Positions 1-64,000 of a DNA stretch of 64,000 bases are shown piece after piece. Source of the stretch: Squalus acanthias (lineage: Eukaryota); NCBI GenBank assembly GCA_030390025.1, contig CM059430.1, positions 11,098,001 to 11,162,000 of the forward strand. Direction: 5' to 3'. The notes beneath the pieces are model-generated. The model worked only from the letters and a program-made list of their open reading frames with translations, was not told the origin of the DNA and did no database searches. The translations under genes and the position numbers were made by a program. How positions within the stretch are numbered: position 1 is the first letter of the stretch; the number at the start of each line of letters is the position of its first letter.

Positions 1-2193
1 TAACATGCCCATTGGAGACCAATAATCACTGTCACACCTCACCACCCAATAATGCATCAACCTATGAATTATTTTTAATCTATATTCATAAGTCTAATGC
101 CAGCTAACAGATGCCATTGCTGTACTGTCCATTCACTAACATTTAACCTATAAAATGCAAATCTGTAAACATGTGGATGTCAAACTTTGCGTCCCAGATT
201 TCCCATCAAGTCTCCTCACGTTTTATATTCGCGCTTCCATCTCCCTTTGAGAGCTCCACTGATTACTGAAGAAAAACTGCAGCTAGCACAGTCACCCAGT
301 CGGTTGAACTTTTTCGGCTTGTTATACTTTATTTATGAGCCATGAAATGATTGTTAAATATCAGAGATGCTCTGAATGGTTACCAGGATTTGTGCGGCGG
401 GGTTTAAATCACGTCATTGCGAGTTGTCATTAAAAGAACCCTATTTATGCAAGTTTTCTGCCCTACATATTTGAGCACAGAGTATTCACACACGCCAAAG
501 CTATTTAGTTTCATGTTTAAATTAATTTCCTTCGCAGGCTCTAATAACGTGAAGTCTGTCACGCTCAGAAACTCAGCGGCCGCGTAAATTAATTATTTCC
601 GTTGTATTTAAAAGTTGCAACTAGCCGTCTTATCCGACGTATTTGTTTCTCCACATACTTTCTCATTACAATGTAATTATGCCAGTTGAACTTAATCTGA
701 TCGTGTAGATATAGTATCATGCTTTATATCATTATGCTGCTAGTCACTGTAACATGCACAAGATTTTTATTATTACTTCCACGAAAAAAATGACTTGGGG
801 ATTTAATTTTCCCTATGAATTCCCTTTGATTCACAGAATCTATTCGTGCTTTATCGCGAAATGTGCATCTGCAGTTATCGGTACACAAGCGTTGACTTGG
901 AATCTGCCAGAATAACACAGGAATCGAACTGGTCAAAGTGTTTTTTTTATGGTTGGATTTTGAAAGTTGATCCTAATCTTTACCCTTTAAAAAAAACAAG
1001 TACTTGAGATTTAACGTTGTATATTTGCTATCCGGTCTATTTGTATATTGCTGATCCCTGCTCAGAAATAATTAATATTAAAAAAAAATAACTTTTCAAG
1101 TCTTTCTCGGGAGAGTTACTACCCCCCCCCCCCCCCCTCCTCCACTCTTACTCTGCAGATTCACACAGTTAATCGTGCTTCTGGCGGAGTTGGTCTGGGG
1201 CTGAACTGCACGCTATGAATCCCCAGTAGACGATCTCTGCGGCAGGGAGTCGGCGCTCTGCATTCTGATGTTGTTATTGCCGTCGAATTGGCACCGCAGT
1301 AAACACTGTCCCTGCGGGGATGGCATCGAGATGTTTTCTTTGACCACGTTTTGGAATTTGTTGGAAAAACAAAGGACGGTTTATTCTTTCGGTTTGTTAT
1401 TTATTCCAGCCAGTAGCCAATTAAGTGTGGAGAGAAGGAAGCAACAGCGACTTACTTCCTTAACTTAATGACACTTTTGAAACTCTTCTGCAAGACAGCA
1501 GCTATAACCCAGTCTCTTATCATTTTCCTAATTAATCTTACTGGCGCATAGCCTCCGAATAGTTTATACGCAGAGACAGTTTGTATGAAAAATTCTGTCT
1601 TTTACAGAGCTCGATTTTTGCCGTTTATCAGTGTGATCAAATCAAATTAGATTTCAATCGCCACAGTGTTTATTCAGCTAGTCTGCGAAATCTTTGCGTT
1701 TTAGAATTGCTTTCTATAAAAACTAAATGGCTTTTTTGGAACTACTGCATTAGAAGTTAGACTAATAATTAGTTGAAATCTAATTTAACTCCTTGCTTTT
1801 CATTAAATCGCTTGTACGCCAAGAAGTGAGTTTCTTTTCTTACCCTTTTGATTGTTGGTTAAGATCTTCTGCTTCGAGCTCAAATTACAGCTCGCCGACA
1901 CAAATACAACGCTAAATCGAAAAAAGATTGCTTCTGAAATTATAGATTCTATATCTGGGTTGACCCGTCCCAACCTGGCTGTAGCGCAAATAATCTATTC
2001 TATATCATAATATTGATCCGGTTACAGCATGAAACGTACATTCTTAAAATTCTGATTGAAATTATAAACATAAGATTATCAGCTTATCCTCGTAATAGAA
2101 CTGCTTTTCTGTCGTTTTAATATCGAGTGTCTCCTGCTCTGTAAAGCCTTAATATTTTTGCTAATGTCTAACTGTAATATCATGGTTCTGTAC
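1..2193 (-). other. FOXF1: FOXF1 intron 1 (partial, continues off the left edge)
   Basis: GT donor at 2193-2192. No [22 protein letters not shown]-like exon 2 found by eye in 1-2193. Confidence 0.75.
32..48. promoter_or_regulatory. Abutting T-box half-site (TCACACCT) and GLI-like site (CACCACCCA) in intron 1
   Basis: Perfect AGGTGTGA reverse complement at 32-39; 8/9 match to GACCACCCA at 40-48. Confidence 0.4.
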
Positions 2194-3175
2194 CTTGTAT
2201 ATCGGCAGCGTTGTGGCTATTTTGATGTAAATAGGACTGATCTAGGGAGTGTGCTTGCAGGTTTGAAGTGAGATTCGCCGACGGGTTGCACGGTGATAGG
2301 GGCTGCTGTTTGATGTAAGGAGCCCCGTTGTTGAGCGCGGAGGCCGAAGGTGCCCATGCAGAAGCCGAGGTAGTGTACATGGAGTGCGGCTCCATCACCC
2401 CACCGCCGGTCAGCAAGGGAGACGCGGGCACCGAGCTGTCGGCGTGGTTGGGGTAGTCTCCTACGGAAGATCCTGTACAGCTTCCCATATAGTGACCATT
2501 GTTGGCCGAGAGGTGAGAGACAGAATGTCCTGGTAAACCCATCCCATCAACGTTGCTGGGCAAATGTCCATTCATCATGCTAATGCTACTATCTATAGAA
2601 AGGCCGTTCGGAGCACAGGAGATGGGTCCTCTTGACCCTTGGAAGTTATAGGTCTCTGGGATGTGGTTGAACCCCAATCCGTTCATCATGCTGTACATGG
2701 GCTTAAGGGCTTGGCATTTCCTGCGAAAGCCCCTCGGTCTGCGCCTGAAGGAGCCCTCCTCAAACATGAACTCGCTGGCCGGGTCAATGGTCCAGTAATG
2801 GCCTTTGCCCGGTCTGCCCAGACCCTTGGGCAGTTTGATGAAGCACTCGTTCAAGGAGAGGTTGTGACGCACAGAATTCTTCCAGCCTTGGTAGGAGCCT
2901 CGGAAAAAGGGGAAGCGGCTCTGGAGGAACTGGTAGATTTCGCTGAGGGTCAGCCTCTTGGTGGGAGAGCTCTGGATGGCCATCACAATCAGGGCTATGT
3001 AGGAGTAAGGCGGCTTCTCCGGGCGCCGTATGCCAGCGTTTGTTTTCTTAGTTTTGGTAGTGGAGGTGGCTGATTCCATCACAGAGGTCTGATTGTTGGC
3101 TTTCTCTGTGCCTGTAGACATCGGGCTGGTCTGGGCCGTGCTGTGAGCCGCCGGCTGCTGAATCTCGGCCGTCAT
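2194..3175 (-). CDS. FOXF1: Forkhead box F1, coding exon 1 (327 codons + 1 nt, phase-1 intron follows); exon 2 not in window
   Basis: ORF has [70 protein letters not shown]...[28 protein letters not shown], which is FOXF1-type rather than FOXF2. In-frame TAA directly precedes the ATG. Donor CAAG|GTACAG at 2194/2193 sits at the conserved 'Q-G' junction. Confidence 0.95.
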
Positions 3176-3700
3176 TTAGGAACAATTCTCACCAAGCAAG
3201 TCACTTTAAACCGGCCGTAAAAGTCCTTTGATTCAACTTCGCCGTATCCTTCAATATTTCCAAAACTTCAAGCTATTTTAAAAAATAAAACTTTTTGTGC
3301 TAAAACGAATCCAAAAAAAAAAGTAAAGCGATCAATGCAGTTGTGAAACGCGCTGAGGAGGGAGCCCTTGCTCGGCGCAGTTATCTCTTCAGCTCTGCTG
3401 CTTTTTGCACAGGTCGGCTGGACAGGGAGTAGCTTTTCATCGCAGTTGTTCTGGGATCTGCCACGCCAAAGGGATCGCGTTTACTTTATCTCTTGTCATC
3501 AGCGTCTCGAACCTCTCGACTGTCAGACGTAAGGAACAAGGAACTCCCCGCCCCGACCCCCCTCCCACCTCGGTCAGGACTGGTGGGCCGTGAATGGGCT
3601 TCAACACCCGCCTTCATTTGCGATTTGATGTGGTATCTGTCTTTCTTTACACGTAGTTCAAACCAGCTTTTATTGAGGGGGGTGGGGGGGAATCACTATA
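3176..3700 (-). promoter_or_regulatory. FOXF1 5' UTR / proximal promoter (CpG-rich, GC box, TATA-like)
   Basis: CCCCGCCCCGACCCC (~3546-3560), another GC-box-like motif at ~3607, AATAAAAG on minus at ~3667-3674. TSS not determinable. Confidence 0.55.
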
Positions 3701-3724
3701 TATATATATATACACACACACACA
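3698..3724. repeat. (TA)n(CA)n microsatellite
   Basis: tatatatatatatacacacacacaca. Confidence 0.85.
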
Positions 3725-4132
3725 TGAATATTAATTAAATTCATTTAATTCATAAAAAAACCAAACCTTGAATAAAAGTAAACTGCAAGCCCTGATAAAG
3801 GCTTCAAACTAATAACAGCAGAAATTATTACAAAAGTTGTTATTTTGTTTAACAGAAAAAAAGTCAATATAATTTTAACAAAAAAGTATTCCCGTGAGGA
3901 AAGTGGATTCTAGAGGTGGTAAAATGAAGTAAAGCTACAGAATAGACGGTCTAACAAGTTTTTTTTATTCTTTAAAAAAGAGATTAAATCTGATAATCGT
4001 ATAAAATGTTTATTGTACTTTAAGAACCAGTTTATCATTTTTTTGAGAAATCGGTGAGAATAAATTGGTGTTGGATTTTCTAGTATTTAAAATGTGATTC
4101 AGATACACACCCAGTCCCTTTTTGAAAACTGA

Positions 4133-4187
4133 TGTTTAATAGACAGGAACATGTACAGGATGTTTATACAAAAACAATGTAAACATC
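4133..4187. promoter_or_regulatory. Cluster of forkhead sites including an inverted pair
   Basis: TGTTTAA 4133, TGTTTAT 4161, GTAAACA 4179; GATGTTTA...TAAACATC forms an inverted repeat. Confidence 0.4.
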
Positions 4188-4406
4188 TGCGATCTGCTCC
4201 TTTAAAGAAAATTCAGTGAAATCCCGTCTAATACTGTTTCTTTTCCTGTTACTTATAAAATGCTCTTTGTAGCCTCACGCCTGACTGTTTAGATATTCTC
4301 TTTATATATGTGTGTATATATATATATAAATAAGTCAGTAGAAGCTGAGTTGTGCCCATTTTCTGGCCCGCAGAGTTTGCCACACGCACACACATTCTGT
4401 CACAGC

Positions 4407-4426
4407 GAGAGAGAGAGAGAGAGAGA
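4407..4426. repeat. (GA)n microsatellite
   Basis: gagagagagagagagagaga. Confidence 0.85.
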
Positions 4427-6879
4427 AAAGCAGCGACACGAACGAGCAGCCTCGGCGCCTGGCATTGTTAGCAATAACGTGTCGCATCCCCACAAACACT
4501 AACCAAGGTAAGGGACATCACAAATATCTCTGCACTTCTTTCATGTGAAGTCGAAGCTTTTTACACGATTAGAAGCCAAGTGTGAGAAACCCGTGCTTTG
4601 ATTCGTGATTTAGAAAGTGCCATTCTTGCTGTTAGTTGCAGTCCTTTATAAAGATGAACTACAAAAGCAAATGCATGCGACAAGCCGAGACGGCGCCTGC
4701 AAACCCTGATATTTTTTTCTCTCTCTGGTAAGCTTGTTAATATAACGTCGAATTTCCAATAAGGCTGGGATTGCGTTGCAGAAGGTCGGTTTAAAGTCAT
4801 TTAATGCAGATAAAATTGTAATCTAAATTCCCATCGGGATTTACATTTTTTTTACATATGAAATTGTGGCGAAAATTAAGATCTTGGAGGGAATTTGTAT
4901 CTAATTTCCCCCTGGGAGTTAACTCCAAATTAAAACATGTTTCATTTGAGAGATTCTGTAATTGGTTTGGTTTGTCTCTGCAGTGAAAGTAGGGTTGACT
5001 CAGTGTAAGCGACTTAATATTAACGCACTAAATACACTTTTGAAAACAGTAAGACCGTTAAGGCCCCGCCGAACGACTTGTAATAGCAATTTTTCCAAAA
5101 AATATAATACATTCCTCATTAATACATTCAGAGTTCTAGGACCCTTTCTACAGCTGTGAGTTTTGGTGTCTCCATTAAACATAATAAAACCACAATATTT
5201 ACAAAAAAAAAGACACGATTAAAAAGGCCACATCCCTAATGCAGCCTGGTTACAGAGCGCTAGTTTTTTTTTAAAGCGCTAGAAATCAATAATGTACTGC
5301 ATCTTATAAACTTACGCGATAGAGAGTGCATCTTGCTTTTGGGAAAAATAATTTTGCTAAATGCAAAAGGAAAGTAAAACGTTTAAAAATAAAACTTTAA
5401 GCACATAACAGATTAACAATTCTGCTAGACATTTGCGAAAAAGACTCGGTGCAATAAAACTCGAACACCAACAAATGTATTTGTTTTTAAACCCAATGGC
5501 GAGAACGATAAAGGCGAAACAAACCTTGCTGGACTCCTCTTTAAACCTGGATGAGGAAAGAGCTCAGAAGCCGAGTGATGTGCTTCCAATGGATAAGACA
5601 AATTAGAAAGTTATAAATACAGGGTGTATTCAAGTGACATATTTGCCTAAACAATTTACAGATTCTTTTGTTAATACTTAAGGTAGATTGTTGAATGGGA
5701 TTTTGTTAAGATGTCTTTCGATCTATTACAGTTTCAGGATTTAATTTCCTTGTTTTGATAGAACGTACGCCCGCGCCTTTTTATAATAATATTATACCCA
5801 TCTCTTTAATTACTTTACTTTGATGATATTCACAAGTCTTATCCACCTGCACGCAGGCACAGTACACATTAGGAGAACTGTTAGAAATGATATTTCCCCC
5901 CCCCCCCCCAGTAAATAAGGAATAGATCCAGACCAGCAAAACAATCATAGGATTGTATTGCACTCACGAATGTTAAAATATATTCCAATTCCATACATAT
6001 GATTCTAATAATTTAAAATATAAATTGAAAATATAATACGATGATGTGCTTTAAGTAAATTAATTGCTATAGAAAGATTTAGTCTTTGTGAATTGATGAA
6101 TAAAAGGACCACGCTGTAATGAACAGTTACATTTTGTTATTACTTACATGGGGGTAAACGATTTAGAAATGGTGTTGCCCTATCGTCATGCGTTAAAAAC
6201 ACGACTTTCTGTGATGGACATAATATATATTCATGTGAAGTAGTGTAGTGGGTATAACTTTTCTGAATTCAGTACAAAGCACGGATTGGATAAATAAAAT
6301 CAATTTCTTTACAATCTATCTGTGGAGAAAGAAAATAACAGCTGTGACCACAGTTGATGGAGTGAACTCGATGAGCACAATCAGGTTTTAAAGGCATTTA
6401 GGTGAACTGATTCTGTGACATTTTCTGATGCCCGTACCACAAAGGAACTATTAAAACTAGAATGCTTATTAATTATAAATCAAAATGATTTTTAACAAAT
6501 TTCCAGGTGGAAATTACTGATGGTTGATTTAATATTGACGGTAATACTATGTTTACCGAATTTAAACAACTTTACGTCTACATTTTTAACATCATCCGTT
6601 ATAAAATCACCTCTTTTGGAACACCAGTGTTTTACATTTCCCATCCCACTCTCCTGGGGCAGCTTGACCCCCCCTATTAAAAAGCAGTTTCCGTTTAAGA
6701 TCAGATTCGGCAGTGTTGATTGTATGTGAGGCACAAATAAAATTAATAAGAGGGGAATTATGCTCCACGTCGACCCAGGTTTTGGTTAAGTTATTGTAAA
6801 CAGGCTGCGCAATCAGTGACCCTGTTAGCCAGGGCCAGGCATTTATCAGCGCTCAGGGCTGAGGTAGAGAGCGAGCTCA

Positions 6880-6888
6880 GACCACCCA
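6880..6888 (+). promoter_or_regulatory. Perfect GLI consensus site in a GC-rich candidate enhancer (~6720-7260)
   Basis: GACCACCCA exact match; GTAAACA forkhead site at ~6796. FOXF1 is an established Hedgehog/GLI target. Confidence 0.55.
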
Positions 6889-9800
6889 CCGCTCCAGTTA
6901 AGGCACGCGTGCGCCCCGTTCCATTCCCTGCTTTTCATTAACACCAGCGGCTCCCCCCAAGATCACCTTCGACAGGGGATTTTTTTTTAAACTATAAAAC
7001 CCTCTCTGCATAAAACTTCAGGGTAGCCATGGAAATTGATCCCTAAACGTTTATGCAAGGCGAGGGAGGGGAGTGGGGGGTGGGGGGTGGTAGTGACAGG
7101 AGTAATTCCATCAACTGTTAAAAGTGTTTTTTGCCCCCAAGGTGGTGACAGAATAATGTAGTGTCTTCTTAATGGACGCACAGGGACGGTCCGTGAACGT
7201 TAAAAAAAACTTGCATAAAACGCGACCCAGTATTTGGAGACCAGTTGCCCCCCGCGTTAGCGATATGTATTGAACGGCTGGTTAGCAATTGTGTTGTCTT
7301 TGTCTGTCTTATCTATCTCTATATCCAGCTGACATGCGCGAAGCCATGAGTAATATGGAAAGGAAAGGGGCACATCAAGTAATAGAACAAAGCATGGTCC
7401 CGTGATTATTGTCCCTCAATAAAATATCGACTCACAAAAGAGTTCGTATTAAAGAATGTCAATATTGTGATGTAAAGAGCTGTATATGATTCTGTGGTAA
7501 AAGGTACACGATAAAAAAAATCAGTAAAGCTATTTTCCTGGGTGCTTTATTGTGCATTACGTTTAGCAGTAGTTTATTTTAGTTATATATAATCTATACA
7601 GGGACAACGCCGGCAGACTGACCAGAGGAATTCCTACACTGGCTTGCTGGCCCATCTTAACTGGACTTTATTAGATGAGGGAGATTAGGGTGCGCATGAC
7701 GCGGAGGAAATGCTCTTTCAGTTGAACTATGTTTTCTGTTGCTCAAGGGATGTGTTGACAGGGGAGAAAGCGTACTGACGTGTTAATATAATTTAAGTTT
7801 ATGTAACCACATAATAGATCGACTCTTGTCCACTGGATTTTAAATATTAAATGCGCTTGGCATGGCAGGAAGAAAGATGGCATATCCTGGGGGAAGGTGC
7901 TGAGATCTCTGTTTTACAGTCACGTATAATCCAAATTGATCAGGGGCACCACGTCTGGAGTGATTTTATGCAAAGTAGAAGACGCACACCTATAGTCATT
8001 TAAATGCGATGGAGATTAAAAACAAAGCGGGTTGAAATGAATGGGGTGCAAATAAATTGAGTGGGCGATAGGTGACATTGTTACTTTGCCTTATTGTAAT
8101 AACCGCCGTCTCATCATATACCCGGTAGCTGCACTAGAGCAAGATGCTGAACGTCGGTTTCTTCTGAATGGTAATTTGCTCCTTTGTCCCCATTTTATGA
8201 CTTGGACGGAAATCGTGGACAGGCCAAATCCCCACAGTCTTCATCCTGACTTTCTGAGAGATCGTTAACATTTTTTACAATCACTTAGTAAGAAAAGCGC
8301 GGGTGCAATTTTCAACGTAAATACTTTAATTTTATTGAAGAGGTGAATCTTTTTGCTCAGAAGATGCAAATTACTTTTGTGGCGTCCCCCGCTCGACCCA
8401 TCCCGGCTGGCTCTTCAACTGAAGGCACAGATTTTTCCATGACGTTATTCCATGAAATATGTGACAACACTGTAAGTCGAGGGAATTTACAGCCTCTTTC
8501 TGATGTCTTTTTTAGTACTTGCATCGCTAGTATTAAACAAAAAGCACAATTCCAGTCTGCTTTAAAGCAAACAATGGCACGTCAGTCAACAGACATAAAT
8601 ATGTAATTATTTTCAGTTTCCTCTATCAGAAATCCAAACTGTGAGAAGGGAAGGCGGTTTGTGACAAAATCATCCACTAACCGCTCTTGCCACCCTGTGA
8701 GCAGTTTGCGTGTTGACACCCTTGAAGTAATGAACTACAGGAACATGGTGCAAGTGCATATATGTTACAATAATGTAAATGAATGACCGTGATTCTGAGA
8801 CATGCCCAGCCCCTTTGTACCTTTTACCTGCTCTAAGATACTGCGGTTCTTGAATGGAAGTTTCAACGGGTTTCATGTGTGTGTGTGTATCATTGTTCGT
8901 TGCTTTCCATTACCCTTTCCCGTTGTTTATTGCGCTCATGGGTTTATGAATGATCCGTCTGCCTCGTATATTAATTGGAATTACACAGGCCAATGATTGG
9001 TAATTGCCAACCTGGGATGAAATTGACCTGCAACTGCACACTGTCGGGAGCAGGATATTTGCATGTATCGCAGCGTACAGTTTATAAATAACAAAATCAA
9101 AACTTAAGATTTCTGAATGTAATTCGGTAAAATAAGATTTATGTTAATGGGAAAATGTTTTCACAGATCCTCCGAGACAAAAGACGAGCTTTTCTATCTA
9201 GGCTGGTGCAGGTGGGGTAAGATTCCCCTGGACATATTCTGCCAAGTATTTTGTTGTTACCGCCGCTATCTTTTTAATTATACTTTATTAATTATCTTTT
9301 TAATTAGGAAGATAATATCGGTTTTATTCAATTAGAGCTGCGCATTACGAAATATCACAAGAATCCAAATTTTGTATCCCCATATACCAAAACTTATGAT
9401 TGCACGAGGGGTTCTTAATAAAAATCACACAGGAACAGACTATTCTTTCCCTAGGTTTTGACTAATGAAATAAATATTAATTACGCATCTGATATTTTGA
9501 CTTTTACAGCGACTACATTCACTATGAACTCGTCTTTGCAATAAAATAGGTCACTTTTACTAAACATTCTGCATTAAGCAAATTATCTCGATCTCTAATG
9601 TTCTGCTGTACAATCCAACTCTTCAGGAGGAGTTCCAGCTCCATTTAAATTCAAGACAATTGTATTTCTCGTACTTCACATAAATAGATTGTGAAACGAG
9701 CAGATTTGGTGTATTGAAGAGCAGTGATGAACACGTTTAACGGACATGGACTCATACTTTGCAGAGTGAGTGTCTAATATGCAATGGTTGTGGGATAACA

Positions 9801-9957
9801 ATATTAACGTGTTTTAATAAACAGAATCAGTGACTGCCGTAATTCTTACCAATATAGGAATTTAACCCAACAAACCCTTTCCTAAGCCCGCATCCCCAAA
9901 CAACCTGTATTAACTTTTCGTGAAACGTCCCAATGCGCTTCACTGGAGCGTAATCAG

Positions 9958-10427
9958 ACATCTTTCGTTTAGGCACGCTACAGCCCTCTGGACTCAATAT
10001 CGAGTTCAACAATTTTAGATCATAACCTCAGCTCCAATCACATTTATATTTTATTTTTTCCACCCTTTTATTTGTTCCCCCCCCCCACCTTTTTTTTCCT
10101 CCTAGAAGCTGGCAGCTGTCCTTCATTCTGCCAGTGGATTTCACATTTCATTCAGCCTTAATCTGTCACATTAACATCACCTCTAGCCTTGCATATCTCT
10201 TAATGTCTCTTCATCTCCCCCTTTGTTCCTTTATCCCCTCCCCCTTTTCCCAGCTTTACCCTGGCCTTAAATCTATTTGATTTCCAGCTCTTCCCAGTTC
10301 TGATGAAAGGTCATCGACCTGAAACGTTAACTCTCTTTCTCTCTCCACGGATGCTGCCTGGCCTGCTGAGTTTTTCCAGCGTTTTCTGTTGTTATTTCGG
10401 ATTTCCAGCATCCGCAGTATTTTGCTA
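9958..10427 (+). mobile_element. Penelope-like element, 5'-truncated 3' end (GIY-YIG C-terminus + terminal region with hammerhead)
   Basis: 9960-10025 translates IFRLGTLQPSGLNIEFNNFRS*, typical of the PLE GIY-YIG C-terminus. A pyrimidine-rich tract and a tail shared with the 22.2, 23, 33.8 and 62.4 kb copies follow. Confidence 0.75.
10295..10334 (+). ncRNA. Minimal type-I hammerhead ribozyme motif
   Basis: AGTT-CTGATGA-A-AGGTC(ATC)GACCT-GAAA-CGTT-AACT: core boxes, 5-bp stem II, palindromic ACGT stem III, AGTT/AACT stem I. Confidence 0.7.
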
Positions 10428-13400
10428 TCAAAAAAATTAAGTTAATTGTTTGCACGTAATACTCCACAGGGTTTAATGTTCCCCCCCATTAAATACAGTT
10501 AAACCCATCTGCAGATCCGATATAAGCACATTTCGGATATAAGCATCTCGATAGCGAGTCCCAATTTAGCCCTGAATTGCAAAAAACTGGTATAGCTGTC
10601 ACTTGTCTTATAAGCAGGCTCGATCAGAATCAGCTTTAATGTTTACCCCAACCGTATACACAGAAGAAACGAAATGGCAATATAATTTTTGACCCTCTTA
10701 TGAATCAGTGGCCACTCATATTTCACGTTTATCGAAACCAGTTTAAGCAAGTATAAAAAATGCTGTATCTCGGTTCATTTTTCAAACTGCCACTTTTATC
10801 AGCTCCGGCGAATTCGAGATAAATGGATTCCAGATCTCCTTCTCTTCGATTGATTTTTTTAGGAGATGCAGCAGGAAAATCACCAGCTGGTCCATTTAAA
10901 AGTTTATGCAATCGGTAAAATGGTGATGCTACAGCTTTAAATGTTGAGTGCATTGTTTAAGTGAGCATGCCTATGGGGGATGGGCATTGCAATTCCACCG
11001 AGCAGCACTAGAGGTCTCACTTCGAGGTTCTTATTGGTTGAAAGGTGCACTGAACAGGGTACTGACATAGCCGACTTGACTTTAAGTAAACACATATGAT
11101 AAGGGACTATCACTGTTAAGTGAATATAATTAGAAACAAATGCATATCTACAGCTATTTCAATGGTGCTGGTTTAGCGAATTTTTGGCCAGATCAAACCT
11201 CAGTCAGTTTCCATGTCTCTTCATGGCGATACCCGCAAAATAATGGCAATGTGAACAAATTAAGGAGGGCAACATGTTTTCGTGCAAATGATCATACAGC
11301 AGAGAAAAGATAAATCTGGAGTAAAATAGAATACAGTCATACCCAATATACACTAGTTAAACATTCCCTCAGATACCGGGAGCAAAAGATATTTTTTTAA
11401 AAAGAATGTGTTAGAACTTTGAAAGAGAAAATGGTGTAAATGCACAGCAGGCCGGTCAGCGTCTGAAATAGAATGAAAGGTTGGTTGGGGTCTGCCCTTC
11501 ACCAGAATGGGTTAGACTCTGGGTTGGGAGGCAGTGAAGTGCATGTGTTATCATTACCGTGAAAATGGGATATATGAGATATGCATCTGAAAAACAATTG
11601 GTAAGAACATAAAGACACATCCAATAATAGAAGTAACGGGATAGGGAATTCCGAGATCTACACAACATAACTATTTTCTTTCTTGCACAATAGTAACAAT
11701 TTAATAAACCCCCTATACTAAACGTACCCGTAAATATAATCCAATCTAGTATGATGGAAATTGAATTGTACAGGCTCACGTTGAGACAGTTTCGAGGTTA
11801 TCTGAATAGTAATATGTAAGTAGTGAATTTTCTTTGCAGTTGAATTAGAACAAAGAATTACACATTCTTTGCAGTTTCTAGATTGTGTGTTTCAGCTTTG
11901 GAAATACTTTTTAACAATGGTTCTTGCTATAAAAACAACGCTCCTCGGGATCCAACAAGAAAGCTCTTGTCAAATGCAGTGTGCCCAAAACCCATCTGTG
12001 CAAATTTAATATAAGCACATTCCTGGCAATGGTTTAATACATGCTGGTCGTTCCAACTTTGCAATTGTGTTCCTAACATAGCCAGTGATGAGTGTAGTCA
12101 ATGTTGTTAGATGCAAGTTTTGTACAACGTCTCTGTGTCTCTCCCGACTTGCCACATAAACCAGGATTATACTGGTTGAAATTCGTTTTTTCTCCAGTAC
12201 GGGGAAATGGCAGATGAGAAGCGCATCTAAGAAAGATAACGTGGGTTGGTGTAAGAACCGAACAAAGGCTCTCTGATGTTAATGATCAGATCTACTGGAA
12301 CAAATACTTCTTGGAGTCAAAGATTAAAAAAGATAGACGGTTTATAATGATGTAAGATTAACTGCCAAGTTTAATATTCTGATATCTAAATACAGTACTG
12401 TCCATCTAGAGTGAATGACATGTTCGGATCATTAATTGCTCTCGACTGGCCCTGTAGCACCGAAAGAACAAAAGCAAAGTGAGTTCAGTTTTTAGATATG
12501 AAACGACTGGGAAAAGTTATTGAGACTTGGGCACCCACAATAGAGACAAAATAGTCATTAGGTATATCCGTCATTCGGGTTCAACTTTCTTTAATTTCGT
12601 TAAATTATATTAGAACAGGTCTTAAGAATTTTAGATTTAAAAATAGTTTTGTTTTTATGAAAGCAATTCGCTTAGGATTTCATGATTCAATTAATCACAT
12701 TATAATTTAGCACATTTCCTTCATCCTCTGGAAAACTCTGACTTGTGTTTTGTGCAAAGACTTTAGCAATAATGATATCTCTAAGGTATCATTTACTAAT
12801 CGAAGGAAAATGCGCACTTTCTACCCAAATGAGCCAGTTTAAAGTAACATGGAACAGCCCGGGGGTGCCAGCATACACGTGTCGCTCAAACGCCGCTCAA
12901 AGGCAGTAAAGGCACACTCGCTGAGATTTGCTAAATAATTGAACACTTTCAAATTAGGTAAACATTTGATAAAAAAAACAAGCTCTGATCTCAAGTACCT
13001 AACCGGTGATTAGACGGATTTTACAAGGTTCCATTTTACTTGTTTTGAGATTATATACAATGCAAATCACACCCATTTTCGTTGACATGCTGTACACAAG
13101 AAAAGGTAAATTGCTGTTAAATGAATACAGGATTATATTTAGCACGAATTGGCAGTACTGGAGACTAAAGGCAACCTCTACTGTATGTTGTTTGATAGTC
13201 AAATAACGAAAAATGAAAGCGGTGTGCTATCATCCTATGCTGTTTTTCAAGTTAGGAAGTGTTCACTTTATCATATATAAACATTATTGCCTTTTGTCTC
13301 ATCTGCTACAGCGTAATATATTGTTATTTGCATTTTTATTAATCCAGGATTGCTATTCTAACCAAATAAAACTAAACTGGCAATATTTGGTTATTCATGA

Positions 13401-16400
13401 TATTATTATGTGTTGCTGAGCTTTTAAAAATATGGCAATTCGTGCTGATTGTCACACATGGTTCCTTCCCAGTGGATGTATTGCTGTACATGTGTTGGCA
13501 TCCTCGTTTGGATATAGAAAGTACTTCCAGACACCTCAAGCTGACTTCTATAGATTAAAAGACATACGACCATCCCTCTAGTAACCTGGGTCCAATTGCC
13601 ACAACTACTTCTTTGCCTTTTCATTACTGACTGGTGAAATCTCTTTAGGGACGCGGTGGGTTGAGCATTAGCAGGAGTGGGGATTGTAAACTGCTGTTAG
13701 TTTACTGTGACCTGTCGTTTCCTAACCCTTCTTTGGTCGAGGTAGCTTCAAGGATCTCTCTATAGGCTCTGAGGTAACCAAATATAGCCCTCTCAGTGTT
13801 CCTGTCTATTTTCCAACCCCCGGGTTTGCCAAGATGCAGCGCAGAAGAACCCCACTTCAGCCACCTGGGGAACATTTCCTACCTGTGCAACGTGTAGGGA
13901 AATCGTAAAGGCGCTTTAAACAAGAGGCTTATCATTTCGTTATCTAGTGCACCGAGGAAATCTTTCTCCTTTTTGGCCAACAACGTTTTCCAATGAGTTC
14001 TTAAGTGTGCGGTATCTGTATTTATTCAGGCATGTCATCAAGATGAGAGGTTATAATTTGCAAGTCATAAGCAAGTAGACCCAAACTACTCAAAGCGGTC
14101 ATTGGTGTATGTAATTCGAATCTTCAAATTTGATGCGTTCTTGAAGTCTAACCATGTAACTGGTTCATTTAATAAACTGGGAGAATACCAGGTCGCTCAT
14201 ACAAAGCAAACATGATTTTCAGTCCAATATTTTGGTCATTTTTCGTTTGCACTGTATCTGAGTATCTGAGTAAAGCCCGAAAAGCTTCATTCTGAGCTCG
14301 CAAACCATTCATACATCCCAGCAAACACTTAGAGGAATAATTCCACTGGGATATAACCGTGTGGAAACGATGCGCGCTGATTTTTTATTTATTGCCCTTT
14401 GCATTCTTCATTTTAATGATCTTTAGAAATTCAAGCGAGAAAACGCCACGCAGAGAGGGATCCGAATGATTTGCAGATTTTCCATCATTTTTTCCTCATA
14501 GAACATTAAATGCTTCTAGACTTGTACACACCAGGCAATCTGCGAATCATGGCGATTCATTGAGGCCGCTCAAATAGATCAGGCGGGACAATATTGGGGA
14601 GGTTACATGCTATGGCCTTGCAGACACTGTGGAATATGCTGTCTGCAGCTATTTTCTGTGATTGTGCCATTAGTTGGATGGGAGCTGTCCTCCGTTCGTG
14701 TTGTACTCATCCAATTCAATCTGCAGAACGCTTATGTATTAACTTTTTTTGTAGAAAGAACTGACCAGTGTCCCAACTAGCAGAAGAAAAGCGATCGTGA
14801 GCGCGGGATTCTGCTTCCTCCAGGCTGCACCATCACCGAATAACAGTCTGGATTTTAACCTGTTAATGGCCGCGCCAGCATTCGCGCATCGCGCCCTAAA
14901 CTAACACAGAGCAGTTGGATTTCTATTTTTGGGGGAAAAAAATCTTTTGTCTTTACTTTCTGTTGTGCTGGGTGACACTCGATGTTATTTTCTCAACGCG
15001 CCGTTCTGTTAGACAGAATAACAGCAAAAGTAGCAAGAGAGTTGCTCAGAAGTTAAAGTGTTCGAAGGGTTTAACAAAAAGTTCATTATTTCAAAACTCA
15101 CGCTGCTGAAAGCTAAATAAGCCAATCATTTTCTCGATGGGTGGTATCTGTGTAACTCAACATAGCTACTCCACATTCTCGCTTTGATGAATTGATGCTA
15201 TAGTCACAAAGGACATCAATCATAAAACACACATTCCATTAATCACGATCAAACTTGCCAGCAGACACAGCCAGTAACTTGGCCCATTTTCAATTTCTGC
15301 ATTTGTTGAACTAAACGTTTGTCCAAAGTAGTATGGGAGCACGTTGAGGTTTATAGGGGAGAGAGTCACTATTGCGAGCCAACATGTTTTCTACTGCTCC
15401 ACGCACTTGCGTCTTCCTCCGATACGACACATGTATTGTCAACCAAAAATCCGCATTGTGTGGTTATAATATACAAACAACAATCTTTATTAAGCTGAAT
15501 GCAATCCCAAGCCTTAAAAAAAACCCACATCAAAATGGATGCAATTACCTTTTAGACCACACAATCAACATTAACGAATGCAGTTGTTCTGTGTCGCATC
15601 TGAGACTTTTGGGGGTTTCTTTGATGTTTCTTTAAAACCCATCCTGAAATCTAGTTGACCAAGCAAAGTATTTACCAATTCCAGATTGCTGAACTTTTCC
15701 CGCACCATTAAAATGCACTATTGAAAGCACTGGACTTGAACACGATATAGTCCTTTAAAATATGCTGTTAACAAGTATTGGGGAACCACGGGAGACTAGA
15801 AATGAATTTGAAGTTCAACTATTTGTATCGAAAAAGCTTTTATTTGTTGATTGCACTACCCCCTTCTGAATCATTAACCGGTCAGTTTCATAAATTCAAA
15901 AACAGACATTCGACTTAGTTTGATTTAGTTGAATGCAAGGGTTAAAATACATTGCAGTGTCGCCACTACTCCAGCCCCAGTGACATCCAGATCACTGTTC
16001 TCAGACTCATCGCAAGAGTTCATGATAATGATGAGCTTAGAGTCTCCTGGCTAAGCTAGTTTAAGTACTAACTAACTCCAGGCAGTGGAAGACCACAGAC
16101 AAACGTAAGGTTACGGTTAGTATTCTAACCGATCTTGCGACAAATATAAATATTCTCGGCAACGAACTATCACTACAAGAGTGTGCAGTCTCTTAAAAAG
16201 TGACTGGCATGGGTTAGGCATAACAACTGAAAATCGTGGCGATGCACTTTTAATGTATTTGTGTTTGAATAAGAATTGATTTATTAAAATATAGTGACGG
16301 GGACAGTACTTTTTGGAAAGGGGAATGCATATTTCCCGCGTGTTTTTAATAAAAGTTTTATACTTTCAGTAACACACAGATAACTGAATAAACGCAGATT

Positions 16401-17787
16401 ATATTTTTACTTACTTAAAGAATCTTAAATGTATTCACATTTGTTCAGATGGGCTCCGTTTTTAATATTCCGTTTAGGAGCAGGTACCTGGAGCACAGTC
16501 TGCCAGTGTTCTCAAAGTGGGACACTGAACTTCAAAATCCTAGTGTTAAATTAGATTTTTTTGCTAAGAATGTCAGAAGATAATACAACCTATTCTATTA
16601 GTGTTCATTTACACTATAATTTTAGTCTCACTATGAAGCATCACAGTGCCAATATGACTCCATATATAAGTGATGGGAGACTCCCTGGTAAAGGTAGTCT
16701 CCTATCTCCTGGGCACTTTTTAAACCTTCCTGGAGTTGTAACCTAAAACCTGATCAAACCTAAAACATTCCAATCTGACGAAACTATCATTGAATTCTAG
16801 TTGAGATGAGCCTGTGTCTACTTAACACTCAGACTTTGTTGCTTTAAAAGGACACAGCTCCATTTCAGAACAAAAAATACATTGCGCTTTTTCAAGTATA
16901 GCACTCTTGTCCTTATAGAACAGAGTGTCATTTTGACTTACCATGGGCAATGTTACAATAGTGTTTTTTCTTAAAAAAAAATGCTTGTTACATATTCTGG
17001 GAAAGGCCCCATAATGAAGAGCATGATAATTACAGAATGTTTTATTCATTTTTAGGAAGCTTTTTCAGAATCTTCTACCAGGATGTATGTTCATGGTAAC
17101 ACATCCAGAATCTGATTAAATTTGGAGATTTCCTTTTCCCTAAACGTTTAGGGTGTTTATTTTACGCTGCACCCAGAAATAAAACTGTATTTACATTTTT
17201 GTGAGGTTGACATTCCACAATGTAGTTGCATGGTTGCCTACACTTAAGCAGGTCAGTAAAATATGAGACATGTTGATATATTTGAAATCTCGATACACAA
17301 AACTCTCAAAATCTTTCCAAGTTATATTGTTTACAAGATATACAGCTTGGCATGACTTAATGCAATGACAACTGTATGATTTAAATTTATACCTTACGGG
17401 CAGTTCAATATACGTGCATGATTTATGGCACTCTTTACCCACTATGTGTTTGTGATATAAGCTGTTGTGTATGATCCAAGTTTACATACAGTGAACTGCA
17501 ATAATGTGCAAACTTCAAGTCCTTACCACAGGCAAACTCATTAATTTGTCAAATAACGAGTTTACAGACAGCTCTTTCCCTCCACACATACCCACACAAG
17601 CAACATTAAGATGACAACAAGTACAGTTTTTGCAACAGCTGATGAATGGAACCTGAATAAAAAGAAAATACAAAATTGCAAAGGTTAGGTTAGAACTTTT
17701 TGCCCAATGTATGTGTTGATTTGTTATGAGGAAAGGTAATTACATTTCAGGGTCTTTTATAAACTCATACATACATACATATATAGT

Positions 17788-17965
17788 GACATAGTCCACA
17801 GCACAGACACAGGCCATTCGGCCCAACTGGTCCATGCCGATGTTTACGCTCCACACAAGCCTCCTCGCACCCCTCTTCATCTCACCCTATCAGCATATTC
17901 TTCTATTCCTTTCTCCCTCATGTGTTTATCGAGCTTCCCCTGAAATGCATCTATGCTGTTCACCT
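17788..17965 (-). mobile_element. CR1 LINE 3'-end fragment
   Basis: ggccattcggcccaactggtccatg terminal hairpin; same family as 51160-51500. Confidence 0.7.
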
Positions 17966-18765
17966 CCGAGTCAGCACTCGTGCAGCTTTAGGAAATGTGG
18001 TAAAGTGTTGATAGGAAATAAGATATGGAAGTTCAGTGATCTGAAGGGAAAAATTATATCTTACAGAGTAGCTCAGTATTGGGTGGTATTTCAAATGGAA
18101 CATCAATCCTTTTGTTACTCTGTCACACTGGGTAACAAATGAATAATTTCCTTCTAAAGCTAAACAGAATATTAGCAAGATACAAACTGAATAAGCATTG
18201 CGATTAGAAAGCCCAAACTAAGTAATCTTATTTAGTCTGCAAGAATACATAAACACTGAAATACACTACAATATGTTTGCTTTTAAATTCTTCATTATTT
18301 TGGTTAAAGCTAGACCAAAGTACAACAGGATTTAGATATTTTTCCGATGATATGACTTGCTAAGATGCTAAGGTTTTAAACTGATCCAGTTGATCACTTG
18401 GTCAAAAATATGCAATATTATTCCATAGCTTTCCAATTGAACTTGTACAATTGTTTGATATGAAAAGTACATGAAAAATTGTTCCATAAATATGTTAAAT
18501 GTTGGCCGTGAAACAAAATAAAATCCATTATGGATTCAGCAGAAATGACAAAAGAAGTAAATGATAGATTTCGAAGGTAATCTCTTTAAGTAGGTTTTAG
18601 AAGTAATTGATAATGTATCTTTTGAATGGGGGAACTGATAAGACTGAGAAGTGAATTATTGCACATTAAGAATACCCACCTTCTCAACTTCTGTTTATCC
18701 ATTTGTAGTATTTTAATTTAATAATGTGAAGGAATAATTAACATGGCATTAATATATGACACATC

Positions 18766-18940
18766 CAACGTTCCCTGTAGGCTGCACTATGTTCTGCGCA
18801 GCCTGTTTCTTTCAATGCGCGGTCACTTTAAATTTCTGCGCCCTCATGGTATTTCCAATGTAAAAGCTTATGAGCGGCCTGCGCAGGACCTTGCAGATTA
18901 CTGCGCGACTGCGCACGCACACAGCTTAGAGGGAACATTG
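18766..18940. mobile_element. hAT-type MITE (175 bp)
   Basis: TIRs CAACGTTCCCTGTAGGCTG / CAGCTTAGAGGGAACATTG; 8-bp TSD GACACATC / GACATATC. Confidence 0.8.
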
Positions 18941-20087
18941 GACATATCCTGATTTTATTCTGTATAATAACTCTTTTACCATGCTTATCTATAAAATTTC
19001 TAACTTCTCAGTGTAAATTATATTCACTTAATTAAATAAGGATTTTACATGTTGAAGGGTTTCATAGACGTTTATTCCACAACAGAGGTCGACAGCAAAA
19101 TTCAGCAGCCAAGAATTCAAAAGGCACAATGAGTAGCACTGCTCCGCCTTATCAGTGGAACAAAAATCACATTAATTAAAAAGTATTATTCTGTTTATCT
19201 TATAGGTGTATTTTGTTTTTATTTTGTGCTGTTGTTGTACTGTGTTAGTTAGGTGCAGAGTGTGGTGCACAGGCAGCAAGACTCTCGTTATAGTGCCTGA
19301 TTGTATGTCTCACTCTGTTCTCCAGGAAGGTGCCATGTGTATGGATGCTTACACACACATATAGAGGCAGCGCTTCCTCATGAGATTAAAAAAAGATTCT
19401 GCTTATATTTATAAAGTGCTCCCAAAGTCCAGCAGGCTACCTGAGCACTTTTTAAACCTGTTTGACACTGCACTGGACTATATTCTATATGATATCAAGC
19501 CCAAGCGATGTGAGATGGCTCCCCAAAGGAGTCTCTCACTGCTTAGTTTATGTGCACTCTGGATCTCGATTACGACCCGACTGCAGAATTATTTTGCCAC
19601 TTGTGCTTCATTCTGAAGGAGGAATTGCTTTGTAGATACACACAAGTGATAATTTAACTGCACTACTTGCGTTTTCATTCTTAAATATTATTGTTACTTT
19701 TGAATCTGGGGATGGAAACGGTGTAAAAGATCATTTCCTTCCAGTGCAGAATAAATTGGGTTACATAAGTGAGGGTAAAATGATTATTTCGAGCACAATG
19801 ATAGCTGCACTATTTATTTGGGAAGATGGGAGACTTTTCAAATTATGCCAAATGTTTATGCAGTCAGTGTGGAAAGAAATAACTTGGATGCTTGCACTAG
19901 CAACATGTACGAACAATTATATAATGGACTCAGAATGCGTTGGTTATGATGAGTAATATTGTTTCATATTTAATGAAAACATTTATTGGAATATAGACTT
20001 ATTAGAAATTATGGGGGAAGAATAGCTCTGGTCACTTAGCGCAGTGATATCATAAATGCATTTTGTTTATGATATTGATATGCATAG

Positions 20088-20345
20088 AAAAGAAGAACTT
20101 TGTATTTATATACCACCTTTCACTTCCTCGGGATGTCCTAACGTGCTTACAGCCAATGAAATTTTATGCGCAGTTACTGTTCTTCTGTAGGCAAACATGG
20201 TAGACAATGTATGCACAGCAAGATCCCACACGCAGCATTGAGATAGTGACCAGTTAATCTGTTTTGGTTGAGGAGAAATGTTGGCCAGGACACTTAGAGA
20301 ACTCTCTGCTCTTCTTTGAATAGTGCCAAGAGATTTTCTTCAATG
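20088..20345 (-). mobile_element. DeuSINE (SacSINE1-like) 3' part, diverged
   Basis: Aligns by eye to the 26243-26688 copy (acagccaatgaa...agcaagatcccac...gaatagtgcca). Confidence 0.7.
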
Positions 20346-21039
20346 TAACCACAGCAGTTCTTCCCCCTTCGTGTCCACTTAGCAGACAAGGATTTCATCT
20401 AAAGAAGGCTAAAGTCACAAAATAAAATAGCTGGATATCTTCTCCAGTGCTGTGTTAGAATTGTTTTATGAAGAGACCAAGAACTCATAAAACATCTAAC
20501 AACTAGAAACTAGAAGGCTGTGTGCCGGATTTAAAAAGAGCCACGTTTTACACAAGATTTGCAAAATTAAAAACTTGCAAGTACAAGTTGAATGCCAGCA
20601 AATGCATAACTAATTTTGCAAAAAATAATTTTTGGATCAGGATATTTATAAACTGATAAAATAGACAATTTGTAGATCTTTTGTCCTAATAAACACCAAG
20701 AAACACTACGCTTGGATCAAGATTTCTATACACTAGATAAAAATAATAAGTTTTCAAATTTTGTACTGTTGTCCATTTAATTATTCACTTGGCAATTCAA
20801 TCTAAATAAAAATAGAAAGGTGGAACAAATCATAATTTATACAAAAACTGATCAACATCTAAATGTTTGCCATGTTTTAGTGAAATTTGGCACTGGACTC
20901 TGTTTTGTGCAGAAATCAAGAAAAATCGGCTATGTTTTAAGCTTAGGTAAAGATTTTGCTTTTAAGCATTATATTGAATTAGGAATTTTACACAATAGCA
21001 ATGAATGGAAAGTGGATTACTCTAATAGAATGACACGCT

Positions 21040-22130
21040 GGTTGATGGCTCAGCTAATTCAGACAGTGAACCGCTGAGGCATATGGACCAGGGTGCCAGG
21101 TTCACTTTCCAGTCTAAGCTAAGTTAACTGATCTCAGTCAAAGTGGCATTAGGAATGTTACAATTAGCCCCAGAGACCCTGGGGTAGAGTTTTCACTTTA
21201 GGCGCAATCAGGAAATTGCGTCCAAAATGCATTTGAAATTCCGCTGGTTAGGTCACACTTCAAGTTTCTGCGAAAATTCATTTGCATAATCACAAACGTA
21301 AAATCTTCCATGAACCAGGGCAATCAGGCAGTGCAGTAGAGCGTAATTGTTTCTTTTTTTCTTTCCATTAAAAAGTATTCCTTGATGTATTTAAGAGTGG
21401 TAACCTGGTGCAGTTTTATTGATACAACTAAAAATGGGTTTATCACCAAAAATAAGCACTTTTAATAATGGTGTCTAGTCCTCCACCAGTGAGTAACCTG
21501 ATTTAAAATCACTGAAAATGCCTTAAAAAAAAGATTATACTGAACCATTTAATAGTTTCATTGGTGTACACTGGTCAGTTTCTTAGAAAATTACATATTT
21601 TTTGATATGAAAATACTTTAAAAATGTGCCTACTAGAACCTGTGCACCTAAGAAAATGAACGCAAGTTGAAGAGCCTTTCCGAACCAATGCAACTGGTCA
21701 GTTTTGTGGGCGGGGCCTGATTCGGGCGAATTGAATCTTGAACCAGCATAAAAGATCGTGGAAAACACGAGCGTGAGTGGTTTTGGGCGTAACTCACTTG
21801 CGTTTAAAATTCCCCGATCTTTTGCGCTGCTTCGGCCGATTCTGCAGGGATTGCGCTGATAAAACTAACGGGAACAATCGTAAAATCGACCCCTCCCCCT
21901 GAGTTTAGGAGTGGAAAATCAACCAAGCGTTTCCACTCTAATCCAGTGATCTACTGCATGCGTGAGTATTGGGTAAGGGTTAGATTGACTTGGCTGTGAT
22001 ACCTTTGTGATCGAGTAGTCTGTTGACACTCACTGTCTAGGCTTACACATGAATAATGGCCACTTAGTCAAGGTATTAGAGAGCAAACTAGTGCCTGTGT
22101 AACCGATTACAACAAAGAGTCATCAGGAGG
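21040..22130 (+). mobile_element. Old tRNA-headed SINE-like repeat, split by a DNA element at 21181-21893
   Basis: tggctcag...ccaggttc head; body (ggctgtgat...cactcactgtctaggcttacacatgaataatggccactt) recurs at ~46630-47070(-), ~51770-51960 and ~55590-55835. Confidence 0.55.
21181..21893. mobile_element. Non-autonomous Harbinger-like element, family B
   Basis: Imperfect TIRs GGGGTAGAGTTT / AAAATCGACCCC; interior is a reverse-complement match to 45055-46627. Confidence 0.6.
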
Positions 22131-22199
22131 GGAAGCAAGTCATTGGCAGAAATAATGGAGGGAAACAAAAAAAATTATATGCTTGGACATATGTTTATC

Positions 22200-22298
22200 T
22201 ATTTCTCTGTTTACAGATGCTACCTGACCTACTGAGTTTTTCCAGCATTTTCTGCTTTTATTTCAGATTTCCAGCATCCGCAGCATTTTGGTTTTGTA
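22200..22298 (+). mobile_element. Penelope-like terminal fragment (no ribozyme core)
   Basis: cagatgctacctgacctactgag...gatttccagcatccgcagcattttg matches 10345-10427. Confidence 0.7.
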
Positions 22299-22329
22299 TT
22301 ACTGTTTAACTCCCTGCCACTTCTCTTCT

Positions 22330-22920
22330 AGGAATGTCATAGAGTCCAGGTCCTCACCACTCGCTGCGTAAAAATGTTTTTTCCTCACGTCCCCCCTGCA
22401 TCTCTTGCCCAAAACTTTAAATCTGTGTCCCCTAGTCCTTGTACCATCAACTAGTGGGAACAACCTTTCCCCGTCTAGCCCATCCAAACCCGTCATAATC
22501 TTGTACACCTCTATCAAATCACCCCTCAACCTCCTTTGCTCTAATGAAAACAAATCCAGCTTCTCTAACCTGTCCTTGTAACTAAGATCCCCCATCCCCG
22601 GAACCATTCTGGTAAATCTCCTCTGCACCCTCTCAAGGGTCTTCACATCCTTCCTAAAGTGTGGTGACCAGAACTGGACGCAATACTCCAGTTGTGGCCT
22701 AACCAGCACTTTATAAAGGTTCAGAATAACTTCTCTACTTTTGTACTCAATACCTCTATTTATGAAGCTCAAGATCCCAATGCTTTGCTAACCACTCTCT
22801 CAATATGTCCTGCCACCTTCAGGGACCTATGCACATTAACTCCCAGGTCCCTCTGTCCCTGCACACTCCTTAAAACTGTGCCATTAAGTGTATATTGCCT
22901 CTCCCTGTTCCTTCTGCCAA
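22330..22920 (-). mobile_element. CR1 LINE ORF2 C-terminal fragment
   Basis: LVRPQLEYCVQFWSP...LERVQRRFTRMVPG...RRLRGDLIEVYKI. Confidence 0.9.
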
Positions 22921-22964
22921 GGAATGCCCACCTTGAAGAAGTTCTGCTCTTCTCTCCGACGGGA

Positions 22965-23972
22965 TTTCCATTTGTCTCTTTTACCTTGTTCATCTTCATT
23001 GCTTTCTGTTTCCCTTGTGTTTGCCTTCCATCCTATCACAGACCTTCCTTTTTGTTCTTTCTTCCCCTCCCCCCTTTCCCTGCCCCTACACTTGCTTAAA
23101 AACCTGTTACATCTCCAACTTTTTCCAGTTCTGACGAAGGGTCATCGACCTGAAACAATGGCCCAAAAATTAGTGAGGGAGCCTTCGTGCGAGGGTAAGG
23201 CTTCCCCGCGATCTCTCACTGCGCGTTGGCTTTTTCATTCCCAGCTCGCACGAACTTGATGTTCTGGACAGCTGCTGTGCTGGGCTTCCGTATCCCACAG
23301 GCGCAATTAATTCGTGCGAGCTGTGGGATCACGTGACTCAGTTAGAGCCAATGGCAGCACACCATCTTTCATTCATAGCTTTCACAACAAGTGCTGTGAA
23401 AGCTATGAATCTATACCCCCCAAAAGAACAGCTAAACCTCAATTAAATTTTTTAAAAAACCATCACATTAATAAAATAAGTATAGTTAAATAAATTAACC
23501 ATTTTAAACAAAAAATTAAATTTTTGAAAAAATTTAAAATCTTTTAAAAAGTTATAAAAATAAACTTTACCTTTCTTTAAAGTCTCTAAAAAAGATATAC
23601 CTGTTGAAAAAAATTCAAAATAATACTTAATTAACTACTTACCTTGTTAAAAGAGGGTCTTACGCCTCCTTTCTTTATGTGTAAAATCTTCCATGCTTAC
23701 CTGCGCGTTCAAAGCACTAAGTGCACTGCGTGCGCGCAGCCTGTAGCGCGCACGCGGTTCACTTAGGAACCGCCCCCTTTTGAAATCACCAAGTGCCGGT
23801 TTTCAGCGCATGCGCAGTGCATGCTGGAAACCGGCAATTGGAGACAGAATACGCGAGAGTACACAGTGCGTACTCTCGCGTAGCAACACTAATTTTTGGG
23901 CCATTAACTCTGTTTCTCTCTCCACAGATGCTGCCTGACCTGCTGAGTATTTCCAGCATTTTCTGTTTATCT
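22965..23972 (+). mobile_element. Penelope-like terminal region with hammerhead core, interrupted at 23160-23902
   Basis: CTGACGAAGGGTCATCGACCTGAAAC at 23131-23156; resumes ATTAACTCTGTTTCTCTCTCCACAGATG at 23903. Confidence 0.75.
23160..23902. mobile_element. Harbinger-like non-autonomous element, family A, copy 1 (743 bp)
   Basis: Perfect 16-bp TIR GGCCCAAAAATTAGTG; 3-bp AWT flanks; several internal hairpins. Confidence 0.85.
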
Positions 23973-24814
23973 GTAGTGATCTGTCCTTTAAGGGGCATTT
24001 TCCTGCTATGTTTATTGCAAACTATAAAGTATAATAGATATGCTGTTGGAATAAGCTTTTTCCCCTGTTTCAACCTCATAAAGGAATCAGCAACATTATT
24101 TGTTGGTTTGTTCTTGTAAATTTCTAATCCACTGATGTCTTCAGTTCGTAAAACTGAAGTGACTTGTGTAATTAAAATATTTTTTTCCTCATATGAAATA
24201 TTTTTGTGATACAATAATTGTTTTTTCTAATAATATTTGTCTACCAAATCAAATTACCCTCTTACATTCTCATTTACAGAATATGAATCACCATCCACTG
24301 GAACATTTGTTGAGCTTATTTGATTTTTACTGAACCAAGATGACCTGAGACGATTATTACTTTGGCAGCCGCATTCAGTTGTGTATTAATCACATTTCTA
24401 TGTTTTTATTTAATCCGCAAAACTTTATGAACAGATTTGTACTGCATGAATCGTGCACAAGACAGAATCGAAGAATCAAAGATCTGACTCAGGACAAAGA
24501 GCTGCACAAGGGTATAGGTGTTTGCCTGTTTGTTTGTTCTTCAATGTTTATCAAAGAAAGCTATTTGCTTTTATTGTCCTGTATGCCTGGACAATAATTG
24601 TGTCATTTTATGATACAATCTCCCATTTTGTTGGAACTTTAAAATTCCTGTATCTGAAGAGATATGGTTGCCATTCTGCTGTTCTGAAGCTCTGGTTTCT
24701 TTACTCTAGCCTAAACAAAACAACTTGCAAACAAATTCATGCCAATCCCGGATTCTACCTAGTGATCCAACTTCTACTGGGATCATTCTTTATTATTCAC
24801 ACCTTTGATCATTT

Positions 24815-26002
24815 CATAGAATTATAGAAGGACAGAAGGCAGCCATTCGGCCCATCGAGTCTGCGCCGGCTCTTTCGAAGAGCAATCCAGTTAGTCCCAC
24901 TCCCCCGCTCTTTCCCCATATCCCTGCAATTTTTTCTCCTTCAAGTATTTATCCAATTCCCTTTTGAAGCTACTATTGAATCTGTATCCACCACCCGATC
25001 AGGCAGCGCATTCCAAATCCTAACCACTCGTTGCATAATGAAGTTTTTCCTCATGTCGCCTCTGGTTCTTTTGCCAATCACCTTAAATCTGTGATGTGTT
25101 TTTATTGAACCTTCAGCCATTGGAAACAATTTCTCTTTATTTACTGTATCTAAACCATTCATGATTTTAAACACCTCTGTCAAATCTTCTCTTAGCCTTC
25201 TCTGCTCCAAGGAGAACAACTCCAGCTTCTCTAGTCTATCCGCGTGACTGTAATCCCTCATCCCTGGAACCATTCTAGTAAATCTCTACTGTACCCTCTC
25301 CAAAGCCTTTACGTTCTTCCTAAAGTGCGGTGTCCTAGAATTGGACACAATACTCCAGCTGGGGCCGAACTAGTGTTTTATATAGATTCGCATAACTTCC
25401 TGGCTTTTGTACTCTATGCCTCTATTTATAAAGCCCAGGATCCCATATGCTTTATTAACTGCTTTGTTAACCTGTCCTGCCACCTTCAGAGATTTGTGCA
25501 CAAGCATCCCCAAGTCTCTCTGTTCTTGCACCCCCCTTTAAAATTGTACCCTTTAGCTTGTATTGTCTCTCCTCATTCCTCCTACCAAAATGTATCACCT
25601 CATACTTTTCTGTGTTGAATTTCATCTGCCATGTGTCCGCCCATTCCACTAGCCTGTCTATGTCCTCTTGAAGTCTATTACTATCTTCCTCACTGTTTAC
25701 TACACTTCCACGTTCTGTTTCATCTTCAAATTTCAAAATTGTGCCCTGTACCCCCAACTCCAATTCATGAATGTATATCAAAAACAGCAGTGATCCTAGT
25801 ACTGAACCCTGGGGAACTCCACTGTCTCCTCCCTCCAGTCCAAAAAACAGCCATTCACCGCAACTCTGTTTTCTATCCCTTAACCAATTTTGTATCCACG
25901 CTGCTACTGCCACTTTTATCCCATGGGCTTCAATTTTGCTAACAAGCCTAATATGTGGAACTTTATCAAGCACCTTTTGAAAGTCCATATACACAACATC
26001 AT
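24815..26002 (-). mobile_element. CR1 LINE, RT to 3' end, degenerate
   Basis: VYMDFQKVLDKVPH, SGVPQGSVLG, C-terminal ORF2 motifs and 3' hairpin. Confidence 0.9.
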
Positions 26003-26242
26003 GTGTTTGTAAATAATTAATATTACTTGTGGAATTAATAAAATGCATATTTATATGTGTAGAACATTGTTTCTTGTTGGTTATTGTGCCTGCTGAAAAT
26101 AATAATTATTGAATAAACAATATCATGTGACAATAGTGTGTTACCTTTCTCATGTGCAATTACTGTATATACAGACAATAAATCAGTACATTTTACAATT
26201 GCAGTCCTCTGCCTAGACAGCATGCCGTTGAGAGGATTTGAA

Positions 26243-26688
26243 AGAAAAGAAAAAAGAAAGACTTGCATTTATATAGTGCCTTTCACAACCACCAGACATC
26301 TCAAAGCGCTTTACAGCCAATGAAGTACTTTTGGAGTGTAGTCACTGTTGTAATGTGGGAAATGCAGCAGCCAATTTGCAAGGTCCCACAAACAGCAATG
26401 ACCAGATAATCTGTTTTTGTTATGTGGATTGAGGGATAAATCCAGGGGATAACTCGCCTGCTCTTCTTCGAAATAGTGCCATGGGATGTTTTACGTCCAG
26501 CTGAGAGAGCAGACCGGGCCTCAGTTTAACATCTTATCTAAAAGACGGCACCTCCGACAGTGCAGCACTCCCTCAGCACTGCACTGGAGTGTCAGCCTAG
26601 CTTTATGTGCACAAGTCCCTGGAGTGGGACTTTGAACCCACAACCTTCTGACTCAGAGGCGAGTGTGCTACCAACTGAGCCACAGCTA
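26243..26688 (-). mobile_element. DeuSINE (SacSINE1-like), full length
   Basis: On minus: tRNA head with A box TGGCTCAGTTGG and B box GGTTCAAAGTCC; Deu core CTGTCGGAGGTGCCGTCTTT; L2-like tail. Confidence 0.85.
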
Positions 26689-29600
26689 CTAAGTTGACAT
26701 CCATTTTGAAGTTGCAGTTGTGGAAATCTCAAATATACCATTATACCAAATGCTGTTTAGATGTATATAGTGGTATCAGATCTGCTCTCATCTCCCTCAG
26801 CTGATGCATAAACCTAAGCCAAGTTTGGTTGCAATCAGGCAAACAGGTTGCAAGTTACTGCAATATAGACAGAAATGCCGACCAATACTTCTATTTTCCT
26901 TATTGTACATCAGTTACAGAGACAAAGAGAAATCAGTTACTTCATACAGCTACCGAGTTAGCCTAGTTCAGCACTGCATATTCATGGTTGAATGTATATC
27001 TTTAAAACACTTTGAAACATATAGAAGTTGGGTGATATCAAGGCAACCATCAAAATCTGTCCAGCAGCTGGCATTATGACAGATGTGTGAGTACTAGAAG
27101 TGACCTCCTCGTGTAATATGTCTGTGAGTGTGTTTTCAACGGGAAACTGCACCCCCTCCCGCCGCCCCCCCGTCCCCCCCCCAACAACCATTACGCAATG
27201 GGAAAACTCAGGTTTGAACAACATTAACAGGAGATGCTTGTGGTCTTTCAGTGATCAGGGAGGGCAGGCCTGTTTAGGAAGATCTGGGAGGAAGTGGAAA
27301 AAGAACCAGGAGTGGGAGGCCCTGAGATATCATTAAAGGAGATTGATACTCAGGATATATAGTGATTGTAAAAGTCTATCTCGGGACCTTCTAATGAGGC
27401 AGAAGCAATAGGTTCCTGTGCAGATCATGTGGAAGAGCAGCCCTTTTCACACAAGGACAATAAGTTTGTTCTCAGTTTGCTTTGCATATGTGTTAAACTC
27501 TATACAGAAAGCTGGTTCACCTCTGCAAAACCTCTTCACTGTAATTTTTATGCTATGCACAACAAATAAAAAAGCAATTCAGAACTAAAGGATTAAAAAT
27601 CATTACTCAGTGAAAGTGGATCATCAAGGCAAAACTTCTGTTGTTGATTTTATCATCGGAATAATTATTGTCACTCTATACTTATGCTTCAAAAGTTATA
27701 TGACACAGTTTAAATTTTGCATAATTAAGAAATAAATTTAATGGACCATAAGTAATTATTTTCATATTTTACTTCAAAGTTTTGAACTTATTCGTGTTTC
27801 TAAAATTCCATCCCAGCATCTCTTCAATAGGGTGTAACACATCATCCATTCGAGTAGGATTAATATTAGAGAGATAAAAATATTGTGGCTCATGCGAAAT
27901 GATTTATCTTTTGTTTGCCTTCAGCAATAAAGACACCACCCACACAACCTATTTACTGAGCTGCTAGAGTTCAGCTTTCTGAAAGTGTTCATTTACAACA
28001 TTTATGATGGGAAAATTAAACATTGTGTGGAAAAAAATTGTGGCAACTCATATTTATGAATAGGGACCTAATATCTGTTTGTTAAGTAGATATAAGCCTT
28101 CATTATCACAGTGTTACTTCAGACCGCCTAGTGTTTAACCTTTGTACTCTTGTTTCTATATTGAGTGCAAAGCAAATTGGACTGTACAGGTTTGAGGTAA
28201 TAGTGAAAGTTCTAGATTGTGTGTCAAGTATTTAACAAATTGTTGCCAGAAATAGCTAAAACCTATCGCCTCATTTGACCCTTAAATCAGATTCAAAAGA
28301 TGTAATTTAGAATACAAAATTACATCATATATTTAGACCAACCAACTCATTAGTGATTGACTGGTTTGTTTTTTTTACCATCTGGCCTGGTACCACTCTG
28401 CCACTGTAAAAGGATATCATATTTAATAAAAAAACTAATTCAGAGTGAGCTAAGGTTGTAATCAACTCAAGGAGTTCAAATGATATCATAAACTATGAGA
28501 GCAAAGCCCAAGTAGTATGTGAATGTCAACTGAAAACTCAGATTGCATTACCACTCTTATCCCCCACACAAACATAATCTGAAGACATTTTTTTTTAAAG
28601 TTAACTTTCCATCTATTACATGCCGGGCATCAGCATAGCTGTGAGGTTTAGTCAACATGATGTAAGAGAAAGAATATCAGAGTTGGTCGGATCATCGTGA
28701 AGTAAACTGCACCACGTGACAAGTACTTTAGTGCAACCAAGTCCTTTCAAGGCCACACAACTTGGTATTATAAATCAATTCTGGGTTAAATTCATGTTGC
28801 ATGATGCTAGCACATTAACGTGTGGGTATGAAATTTCACCGTCTGATATTTTAACAAAAGACTGTTAAAATAAATGGCTTTTGGCCTTTGTTAAAACAGA
28901 GGAATTTTATACAGTGTGATTTCACCCTACTAGCGTTAAAATCCTAAATTCTTTACTTCCATATAAAAACAATGACATTGAAATTGCTTTGGGGCACAAA
29001 AAATGGTTGATCTCATAATATTTAAAGGTTGCTGTAAAGATTTTCCCATGTATGTATAGCTGTCATTCCATAAAAAGTATAGAATGAGGAAAGGTCATTT
29101 GGTCTATCAGGCCCATTCCTTCTAATAGGCCTATCAATTAAAACAGAATTTACTCAATTGAATTTCCTGAGGGAGATGAATAATTACAGGTAAATGTTTC
29201 AAGGATACAATCTCCCCATGGTAATGTAACAAAACTCCAGAAAATGAATCTGAAATTATTTCCACAGTAATTAACCCTGACCGACTGTATTCCACGGGCA
29301 ACACCTACATAGTCTGGAGAACTGGAGTTATATTATCGATAACATATGTGATCATTTCCATCCATCCATGCTTATCCTTCAAATTTCACTCACATTAACT
29401 GGATATTCATCCCGCTATTGTTTTAAGGATTTCGAGTATTAACTGTTTTTGTTGGGAGTTGATTCCACATAATTACTCCTCCGTGCGGAAAAATCTTCTC
29501 ATTCCTATTTTTCGCTGTTCAATAAAAAATAAGAGAACTGCTCTATTTCTATTCTTAATTTACAACACAGCAACAAAATTGTTGGACTGTGCAGTTTTGA

Positions 29601-29887
29601 AACCTGCAATTCCTGTGAGTGCTATTTCATTAATGGAAACGAAAAACTAGCAGTCAGTCATGTTGCACCTGCAACAGTGATCCTTCAGCACATGTCAAGT
29701 GTTGATCCAGCAGTGAATTGCATGGTTTTGGAGAAAAATAGTTCAATGAAATCCTCGGAAGAAACATGGAGAAACATAAGCACATTTTCATGGGTAAGGA
29801 TGGCCCCCCCAGGTATGCAAAGGAGTTAACAAACAAGGCAATATGTTACTGAAATGGCCAAGCAAGAGAGAGGTTCAGAACAAATAA

Positions 29888-30292
29888 AAGAAAGAAAGAC
29901 TTGCACTTATATACTGCCTTTCATGACCATAGGATGTCCCATTACAGCCAATGAAGTACTTTTGAAGTGTAGTCACTGTTGTAATGTAGGAAATGTGGCA
30001 TTCAATTTGCGCACAGCAAGGTCCCACAAACAGCAATGTGATAATGACCAGATAATCTGTTTTTGTAATGTTGATTGAGGGATAAATATTGGCCAGGACA
30101 GCTGGGATAACTCTCCTGCTCTTCTTCGAAATAGTGCCATGGGATCTTTTACGCCCACCTGAGAGAGCAGACAGGCCTCTGTTTAATGTCTCATCCAAAA
30201 GACTGCACCTCTGACAGTGCAGCACTCTCTCAGCACTGCAGTACCAGCTTAGATTTTTATGCTCAGTCTCTGGCATAGGACTATGAACCCAC

Positions 30293-30323
<31 letters not shown>

Positions 30324-30342
30324 AACTGAGCCATGGCTGACA
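29888..30342 (-). mobile_element. DeuSINE (SacSINE1-like), full length
   Basis: Collinear with 26243-26688. Confidence 0.85.
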
Positions 30343-31056
30343 CGGTTAACTTAAAGTGCATGACTTGAAGTACAGCACCAAGGTAAGCAATAAATATTAC
30401 TGTAGAGTAATTGTATTGGACAGTTATGGACATGGCGGTAAGAAATATTTGAAAAGATATGTGGAAATGAAATAGCAGAAGTGAAATTGTTGGGTTATGC
30501 AAATTATCTGATACATGCATGATGGGGCACAGAATGTACTGCTGGAGAGAACTTCCATGAGCCAGATCAGCTTGCCTCAATCCCCACTAATCTTATGTTC
30601 AAAGGCTAAAGGCGGAAGATTTAAGCGTTATCTATCTGTTCCCAGAAAGGGTAGTCGAGATTATAGACTTCTAATGCATCTGCATTAGTTTTGAAATGTG
30701 CTCCAATACAATTCTGCTTCACAGAATGAACTAACTGCTGATCGTTCTGGGTGACGTATCACACACATAAACTACATGTAAACAAATGGCAAAGTTACCA
30801 CACTGCTGAGGTTATGCTAAAGCATTGGCTCAAAGATTGTCTTGATAACTATACAAATGCTGTGTATCGGGTCTGAATGTTGACTGCTGAGCAACAACAA
30901 TGGCAATTAAATTATCTGGATTAATGCAGAGTGAGTTGTGGAAGTGCATTAATAAAGTTTTAACATAACCTAAAATATGTTAAGTGACTCTGAGTATTTT
31001 GTTCTAGTACACTGAATTTGGGAAAATATAACTTTAAGGGCCCTTATAATCTCCAA

Positions 31057-31947
31057 GGGGGAAAAATTCAGTATCGCCCCGTTTGGGGCGCAATTATCGG
31101 CCGGGCGCAAAGATTAGCGCCTGGCGCTAATTATTGCCTCTGACTGCAAACTTGACTTTTATCGCCCCTGGAGGTGATTGGAGCGCTAAATCAGGCGCTA
31201 CACATCTGTCTTAAGGCGCAAAGGCTGAGGAGCGAGGCGCTAACTCAGAGCGCTGGCGAAGCTCATGAGATGTCAGTCAGCAATGGAACACACACACAAT
31301 GGCGCGGGCCAGTTCTTAAAGGGGAGGGTTGATCTTGCTTTCCATCCACATCCTGCTCATTGCAGCCTTGAATCTCGGCCTGGAGAGACCTGTACATCAA
31401 ATCTGCTGGAAAGAACAATGGAGAGGCCCAGGGAAAGAGCTTAGAGTGCAGCCCCCACACTCTCTTCTAAATCGATACAAGGAAGGGCAAATCAAAATGA
31501 ACCTGCAAAGTGCTGCTCAGTACCCAAAACTCCTTCACACAGCGTTGAATCTCTCCAGAAGTCTCTCTCTCTCTCTCAGAAAGCGTGGTTCAAAAATGTC
31601 GCCAACAAAAAAAGGCAGGAAGCGGTCGCCTTTAAATAGCGTTCCCCCATCCCCTTCCTGACTGCAAAACACTCCCCTCAACCTGTCGTTGCTAGCGGCA
31701 GGCGGTAAGGCAGGGGGCGCCACTCAATATCCGCTCCGGGGCGCTACCGGGGCGTTGCGCACTCGACTGACGTCATGATCTGCCAGCGCAGGGGATCGTG
31801 GCGGTACTGTTTAGCGCTGCCGCAAAATGTCTAGTTAATTTCGCGAGCGGCGCAAACATCGCCACGCCCGGGCGCTAGTTGCTTTGCGCCTCATTAGCGG
31901 CCTCTTAAGGCGCTAACGGGAGGCGCAACCAACTGAATTTTCCCCCC
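31057..31947. mobile_element. GC-rich Harbinger-like non-autonomous element, family C (891 bp)
   Basis: TIR GGGGGAAAAATTCAGT / ACTGAATTTTCCCCCC; 3-bp TSD CAA/CAA; many GGCGC repeats. Confidence 0.75.
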
Positions 31948-33380
31948 CAAAGGCCTTAAGCACAGCATGTTTTTAAAATACTTTAAATAGTTTTACTTTT
32001 TATATAGTACAGCATCTAATGCACCTTTTATCCTGTTTCCCAATTCTACAAAGCAGTTTGATCCAATATTTATGCACTCCATAGAACTACAGCATCTAGG
32101 TGATGAAACAGGATGAGGTATTAAGCAAAAGCACCTTCAGATTTACAACATTCAGAGTTTTTATTTTTATCTCAGCATGTAAATTTACAAGGCCAGTTAT
32201 CAAACTATCGGTAGAATTTTTTTAATTTGTGAAGAATCCAATGATTGCCAGTGCATTTAAGAAAGCTGAGAATTCTAGGAACATGGGAAGGTACAGGACT
32301 GGAAAAGATCATTGCAATGTTATATAAAAGTTAACATGAATAAACTATACAACCAACAGCTTGATATAACAAAAGTCATGTGGATGAAGCTCAGTGTGAT
32401 GTGATTGGCCCAAACAGATATGTTGTGGGCATTCCCAATACCAGTGCTTGAAGAATCGAGCACTTGCGTTTATTTAAAAGATAGCCAGTCTTATTAGAGC
32501 CTTAGGACTGAACATCAACTGCCCTAACATATCTCTATTAGCCAACATTATTCTCTTCAGTCAATCTGTCAACGCTATGCTTACCCTGAAGGAGACTGCA
32601 ACAGGTGCTTTATACTTCTGTCACACACAGCTCCCGTAATCAGTCTGCCCATATGACTTGATGGTGAGTATCCCATCAGTCAGCTGAGACTGTTAATGCC
32701 GCAGTAACTGTTAAAACTCTTTCCAGAGGTGCCTTGATCCTGTATCTGCATGTCCCAAAGGGAAGTCATGCTTGGGTCAGGAATTGCGTAGATATACAAC
32801 TAGTAAGGCTGTCAGTGGTGGCATGTAGGTATAAACAGGGCAAACACACACATTTCTTTCTGGCTGTTATACAGGATGTGATGTGCCTTTGTGTAATTTC
32901 ATACATCAGTTTCATATCTTGACTTAGATATAATCAAATGCTAAATGGCAGTAAACATTGCAAAACTGACTTTCAACTTGGATTTAGATGTAATTGCAGC
33001 TATCGCCCCGACATAAATGTTCTGAACCATATGCTTTTGTTTCGCCCAAACTCAAACTATGCTGTCCTATATGCTTTTCTTCTGCCCTGCATCCTCACTT
33101 TGTTCAAGCCAAGATGTTTTGTATCATCTCATATTACTCCTAGTTGTTCCTAGGACCTCAAAGCTGTGGAAATCCTAAAACTCCCTCAATTTCCCTTCAA
33201 ACTACAATTGGTTTTTAATCCTGATGTTTCTCCCAGTCACTACCTCTTGACTTACCTTGTCTTCTTTCCTACTCTTCACATTTTGTGCTGTTCCAACAAT
33301 GTGACCCCCTCACCTAGAATTCTCAATAATAAAACAACCAGATGTGTCAGGGCTGAGGCTTTTATTCGATCAGCATAGTT

Positions 33381-34418
33381 ATAAGAACACAAGAACATAA
33401 GAAATAGGAGCAGGAGTAGGCCATTCGGCCCTTCGAGTCTGCTCCGTCATTCAATCAGATCATGGCTGATCTTCTACCTCAACTCCATCTTCCCGCACTA
33501 TTCCCATATCCCTTGGTTCCCTTAGTATCCAAAAATCTATCGATCTCTGTCTTGAATATATTCAAAGAATGAGCATCTACAGCCCTCTGTGGTAGAGAAT
33601 TCCAAAGATTCACAACCCTTTGAGTGAAGAAATTTCACCTCATCTCAGTCCTAAATGGCTGACCCCTTATTCTGAGACTGTGACCCCTAGTTCTAGACTC
33701 CCCAGCCAGAGGAAACATCCTCCCAGCATGTACCCTGTCAAGCCCCTTAAGAATTTTATACATTTCAGTGAGATCACCTTTCATTCTACTAAACTCTAGG
33801 GAATATGGAATAAAAACAGAAAATGCTGGAAATACTCAGCAGATCAGGCTGAATCTGTGGAGCGAGAAACAAGAGTTAACGTTTCAGGTCGATGACCTTT
33901 CATTATAACTGAACTACGGAATATAGGCCTAGTTTACTCAATTTCTCCTCATAGGACAATCGCCCCATCCCAGCAATCAGTCTAGTGAACCTTTGTTGCA
34001 ATCCCTCTAAGGCAAGTATATCCTTCCTTAGGTAAGGAGACCAACTGTACACATACTCCAGGAGTGGTCTCACCTAGGCCCTATATAATTGCAGTAAGAC
34101 TTCCTTACTCTTATACTCCAATCCTTTTGTAATAAAGGCTAACATACCATTTGCTTTCTTAATTGCTTGCTGTACCTGTATGTTAACTTTCTACGATTTG
34201 TGTACAAGGACACCCAGATCCCTCTAAATACCAACATTTCCCAATCTCTCACCATTTAAGAAATATTCTGCTTTTCTATTTTTCCTACCTAAGTGGATAA
34301 CTTCATATTTCTCCACATTAAATTCCATCTGCCATGTTCTTGCCCAGTCACTTAACCTATCTACAGTATATCCCTTTGCAGCCTTTTTGCGTCCTCTTCA
34401 CAACTTACTTTCCCACTC
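33381..34418 (-). mobile_element. CR1 LINE 3' portion with nested Penelope fragment
   Basis: (AAGAACAT)n tail and hairpin; collinear with the 47870-48660 CR1. Confidence 0.9.
33807..33917 (-). mobile_element. Penelope-like terminal fragment with mutated hammerhead core
   Basis: 7-bp TSD GGAATAT; minus strand reads AGTT-ATAATGA-AAGGTCATCGACCT-GAAACGTTAACTC. Confidence 0.8.
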
Positions 34419-34569
34419 TCATAATAAGATGTAATCATTTGTAACAGAGCTGATGGGCTCTTTGTTTTGACTCCTTTCCAACAACTCAATCTGAATAATT
34501 TACTGGGACCCTTTCTTTTGCCTTGCATGCCAGGGAGCAGCTAGCATGTGTCCTTGTTTTTTATTGTCT

Positions 34570-34805
34570 GGTTGATTGCCAAAAATGCAGGGTGCAATTG
34601 ATAGCATGCATGTGGCTCTGAGAGCTCAAACAGATGTGCCCTTTATCATTGTGTGCGATCACCAGCACAGGATTATGCAACTGAATGCAAGGTTCCCTGG
34701 AAGCCCACACAATGTTTTTACCCTTCACCAATCCACCATTCCATGATTCTGGAGGGAGAGCAAGGATCCAGGGGCTGGCTGCAAGGGAACCATGGCTACC
34801 CTGAT
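34570..34805 (+). pseudogene. PIF/Harbinger DDE transposase fragment (HARBI1-like)
   Basis: Manual translation from 34585: MQGAIDSMHVAL...VCDHQHRIMQLNARFPGSPHNVFTLHQSTIP*, then after a frameshift GWLQGNHGYP. Matches the GAIDCTH / VCD / PGS.HD / GD.GYP motifs. Confidence 0.75.
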
Positions 34806-35618
34806 TCACCAAGATCACTATCTGCAGCAGATGAGCAGGGAATGGCCTACTCCTGTTCCTATGTTCCTATGATCCTCCACGGTAGGAAGCAGTTTATCTA
34901 GCAACCCATCCTAATTCCAAGACTTGGCACGCAGCAGCCCAGTTACATCCACTCGGGGGAGATTTAGATAGTGAGTATGAAAGGTGCACTGAGATGGAAT
35001 CACTGAGCACTGGAGAGCAGGAACAAGACGAGCAGCAAGGGAAAGAGGTGGCCCTGGCTTCTGCTCCATGATTACAAGTATGCAGGAGTCCACATCATAC
35101 ATTTGTGAAGTGATGATGCATGATATAGAAAGGATAGTCAACATGGCTTTGTCAGGGGGAGATCATGTCTGACCAATTTGATTGAATTTTTTGAGGGGGT
35201 GACTAGGTGTGTGGATGAGGGCAGTGCAGTTGATGTGGTCTACATGGACTTCAGTAAGGCTTTTGACAAAGTCCCGCATGGAAGACTGGTCAAGAAGGTA
35301 AGAGCTCATGGGATCCAGGGCAACTGGGCACATTGGATCCAAAATTGGCTTAGTGGCAGGAGGCAGACGGTGATGGTCGAAGGTTGTTTTTGTGACTGGA
35401 AGCCTGTGTCCAGTGGTGTACCGCAGGGATCGGTGCTGGGTCCTTTGCTGTTTGTAGTGTACATTAATGATTTAGATATGAATGTAGGAGGTATGATCAG
35501 TAAGTTCGCAGATGACACAAAAATTGGTGGGGTGGTAAATAGCGAGGAGGGAAGCCTCAGGCTACAGGACGATATAGACGGGTTGGTCAGATGGGCAGAA
35601 CAGTGGCAAATGGAATTT

Positions 35619-38600
35619 AAGAACATAAGAACATAAGAAATAGGAGCAGGAGTAGGCCAATTGGCCCCTCGAGCCTGCTCCGCCATTCAACAAGATCATG
35701 GCTGATCTGATCCTAACCTCAAATCTAAAGAACACAAGAAGTAGGAGCAGGACCCGGCCACTCAGCCCCTGGGCCCGCTCTGCCACCCACAGGGCCTTGA
35801 CCAATCCGAACTCAGCCTCATGTCCAATTTCCTGCCCGCTCCCCATAACCCCTAATTCCCTTTACTTCTAGGAAACTGTCTATTTCTGTTTTAAATTTAT
35901 TTAATGATGTAGCTTCCACAGCTTCCTGGGGCAGCAAATTCCACAGACCTACTACCCTCTGAGTGAAGAAGTTTCTCCTCATCTCAGTTTTGAAAGAGCA
36001 GCCCCTTATTCTAAGATTATGCCCCCTAGTTCTACTTTCACCCATCCTTGGGAACATCCTTACCGCATCCACCCGATCAAGCCTCTTCACAATCTTATAT
36101 GTTTCAATAAGATCGCCTCTCATTCTTCTGAACTCCAATGAGTAGAGTCCCAATCTACTCAACCTCTCCTCATATGTCCACCCCCTCATCCCCGGGATTA
36201 ACCGAGTGAACCTTCTTTGTACTGCCTCGAGAGCAAGTATGTCTTTTCTTAAGTATGGACACCAAAACTGTATGCAGTATTCCAGGTGCGGTCTCACCAA
36301 TACCTTATATAACTGCAGCAATACCTCCCTGTTTTTATAATCTATCCCCCTAGCAATAAAAGCCAACATTCCGTTGGCCTTCTTGATCACCTGCTGCACC
36401 TGCATACTAACTTTTTGATTTTCTTGCACTAGGACCCCCAGATCCCTTTGTACTGCTGTACTTTCCAGTTTCTCGCCATTAAGATATTGGCCCAGAAATT
36501 TGACTCGGAGGCTTGCCGCGGGGGTAAGGATTGCGCGCGATATCACACTCCGCGCCGGCCGTTGTGTTTTGGGCCCACAGGAACTTCGGGTCCTGGGCCT
36601 CTCCCTGGTGCCGGCGCGCAGTGTGTGCGTGTCCCAGGGGCGCAGTTAGTGCGATGCGACCTCTGGGATCACGTGGGCCATGGAGAGCCAATGGCAGCAG
36701 ACTATCTTTCATTCATAGATTTGACAGGAGACATGTCAAATCTGTGAATTGAAAGAGACCCCAAAAGAACAGCTAAACCTCAAATAAATTTTTTAAAAAA
36801 CCATTACATTAATAAAATAACTATAGTTAAATAAATTAACCACTTTAAACAAAAATTTAAATTTTTGAAAAAATTTTTTTTTTTTTAAAAGTTATAAAAA
36901 TAAACTTACCTTTCTTTAAAGTCTCTAAAAAAGATAAACCTGTTGAAAAAAATTAAAAATTATACTTAATTAACTACTTACCTTGTTCAAAAGGGGTCTT
37001 ACGCCTCCTTTTTACATGTGTAAAATCTTCCATACTTACCCTCGCGTTGAAACCTGAAAAAAAACCTAAGTGTGCTGCGTGCGCACAGCCTCTAGTGCGC
37101 ACACGGTTCACCTAGGAACCGCCCCCTTTGCCATACCGGAAGTGCCGGTTTCCCGCGCATGCGCAGTGCATGCAGGAAACCGGCACTTCGCGATCTAATA
37201 CGGGTGAGTACACAATGCGTACTCTCCCGTATTAGGCCGAATTTTGGGGCCAATAATTTGCTCTCTGATTTTTCCTGCCAAAGTGCATAACGTCACATTT
37301 TCCAATATTGTATTGCATCTGCCAAATCTCCGCCCACTCACCCAGCCTGTCTATATCCCCTTGTAGGTTTTTTATGTCCTCCTCACTTTCTACTTTCCCT
37401 CCCATCTTTGTATCATCTGTAAACCTTGATATGTTACACTCGGTCCCCTCCTCCAAATCGTTAATATAGATTATAAAGAGTTGGGGACCCAGCACCGACC
37501 CCTGCAGAACACCACTGGCTACTGGTTGCCAGTCCGAGAATGAACCATTTATCCCAACTCTCTGCTTCCTGTTAGATAACCAATCCTCCACCCATGCCAG
37601 AATATTACCCCCAATCCAGTGATTTTTTATTTTGAGCAATAATCTTTTATGTGGCACCTTGTCGAATGCCTTCTGGAAGTCTAAATACACTACATCCACT
37701 GGTTCCCCTTTATCCACCCTCTACGTTATGTCCTCAAAGAACTCAAGCAAATTTGTCAGACATGACTTCCCCTTCATAAAGCCATGCTGCCTTTGTCCTA
37801 TTAAATTATGTTTATCTAAATGTTCCGTTACTGTCTCCTTAATAATAGACTCTAAAATTTTACCCACCACAGATGTTAAGCTAACTGGTCTATAATTTCC
37901 AGCCTTCTGCCTACTACCCTTTTTAAATAAGGGTGTTACATTAGCAGTTTTCCAATCTGCCGGGACCTTTGCTGAGTCCAGGGAATTTTGCAAAATTATT
38001 ACCAAAGCATCCACAATCCCAACTGCCACTTCCCTCAAGACCCTAGGATGTAAGCCATCAGGTCCAGGGGATTTATCCGCCTTGAGTCCCCTTATTTTAC
38101 TGAGTACCAATTCCTAGTGATTTTAATCGTATTTAGCTCCTCCCCCCCTAGAGCCCCCTGTTTGTCCAGTGTTGGGATATTCTTAGTGTCCTCTCCCGTA
38201 AAGACTGAAACAAAATATTTGTTCAGCATTTTTGCCATCTCCATGTTTCCCACCATTAATTTCCGGTCTCATCCTCTAAGGGACCTATGTTTGCCTTAGC
38301 CACCCTTTTTCTTTTTATATAACTATAGAAACTCTTGCTATCTGTTTTTATATTTTTTGCTAATTTATTTTCATAATCTATCTTCCCTTTCTGAATCAAT
38401 CCTTTAGTTACTTTTTGCTGTCTTTTGAAGACTTCCCAATCTTCTATCCTCCCACTAAGTTTGGCTACCTTATATGTCCTTGTTTTTAGTCGGATACTAT
38501 CCTTAATTTCTTTACTTAGCCAAGGATGGCTGTCATTTCTTTTACACCCTTTTTTCCTCAGTGGAATATATTTTTTTGAAAGTTGTAAAATAACTCCTTA

Positions 38601-39555
38601 AATAAACACCACTGCTCATGTACCGTCTTACCCTTTAATCTATTTTCCCAGTCCACTTTAATCAATTCCGCTCTCATACCATCATAGTCTCCTTTATTCA
38701 AGCTCAGTACGCTTGTTTGAGAACCAACCTTCTCACCCTCTAATTGGATATGGAATTCAACCATGTTATAGTCACTCATTCCAAGGGGATCCTTAACTCG
38801 GACATTATTAATTAATCCTGACTCATTACACTGGACCAGGTCCAAGGTTGCTTGCCCCCTTGTAGGATCAGTTACATACTGCTCAAGAAATCCATCCCTA
38901 ATACACTCAATAAACTCTTCCTCAAGGCTGCCCTGCCCAATTTGATTTGTCCAGTTAATATGATAGTTAAAATCCCCCATAATTATAGCTGTTCCCTTAT
39001 TACATGCCCCAACTATTTCCTGATTAATACTTCTTCCAGCAGAGTTGCAACTATTAGGAGGCCTATATACTACTCCCACTAGTGTTTTTTTCCCCTTATT
39101 ATTCCTTATCTCCGCCCAAACTGTTTCATTATCCTGATCCTTTGACCCAATATAATTTCTCTGTATTACAGTGATTCCTTCCTTTATTAATATAGCCACC
39201 CCACCCCCCTTCCTTCCTGCCTGTCCTTCCTGATTGTTAAATACCCTGGCATATTTAATTCCCAGTCGTTGTCACCCTGCAGCCATGTTTCTGTAATGGC
39301 CACAAGATCATACCCATACGTAGTTATTTGTGCCGTTAACGCGTCCATTTTGTTACGAATGCTACGTGCATTCAGATAAAGAACTTTCAAATATGTTTTG
39401 TGACACTTAGTTCCTGCTTTTTCCTTTTTTAACACTTTACCTTTTACTCCATACCTTCTGTCCCTTCCTGACACGCTTTCCTCTGTCTCCCTGCTCAGGT
39501 GCCCAACCCCCTGCCACTTTAGTTTAAACCCTCCCCTGCCACTTTAGTTTAAACC
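35619..39555 (-). mobile_element. Long CR1 LINE (endonuclease + RT + 3' UTR), frameshifted, nested in the plus-strand CR1
   Basis: LYLNARSIRNK, AITETWL, GVVYRPPNS, MGDFN, KSPGPDG, YRPVSLTS, DFQKAFDKVPH, FTDDTK motifs. Confidence 0.92.
36489..37251. mobile_element. Harbinger-like non-autonomous element, family A, copy 2 (763 bp)
   Basis: GGCCCAGAAATT ... AATTTTGGGGCC; interrupts CR1 ORF2 at NY|YLNGE; flanks ATT/AAT. Confidence 0.85.
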
Positions 39556-40519
39556 CTGAAAAGTGTGAGGTGATGCATTTTGGGAGGACTAACAAGGCAA
39601 GGGAATACACAATGAATGGTAGGACCCTAGGAAGGACAGAGGATCAGAGGGACCTTGGTGTGCATGTACATAAGATCCTGAAGGCAGCAGGACAGGTAGA
39701 TAAGGTGGTTAAAAAGGCATATGGGATACTTGCCTTCGTTAGCCGAGGCATAGAATATAAGAGCAGGGAGGTTATGATCGAGCTGTACAAAACGTTAGTT
39801 AGGCCACAGCTGAAATACTGTGTGCAATTCTGGTCGCCACACTATAGGAAGGATGTGATTGCATTGGAGAGGGTGCAGAGGAGATTCACCAGGATGTTAC
39901 CTGGGCTGCAGCGCTTCAGCTATGAAGAGAGACTGGACAGGCTGGAGTTGTTTTCCTTAGAGCAGAGAAGGCTGAGAGGGGACCTGATTGAGGTGTACAA
40001 AATTATGAGGGGCATAGATAGGGTAGATAGAAAGGAACTTTTCCCCTTAGTAGAGGGGTCAATAACCAGGGGGCATAGTTTCAAGGTAAGGGGCAGGAGG
40101 TTTAGAGGGGATTTGAGGAAAAACTTTTTCACCCAGAGGGTGGTTGGAATCTGGAACTCACTGCCTGAAAGGATGGTAGAGGCAGGAACCCTCACAACAT
40201 TCAAGAAGCATTTAGATGAGCACTTGAAACGTCATAGCATACAAGGCTATGGACCAAGTGCTGGAAAATGGGATTAGAATAGACAGGGCTTGATGGCCGG
40301 CGCGGACACGATGGGCCGAAGGGCCTCTTTCTGTGCTGTATAACTCTATGACTCTATGAAAGCATGCAGACATCCTTGGAGCATGTGCAAGCTCCAGGGC
40401 CACCTGATGTGAGACTGAGTAGCCTACTTTTTGTGCTTATTTCCATTGGTCCCACCAAAATTGGACTATAGGGATCAGTCTCACGGCACTACTTCTACTA
40501 CTTGAGTTTCTCCTTTGTG

Positions 40520-42310
40520 TCTCACTGACCAGAACTGGACATAGAACGCTAGGTGCGGTCCGACTAGAGCACAACTTCCTCCGATTTGTATTCTACTGTT
40601 CTGTCTATATAGTTCAACATTTTACTGGCTTTGTTTATTGCTGCTCTCTATTGGTTGGACATGTTGAATGTCGAATTTACTAAGACTCCTCGATCTCTTT
40701 TGGCTTTTCCCTTGGTTGTGTCACCATCATTCATGGAGTAGGTGTGCCACTTACTATTTTCTTATGTGCAGTATTTTATATATGTCTGGATTAAATTTCA
40801 CCTGCCCTTGTTCTGCCCACTGACACGTGTTAGCCAACTTGCTTTGTAATTTCTGCCTCCTCTAATTCCACTTCTCCTTCTAGTTTGTTATCATTTGCAA
40901 ATTTGACCACTTTGTATTGAGATTCTGAATCCAAGTCATTTATGTAATTTAGAAACAGACACGGCCCTGATACCAAACCCTAGGTTACTCCATTTAGTCC
41001 TTCTCCCCACCCTGACATAACTCTTCTATTGAGTACTCCTTTTTTAATCTTCAGCTCATTTGTCACCTACTCTCAGGGTTTACCATGAACCCCTACAGCT
41101 TTGAGTTTAACTAATAACCTTTTGTGAAGAACATTGTTAAATACCTTTTGGAAGTCTAGGTACACCATGTTGTTTGGTGTTCTACAGTCTCAAGGAAGTT
41201 GGTCAAGCAAGATCTTCTACTTCTGAATCAGTGTTTATGAGGTTATCACTGTATAGACATTCTTGAATTTTAATCCTGATATCAATTCCTTTATTTTACA
41301 TGGAATGAAATTATAGCATAGAATCATAGAATAGTTGCAGGACAGAAGGAGGCCATTCTGCCCGTTGAGCCTGTGCCGGCTCTCTGCAAGAGCACTTCAG
41401 CTAGTCCCACTCCCCCGCCCTTTCCCCGTAGCCCTGCAAATTATTTTCCTTCAGGTACTTATCCAATTCCCTTTTGAAAGCCACGATTGAATTTGCCTCC
41501 ACCACCCTTTCAGGCAGTGCGTTCCAGATCCTAACCACTCGCTGCATAAAACAGTTTTTCCTCATGCCGCCTTTGTTTCTTCTGCCAATCACCTTAAATC
41601 TGTGTCCTCTGGTTCTTGATCCTTCTGCCTATGAGAGCAGTTTTTCTCTATCTACTCTGTCTAGACCCTTCATGATTTTGAACACCTCTATCAAATCTCC
41701 TCTCAACCTTCTCTGCTCAAAGGAGAACAACCCCAGCTTCTCCAGTCTATCCACGTAACTGAGGTCCCTCATCCCTGGAACCATTCTTGTAAATCTTTTC
41801 TGCACCCTCTCTAAGGCCTTCACATCCTTCCTAAAGCGCGGTGCTCAGAATTGGACACAATACTCCAGTAGAGGTCGGAGCAGTGTTTTATAAAGGTTCA
41901 TCATAACTTCCTTGCTTTTGTACTCTATGCCTCAATTTATGAAGCCCAAGATCCCGTATGCTTTTTAACCGCTTTCTCAACCTGCCCTGCCACCTTCAAC
42001 GATTTGTGCTCATATACCCCCAGGTACAGAACTAATGATCTGTAGTTGCCTGTGTCTGTTTTGTTATCATTTTAGAATATGGGCACCATGTTAATCTGTT
42101 TCCAATCTAGTGGTACCTTTCCAGTGACTCAGTTACAATAATTGTCAATGCCTAACAAATTTCCTTCATGGCCTCGCTCAACACTGTTGGACAAATACCA
42201 TCTATCGCTGAAGATTTATGTTTTGATTGATTTTCCTTAGGTTATCTCTGTTTGGGGAAGGCATGTTCCTTGTGTCTTCCCTCGTGAATACTTGGAGGAA
42301 ATAATCATCT
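40520..42310 (-). mobile_element. Old degenerate CR1-like LINE, interrupted by a younger CR1 at 41315-42025
   Basis: Remnant RT motifs on plus strand as reverse complements (tcatttgcaaattt, ccttttggaagtctagg, tgatctgtagttgcc). Confidence 0.55.
41315..42025 (-). mobile_element. CR1 LINE 3' fragment
   Basis: LERVQKRFTRMVPG, RVVRIWNALP; 3' hairpin and tail. Confidence 0.9.
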
Positions 42311-43312
42311 CCCAACCGCCCCCCCCCCCCCCAATTAAAATAAATTTGCAAGCTATTTGTACATAATAGAAGTATAAAGTGAGTCTGGAATTATTTTTTA
42401 GACCATCTCACTTTATTATACAGTTTACAACGTTCATTAAAAAACTTGTTCCTTATACCTCTCTAAATTGCATTTCACTAAATACAACCTACTATTAGCA
42501 GATTACATTTCCAAAATCCACAAAAATGTTTTCAACCACTCGACCACCAGAATAAATGATCAAAGGACATGCAATTTAAAAAGCTTTAGTTTGTAGTGGG
42601 AATCAGATTTTTTTCTGCCAAGGAGGCCAAATATTGAGTATTTTTATCCATAGGAATGCATTTCAATAACTGGTATTTTCATTTTTAAAAACCCTAAATG
42701 ATAGGGGATTACACTCAACCACCATACAAACAAAACATGATATGCTTGCAACAGGAGTGAGAACTTTTGAGACAGCCCCTTACGCAATCTGCACGCATTC
42801 GCAGTGAGTTTCAAGTGTGTTTTGTATCTTTGTGACAATGCTGTACAAATATAACCTTTTTTTTAAAAGAAGTTTTAAAATATAATCTTTCAATAGTGTT
42901 TTTAGGTTAAAGTGAGATGTGCATTCTTAAAGGAACCACTGTCTTCATATAAAAAAAAATAAAAACACAGTATGAGGAAGAGAAAGAGTCAGAAGAGCCT
43001 GGTGTTAGTTTCATTACCATGATGTCACACATAAGTGGCATGGTGATGTGTTCCAGTGCAAATAAATGAGAAGGACTTGTGGAGCTTTTTTTGTACATAA
43101 AAGTGGTTGTCCAATCTTGATGAATATTTACATCGATGGTTTGGAACAGTCAGTTCCACCTAGTGTGACCAGGGCAATCGCACAGGAAATACACAAAAAC
43201 ATCTCAAACACCTTTCACCTGTCCTAGAAAGAGGTGGTCCGAAGTATTTTATTAAGATATTTGTAAATAATGCCGTTTTAAAGTCTGAAAAATGCTTGAA
43301 ACAGTATAAAAT

Positions 43313-43380
43313 GAAAGAAAGACTTATATTTATATAGCGCCTTTCATGACCTCAGGATGTCCTATAGTGATTCACAGCTC
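43313..43380 (-). mobile_element. DeuSINE/L2 tail fragment
   Basis: aaagaaagacttatatttatatagcgcctttcatgacctcaggatgtcc. Confidence 0.6.
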
Positions 43381-45054
43381 TTATTTACGCTCTTAGCTGA
43401 CCAACTATTCAGTATTTTTGAGTTGGTTAATAAGCCATTAATAGAAATTAGCTTCGTGGCTTCAAATCTTGATGAATATTAATTGAAAGCAAACACAATT
43501 TTTTTTTTACATGAACTAGCAGACGGAGCACTTTGTCTCTGAAATTATTGAAATACATTCAGCCCAATACCAGTTAAGCTGAACACTTCTGAAACAGATT
43601 TCTGTACTGCGGCTTACACATTATTTCCTGGAGTGAAGCAGAAATATTTATTCTTTTAGGGTTCCCTGATGTCCACTTCAGTGCATTTGGAGGTCAGGAT
43701 TTGCACATTTACAGTTTAGTTACTCCATGTCAAAGGCACTACTGAAACTGATGAAGGCAACATAGCGACTGACTCATTTGAAACTGATTATACAAATCGC
43801 ATAATGAAAGAGCATGCAGACCTCAAGAACGCATGAGTAATGAGCTTCAAGCATTGGGTTCCATAAATACGCCAACGCATACTTCATTGGAAAAATGTCT
43901 TTACTTAGAACAATCTAAACCTACAGAGAAATAAACCCGCTTGTGAATTTTTCCAAAACGAAACATTTGTGTAGTCACGCAAAAGCATATTTACTTTAGC
44001 ATGTTGTTATACACGCGATACTCGTTTGAGACCAATACCTTCTCAGGGAACGCACAGGGAGGCAGGTTCGGGAAAATAGAGCTCTGCCCAAGTGTGCTTC
44101 CTTTCATGGCTCCCTGCTAACGTGAAAAAGTGCTGGAGAACCTTTTAGACAGTTTTACACCAATTGCAGTTATACTGCCAAAGCAGTGTGAGATTATCTT
44201 CTCAAGATAGTGTCACGCTGCTTGGCTCAATTTGATGCACATCAGAATTACATAAAAAATGCATTAATTCAAAGGCCAGAAACTTTGCATTGGCATAAAC
44301 AGAGTATTAAAACTAGTCCATTACATTCCTCTATATGATGAGTCTGCACAGGCTGCTAGTTAGCCGTGCATGCACTGTGCACTTAGCTCGTCTCTGGCTC
44401 CTGGCCTAATTGATGTCAACAGGACCTTCAAGTCAGTCATGTTTTACTATAGTCATATGCTTTATACACATGTATGTTTTCAGAGGACTTCTAAACGATT
44501 GGCTTGGTCACCATCATAAATTGATTTTCCTTTCCCCGCCTTAACAATAAGCGGCTTTTTTTTCTTTTTATTCACTTCTTTCCTCTCCTTTTTCATTCCC
44601 TTCCTCCTACTCCTTAGGTCCCCCTCATGCCACACACCATTTTCCTGGTCAGTGCCCAGCCATGCATCCTTTCTATATTTTTTGCTTACCACTCTTGCGT
44701 AGCATTAGTGTGCATGGACTAATGCTCTGATTATTCCTCTGCCTAAGGGAAATCACTTGTCTCCAATCAGCTGTGTTCTCAGCAGAGTTTAAAATGTTAT
44801 TCATCAAGTAAGGTAAATGACTCTTGTTTATTAGGGGTTGGTGGGAAGGAGCGCTGTGGTGATTTTGTACTGAAGATGAAGGATGTTAGTACAGGGGAAT
44901 AGGATACTTTTCCACTTGTTTGGACTCAGGTAATGTATTAGTATTAACTGCAGGTCAAAGTTAGAGCAAAGGTCCGTATAATTGTTGGTCTTTAAACTAT
45001 TTCTATAAACTGCTTGTGATAATAAGCATATTTTTACTGATGTGATAACACCCT

Positions 45055-46627
45055 GCGGTAGAGTTTCCGCTAGGTTACGCTGGTTTGAAGAGCGCGAGTT
45101 GCCTGAAATCAGCCAAACCAGCGTAAAAGGTCGAGAAATTTCAAGCGCAAGTTATGTCCAGTGCAAATCAAGTTTCCACGATATTTTACGCTGGTTTAAA
45201 AAACATTGGCCCAGAAATTCACGTGTCCAGCTTGCCGCGGGGGTAAAGGATCGCGCGCGCTCTTACCTACCACGCCTGCTGTTGTGTTTTGGGCCCACGG
45301 GAACTTCGGGTCCTGGGCCTCTCCCAACTGCCGGCGCGCAGTGCTTGCGTGTTCCAGGGGCGCAGTTAGTGCGATGCGACCCCTGGGATCACGTGGGCCA
45401 TGGAGAGCCAATGGCAGCAGACCATCTTTCATTCATAGATTTGACAGGAGACCTGTCAAATCTGTGAATTAAAATCGGCCCCAAAAGAACAGCTAAACTT
45501 AAAATAAATTTTTTTTAAAACCATCACATTTATAAAATAACTATAGTTAAATAAATTAACCACTTTAAACAAAAATTTTTGAAAAAATTAAAATACTTTT
45601 TAAAAGTTATAAAAATAAACTTACCTTTCTTTAAAGTATCTAAAAAAGATAAGCCTGTTGAAAATTTTTTAAAATTATACTTAATTAACCACTTACCTTG
45701 TTCAAAAGGGGTCTTATGCCTCCTTTTTATTAGCGTAGTATCTTCAATACTTACCCTCGTGTAGAAACCTGAAAAAAATCTAAGTGTGCTGCGTGCACGC
45801 AGCCTCTAGTGCGCACGCGGTTCACCTAGGAACTGCCCCCTTCACCATACCGGAAGTTCCGGTTTCCCACGCATGCGCAGTGCATGCAGGAAACCGGCAC
45901 TTCGGGAATGAATATGGGTGAGTACGGACTGTGTACTCACCCGGGAAGGGCCGAATTTTTGGGCCATTGTGCTGGAAGCCGGCCCCGCCCACAAAACTGG
46001 CCCCGCCCCCAGATTGAATTAATGAGCTTGGCGAGTTTCCGTCAATTACGCCCATTTGCGGCCCTTCAAGGAGGCGCTTCAAATTAAGCTGGCTTTTTAG
46101 GTTCAAAAGTTTTTAAATATTAAAAATATTTAATTGACTATGAAACTGACTACTGTACACCAACGAAACTAGTAAATGGTTCAGTATTGTTATTTAAAGT
46201 GATTTTCAGTTATTTAAAATCAGGTTACTCACAGGTGGTGGACTAGACACTCTTATTAAAAATGCTTATTTTTGGTGATAAACCCATTTTCAGCTGTATT
46301 AATAAAACTGCATCAGGTTCTCTTAAATACATCAAGGAATATTTTTTAATGCAAGGGGAAAATAATGAATAATTACATTCTAAAACGTTGCCTGATTGCG
46401 CTGGTTCATGGAAGATTCCACTTTCATGATTATGCAAATGAGTTTGAGCGGTAGCTTGAGCCATAACTTCACTTTGGAAAACCAGCGCAATTTCGAGCAC
46501 AATTTGCACCTGGATTGCCGATTGCGCCCAAAGCAGAAAATCTACTAAGTTGCACTTACGCCTTATTACATCAATTTGTAAAATGGGCTGGCGACTCACT
46601 ATTTTACACAAAGTCAAGATCTACCCC
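45055..46627. mobile_element. Harbinger-like element family B (inverted vs 21181 copy), hosting family A copy 3
   Basis: Ends GCGGTAGAGTTT / AAGATCTACCCC; 45970-46530 is a reverse-complement match to 21200-21730. Confidence 0.65.
45208..45965. mobile_element. Harbinger-like non-autonomous element, family A, copy 3 (758 bp)
   Basis: GGCCCAGAAATTC ... GAATTTTTGGGCC; perfect TSD ATT/ATT; highly similar to copy 2. Confidence 0.85.
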
Positions 46628-46842
46628 ACTGATTTTGTTGGGCTACAGTTCCAGAAGTGTTGGCAGTCCTCTGGTACTTTACCCAAAATGTAAGCCTACA
46701 CAATGAAAGCCAGCAGGTTATTCTGTGATGGGGAGCAATCACAGCCAAGCCCACTCACGTTCTTCACTCAACACCTGCACGTACACACTTTCTGGACAGC
46801 AATAAGGAACAGCTTGTTGTCCTACTCTAGGCTGCAGACATT

Positions 46843-46979
46843 GGGATAGATTTTCAACTTGCCGCCCGGATGTAAAACCGCCTTTGCGGACCGACTACCC
46901 ATTATAGACACCGATACTTTTCATTTCCATTGATTTCATTGTTCCGCAACGCTGGGTCAGCAAGTTAAAAATCTACCCT
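46843..46979. mobile_element. Small MITE with GGG(A/G)TAGATTTT ends inside an old SINE-like repeat
   Basis: GGGATAGATTTTCAACTTGC ... GCAAGTTAAAAATCTACCCT. Confidence 0.6.
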
Positions 46980-47297
46980 ACTGAGTCCAATTAAACTGCA
47001 CCTACTACCATCAGCTAGCTCAACACAGATCAGATCAAACCTGGGACTTTCCTGGTCTGCATGTTTCCGTCCTACACCAGGCATTCCATTTATCTGCGGA
47101 CAAATAATCATATTGATAAAATGGACTGCGTTTTACCAAAAGAAAAAATTGAACTTGCGTGTCCTCAGGTGGAACAAACTTCATTAAAAATGATTGATTA
47201 TTCCACAATTTGAAAAATTAGTCTCAGGAGGTGAGGTGATGGCATGCAGTAGAGCCGCAGAGTGGTGAAGTGTTGGGTTGTCGTCCATCCTTCCGTT

Positions 47298-50200
47298 ACA
47301 TAAGAACATAAGAAATAGGAGCAGGAGTAGGCCATTTGGCCCCTCGAGCCTGCTCCACCATTTAATGAGATCATGGCTGATCTGATCTTAGGATCAGTTC
47401 CATTTCGCTGCCTGCTCCCCATAACATAAGTGGGCAACACGGTGGCATAGTGGTTAGCACTGGTGCCTCACAGCGCCAGGGACCCGGGTTCGAATCCGGC
47501 CTCGGGTGACTGTCTGTGTAGAGTTTGCACATTCTCCCCGTGTCTGCGTGGGTTTCCTCCAGGTGCTCCGGTTTCCTCCCACAGTCCAAAAATGTGCGGG
47601 TTAGGTTGATTTGGCTATGATAAATTGACCCTTAGTGTTAGGGAGGGATTAAATATGTGGGGTTATGGGGATGGGATATGTTAGGGGGAATTAAATATGT
47701 GGGGTTACGGGGATAGGGTGGGATAGGTGCAGGCTCGATGTGGGGATTCGGTGTGAGAAAGCAGGGACAGGGTACTGGATTTGGATGATCAGCCATGATC
47801 GTATTGAATGGTGGAGCAGGCTCGACGGGCCGAATGGCCTACTCCTGCTCCTAGTTTCTATGTTTCTATAACCCATCACTCTCTTATTGTTCAAAAATCT
47901 GTCTGTCTCCACCTTAAATATATTTAATGACCCAGCCTCCACAGCTCTTTGGGGCAGAGAATTCCACAGATTTACGACCCTTTGAGAGAAGAAATTCCTC
48001 CTCATCTGAATTTTAAATGGGCGACCCCTTATTCTGAAACTATGCCCTCTAGTTCTAGATTCCCCCATGAGGGGAAACATCTTCTCTGCATCTACCTTGT
48101 CGAGCCCCCTCAGTATCTTATATGTTTCAATGAGATCAGCTCTCATTCTTCTAAACTCCAATGACTATAGGCCCAACCTACTCAACCTTTCTTCATAAGT
48201 CAACCCCTTCATCTCAGGAATCAACCTCGTGAACCTTCTCTGAACTGCCTCCAATGCAAATATTTCCCTCCTTAAATAAGGAGACCAAAACTGTACGCAG
48301 TACTCCAGGTGTGGTCTCACTAATACCTTGTACAGTTGTAGCAGGGCTTCCCTGCTTTTATACTCCATCTCCCTTGCAATAAAGGCCAACATTCCATTTG
48401 CCTTTTTGATTACTTGCTGTACCAGCATGCTAACTTTTTTTCTTTCATGTACAAGGACCCCCAGGTCCCTCTGTACTGCAGCATTTTGTAATCTCTCTCC
48501 ATTTAAATAATAATTTGCTTTTTTATTTTTCCTACCAAAGTGGATAACCTCACACTTTCCCACATTATACTCCATCTGCCAAATGTTTGCCCACTCACTT
48601 AGCCTGTCTATATCCCTTTGCAGGTTCTTTGTGTCCTCTTCACAACTTGCTTTCCCACCTACCTTTGCATCATCAGCAAATTTGGCTACATTACACTTGG
48701 TCCCTTCATCCAAGTCATTTATATAGATTGTAAATAGTTGAGGCCTCAGCACTGATCCCCGTGGCACCCCACTAGTTACCATTTGCCATCCGGAAAATGA
48801 CCCATTTATCCCAACTCTCTGTTTTCTGTTAGTTAGCCAATCCTCTATCCATGCTAATATATTACCCCCAACCCCGTGATCTCTTATCTTGTACAGTAAC
48901 CTTTTATGTGGCACCTTATCGAATGCCTTCTGGAAATCCAAATACACCACATCATTGGTTCCCCTTTATCCACCCTGCTCGTTACATCCTCAAAGAACTC
49001 CAGCAAATTTGTCAAACATGATTTCCCTTTCATAAAACCATGCTGACTCTGCTTGACTGTATTATGATTCTCTAAATGTCCTGCTACTGCTTCCTTAATA
49101 ATGGACTCCAGCATTTTCCCAATGACAGATGTGTTAGGCTAACTGGTCTATAGTTTCCTGCTTTCTGTCTCCCTCCCTTCTTAAATAGGGGCGTTACATT
49201 TGCGGTTTTCCAATCCACTGGGACCTTTCCAGAGTCTAGGGAATTTTGGTAGATTGCAACCAATGCATCCACCATCTCTGCTGCCACTTCTTTTAAGACT
49301 GTAGGATGCAGTCCATCAGGTCCAGGGGATTTGTCCACCTTTCGCCCCATTATTTTACCGAGTACTTTTTCTTTAGTGATAGTGATTGTTTTACGATCCC
49401 CCCTCCCTATAGCCCCTTGATTATGTATTATTGGGATGGTTTTAGTGTCTTCTACCGTGAAAACTGATACAAAATATTTGTTCAAAGTCTCTGCCGTTTC
49501 CCTGTTCCCCATTATTAATTCCCCAGTCTCATCCTCTAAGGGACTAACGTTTACTTTAGTTACTCTCTTCCTTTTTATATACCTGTTGAAGCTCTTACTA
49601 TCTGTTTTTATATTTCTTGCTAGTTTACTCTCATAATCCATCTTCTCTCTCTTGGCAACATTGTATGCCTTTGTTTTCAATTTGATACCATCCTTTACTT
49701 CCTTAGTTAGCCACAGATGGTTCTCCCTTCTCTTAAAGTCTTTCCTTCTCACTGGAATATATTTTTGTTGAGAGTTATGAAATATCTCCTTAAATGTCTG
49801 CCATTGCTTATCAACTGTCTTACCCTTTAATCTATTTTCCCAGTCCACTTTAGCCAACTCTGCCTTCATACCTTTGTAATTGCCTTTATTTAAGATCATT
49901 TGAGATCCAACTTTCTCACCCTCCAATTAAATTTGAAATTCAACCATGCTATGATCACTCTTTCCCAGAGGATCCTTTACTATGAGATCATTTATTAATC
50001 CTGTCTCATTACACAGTACCAGATCTAAGATAGCCTGCTCCCTGGTTGGTTCCACAACATATTGCTCTAGGAAACCATCCTGGATACACTCTATGAACTC
50101 TTCCTCGAGGCTACCTTGGCCAATTGGATTTGTCCAATCAATATGAAGATTAAAATCGCCCATGATTATTGCTGTACCTTTCTTACAAGCCTCCATTATT

Positions 50201-50498
50201 TCTTGATTTGTATTCTGTCCAACAGTGTAGCTACTGTTAGGGGGCCTATAGACTACGCCCAGCAGTGACTTCTTTCCGTTATTATTTCTTATCTCCACCC
50301 AAATTGATTCTACATCTTTCCTTTCTGTCTATCCTTCCGAAATGTCAAATACCCCTGAATATTCAGTTCCCAGCCTTGGTCACCTTGCAACCACGTCTCT
50401 GTAATGACTATCAGATCATACCCATTTATATCTATTTGTGCCATCAACTCATCTATCTTGTTACGAATGCTGTGTGCATTCAGATAAAGAGCTTTTAA
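47298..50498 (-). mobile_element. Long CR1 LINE (EN + RT + 3' UTR), frameshifted, with V-SINE inserted in its 3' UTR
   Basis: GVVYRPPNS, MGDFN, KSPGPDG, YRPVSLT, DFQKAFDKVPH, KFADDAK, LVRPHLEYC motifs. Confidence 0.92.
47432..47869 (+). mobile_element. V-SINE (HE1-like), full length with CR1-derived tail
   Basis: tRNA head GGTGGCATAGTGGTTAG / GGTTCGAATCC; V core GAGTTTGCACATTCTCCCCGTGTCTGCGTGGGTTTCCTCC. Confidence 0.9.
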
Positions 50499-50599
50499 TT
50501 AGTTCTTAATCTGAGATGTAATACTGTGGGAATCCACTAAGTGAAGGCCATGAATGCTTTTGAAGTAACACTGGCATCGGTAGAGGATTAAGAATGGCT

Positions 50600-50885
50600 T
50601 CTCTGCTCAGGCAGTTGTAAAAGATCCCACGGCATTACTTGAAGGTGATCAGGGAGTTCTCCCTGTCCTCGCCAACCTTCCTCCCTCAGCTAATACCACC
50701 AAAAGAAAAGATTTTCTGGTCATTTATTCATTTGCAACTTTTGGGATCTTGCTGTGTGCAAATTAGCGACCATGTTTCCTTACTTAACAACAGTGACTGC
50801 ACTGCAAAAGTAATCCATTTGTTGTAAACATCTTGGGTTGACCTGTGGACATGATAAGGAGCTATATATAAAGGCAAGTTCCTTC
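50600..50885 (+). mobile_element. DeuSINE 3' part, diverged
   Basis: gtaaaagatcccacggcatt...gggatcttgctgtgtgcaaatt...gctatatataaaggcaagtt. Confidence 0.7.
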
Positions 50886-51159
50886 TTCCTTTGTCTGGCC
50901 TTTTGGATGGTGACGCTGTATTGAACTGCGAGAGAAGGAAAAATATAGTAAACTATCTTTAAAAAAGTTGTTCTCACCAGGAAGTTAATTGATCAGGATT
51001 GCCAATAGGCAGACTTTTCTGTATTTAGGTAGGTTTGCAATTTTACCAGGTGATATCCTGCGGACTGGGTGAAAATCATACAATCACTTTGAGTCACATC
51101 TCTTTAATCACAGACCACAATTACAAGTCAGTACAACTTCTTGTTATCTGAACAGTTTT

Positions 51160-51502
51160 ACATAGAATTACATAGAAACTACAGCACAGAAACAGACCAT
51201 TCGACTCAACTGGTCTATGTCAGTGTTTATGCTCCAAACGAGCCTCCTCCATCATCTCCCCCGATCAACATAGCCTTCTATTCCTTTCTCCCTCATGTGT
51301 TTATCGAGCTTCCCCTTAAATGCATCTATGCTCTTCGCCTCAACTACTCCACGTGGCAGCGAGTTCCACATTCTCACCACTCTCTGAGTAAAGAAGTTTC
51401 TCCTGAATTTCTTATTGGATTTATCAGTGACTATCTTATATTTATGGTCTTTAGTTTTGGACTCTCCCACAAGTGGAAACATCTTCTCTATGTCTACCCT
51501 AG
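51160..51502 (-). mobile_element. CR1 LINE 3' fragment
   Basis: RRNFFTQRVVRMWNSLP; tail repeats. Confidence 0.85.
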
Positions 51503-51996
51503 GTTTGAGGTGAGAACATCTATCCACAATTTTTTACACTAATATCAATGTATATGGAAAACATAATTAGCACTAAATTTAAACAAAACTAAATACATAG
51601 AAAAGACTGCCATAGCATGCCATCAATGCAATAAGAGGAGGTTCATTTACAAAAAATTGGACATATTTTCATTACGGAAGGGATACAAGCAGGGAATTAG
51701 GAAAATTCCAGGTCTAGACTTCAAATTACTTAGAATCAAAATTTTATTATATGAAAACAGGGAAGTACCTTCCCCAAGAGGTTCAGTAGGTTTATACACT
51801 GAGTAGATTAGCCACCAGGCCAGGAAGGTCCCAGTTTCAGTGGGCATTGAGGTTCTACAATTGGCACCTGCAAGTGTGTCCCAATCCTGATCGCTATCCG
51901 ATAACCCTTGGTGAAAGCACATGTTTGTGGTGGTTTGGGCTAGACCGGGGTGTTCCTCCTGATGGAATAATGGGTAGGTAGCAGGAGGAGATCAGC

Positions 51997-52480
51997 AACA
52001 ACAACTTGCATTTATATCGTGCTTTAACATAACAAAACGTCTCAAGGTGCTTCACAGGAAGATGATCAGACAAAAATTGACACTAAGCCAAAGTGGGAGC
52101 CATTATGAGAGGTGACCAAAAGCTTGGTCAAAGTTCTAAGGTGCATTTTAAAGGAGGAGAGAGAGGTGGAGAGGTTTAGGGAGGGAATTCCAGAGTTTAG
52201 GGCTGAAGGCACCGCTGCCAATGGTGGGGCGAAGGATGTTGGTGATGCACAAGAGTCCAGAATTGGAGGAATGCAGAGTTCCTGAAGGGTTATAGAACTG
52301 GAGTAGGTTACAGAGATAGGGAGGGGCAAGGCCATGACGATATTTGAACACAAGGTTGAGAATTTCAAATTTGAGGCGTTGGTGGACCGGGAGCCAATGT
52401 AGCTCAACGAGCACAGGGGTGATGGGTGAACGGGACTTGGTGCAGGTTAGGATACGGCTAGCAGAGTTAGGATATGGGCA
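51997..52480 (-). mobile_element. L2 LINE 3' end
   Basis: ELHWLPVHQRLKFEILNLVFK...GLAPPYLCNLL; tail ATATAAATGCAAGTTGTTG. Confidence 0.8.
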
Positions 52481-52767
52481 GCACCCATGGAAATGTACTC
52501 AAGAAAGAAGTCATCACATTTAGGAGGCGGGGGTAAGGGAGAAAGTTAGAAAAGCAAATTAAAAAAAATATGGAGATGAAAAACATGATATAAATCTTCA
52601 TCTGTGTCAATGATTCTGTGCTCTGTATTACAGAGGAATAGGCTAGATTAATACATTGGCCTTTGTTGAGCTTTATGCCTAGTTGACATGTGCACCATGT
52701 TTCCAATTCAAACTATATAGTAATATGAGGGCAGATTTTCCATATGGTTACAACTGATAAACAGGTG

Positions 52768-53214
52768 ATAGAAACATAGAAACTAGGAGCAGGAGTAGGC
52801 CATTCGGCCCGTCGAGCCTGCTCCACCATTCAATACGATCATGGCTGATCATCCAAATCCAGTACCCTGTCCCTGCTTTCTCACACAGAATCCCCATCGA
52901 GCCTACACCGACACATATCCCACCCTATCCCCGTAACCCCACGCATTTAATTCCCCCTAACATATCCCATCCTATCCCTGTAACCCCACATATTTAATCC
53001 CCCCCTAACACTAAGGGTCAATTTATCATAGCCAAATCAACCTAACCCACACATTTTTGGACTGTGGGAGGAAACCGGAGCACCCGGAGGAAACCCACTC
53101 AGACACGGGGAGAATGTGCAAACTCCACACAGACAGTCACCCGAGGCTGGATTCGAACCTGGGTCCCTGGCGCTGTGAGGCACCAGTGCTAACCACTATG
53201 CCACCGTGTTGCCC
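52768..53214 (-). mobile_element. V-SINE (HE1-like), full length
   Basis: Near-identical reverse complement of 47432-47869. Confidence 0.9.
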
Positions 53215-53649
53215 TGTGAAGATCTCCACTTATTGATTGCCCCACTTCATCTTCCAGTCGAGTTTTCAAGTAGCACTGGAACTGCCCACTAATTTTCAAG
53301 TTGCATTGATGATGTTATTTAAACATCAACACAATATCCTGGAGCTCGCACTGGTAAAGCACCGAGTCATCAACTCACCAAGATACAATGGGCGTATATG
53401 TGTTGCTAGGGACTGGGCTGCATGCAAAGAGGCCTATAAGAAGTTTGAGGCTGGTTTTTCAGCTTTTTGGTTGATGCTTGCTCCTTTATTTTCTGTCAGC
53501 TCTTAGTTGTTCAAGAAGCTTTGTGCCAAGTATTTTTGGCACTCCCATTTTTATTTACAGTGTTCACAGTATCGGTACAATGGGTTGCTCCATCAGAGCT
53601 CCTTTACTTGCGTTGTTTGGAGGAATCAGCAGAGGTATCGATATTTACA

Positions 53650-53723
53650 TGATGTGGAGATGCCGGCGTTGGACTGGGGTGGACAAAAATCAGAAGTCGC
53701 ACAACCTGGTGTTGTGCGACTTC
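53650..53723. mobile_element. 74-bp insertion with internal inversion, probably from a second Penelope-like family
   Basis: 11-bp TSD CGATATTTACA on both sides; hairpin AAGTCGCACAAC-CTGGT-GTTGTGCGACTT. Confidence 0.6.
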
Positions 53724-53811
53724 CGATATTTACAGGCAGAGAGACACCAAATTTGTCAGAGGACAGAGCTATGCCATTTGCTGCAAGGATACCTATAGCT
53801 AACATGCACCA

Positions 53812-54120
53812 TGAACTTTACAGCACAGAAAGAGACCATTCAGTCCATTATGTCTGTGCTAGCTCTTTGCTAGAATAATCCAAAATTAATCCACTGCCCA
53901 CGCTCTCCCCATATCCCAGTATCTTCCTCTGCTTGAAATATTTATCCAATTTTCCCTTTAACGTTGCAATGGTCTCTGCCTCAACAACTCCCTGTGGCAA
54001 AATATTCCGTGTCCCAACAACACTCTGTGCCAATAAAACTATTTCTTAACTTCTCTCCTCACTCCCTTAGTGACAATTTCAAATTGATGACACCTCATAT
54101 TGACTTGCAACTGGAGGAAA
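53812..54120 (-). mobile_element. CR1 LINE 3' fragment, diverged
   Basis: LPQGVVEAETIATLKGKLDKY. Confidence 0.7.
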
Positions 54121-54121
54121 T

Positions 54122-54780
54122 AGGACTCGATTTTAACTCCTGGTGAAATTCAGGCGGGGTGTGGGTGGGGTAGTTAAAATGGAGTGGGGAACTTACCAAG
54201 TCCTTTCCCACCCCGATCTGACCAACTGCAATTTTAAATACATCTACCCCAAGCTGGCGAGGTCCTCTTTCAATATGCAGGTCGGGCTGTGATGATGTCA
54301 ATGGGGACCAATCTGCCATTTTAACCTGAGGCCTGAATGTGAGAGCAGTGGTAGTTTCACCGCCATGCGAACCCTGCCGGGAACAGCAGCCAGGGCCAGA
54401 AGAGACCAAGAAAGGGAAGTCTTTATCAATTTTTTTTCTCTTTCCTTGTGGGTCAGGAAGAGCAGCAGTGATCCTCTGGGTTCCCCACAAGGAAACCTTG
54501 GGCCTTCCTTTCCCCAGGCTTCCTCCCTCCCCCGATTGGGATTCCCCGCTCCGAGACTTACCTGACTACCAGGGGACCGTTCCCGCAAGTTCCAGCGGCA
54601 GCCTCTCGTTGCCCGAATTCTTGCTCCCGCCCGCCGGCCAGACCGTGACTCCTGCTGGGTTCAGGCGGGAGTCCCATCCTGAATATGGATATGAGGCCCG
54701 TGAGCTAAAATCTCACTGGGCCTCGGCATGCAATCTTGGCGCTGGACCCGACCCTCGCACGCACTGAAGAGGGGAATTTA
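54122..54780. mobile_element. Probable degenerate Harbinger-like non-autonomous element
   Basis: GGACTCGATTTTAAC start; GC-rich arms; GTTAAAAT/ATTTTAAC motifs; internal ACTTACCTG. Right end unclear. Confidence 0.4.
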
Positions 54781-55589
54781 ATGAGTTGGTAAATAAAGAA
54801 TACTTATCACAATCTCTTCTTTCCTAGTATCTCGCTCTCTCATATTATTATTTAGGCTTTAATGTTCCTTTTTTTTACTAATCTACTCCCCTTTTCTTAT
54901 TAAAACACTTGACAATAAGAGGCCAGAAATATTTCAATTTTTACATGGATGCAACACAGCTTTAATGCTCCATTTGTGCACAGCGTGCGGTATAACTCCA
55001 GTTTGAGATCATCAATCTGAGTGTGATGCGAACTTTAGGAAATGGTGAGACAGCACCTCCATGACATAGACTCACACAGCTTGGGCATCAAATAGTTTGC
55101 AGTAGAACTGCGGCTGCCCTGAGGTCATCTGTTTCTATAGTTCAAAATGACGCAGCTGATCTCCTGTGCCATTGCTCACAGGTAATAGGGATCTGCAGCA
55201 CAGTTGTACTGTTTAGCTGCTCATCTTGACTGTCCTATTACAGCCACTTTCAGTTAGTCCCGGTAGGGAAGAGATCTAAATAGGTCCTGAGGTCAATTAG
55301 AGACTAATTATTGGTATTGTTGTACTTCCTTTAGATTGGTAGATGCTTGAATTTGTCTCCTTGTTATCTCAAGAACTCTTCTAGGTTATCAAAGGTAAGA
55401 AAAAAAAACATAAATAATTGGATTTCTTCTCATTTTTCCTCAAGATTGTTCAGTCACTGTTTTATATGAAGTGTAACATCTAGCCTAGAGCATGGAATCT
55501 GGAGTATCAATTGAGTAGAGATGGTGGGAAAGCAACATGATCATGGACCTCTACAATGGCAGTCTTGAACCAGCCATTAAAAGAGCAGC

Positions 55590-55835
55590 TCAGCATTCCT
55601 GGGTTGAGGAATGGAAAATCGTCCAGGATTCCTACTGTACAGTAGCCCCAACTGATGTGGATATTGGTTGAGGTCAGGATTGGGTCGGCTGTAATGCCCT
55701 CCAGAGTCAGATAGCCTACCAGCACTCAATGTCCAGGCTCACACGTGATAAATGGGCACTTGAGTAAGGTGCCAGAGGATGACTACCACCTGTGAAACTG
55801 TACCACAGTAAAAGAGTCAATGCCTTCAAGAAAGG
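55590..55835 (+). mobile_element. Old SINE-like repeat (same family as 21040-22130)
   Basis: ggctgtaatgccc...cactcaatgtccaggctcacacgtgataaatgggcactt. Confidence 0.55.
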
Positions 55836-57929
55836 AAAGGAAAGAGAGAAAATTGGTAAGGAGATAAAAGGGCCTTCCATATTGACTTGTCCTCTAATTT
55901 AATCCCTTTTCACATGTGAAGAAGCATCTCAACTCTGCTCAGCATCTCTCCTGCCACATCACAAATTGCAAATGTGAATTCAGAGCCTACTACATTGTGA
56001 GGAAAGCACTATTGTGCCAAGGCTTTAAGCAAGGAAAGTACATTAGTAGCAATTAGAGGACTTCTTTAACAATATATAATTATTGACCCTTTAGTTAACA
56101 GAACAGTCCGCAAAGTTTCAAACAATACTACTTGTTTTCTATCATTATGGTATTTGCCAAAACAACTTTCTGTAAATTGCGATAGTCTTCCAATTTCTAC
56201 TTTTTATTCTTTGCATAAGTAATGGTAGAACTCTCCTGTCATATTGAAAGCTGATTACATGTAACCTTTGAGCCTGTTCCAGCCTGTTGCATGTATCCCA
56301 TTCAAGCCTTGGAAAATGTACATAGTTTTAAAAATATTTTAAAATTTACCATATTCTTCAGGTTAATTAAAAATGTAGTCTTCTGTTTTTTTTAAATAAA
56401 AGCCCTTTTGTTTTGTAGTTCTGAAAAGTGTTAACAGTCTCTCTCACTCTACATCTCTCTCACACGCACCCACACAGTTTTCTGGATCACTTGCCATGCT
56501 GCCAGGAGCCGCGGATAGTGACAGGGGAGGGGTGGATCTAATGCTGGGCTCTCCAGCTCAAAATTGCCAGAAAACCACTATAAAATTACCATCTTCCTTC
56601 TCACGCACTGCAACCAATCCCAATGACTGGGCACATGGTTCTCAACTGTTGACGAAAGGAAATCGTTGTGATTTCTGCTTGTTTCTTACTTCAACTACAA
56701 AAAGGTCTATTCATGTCAGCTAATTGTGGATCAAGGAAAACATCACAAGCATGATCTGATCCCTAACACACAAGCCCTAGGTTTCAGTGCAGTACATTTT
56801 CAGGACTTTGGAAGAGAATTTAACAATGTAAAAGTGAATGGAATTCCACAGCCTAGCCCCAGCAAGTAGGTGGTAAGACCTATTTATAATGTAGCTATCT
56901 TGATGGTACAATATCATTTTTCGAACAGGAGCGGTCAGTTTGGGTTTATACCTGCTCACTTGCATCGTTTTCGAACCAGTTCTGTGCAAGTCACCAGCCT
57001 CCAACCGCCGGTGAAATTCTTAAAAGTTAGTAAAAATAAAGCTGGCTATCCTATTACCTCTTCAAACTTAACGTTTAGTGTTACTGATGGCTTGGAGGAC
57101 CACTTGAAAAGTTTCAGAATTCAGTTTTTCCATTGGCTGCAGCCAGTGTGAGACGACATCCTCTGGGTGGTCTCACTACACAAGAACATTCCTGAACTAA
57201 AGTGGCGAGGCACCGTTATACTGTACTTGTGCTGCTACCTAGTCTGGGTGCAACACAAAAACAATTTCACACCCATGCAAGACATGCAGCAGAACTGCCC
57301 CATGAGGAGCATTCTCAGCCACCCTTGCGCGCTATATATAAAATGGTTGCTTTATACTGCAAGTAAGATCATCAATAAATTATAATGGAGATATGAATTA
57401 AAGGTTCCATCTTACCCAGAAATATGCATTAAGCAAGTAATAAAGCTCCAGCTTGGGAAAAACTGCTCTTAAATGGAAGCACTCCTGTTAACTGACATTT
57501 TATTTTCGTAAAAGCGGAATTTTGCTAAATTTCCTCAGATGGAAGTTCCTTCAATGGCCATTTAGTCTCAGCTGTGGAGATCATCGAAAAGGAATCTAGA
57601 AAGTGTGACTCGTAATGTTTTTATAAAAGAAGGAGGTTGGTCCCAATGTTCCAATGTGCAGTGCAGTGGCGCCTGACTGACTGGCTGGACTATGAACAGC
57701 ACTGAAACAAAAAGGTTCAACGCAACTAACTTCAAGTATTTTTTGGGGGGCTAAATATTGCCCTTGTCAAAGTGATAGATGTTAATCTTGAGAAATAGAA
57801 TTGTTTCCTGCTTTTATTACCCAGGGTCTAGGTTGTGCTGAGCTTGGGTTTGCTGTGGACTAAATATTCTACACTCTTTCTCCAACAATATACTTCAATC
57901 TAAACTTCAGAACTTTCCCCTCTCTTCTC

Positions 57930-58212
57930 CACACTGCATCTGTGTGGCATTTCCATTTCCCACACCAGCCATTCCTGTGGCGTCTCTCAGTAAGACTGAC
58001 AATGTAGCTCCAATTAGTGCCAAGTTATGGTCAGTCTAGTGCTGTGGAGTCGTGCTCATAAGGAGCTTGAATGAAAGTGCCAAAACTCATTTCAATTAGT
58101 CCCTTTGTAACCGGCAGAAAGAGGAGACTTCCATTTCATCAGTCTGGTCTGGATATAAACCTGGATCGCAGAATTAAAAGGACAGTGCATTGGCCCAGTG
58201 GATTAACCACTG
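57930..58212 (-). mobile_element. LF-SINE-like element
   Basis: Minus strand has GAAATGAGTT, TTGGCACTAATTGG and CAGTCTTACTGAGAGACGCC in LF-SINE order, after a tRNA-like head (compared with consensus from memory). Confidence 0.45.
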
Positions 58213-58313
58213 CACAACCTATTCCCTGAACTCCGAAAAATGGAAGAATTTAAGAGCAAACTTAACAGGAAATGCTTATCTCTGTGAGCACTATTGATTC
58301 CAACAAAAATGAT

Positions 58314-59927
58314 GGCCGGAATTTTCCCTACCTGGGCGGGTCGAGTGCGGGCAGTCGCCATGGCGGGTCGCGAGCCCGTTGCTGGTTCCATCCCGCTCCA
58401 CAAAACGACTTTACTTCAATAGGGCCTATTAAGCCCTCCCTGGGCATTGCCCGGCCCAATGAAATGATGTGGGTCTGCTGACGTCATCCATGATGCGTTT
58501 TCAGCCGGGATATTTAAAGGGGCCATGGGCACATTACATTTGAAGGTTAATCTAAAATAGTGCAGTCAGTGCACTACAGCACTGGAGTGCTGCAAACACT
58601 GGAAATGACTGCACAGAGGCAGAGGGCTGCACCCAGGTTCTCCGATGACTCCCTCCATATGCTTGTGGAGGGAGTCAGAGCATGCAGGGAGGTCCTCTTC
58701 CTTTCCGATGGGCAGAAGAGACCTCCCCAGGAGACCAAAACAGCAGGTTGGAGATTGCAGAGGCGGTCAACAGCAGGGATATGGTCAGGAGGACTTGGGT
58801 GCAGTGCTGCAAACATTTCAATTATCTCATTAGATCAGGAAACGTGAGTACAAAGCCACACTCAACTTCATCCTGCTGCGCCTCTCATCACATCGCCATC
58901 ACTCTGCCTTCCCAACCCTAGTCCTGCACATCCTTACTCAAACCAACATACCTTACATGTCCACCCATCCCTCTCTTTCTATCTACATTATCACATCCCC
59001 ATCTCACTAGCCTCTCCTCACACTCACCCTCATCCTAGCACAATCATACCAACTAACAACACACAAGGAGGCCAGTTGGCTTTGGCACTCACGCCATCAT
59101 AGTCTCCCTCTAAAGATATGACCCATCCATTCCTTACACTCATTCCAGCACTTTCACTCAACCTTCTCTTCTTTCCCTCCTTGCAGGAAAAGAGAGCCCA
59201 AAATAAGATGGAGAGGGGGAGATCCAGTGGTGGCCCTCTGTCCAGTGCAGCATCAGGCGATTACAGAGAAGGTTGGTGTTGTTGTTGGTGCTGCTGGTGT
59301 GCCTGGTGCTGCTGGTGTTGGGGCTCATCATGGTCAGATTCTGAGGACCAAGGTGAGACAGTATAAATGGCACCCATGTTGATGGACTACATGGCAGGTG
59401 AGGTCGAGATGACAGAAGCATTCCGTCAATGGTGAGAGAGGTTCTTCCAATGAGGTGACACTGGATGCAGACTTTGCTGGAAAGACTTGCAGCCTGCAGA
59501 AAACTCAATCTGTGCTGGGAATGCAGTCAGCAACAACTTCTGTCTGAGGAAAGTGATCAGCTGTTAGGTGGGAGCTTTTATACTACATTTGATGCTGTCA
59601 ACTAATCAGCTGGATCAATGGCCACTCAACTCCCGCCTCAGGTTGACAGACATGGTTCCCAAGCAATGTGAATCCCTTGGGCATCCAGTGAAATTGGAAA
59701 GGTAAGGTTAAAAAGACTCTTAAGGGTCTGACAACAAGCTAATAATCTTTTAAATTGGGTCGCCCGCCTCTGTCGTTTGGGTCGCTGCCGCTTCGGCAAA
59801 CGCGCCCGAGGGAAAGATGCATGGAGGTGGGATGATGGCGAGTTCCCGACCCGCTACAAGATATTTCAACTTTCCCACTACGACCCACCTCCGTTCATGC
59901 CCGCATGGTCCCCGGAAAATTCCGGCC
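58314..59927. mobile_element. Internally deleted PIF/Harbinger transposon with Myb/SANT-like gene remnant (1614 bp)
   Basis: Perfect 14-bp TIR GGCCGGAATTTTCC; 3-bp TSD GAT/GAT. Confidence 0.88.
58605..59240 (+). pseudogene. Harbinger Myb/SANT-like DNA-binding protein, frameshifted, intron 58844-59186
   Basis: RAAPRFSDDSLHMLVEGVRACREVLF.../LEIAEAVNSRDMVRRTWVQCCKHFNYLIRSGN|GTGAGT...TTGCAG|EKRAQNKMERGRSSGGP. Confidence 0.75.
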
Positions 59928-60624
59928 GATGTCTTTAATTAATGGGTGGGATTTTGTGGTCACGTAAAACTTACACTTGCCTATAGACTTTTTATGGGCT
60001 TTTGCACTGAAAGTTCCTCTCAGTCAAATACCCAAACAGTGCAGTTTACAGAGCATCTGGGAACTATGTGAACAGAGCAGGCAACAGAGTCTGAACCTGG
60101 AAGTGTCAGTTAGAATCATGAATTCAATGTCAAATCAGGTACAGAAAGCCAAATAAAGAGAGGGGAAAAAAGATTGGACTAAGAGAGAGAGATAAAAGAG
60201 ATAGAATGCAAAAGTAAAAAAAATGGTTTATCTAAATTTGTAATTTTTTTTTCCTCTGTAACAATAATTAAAATCTGAAGGAATGAGGATCCACACTTGT
60301 AAAAGTTAATTTTCAGTGCCAGAGAGGTTGTTTGGCAGTAATTAAGATATCACCCCATTAAAAGGATACTTACACTTGAATGGATAAGCCCTAAGTCTTT
60401 CTGCCGCGTTTAATTTGTATATATCAGGTTAAGTGCAGCAACTTCACGCCATTCCATGTATTTGAATGTTGAGCCTCTCGGTGAGATACCATTATCGTGC
60501 AGCTTTTGGAGGAGCAGGGCATCTCGGACAGTACTTTCCTGATTTCCACATTTAACTGCACATGTGCAGTCGCTGGAAGTCCGCATTTCCATGCAAATAA
60601 CTTTTTTTTGTTTTTTTGAATTTG

Positions 60625-60962
60625 TTCCTGGGTCATTGGCAATGCCAGCATTTATTGCCCATTCCCTAATTGCCCTTGAGAAGGTGGTGGTGAGCCGCCT
60701 TCTTGAACTGCTGCAGTCCGTGTGGTGAAGGTACTCCGACAGTGCTGTTAGGGAGGGAGTTCCAGGATTTTGAAGGAACGGCCGATATATTTCCAAGTCA
60801 GGATGGTGTGTGACTTGGAGGGGAACTTGGAGGCGGTGGTGTTCCCATGTGCCTGCTGCCCTTGTCCTTCTAGGTGGAAGAGATCGCGGGTTTGGGAGGT
60901 GCTGCCGAAGAAGCCTTGGCGAGTTGCTGCAGTGCCTCTTGTAAATGGTACACACTGCAGCC
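60625..60962 (-). mobile_element. Non-LTR retrotransposon 3' end
   Basis: CTIYKRHCSNSPRLLRQHLPNPR...HTILTWKYI and 3' GGGCAATTAGGGAATGGGCAATAAATGCTGG. Confidence 0.65.
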
Positions 60963-61894
60963 AGGGTGAGCTGTTAGCCTCACCGTTATTTCTACTGCAC
61001 AATCCTGCACATTAAGCCCAGGGCTGTGGCATATTTCTCCTTATTTTCTTACCCAAAATGAATGCTGTCACAGTTTGGTAGGTGACATCGGATCTATAAC
61101 AGGAAAAGTAATCCCACTGCCATTACAGTCAATTCTTGTTAACTGAATAATTTGTTTTACATAAGAGTTTATTATTTATCAGGAGCTCACAGTAACATTA
61201 ATATTAATTTTCTATTGCACAATTTCTTGCATGCGTTTAATTACGATGGAATCTTGCCCAGAATGTAAACTCTTCCATAGTTTTATGAATTTTGACTGGC
61301 TATAATTTGGTAGAAATAACACAAGTCATGCATTAAGTGACTGTGCATTGTGGGGACCACAAACACTATTAAAAGGGTAACAACAGCAAAAAAAATCTGT
61401 ATTTACTTAACACGAGTACACCGCTACAATTAATCAGTTAACATGACTGAATACTTTCAGTTAGTATAAAAAAAGGCATTTAAATCTCTCGAACTTGTTC
61501 AGAGACTTCAAAGTTTTCAAATGTCTCTTGGGTCTGGAACTTGGACAAAAAGCCACTCACTGGTGTCAGGAAGCAGCTCTTATATGGTCTAACAAGGGCT
61601 AACACCATCCATCGGCCTAGATGCCAAATCCAAGCATCAACAACTTTAAAATTCAATAGCCGGTTTAATATATGTAATTTGTTTTTTTTGCGAAAGAAGG
61701 CTCACATTTCCAAGGTAGGATGGAAAAGGATGTCAAACACTCCTAACACTAAGAGAGCTGAAATCTGCATCGAATCCTCAAGTAACTCCTAGGAAGAGTC
61801 ATGATTAGCATCCCTGTGGTCCTCAATGCAAATCAGTAGATGTCATGGGGTACAGTAGCACACAGGAGGTGAGTGGAGAAGATTAAGGGGTGTT

Positions 61895-62580
61895 AAATTA
61901 GGGAAAGGGTAGCAAGTTGGATTACAAACTGGTTAAAAGGGAGGAAACAGAGAGGAAACAGAGAGTAGAGTCGTGGCTGGAAGTGGGTAGCAGTGTTCCA
62001 CAGGGTTCTGTTCTGAGGTCGCTTCTGTTCAATGTGTACCTCAGTGATTTAGATATAGGGCTAGAGGCAGTGGTGTCCAAATTTTCACACAATACTGAAA
62101 TAGGAGGCATGGTAAATAATTCCGAGGACTAGAGGAAGCTGCAAGGGGATATTGATAAGATGGTGGAATTGGCAAAAAAAAGCGGATGATGGAATTCAAT
62201 GTCAATAAATGTGTGGTGGTATATTTTGCTAAAAAGAAATAACAGTAATAATCATACTTTAAATGGGAGAACGTTAGGTGATGTGGAGGAGCAGAAGGAT
62301 TCACAAGACATTAAAAGCAGCTCCTCAAGTCAATAAGGCCGGAAAAGAAAATGAAGGAATACTAAAATTAAAGCAAAATACTGCGGATGCTGGAAATCTG
62401 AATTAAAATGGTAGAAACAGTCACAACGGTTCTGATGAAAGGTCATCAACCTGAAACGTTAACTCTTCTCTCTCCACAGCTGCTGCCTGACCTGAGTGTT
62501 TCATTTGAGAATTTTCTGTTTTTATTTTAATGGCATACTACGTTTTATGGCAAGAGGTATAGAATATGAAAGTCGAGTTG
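61895..62580 (+). mobile_element. Old CR1 RT fragment with nested Penelope fragment
   Basis: SSVPQGSVLRSLLFNVYLSDLD...SKFS; resumes ggcatactacg...ARGIEYES at ~62531. Confidence 0.7.
62368..62528. mobile_element. Penelope-like terminal fragment: inverted tail plus plus-strand hammerhead (62428-62465)
   Basis: aagcaaaatactgcggatgctggaaatctg (reverse complement of the tail), then GGTT-CTGATGA-AAGGTCATCAACCT-GAAACGTT-AACT. Confidence 0.75.
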
Positions 62581-63589
62581 TAGCCTTGCCAGCATTTCTC
62601 ACATTCCAGGAATTAACAGAAAAACAGATTTTGAAACTCAGCAACGGGCTGTGTTGTGCTGCTTATCAAGGGTTTTGGGAAATCAACTCTTTTTCACTTT
62701 ATGCACCCAGGGCCCACATAAAGCACTTTCAGTTAGATCAGGAGTAAAGCCCCTTGTGATTTTGCCCACCAATTTCTTAAGCCCAATTTAAGAGGAGGAC
62801 CTCCTACTGTGCTATATTGTATTTCAATTTTCCACAGCAGGCATCCTTGTGGCCTTTCTGTTAGATCATCAGCTTAGTCTCAATTATTGTCCACCTTTGA
62901 GTAATAGTGTGCTATTGGCTCACACCCTCTAGGAACTGGATTAAGACTGCCAAAAAATCGATTCACTTAGGACCCTTGTAGTTAGCAGAGAGAGATTTAT
63001 TTTTTAAAACAGGCTGACATCTCCAAGTTGAGATCCAGGATGGAAAAGGATGCCAAACACTCCTAATGCTAGGTCTGAGCCTCTCAGTTGACATCAGCAA
63101 CGGATTCTACAGTATGTCCTAGGGAGAGTGGTGATTGACATCCCTTGTGGTCCTCAATGCAAATCAGTGGACATCCTGAGTATGGTAATGTAGTGGTTTC
63201 ATCCCATCAGACTTGGCTGGATTCAAATGCAGGAGAGTGTGCTAATGTACTACTCCCAACCCCAAGATACCGAGCATAGAAAAGTGTAATTGTACATTTA
63301 ATTGAAAACAAATTTGTTAAAATATAAATCTACAACTGCCTTCGAGCTTATCGGGGATGGATTAAGAATAAGTATATTGAAGGGGCAGAGGAGTCTAAAA
63401 TAGTAAACTTGGCAGGGGGTCTGAGCAGACATACTTTAGGGCAGATAGGAGAGAGATTACGAAGAAGAATAGTGATGGGAAGACTTAAGAAAGAGAAGGA
63501 AAACAGTAATGAGGAGTATGAATGTGTAAGGGTTGCAGTGTTTATATGTGATCCACTAAGCATTACAAATAAAGTCAGGAAACTAGTAA

Positions 63590-63728
63590 GAATGGTGGGA
63601 TGTGATATTATAGCCTTGACAGAAACCTAACTTTACCTTGGGCAGGCGTGGGAACTAAATATTTATTCCTGGCTACAATATTTTCAGGAGAGATAAAGAA
63701 AAAAGCTGAGGACATTGACTTTGTTAAT
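63590..63728 (+). mobile_element. CR1 endonuclease fragment
   Basis: CDIIALTET*L...WELNI..GYNIFRRD. Confidence 0.6.
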
Positions 63729-63730
63729 CA

Positions 63731-64000
63731 AAGAAAGAACTTGCATTAATATAGCACCATTCATATCCTTAGCACTTCACAGCCAATGAAGTACTTTTGA
63801 AGTGTATTCACTGTTGTAATGTAGGTAAACATGGCAGCCAATTTGCGCACAGCAAGCTCCCACAAGCAGCAATGAGATAAATGACCAGACAATCTGTTTT
63901 CGTGGTGTTCGTTGAGGGGTAAATGTCAGCTCAGATATCAGGGAGAATAGTGCCATGGGATCTTTTTATGTCCACTTGAGAGGGCGGATGGGGCCTCAGT
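63731..64000 (-). mobile_element. DeuSINE 3' part, running off the window edge
   Basis: acagccaatgaagtacttttgaagtg...gaatagtgccatgggatc. Confidence 0.8.

Follow-up and report, generated by a model that had tools for sequence, protein, structure and literature searches.

The 64-kb stretch of shark DNA analysed here, hereafter the window, contains a FoxF1 open reading frame, whose best named match is from skate (93%), in line with a cartilaginous-fish host, together with six insertions of one repeat family (copies A to F, seven arms in all). The features of this family are listed below, in window positions.

9960 to 10025, forward strand: last 21 codons and stop, likely of a Neptune-type GIY-YIG endonuclease (IFRLGTLQPSGLNIEFNNFRS; published alignment, by eye)
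9963 to 10426, forward strand: copy A, the longest of the insertions, truncated at its 5' end and lying in the end of another repeat; it comprises the ORF end, the 3' UTR, the hammerhead and the tail
10296 to 10332, forward strand: intact minimal type-I hammerhead of copy A, exact match to the published descriptor, predicted cut 3' of 10328
10397 to 10426, forward strand: optional tail of about 30 nt, carried by A, E and the inverted arm of D; B, C and the direct arm of D end without it
11416 to 11507, reverse strand: copy F, older and decayed, its hammerhead broken; 13-bp target duplication (12/13)
22198 to 22290, forward strand: copy E, a tailed 3' end that begins close to the cut site, without the hammerhead core
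22921 to 23156, forward strand: 5' part of copy B (its 5' boundary approximate), comprising 3' UTR and the hammerhead as far as position 15.2
23160 to 23902, no strand assigned: 743-bp MITE that interrupts helix III of copy B, bounded by terminal inverted repeats and flanked by AAT/ATT
23906 to 23969, forward strand: 3' part of copy B, helix I 3' strand and downstream sequence, no tail
33809 to 33913, reverse strand: copy C, a 105-bp insertion in a CR1-like LINE, core changes C3A and G5A, no tail, 11-13-bp target duplication
62369 to 62423, reverse strand: inverted arm of copy D, a short 3' end with tail
62428 to 62528, forward strand: direct arm of copy D, no tail, hammerhead at 62428-62464 with an intact core and a 4-bp helix II

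An earlier note on this DNA had described four copies, and all four sites indeed lie where it placed them, but copies E and F and the inverted arm of D had escaped it. Copy F was recovered with a profile built without it (E 1.8e-6). The note's account of the damaged copies agrees with ours: B is split by an insertion, which is the MITE (relatives of this MITE occur at 36489-37251 and 45208-45965), C has a mutated core with two altered bases, and stem II of D is shortened. The two altered bases of C equal the flanking LINE target bases in the same register, and may thus be junction sequence rather than point mutations; a simple alignment slightly favours point mutation (19/23 ungapped, score 15, versus score 11 for a junction).

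The motif of copy A was compared with the published descriptor of minimal hammerhead ribozymes of Penelope-like elements (PLEs), i.e. CUGANGA with an optional base, a helix II of 3-7 bp, GAAANNUH and a helix I of 3-7 bp (PMC4209133). Helix I (10296-99/10329-32) is followed by CTGATGA (10300-06), an extra A (10307), helix II (10308-12/10316-20) with a 3-nt loop, GAAA (10321-24), CG and TT (10327-28), and ACGT at 10324-27 constitutes the palindromic 15.1-16.1 segment, without a loop III. Both the extra A and the loopless ACGT stem III had been recognised previously. The stem sequences then given as common to the copies hold for A, but helix II of B has GGGTC and helix I of D has GGTT. Of the two cleavage triplets proposed, GUU is retained, with 4 bp in helix I, while UUA is ruled out by a helix I of 1 bp and a C/U mismatch in helix III.

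Over both strands of the 64 kb, the descriptor matched twice, in A (at 10300) and in D (at 62432), and neither B nor C matched. In D, the closing pair of helix II is broken by a G-to-A change, with 4 bp remaining and the core intact; the fit to the minimal type-I hammerhead proposed for a PLE terminal repeat is exact in A, and in D it has a shortened helix II. Block-wise dinucleotide shuffling gave one match in 16 of 2,465 windows and two matches in none. As the copies share descent, they amount to one independent motif, with about 0.0065 matches expected per window. Two matches in 64 kb correspond to 3,800-113,000 per Gb (95% range). The Rfam search that the note had advised returned no hammerhead match in three out of three attempts (whole window at E 5 and at gathering score; 111 bases around A at E 10).

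Among the copies, excess conservation of the core was not significant (off-majority bases 2/43 in the core versus 30/316 downstream, P 0.40), nor was that of the whole motif (6/141, P 0.06). Helix changes among the five near-identical copies, which hold little signal, were one-sided in two cases and two-sided in none. Conservation across genomic copies, previously put forward as a refuting test, is the wrong one for dead insertions, subfamilies being the proper level.

Copy A, although the longest, starts only 21 codons before the stop. Its ORF end shares 9 of 13 identities with each of Neptune-1_Ac and Neptune1_Nv (PMC8557442 alignment, by eye), and the succession of an ORF ending in I-x-R-L-x-T-x-x-P-x-G-L-N, a stop, a 3' UTR and a hammerhead is that of Neptune PLEs (PMC8557442, Fig. 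S2), while the Penelope and Poseidon rows of the alignment are without the G-L-N ending. The motif is also present in the Chlamys (8/13) and Naiad (7/13) rows, so that the Neptune call rests on the C-terminal position together with the hammerhead. Neither an RT domain nor a full-length element is present in the 64-kb window, and with the RT, the CX2-5CxxC linker and the GIY-YIG core all absent from it and 21 codons left, this clade call is tentative. A word-index search of longer proteins with the ORF-end peptide gave no candidate, and the 23-residue stretch had no Pfam family and no PDB match, negatives which weigh little as the query is very short. Three matches from an exhaustive protein search were rejected (two with cadherin-like repeats, one with only a weak DUF match), as was a remnant reaching back to about 9900, since 9900-9962 matches another repeat at 52002-52072. 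For the GIY-YIG C-terminus formerly ascribed to the 10-kb copy, there is a resemblance by eye, which is confined to 9960-10025 and which database searches did not confirm.

The 5' ends vary among copies, while the 3' ends are common and fall into two classes. In A coordinates, the tailed ends (A, E and the inverted arm of D) lie at about 10424-10426, and the tailless ones at 10396-10397 (C and the direct arm of D) and at about 10390-10395 (B). Over the seven arms, three have the tail, three lack it and one (F) is ambiguous. Copy D consists of two arms lying head to head, only one of which has the extra 30 nt, and is the one insertion out of six in which an inverted 5'-truncated copy lies beside a direct copy. 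Together, the two classes of shared 3' ends, the variable 5' ends and the head-to-head copy D with its one-arm tail are marks of PLEs. Indeed, a 30-40-bp tail, often at one end only and beside an inverted truncated copy, is a published PLE signature, whose form copy D reproduces, and insertions with tail and inverted repeat are known in Neptune PLEs (PMC8557442); another PLE case had a 31-bp tail and 8-10-bp duplications (PMC3846280). Target duplications, which in PLEs measure about 8-14 bp, were detected by an automated test in two of the six insertions, C (10/11) and F (12/13), random window pairs being as good in 18 and 4 of 3,000 trials, respectively. The same test found none for A, B, D and E; by eye only, D has a duplication and A a possible 8-bp one (9955-62/10427-34, 6/8). 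The cut site is spanned by five of the six insertions, which suggests that they were copied from uncleaved RNA.

The motif, the six insertions, the two 3'-end classes, two target duplications, the head-to-head pair and an ORF end 5' of the motif were thus seen in the sequence. We consider it highly probable that the copies are 5'-truncated insertions of the terminal repeat of a likely Neptune-type PLE, with a minimal type-I hammerhead for which cutting after GUU is predicted only in a dimer or with the assistance of the element's own protein. The shark family is a new example of the already published association of PLEs with minimal hammerheads, and its cleavage is a prediction from sequence. 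In line with the published motifs (PMC4209133), it displays an exact descriptor match, an extra base after CUGANGA, a palindromic 15.1-16.1, a 4-bp helix I, a U-rich 5' flank and mostly single motifs from truncated elements, and opposite-strand pairs have been described there as well. By our own count of the 56 rows of that study, the extra base after the core occurs in 54, a cut after U in 24, C-G-U-U after GAAA in 15 and a 3-nt loop II in 6; GUU and the extra A are common among published motifs. By contrast, the published consensus has G10.1-C11.1, which is not invariant (A-U in 3/56 rows), while copies A, C and D have A-U at this first position of helix II, and B has G-U. Cartilaginous fish are absent from the 56 rows, and activity in the shark is predicted. 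A literature search found no paper on this shark family, which Dfam or Repbase shark Penelope entries may already hold.

The Poseidon element PAc of the green anole (PMC11167929) likewise has a hammerhead in its terminal repeat and an optional tail. According to its coordinates, its main start lies 85-92 nt past the cut site, and the shark ends lie at about 68 and 98 nt; PAc belongs to a different clade, and its ORF starts at stem II. Insertion of the anole element relies mainly on uncleaved RNA as template, and its hammerhead requires protein for cutting (PMC11167929). By analogy with this work, the endonuclease of the shark element would nick AT-rich DNA, and its reverse transcriptase would have two alternative start sites, about 68 and 98 nt beyond the cut site, from which it would read through the uncleaved hammerhead and usually stop once about 100 nt had been copied. 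Any action of the hammerhead would be on tandem transcripts from full-length parents, and the scattered copies in the window are likely inert and decaying.

The most serious alternative has the same origin and differs on catalysis: the motif would descend from a PLE hammerhead, but cutting would have been lost even in the parent, the motif being kept in the terminal repeat in a structural or protein-binding role. We hold this to be possible, if rather doubtful. Only copy A is intact, and it has no neighbouring partner motif; its active dimer was predicted at -9.7 kcal/mol versus -19.3 kcal/mol for the best dimer, a prediction made with no positive control. Loss of activity would be in line with the A-U pair at 10.1/11.1, with competing folds in which core and helix II are paired (43% for A within its context, 97% for D), and with an A14-U17 pair that lowers the dimer energy by 2.4 kcal/mol. 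In addition, 8 of 9 predicted Xenopus dimers were uncleaved (bioRxiv 2026.07.22.740005), and insertion of the anole element was unaffected by hammerhead mutants (PMC11167929). However, all core positions are kept in A, in D and, up to the break, in B, despite the clear divergence of B from A upstream; the changes in B (position 7; A-U to G-U) and in helix I of D preserve the fold, and nearest-neighbour energies ignore the tertiary contacts of the core.

Alternatively, the short copies could be a non-autonomous family, of retrozyme or SINE-like type and with a master of its own, self-cleaving and spreading via circular RNA, which we find improbable. Metazoan non-LTR retrozymes share the type-I hammerhead and a relationship to PLEs, and have been reported, as tandem hammerhead units, in one chondrichthyan genome (PMC7229834; bioRxiv 2026.07.22.740005); here, four of the seven arms measure 92-105 nt, and three begin no more than about 10 nt from the core. 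However, retrozymes are tandem arrays giving circular RNAs, defined by at least two consecutive units, each with a hammerhead, while the shark copies are dispersed truncated monomers: the window has 10 tandem arrays, not one of which overlaps the motif of a hammerhead-bearing copy, and no copy is permuted at the cut site. As for a SINE, which requires an RNA-derived head containing Pol III A/B boxes, and a 5' end that does not vary, no A/B-box pair was found in 8/8 segments, nor any tRNA or Rfam match, and clustering of the 5' ends at the hammerhead was not significant (P 0.12, simulation with approximate ends). Copies A and B also extend 200-330 nt further 5', A into the ORF. The terms "retrozyme", for lack of tandem units, and "SINE-like", given the missing boxes and variable 5' ends, were consequently abandoned.

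It is very unlikely that the host has recruited copy A as a ribozyme of some non-coding transcript upstream of FoxF1: the copy is intact and sits on the strand opposite to the FoxF1 ORF, 7 kb upstream, but it departs from the majority at 5 of 65 downstream positions, similar to the other copies, and is without a partner motif, and the isolated copies near FoxF1 probably do nothing. A chance likeness inside an unrelated repeat can practically be set aside, since the negative Rfam result and a monomer fold no more stable than shuffles (z -1.08) are outweighed by the low expected number of matches, the position expected for a PLE and the independent PLE marks.

Returning to the PLE terminal repeat, we may speculate, with little confidence, that the hammerhead is wedged between two splice-acceptor-like sites, cleavage versus splicing sorting mRNA from insertion template, and that sharks hold one of the largest vertebrate stocks of hammerheads. 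The first site is a pyrimidine tract with a CAG ending inside helix I (10297), and the Penelope intron of D. virilis ends at the corresponding place in helix I. The second consists of a branch-point-like TTAAC, with its A 2 nt beyond the scissile bond, then a tract and CAG, for which copy A has CGG. A strict acceptor pattern occurred at 8 places in the window, of which two belong to the family, one in A at 10230 and one in B on the 3' side of the cut site, and GTRAG donors were found in 0/8 segments, which weakens the intron idea.

This work extends a known motif to a shark repeat family, and adds a case of the tail and inversion marks that the anole biochemistry explains. If the family is very abundant, it would offer thousands of junctions in which to ask whether PLE copies ever derive from hammerhead-cleaved RNA.

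The motif described in the earlier note is real, and its reading from the sequence as a minimal hammerhead in the end of a Penelope-like element (PLE) was correct, with activity predicted only. It belongs to a shark repeat family present as six insertions (copies A to F, taken as truncated PLE ends; seven arms in all, copy D being a head-to-head pair), which together cover 1,210 bp, or 1.9% of the window. The features concerned are as follows.

2180-3175, minus strand: Forkhead open reading frame, first coding exon of FoxF1 (protein match)
9900-9962, second occurrence at 52002-52072: end of a separate repeat family, target of copy A, presumably of L2-related origin
9963-10426, plus strand: copy A, with an optional 3' tail (10397-10426)
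10296-99 and partner strand 10329-32: helix I of the minimal hammerhead of copy A
11416-11507, minus strand: copy F
22198-22290, plus strand: copy E
22921-23156 and 23906-23969, plus strand: copy B
23160-23902: MITE in copy B, 743 bp, inverted ends, AAT/ATT flanks, interrupting helix III
33809-33913, minus strand: copy C
36489-37251 and 45208-45965: relatives of the MITE
62369-62423, minus strand, and 62428-62528, plus strand: inverted and direct arms of copy D

In copy A, helix I is followed by CTGATGA, an extra A, helix II (5 bp, with a loop of 3 nt), GAAA, CG, TT and the helix I partner. The descriptor of PLE minimal hammerheads (PMC4209133 supplement) matched only copies A and D in the window; one match occurred in 16 of 2,465 shuffled controls and two in none of them, and a stricter scan of our own design matched 1 of 395 shuffles. 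Rfam hammerhead models had been proposed as a check, and Rfam searches left the motif undetected. The predicted cleavage site of copy A follows the GUU triplet, on the 3' side of 10328; the alternative UUA register was dropped because it leaves a single helix I pair. Of 56 published PLE hammerhead rows (our own count; none from cartilaginous fish), 54 contain the extra base, 24 bear U at the cleavage position, 15 share C-G-U-U and six possess a loop II of 3 nt. In view of these frequencies, the extra A and GUU singled out earlier are ordinary, and the single uncommon trait of the shark motif is the first helix II pair, A-U (3/56). The ATG of the core in copy A also starts a stop-free, hydrophobic frame running through the tail (10303-10428, plus strand); copy B has ACG.

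Besides the descriptor matches, the PLE assignment is supported by two classes of 3' ends, by the form of copy D, by target duplications and by the open reading frame remnant of copy A. In copy A coordinates, 3' ends fall at ~10424-10426 in A, E and the inverted arm of D, and at ~10390-10397 in B, C and the direct arm of D; that of F is ambiguous between the two. PLE tails are described as optional, 30-40 bp long and often on one end, beside an inverted truncated copy (PMC8557442; PMC3846280), and this insertion form was found in copy D. Target duplications with one mismatch flank copies C (11 bp; 18/3,000 random pairs as good) and F (13 bp; 4/3,000), and the automated test gave none for A, B, D and E. 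Copy A starts with 21 codons ending an open reading frame, 270 nt upstream of the hammerhead. Compared by eye with the final block of the endonuclease alignment in the PMC8557442 supplement, this end shares 9/13 residues with each of two Neptune rows, 8/13 with a Chlamys row, 7/13 with a Naiad row, and 7/13 and 5/13 with two further vertebrate rows; the Penelope and Poseidon rows of that block are without the G-L-N ending. A loose six-frame pattern, built post hoc from those rows, gave one match against 0.0004 expected. Neptune appears to be the best fit, since Naiad and most Chlamys elements are described in PMC8557442 as having an N-terminal nuclease and no canonical hammerheads. The GIY-YIG C-terminus claimed for this copy is a candidate from the by-eye match; the peptide found no confirmation in database searches. 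Sequence beyond the downstream CAG pairs, in copy A, with the tail in a stem of 8-9 bp (10349-10415, plus strand), weaker in E, a candidate RT-binding structure.

The four copies first reported were all recovered, and a profile search raised the count with the coreless copy E, the inverted arm of D and, at E 1.8e-6, the decayed copy F; three more matches (E 2-4) were discarded as noise. In copy D the core is intact and helix II is without its closing pair; 97% of the predicted ensemble is misfolded, with the core paired to helix II. The MITE family of copy B (743-763 bp, GGCCC ends, AAT/ATT flanks, numerous internal hairpins) is presumably Harbinger-like; left and right flanks are unlike (AAT vs ATT) in two of three copies, and those in copy B (23157-23159 and 23903-23905) imply that a G -> A change in the ACGT palindrome predated the MITE. 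Copy C carries C3A and G5A. Because ~14 nt of its downstream LINE target (33772-33795, minus strand) resemble the hammerhead core and helix II and hold the same two bases, these changes may derive from the junction, point mutation being slightly favoured by alignment score (15 vs 11); copy and target could form a microhomology junction. Among the window copies, core and stems were not significantly more conserved than background (departures: core 2/43 vs flank 30/316, P 0.40; whole motif P 0.06), and two-sided covariation was not found, as expected of a small number of dead copies.

From a mechanistic point of view, five of the six insertions extend across the cleavage site, which suggests that their RNA template had not been cleaved at that point. 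This agrees with the anole Poseidon element, for which the main template is reported to be uncleaved RNA, reverse transcription to begin at two internal sites bounding the tail, cleavage to occur only with protein present, and insertion to persist in hammerhead mutants (PMC11167929). By analogy, a nick would be followed by internal priming ~68 or 98 nt beyond the cut site and by early termination. In four of seven arms (copies C, D, E and F) the length is 92-105 nt regardless of the tail; this could reflect limited extension during cDNA synthesis no less than a fixed 5' site. For published minimal hammerheads, monomers are described as lacking activity and dimers as weakly active (PMC4209133; review PMC6765202). 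Nearest-neighbour energies for copy A, computed without a positive control (active dimer -9.7 kcal/mol, best dimer -19.3), say only that cleavage would need help.

A pyrimidine tract and CAG end within helix I in copies A and B, at the position where the D. virilis Penelope intron is reported to end (PMC4209133). Past the cut lies a second acceptor-like site, in which TTAAC and a tract precede CAG (copies B, C and D) or CGG (copy A). Copies C, D and F start at most ~10 nt from the first site. Against an acceptor reading, the repeat is pyrimidine-rich over its whole length; clustering of 5' ends gave P 0.12, and no splice donor motif was present in any segment scanned. That two splice-acceptor-like sites used in splicing flank the hammerhead seems to us quite improbable. 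The retrozyme label is wrong for this family, as non-LTR retrozymes are defined in practice by at least two consecutive hammerhead units (bioRxiv 2026.07.22.740005; PMC7229834) and no copy in the window has a tandem partner; the SINE label is likewise wrong, there being no SINE head.

The best named FoxF1 match is the skate Amblyraja radiata (93%), followed by chimaera (86%) and coelacanth (84%), which makes an elasmobranch the most likely host; the remainder of the window is the upstream region of this gene. It consists largely of LINE fragments, which we take to be CR1-like. This label agrees with the expansion of CR1-like elements, alongside Penelope-like ones, reported in the whale shark (10.1101/443036). 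Neptune and Poseidon PLEs are reported across five vertebrate classes, and retrozymes in one chondrichthyan genome (bioRxiv 2026.07.22.740005). The part of the literature covered yielded no description of a hammerhead in this shark family, which is a new instance of a known arrangement.

Follow-up and report, generated by a model that had tools for sequence, protein, structure and literature searches.

When the two arms of a hairpin change in step from one related sequence to another, the question arises of what keeps the arms complementary, and at this locus the question is posed by a transposon. The window (the whole 64-kb stretch of shark DNA that was analysed) carries three full copies of an element about 750 bp long, in which the initial annotation had proposed that structure rather than sequence is maintained. 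The matching arm changes likely reflect self-copying of DNA, because a terminal loop is flipped between copies, the fold is similar on both strands, and inserted copies decay freely. All statistics derive from these three full copies, which represent two subfamilies and in effect one branch, together with contig pile-ups.

The element and its insertion footprint

The three copies lie exactly where the initial annotation had placed them (Table 1), and their identification as a Harbinger-like, non-coding DNA transposon is upheld by Harbinger-type ends and a 3-bp footprint. All three read GGCCC..GGGCC at their ends and are 743–763 bp long, with pairwise identities of 79% (copies 1 and 2), 79% (copies 1 and 3), and 88% (copies 2 and 3). 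The terminal inverted repeats (TIRs), perfect over 16 bp in copy 1 and imperfect over 12 bp in copies 2 and 3, agree in all three copies with those of PHIS/Harbinger elements, which are mostly shorter than 60 bp and begin with A or G. An autonomous PHIS partner would have the same ends and encode a DDE_Tnp_4 transposase and a Myb/SANT protein; no transposase reading frame of at least 150 aa and no Myb/SANT partner protein is encoded in the 64-kb window, and none of the six element frames scanned has a Pfam match. The element is a high-copy, non-coding, non-autonomous cut-and-paste transposon of the Harbinger superfamily (PHIS), and is another element of this already known type, not a new type.

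Alignments with paralogous empty sites contain three extra bases in five of five cases, as a 3-bp target site duplication would leave. The triplets are AAT or ATT, i.e., A(A/T)T, in all six flanks; left and right are identical in one of the three copies and differ at the middle base in the other two. The TWA duplication, described in the available text of PMC13668399 as a feature of PIF/Harbinger in the strict sense, is thus absent from six of six flanks, and the ANT duplication of the Pangu group, with TIRs of 11–40 bp starting with AG or GG, fits. An extended palindromic target, a PHIS/Harbinger preference according to the accessible parts of PMC2836001 and PMC3016246, is present as well: A-N-N-Y / R-N-N-T is complete in five of six half-sites, and 11 of 12 flank positions agree with A-N-N-Y-[triplet]-R-N-N-T, across three sites only.

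The density in the window is three copies per 64 kb, or about one per 21 kb. A TIR-plus-triplet scan of the window returned eight candidate pairs, two of which are copies 1 and 3; none of the others is clearly an element with an AWT/TWA footprint. Among contig searches, a 16-mer gave 60 viral-contig matches, which were taken as chance; a 20-mer from the element had no match in metagenome or genome contigs, a 24-mer had none in genome or viral contigs, and plasmid sequences contained no match. Two metagenome matches to the 24-mer were set aside as an unrelated repeat that has the motif alone in common with the element. The literature searched contained no earlier description of the family or of covarying DNA-transposon hairpins; the family may already be listed in Repbase or Dfam.

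Hairpins, covariation, and the AT-rich middle

Table 1. Positions of the element copies, their target triplets, hairpins, and AT-rich middle in the window.
Feature	Position	Strand	Remarks
Copy 1 (subfamily 1)	23160–23902	+	743 bp; 16-bp perfect TIR; host site, LINE/SINE 3' tail
Copy 2 (subfamily 2)	36489–37251	+	763 bp; imperfect 12-bp TIR; host site, CR1-like LINE
Copy 3 (subfamily 2)	45208–45965	+	758 bp; inside another TIR element
Copy 1 target triplets	left AAT 23157–23159; right ATT 23903–23905		middle base unlike; 3 extra bases relative to 3/3 paralogous empty sites
Copy 2 target triplets	left ATT 36486–36488; right AAT 37252–37254		middle base unlike; AAT at empty site
Copy 3 target triplets	left ATT 45205–45207; right ATT 45966–45968		duplication matches
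Copy-1-specific stem	23242–23323 (23242–23254 / 23311–23323)		13 bp, perfect
Left-end stem A, copy 2	36544–36625		A>G at 36545, with T>C at its partner 36624
Hairpin H1, copy 1	23371–23410		perfect stem, 16 bp
Hairpin H1, copy 2	36711–36749		two pair-keeping double changes relative to copy 1; private break at 36733
Hairpin H1, copy 3	45431–45469		stem 18 bp, loop 3 nt
AT-rich middle, copy 2	36742–37039	-	splice-donor-like GT(A/G)AG at 37039, 37002, 36981, 36909; acceptor-like YAG at 36940, 36742
Hairpin C	37065–37116; also 23717–23766, 45780–45829		one in each copy
Hairpin D	37139–37189; also 23786–23844, 45846–45910		centred on GCGCATGCGC; promoter-like motifs inside
Terminal hairpin E, copy 1	23850–23882		loop 23863–23869
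Terminal hairpin E, copy 2	37195–37235		four additional outer pairs, absent in copies 1 and 3
Terminal hairpin E, copy 3	45916–45942		loop 45926–45932 flipped relative to copy 1 (23863–23869) and copy 2 (37212–37218)

In all 12 segment/strand tests of the GC-rich ends, folding is far beyond chance (z from -3.4 to -8.8); the AT-rich middle shows no excess (z from -0.3 to +0.8 in six of six), structure being limited to the terminal 200–280 bp. Fold strength is roughly equal on the two strands, and raw energies have no plus-strand lean; z-scores slightly favour the plus strand in five of six end segments with RNA parameters and six of six with DNA parameters, the copies being related, and for the whole of copy 2 (-10.1 versus -7.4). 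A strand bias of G.U pairs, which the initial annotation had proposed as a check, is not found: one-sided changes yield 30 G.T and 32 A.C pairs over all six comparisons and 19 of each over the four less redundant ones, and the non-Watson–Crick pairs of core stems common to two copies or to the pile-up comprise four G.T and three A.C.

The quoted stem sequences proved right on re-reading of the copies, as did the described changes in H1 between copies 1 and 2, namely C:G>A:T, C:G>G:C, and one T.G; the terminal hairpin has C:G>G:C and A:T>T:A. The claim that the copies keep one common series of stem-loops is borne out only by the four stems in the centre and at the right end. It fails at the left end, where the arms of the copy-1-specific stem pair with each other and the homologous stretch in copies 2 and 3 pairs with another partner about 20 columns further on. 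A c(TTCG)g tetraloop reported for copies 2 and 3 is not supported: an A.G mismatch lies where its closing pair should be, minimum-energy folding yields an 8-nt loop in copy 2 and a lone pair in copy 3, and copy 1 lacks it.

With stems taken from one copy only, comparisons of copy 1 with copies 2 and 3 gave 5 pair-keeping double changes in 93 pairs (0.75 expected), 6 (1.23 expected), 7 in 102 pairs (1.25 expected), and 8 in 82 pairs (1.56 expected), with Poisson p values of 0.002–0.0002 for four comparisons that have events in common. Slid-partner controls, in which the structure comes from the same sequences, gave 1–2 pairs against 15. Between copies 2 and 3 there is no excess (0 with 0.40 expected, 1 with 0.20 expected), and their 102 pairs include no rescued double change and 18 one-sided breaks. 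The pair-breaking changes of copy 2 at 36733, 37103, and 37191 are private, the pairing base making up 88–100% of family depth (at 36733, C in 96–100% of the contig pile-up depth); the two changes in stem A co-vary across four runs in the pile-up. Covariation beyond chance therefore occurs between the subfamilies only, as judged from three sequences and uncorrected for phylogeny, and because the excess is confined to copy 1 against copies 2 and 3, it is the founders of subfamilies that the covariation sets apart, while copies once inserted decay freely.

The best-conserved part of the element is the unstructured AT-rich middle, not the hairpins: subfamilies diverge by 9% there and by 30% and 20% in the hairpin-bearing ends (Fisher p 1.7e-8), and copies 2 and 3 diverge evenly along the element (11–13%). 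Donor-like motifs homologous to those of copy 2 occur at 23700, 23663, and 23642 in copy 1 and at 45754, 45696, and 45624 in copy 3, and minus-strand GGTAAG is found two, three, and four times per copy versus 0.19–0.26 expected. From such motifs, the layout of the middle is predicted to be intron/30-nt exon/intron; the one joint listed for run X11, which was guessed to be RNA, spans 37064–37149, is not a predicted intron, and speaks neither for nor against expression, contigs showing neither strand nor level. No RNA data set was listed among those that contain the element.

How the arms stay complementary

The hairpin arms probably stay complementary through occasional template switches, in which one arm is copied off the other in subfamily-founding copies. 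The 7-nt loop of terminal hairpin E in copy 3, once reverse-complemented, equals the copy 1 loop at six of seven positions (chance 0.0013) and in forward orientation at three of seven, and the pair flanking the loop changes from A.C to G.T alongside the inversion. Stems have been extended lineage by lineage, as in the outer pairs of hairpin E in copy 2 and the perfect TIR of copy 1, and the 13-bp stem of copy 1, with a partner other than that used in copies 2 and 3, has the look of a new stem. Of 15 joints listed for contigs from runs X1 and X6, three switch strand at the terminal hairpin, each a single contig at 80% likeness of a kind that repeats can produce. The 12 listed skip joints have 24 ends, of which 12 lie in stems; stems make up 39% of the element, and no enrichment is claimed.

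A transposase pair of the Harbinger superfamily, supplied in trans, would move the element, and template switches during replication, or during gap repair after excision, would make new stems, lengthen old ones, mend mismatches, and flip loops. Founder copies would then hand the result to many descendants, which would decay neutrally; selection at the element level for symmetric binding sites may contribute, and the data do not require it. A palindrome, once present, is self-maintaining, so that an RNA function is unnecessary. What survives of the claim of maintained structure is that the arms remain complementary as their sequence changes; a maintained functional fold does not agree with the flipped loop, the lineage-specific stem and TIR extensions, the re-paired left end, the balance of G.T and A.C, or the better-conserved middle. 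The case that the initial annotation had itself set against maintained structure, template-switch homogenisation without strand bias, matches the data.

The H1 double changes are single pairs four bases apart, and each is explicable by a one-sided mutation with templated repair or, equally, by selection. Mutation alone leaves unexplained the equal placing of the four central and right-end stems in both subfamilies. Selection may have acted on the element as DNA, through inverted sites for the Myb/SANT partner or through hairpins or cruciforms that aid assembly of the transposition complex, with subfamily-specific repeats tracking subfamily-specific proteins; we regard this as unlikely overall, although palindromic protein-binding sites may be present. 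Such selection would agree with the confinement of covariation to founders, where selection for mobility acts, with the restriction of structure to the element ends, and with a left end that carries the 10-mer TTCGTGCGAG three times in copy 1 (the third at 23184–23193) and not at all in copies 2 and 3. However, no single motif recurs in the arms of all of hairpins H1, C, D, and E, arm sequences differ between subfamilies, contigs from DNA runs skip internal stretches (12 listed joints, in copies that may or may not still move), and the window encodes no partner. Selection of this kind is also compatible with template switching as the origin of the changes. The element contains CTTAC/CTCAC repeats, which we presume to resemble motifs of domesticated Harbinger proteins; they are not claimed as Myb-partner sites, the literature searched having given no motif for comparison.

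Mismatched target sites have a precedent in piggyBac. A vertebrate, Pangu-like (ANT-target) Harbinger family might jump in piggyBac fashion and carry three donor-site bases on its ends to the new site, which would leave two of three duplications mismatched; its single-stranded ends would fold and self-template during transposition, its hairpin arrays would be selected DNA structures rebuilt by jumping, and its conserved internal splice cassette would influence how the element is treated in host transcripts. This combined proposal is speculative, and we think it doubtful as a whole. With the mismatched duplications, the way in which Harbinger-type transposases cut and join could be tested by computation alone.

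A structured RNA is, judging by sequence, unlikely to lie behind the hairpins, and we give a poor chance to a fold selected at the RNA level, for example, in a spliced transcript that starts from a right-end promoter or in small-RNA precursors. Strong folding, genuine double changes, the slight plus-strand lean of the z-scores, and the minus-strand GGTAAG surplus in the best-conserved part, downstream of the promoter-like motifs of hairpin D (which we take to be ETS/NRF1), speak for it. Yet the splice motifs indicate the minus strand and the fold lean the plus strand, and in place of a one-strand G.U preference and a common fold that retains its loops, the copies show a G.T:A.C ratio of 30:32, an inverted terminal loop, a register shift that makes the left-end fold differ between subfamilies, and no predicted TTCG tetraloop. 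No Rfam family reaches its gathering score in the window, and the seven matches of copy 2 at E<5 are all far below it.

An origin of the double changes in chance, or in paired CpG decay within post hoc stems, is highly improbable and largely refuted: few sequences are available and one change (G:C>A:T at 37085:37096, with copy 3 half-way) is CpG decay on both arms, but most other doubles are transversions (C:G>A:T, at least two C:G>G:C, and A:T>T:A), the p values above were obtained with stems taken from one copy, and the slid-partner controls gave far fewer pairs.

The locus carries a caution, since textbook compensatory changes, often read as proof of functional RNA, occur here alongside signs that DNA has copied itself, and strand bias is absent. 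At its density in the window, and as each of three labelled organisms has thousands of contigs with it, the family would provide ample natural material for measuring template-switch rates in a vertebrate.

Comparison with known systems

Non-autonomous PHIS elements include Tourist-like MITEs such as mPing and the zebrafish Harbinger3N_DR (available text of PMC2836001, PMC4561436, PMC3016246, and PMC13668399). The shark element resembles them in its short TIRs starting with G, its 3-bp duplication, its lack of coding capacity, its high copy number, and its extended palindromic target, and the Harbinger3_DR target given in PMC3016246 also fits A-N-N-Y-[triplet]-R-N-N-T. In contrast to what these texts describe, its triplet is A(A/T)T and not TWA or CWG, it is 750 bp long with at least five local hairpins and a splice-like internal cassette, and two of its three duplications are mismatched.

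Template-switched hairpins, as presented in the accessible part of Monttinen and Loytynoja (2022, PMC8794818), are marked by compensatory pairs, lengthened and newly formed stems, and inverted loops, all of which recur here. The cases described there are rRNA and microRNA genes under selection, whereas the shark case is a DNA transposon whose inserted copies bear no sign of selection; as template switching acts in true RNA genes too, its signatures are compatible with selection as well.

The Angel element (Izsvak et al., via the available text of PMC5172404) is likewise a MITE of vertebrates in which palindromic ends, richer in GC, enclose an A/T-rich centre, and a model has it folding back as it is replicated. 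It forms a single long stem-loop, whereas the shark element has short TIRs, many local hairpins, and a regular 3-bp footprint that points to insertion by a transposase.

A likeness in target and ends is recorded for the Pangu group of PHIS (Han et al. 2015, PMC4482050), with its ANT duplication, TIRs starting with GG, and TIR lengths within 11–40 bp. Membership further depends on a transposase of the Pangu clade and on a second reading frame lacking any known motif, and the shark element is known here without a coding partner; the 15 Pangu genomes named in the available part of that paper include no vertebrate. An ANT-target family in vertebrates would extend the Pangu pattern, if its transposase belongs to the Pangu clade.

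Copies, ends and target sites

The three copies of the non-coding Harbinger-like element lie exactly where the initial annotation had placed them. Pairwise alignment gives 88% identity between copies 2 and 3 and 79% between copy 1 and either, which divides the copies within the window into two subfamilies, with copy 1 in subfamily 1 and copies 2 and 3 in subfamily 2. GGCCCA(A/G)AAATT inverted repeats terminate each copy; the terminal inverted repeat (TIR) is perfect and 16 bp long in copy 1, and imperfect and 12 bp long in copies 2 and 3. The insertion hosts of all three are other repeats with empty paralogues inside the window, and in 5 of 5 alignments the copies differ from the empty paralogous sites by the element plus three additional bases. 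The end segments of the TIR element around copy 3 fold moderately (z +1.1 to -4.0).

The left/right triplets are AAT/ATT in copy 1, ATT/AAT in copy 2, and ATT/ATT in copy 3. The empty site resembles the right triplet more closely than the left in copies 1 and 2, where the left triplet is the right one reverse-complemented; with assumed rates, two A/T swaps of this kind in three copies have p ~0.003 under ordinary decay. Across these three sites, the mismatched duplications may reflect either outward homogenisation of the inverted repeats across 750 bp, suggested because the TIR of copy 1 is lengthened, or donor bases borne on the element ends. PiggyBac is a precedent for carried-over or mismatched target-site bases. 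Gilbert et al. (PMC4561436) propose that mPing is excised by a staggered cut within the duplication that produces 5' overhangs; excision of this kind would leave duplication bases on the element, and donor bases may have been carried over into the new target site.

The family is abundant: parts of copy 2 occur in 20 sequencing runs from 10 studies with at least seven organism labels, and four runs contain 11,445, 3,651, 2,381, and 444 contigs alignable to copy 2. Six frames, 66-152 aa long and lying within or overlapping copies 2 and 3 (six of the 21 + 14 frames listed), have no Pfam match, and no Rfam match reaches the gathering score. The window's repeats are those of a shark-like host.

Pairing in the hairpins and its origin

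The hairpins are real. The GC-rich ends fold beyond shuffles on both strands (z -3.4 to -8.8 with RNA parameters, -4.2 to -9.1 with DNA parameters), and the AT-rich middle does so on neither. Because post hoc stem choice was to be avoided, stems were taken from one copy (at least six consecutive Watson-Crick pairs) and then scored on another. Between subfamilies, 5-8 two-sided changes keep the pair where 0.75-1.6 would be expected (p 0.002-0.0002, with some events counted in more than one comparison). Within subfamily 2, there are 0 and 1 such changes against 0.4 and 0.2 expected, and 18 one-sided breaks in 102 pairs. The consensus fold, built from the same three sequences, has two-sided changes in 15 of 212 pairs, equalled in 0 of 500 shuffles. 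Chance is the least likely of the explanations. Among 40 of the 134 variant rows of the contig pile-up on copy 2, three pair-breaking bases are private to copy 2, and one more pair shifts together, 36545 (A>G at 28, 52, 61, and 69% of depth) with 36624 (T>C at 10, 73, 65, and 89%). The excess between subfamilies, its absence within subfamily 2, and the private breaks together place the pairing in the subfamily founders, which carry it, and individual copies shed it freely.

Two runs under one organism label, X1 and X11, have opposite majority alleles at 36545, 36624, 36625, and 37096, those of X11 being like organisms B and D; contig weighting or differing subfamily representation may account for this.

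The stem changes look like DNA copying rather than RNA selection. Hairpin E, the terminal hairpin, has a 7-nt loop; once reverse-complemented, the loop of copy 3 agrees with that of copy 1 in 6 of 7 bases (chance 0.0013; forward match 3 of 7), and the alternative of four point changes within 7 nt has p 0.005. A strand switch at hairpin E occurs in 3 of the 15 joints listed (two runs, single contigs each). Hairpin E of copy 2 has four additional outer pairs, the TIR of copy 1 has four additional pairs, and a perfect 13-bp stem lies at the left end of copy 1, its arm taking a different partner in copies 2 and 3. The template-switch outcomes described in PMC8794818 are multiple compensatory changes, stem extension, new stems, and inverted loops, and exactly these appear in the element. 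The best explanation, and probably the correct one, is that hairpins in transposon founders would template themselves.

Selection keeping DNA binding sites or DNA structures is unlikely. A structured RNA is more doubtful still: one-sided changes give 30 G.T and 32 A.C, so that no strand is favoured as RNA, although fold z leans slightly to the plus strand (5 of 6 end segments with RNA parameters, 6 of 6 with DNA parameters) and genuine RNA genes also undergo template switching. The covariation noted in the initial annotation mostly holds and its reading as functional structure mostly does not; the TTCG tetraloop is not predicted by folding and is absent from copy 1. The main limit on this verdict is that three whole copies were studied.

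The AT-rich middle and other features of the window

Divergence between subfamilies is 30% and 20% in the structured ends and 9% in the middle, which is unstructured (p 1.7e-8). As this 9% does not exceed the difference of copy 2 from copy 3 (11%), the founders have a near-identical middle, shared by constraint or by module exchange. The minus strand contains 2, 3, and 4 putative GGTAAG donors per copy (ends included) against ~0.2 expected, together with pyrimidine-rich acceptor-like sites in the middle; in the predicted layout, introns of 100 nt and 168 nt enclose a 30-nt exon, and the second intron ends within an arm of hairpin H1. Upstream lies hairpin D, with motifs presumed to be promoter-like. 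From sequence, with splicing predicted, the middle and the hairpin D motifs read like what a parent element's gene would have left of its promoter and 5' untranslated region. Both arms of hairpin E in copy 3 read as donor-like GGGTGAGTA, and all three copies have the long-range inverted repeat in the consensus fold. The exact hairpin D 24-mer also occurs in metagenome contigs (L061:629-652 and L062:309-332) inside an unrelated repeat, which by eye has nothing else in common with the element.

The Forkhead-domain frame presumably resembles FOXF1 exon 1; if it is that exon, the remaining window lies upstream of FOXF1. Two CpG-rich stretches, at 58315-58520 and at 59740-59930, resemble members of a single family, either as its two ends or as two of its copies.

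Features of the element and of the surrounding window
Feature	Window position	Strand	Remarks
Copy 1	23160-23902
Copy 2	36489-37251
Copy 3	45208-45965
H1 arms	36702-36718; 36742-36758	+; -	pyrimidine tract and YAG in each; head-to-head acceptor-like sites
Long-range inverted repeat	36517-36531 with 37032-37046		links left-end plus-strand donor-like motif to minus-strand donor
TIR element hosting copy 3	45056-46547		ends GGTAGA..; inverted paralogue at 21184-21920
137-bp element	46844-46980		TIRs ~19 bp; strong folding, z -4.6 and -6.1
Forkhead-domain frame	2180-3175	-	open, 331 aa; Pfam E 5e-37; ends at likely splice donor
CpG-rich repeat-like islands	31600-31950; 58310-58600; 59700-59930; 54450-54760; 14760-14930		several with donor-like GT(A/G)AG

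Relation to known elements

Literature searches turned up no description of this family and no DNA transposon with internal hairpins that covary. Secondary structure has been predicted for published MITEs, and one fish MITE has a published fold-back model (PMC5172404). All three structural features tested of PHIS, the Harbinger superfamily including the Pangu group, are present, namely a TIR, a 3-bp duplication, and an extended palindromic target. The triplets are not the TWA duplication of strict-sense PIF/Harbinger; they agree with the ANT duplication of Pangu, a group also defined by its transposase, the present element being known from its ends and targets. PMC4482050 records Pangu in 15 genomes, with no vertebrate among them. 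In its workings the element is like a non-autonomous Harbinger of the Tourist type. Of 12 flank positions, 11 match A-N-N-Y-[triplet]-R-N-N-T, a target pattern shared with zebrafish Harbinger3_DR, as quoted in PMC3016246.
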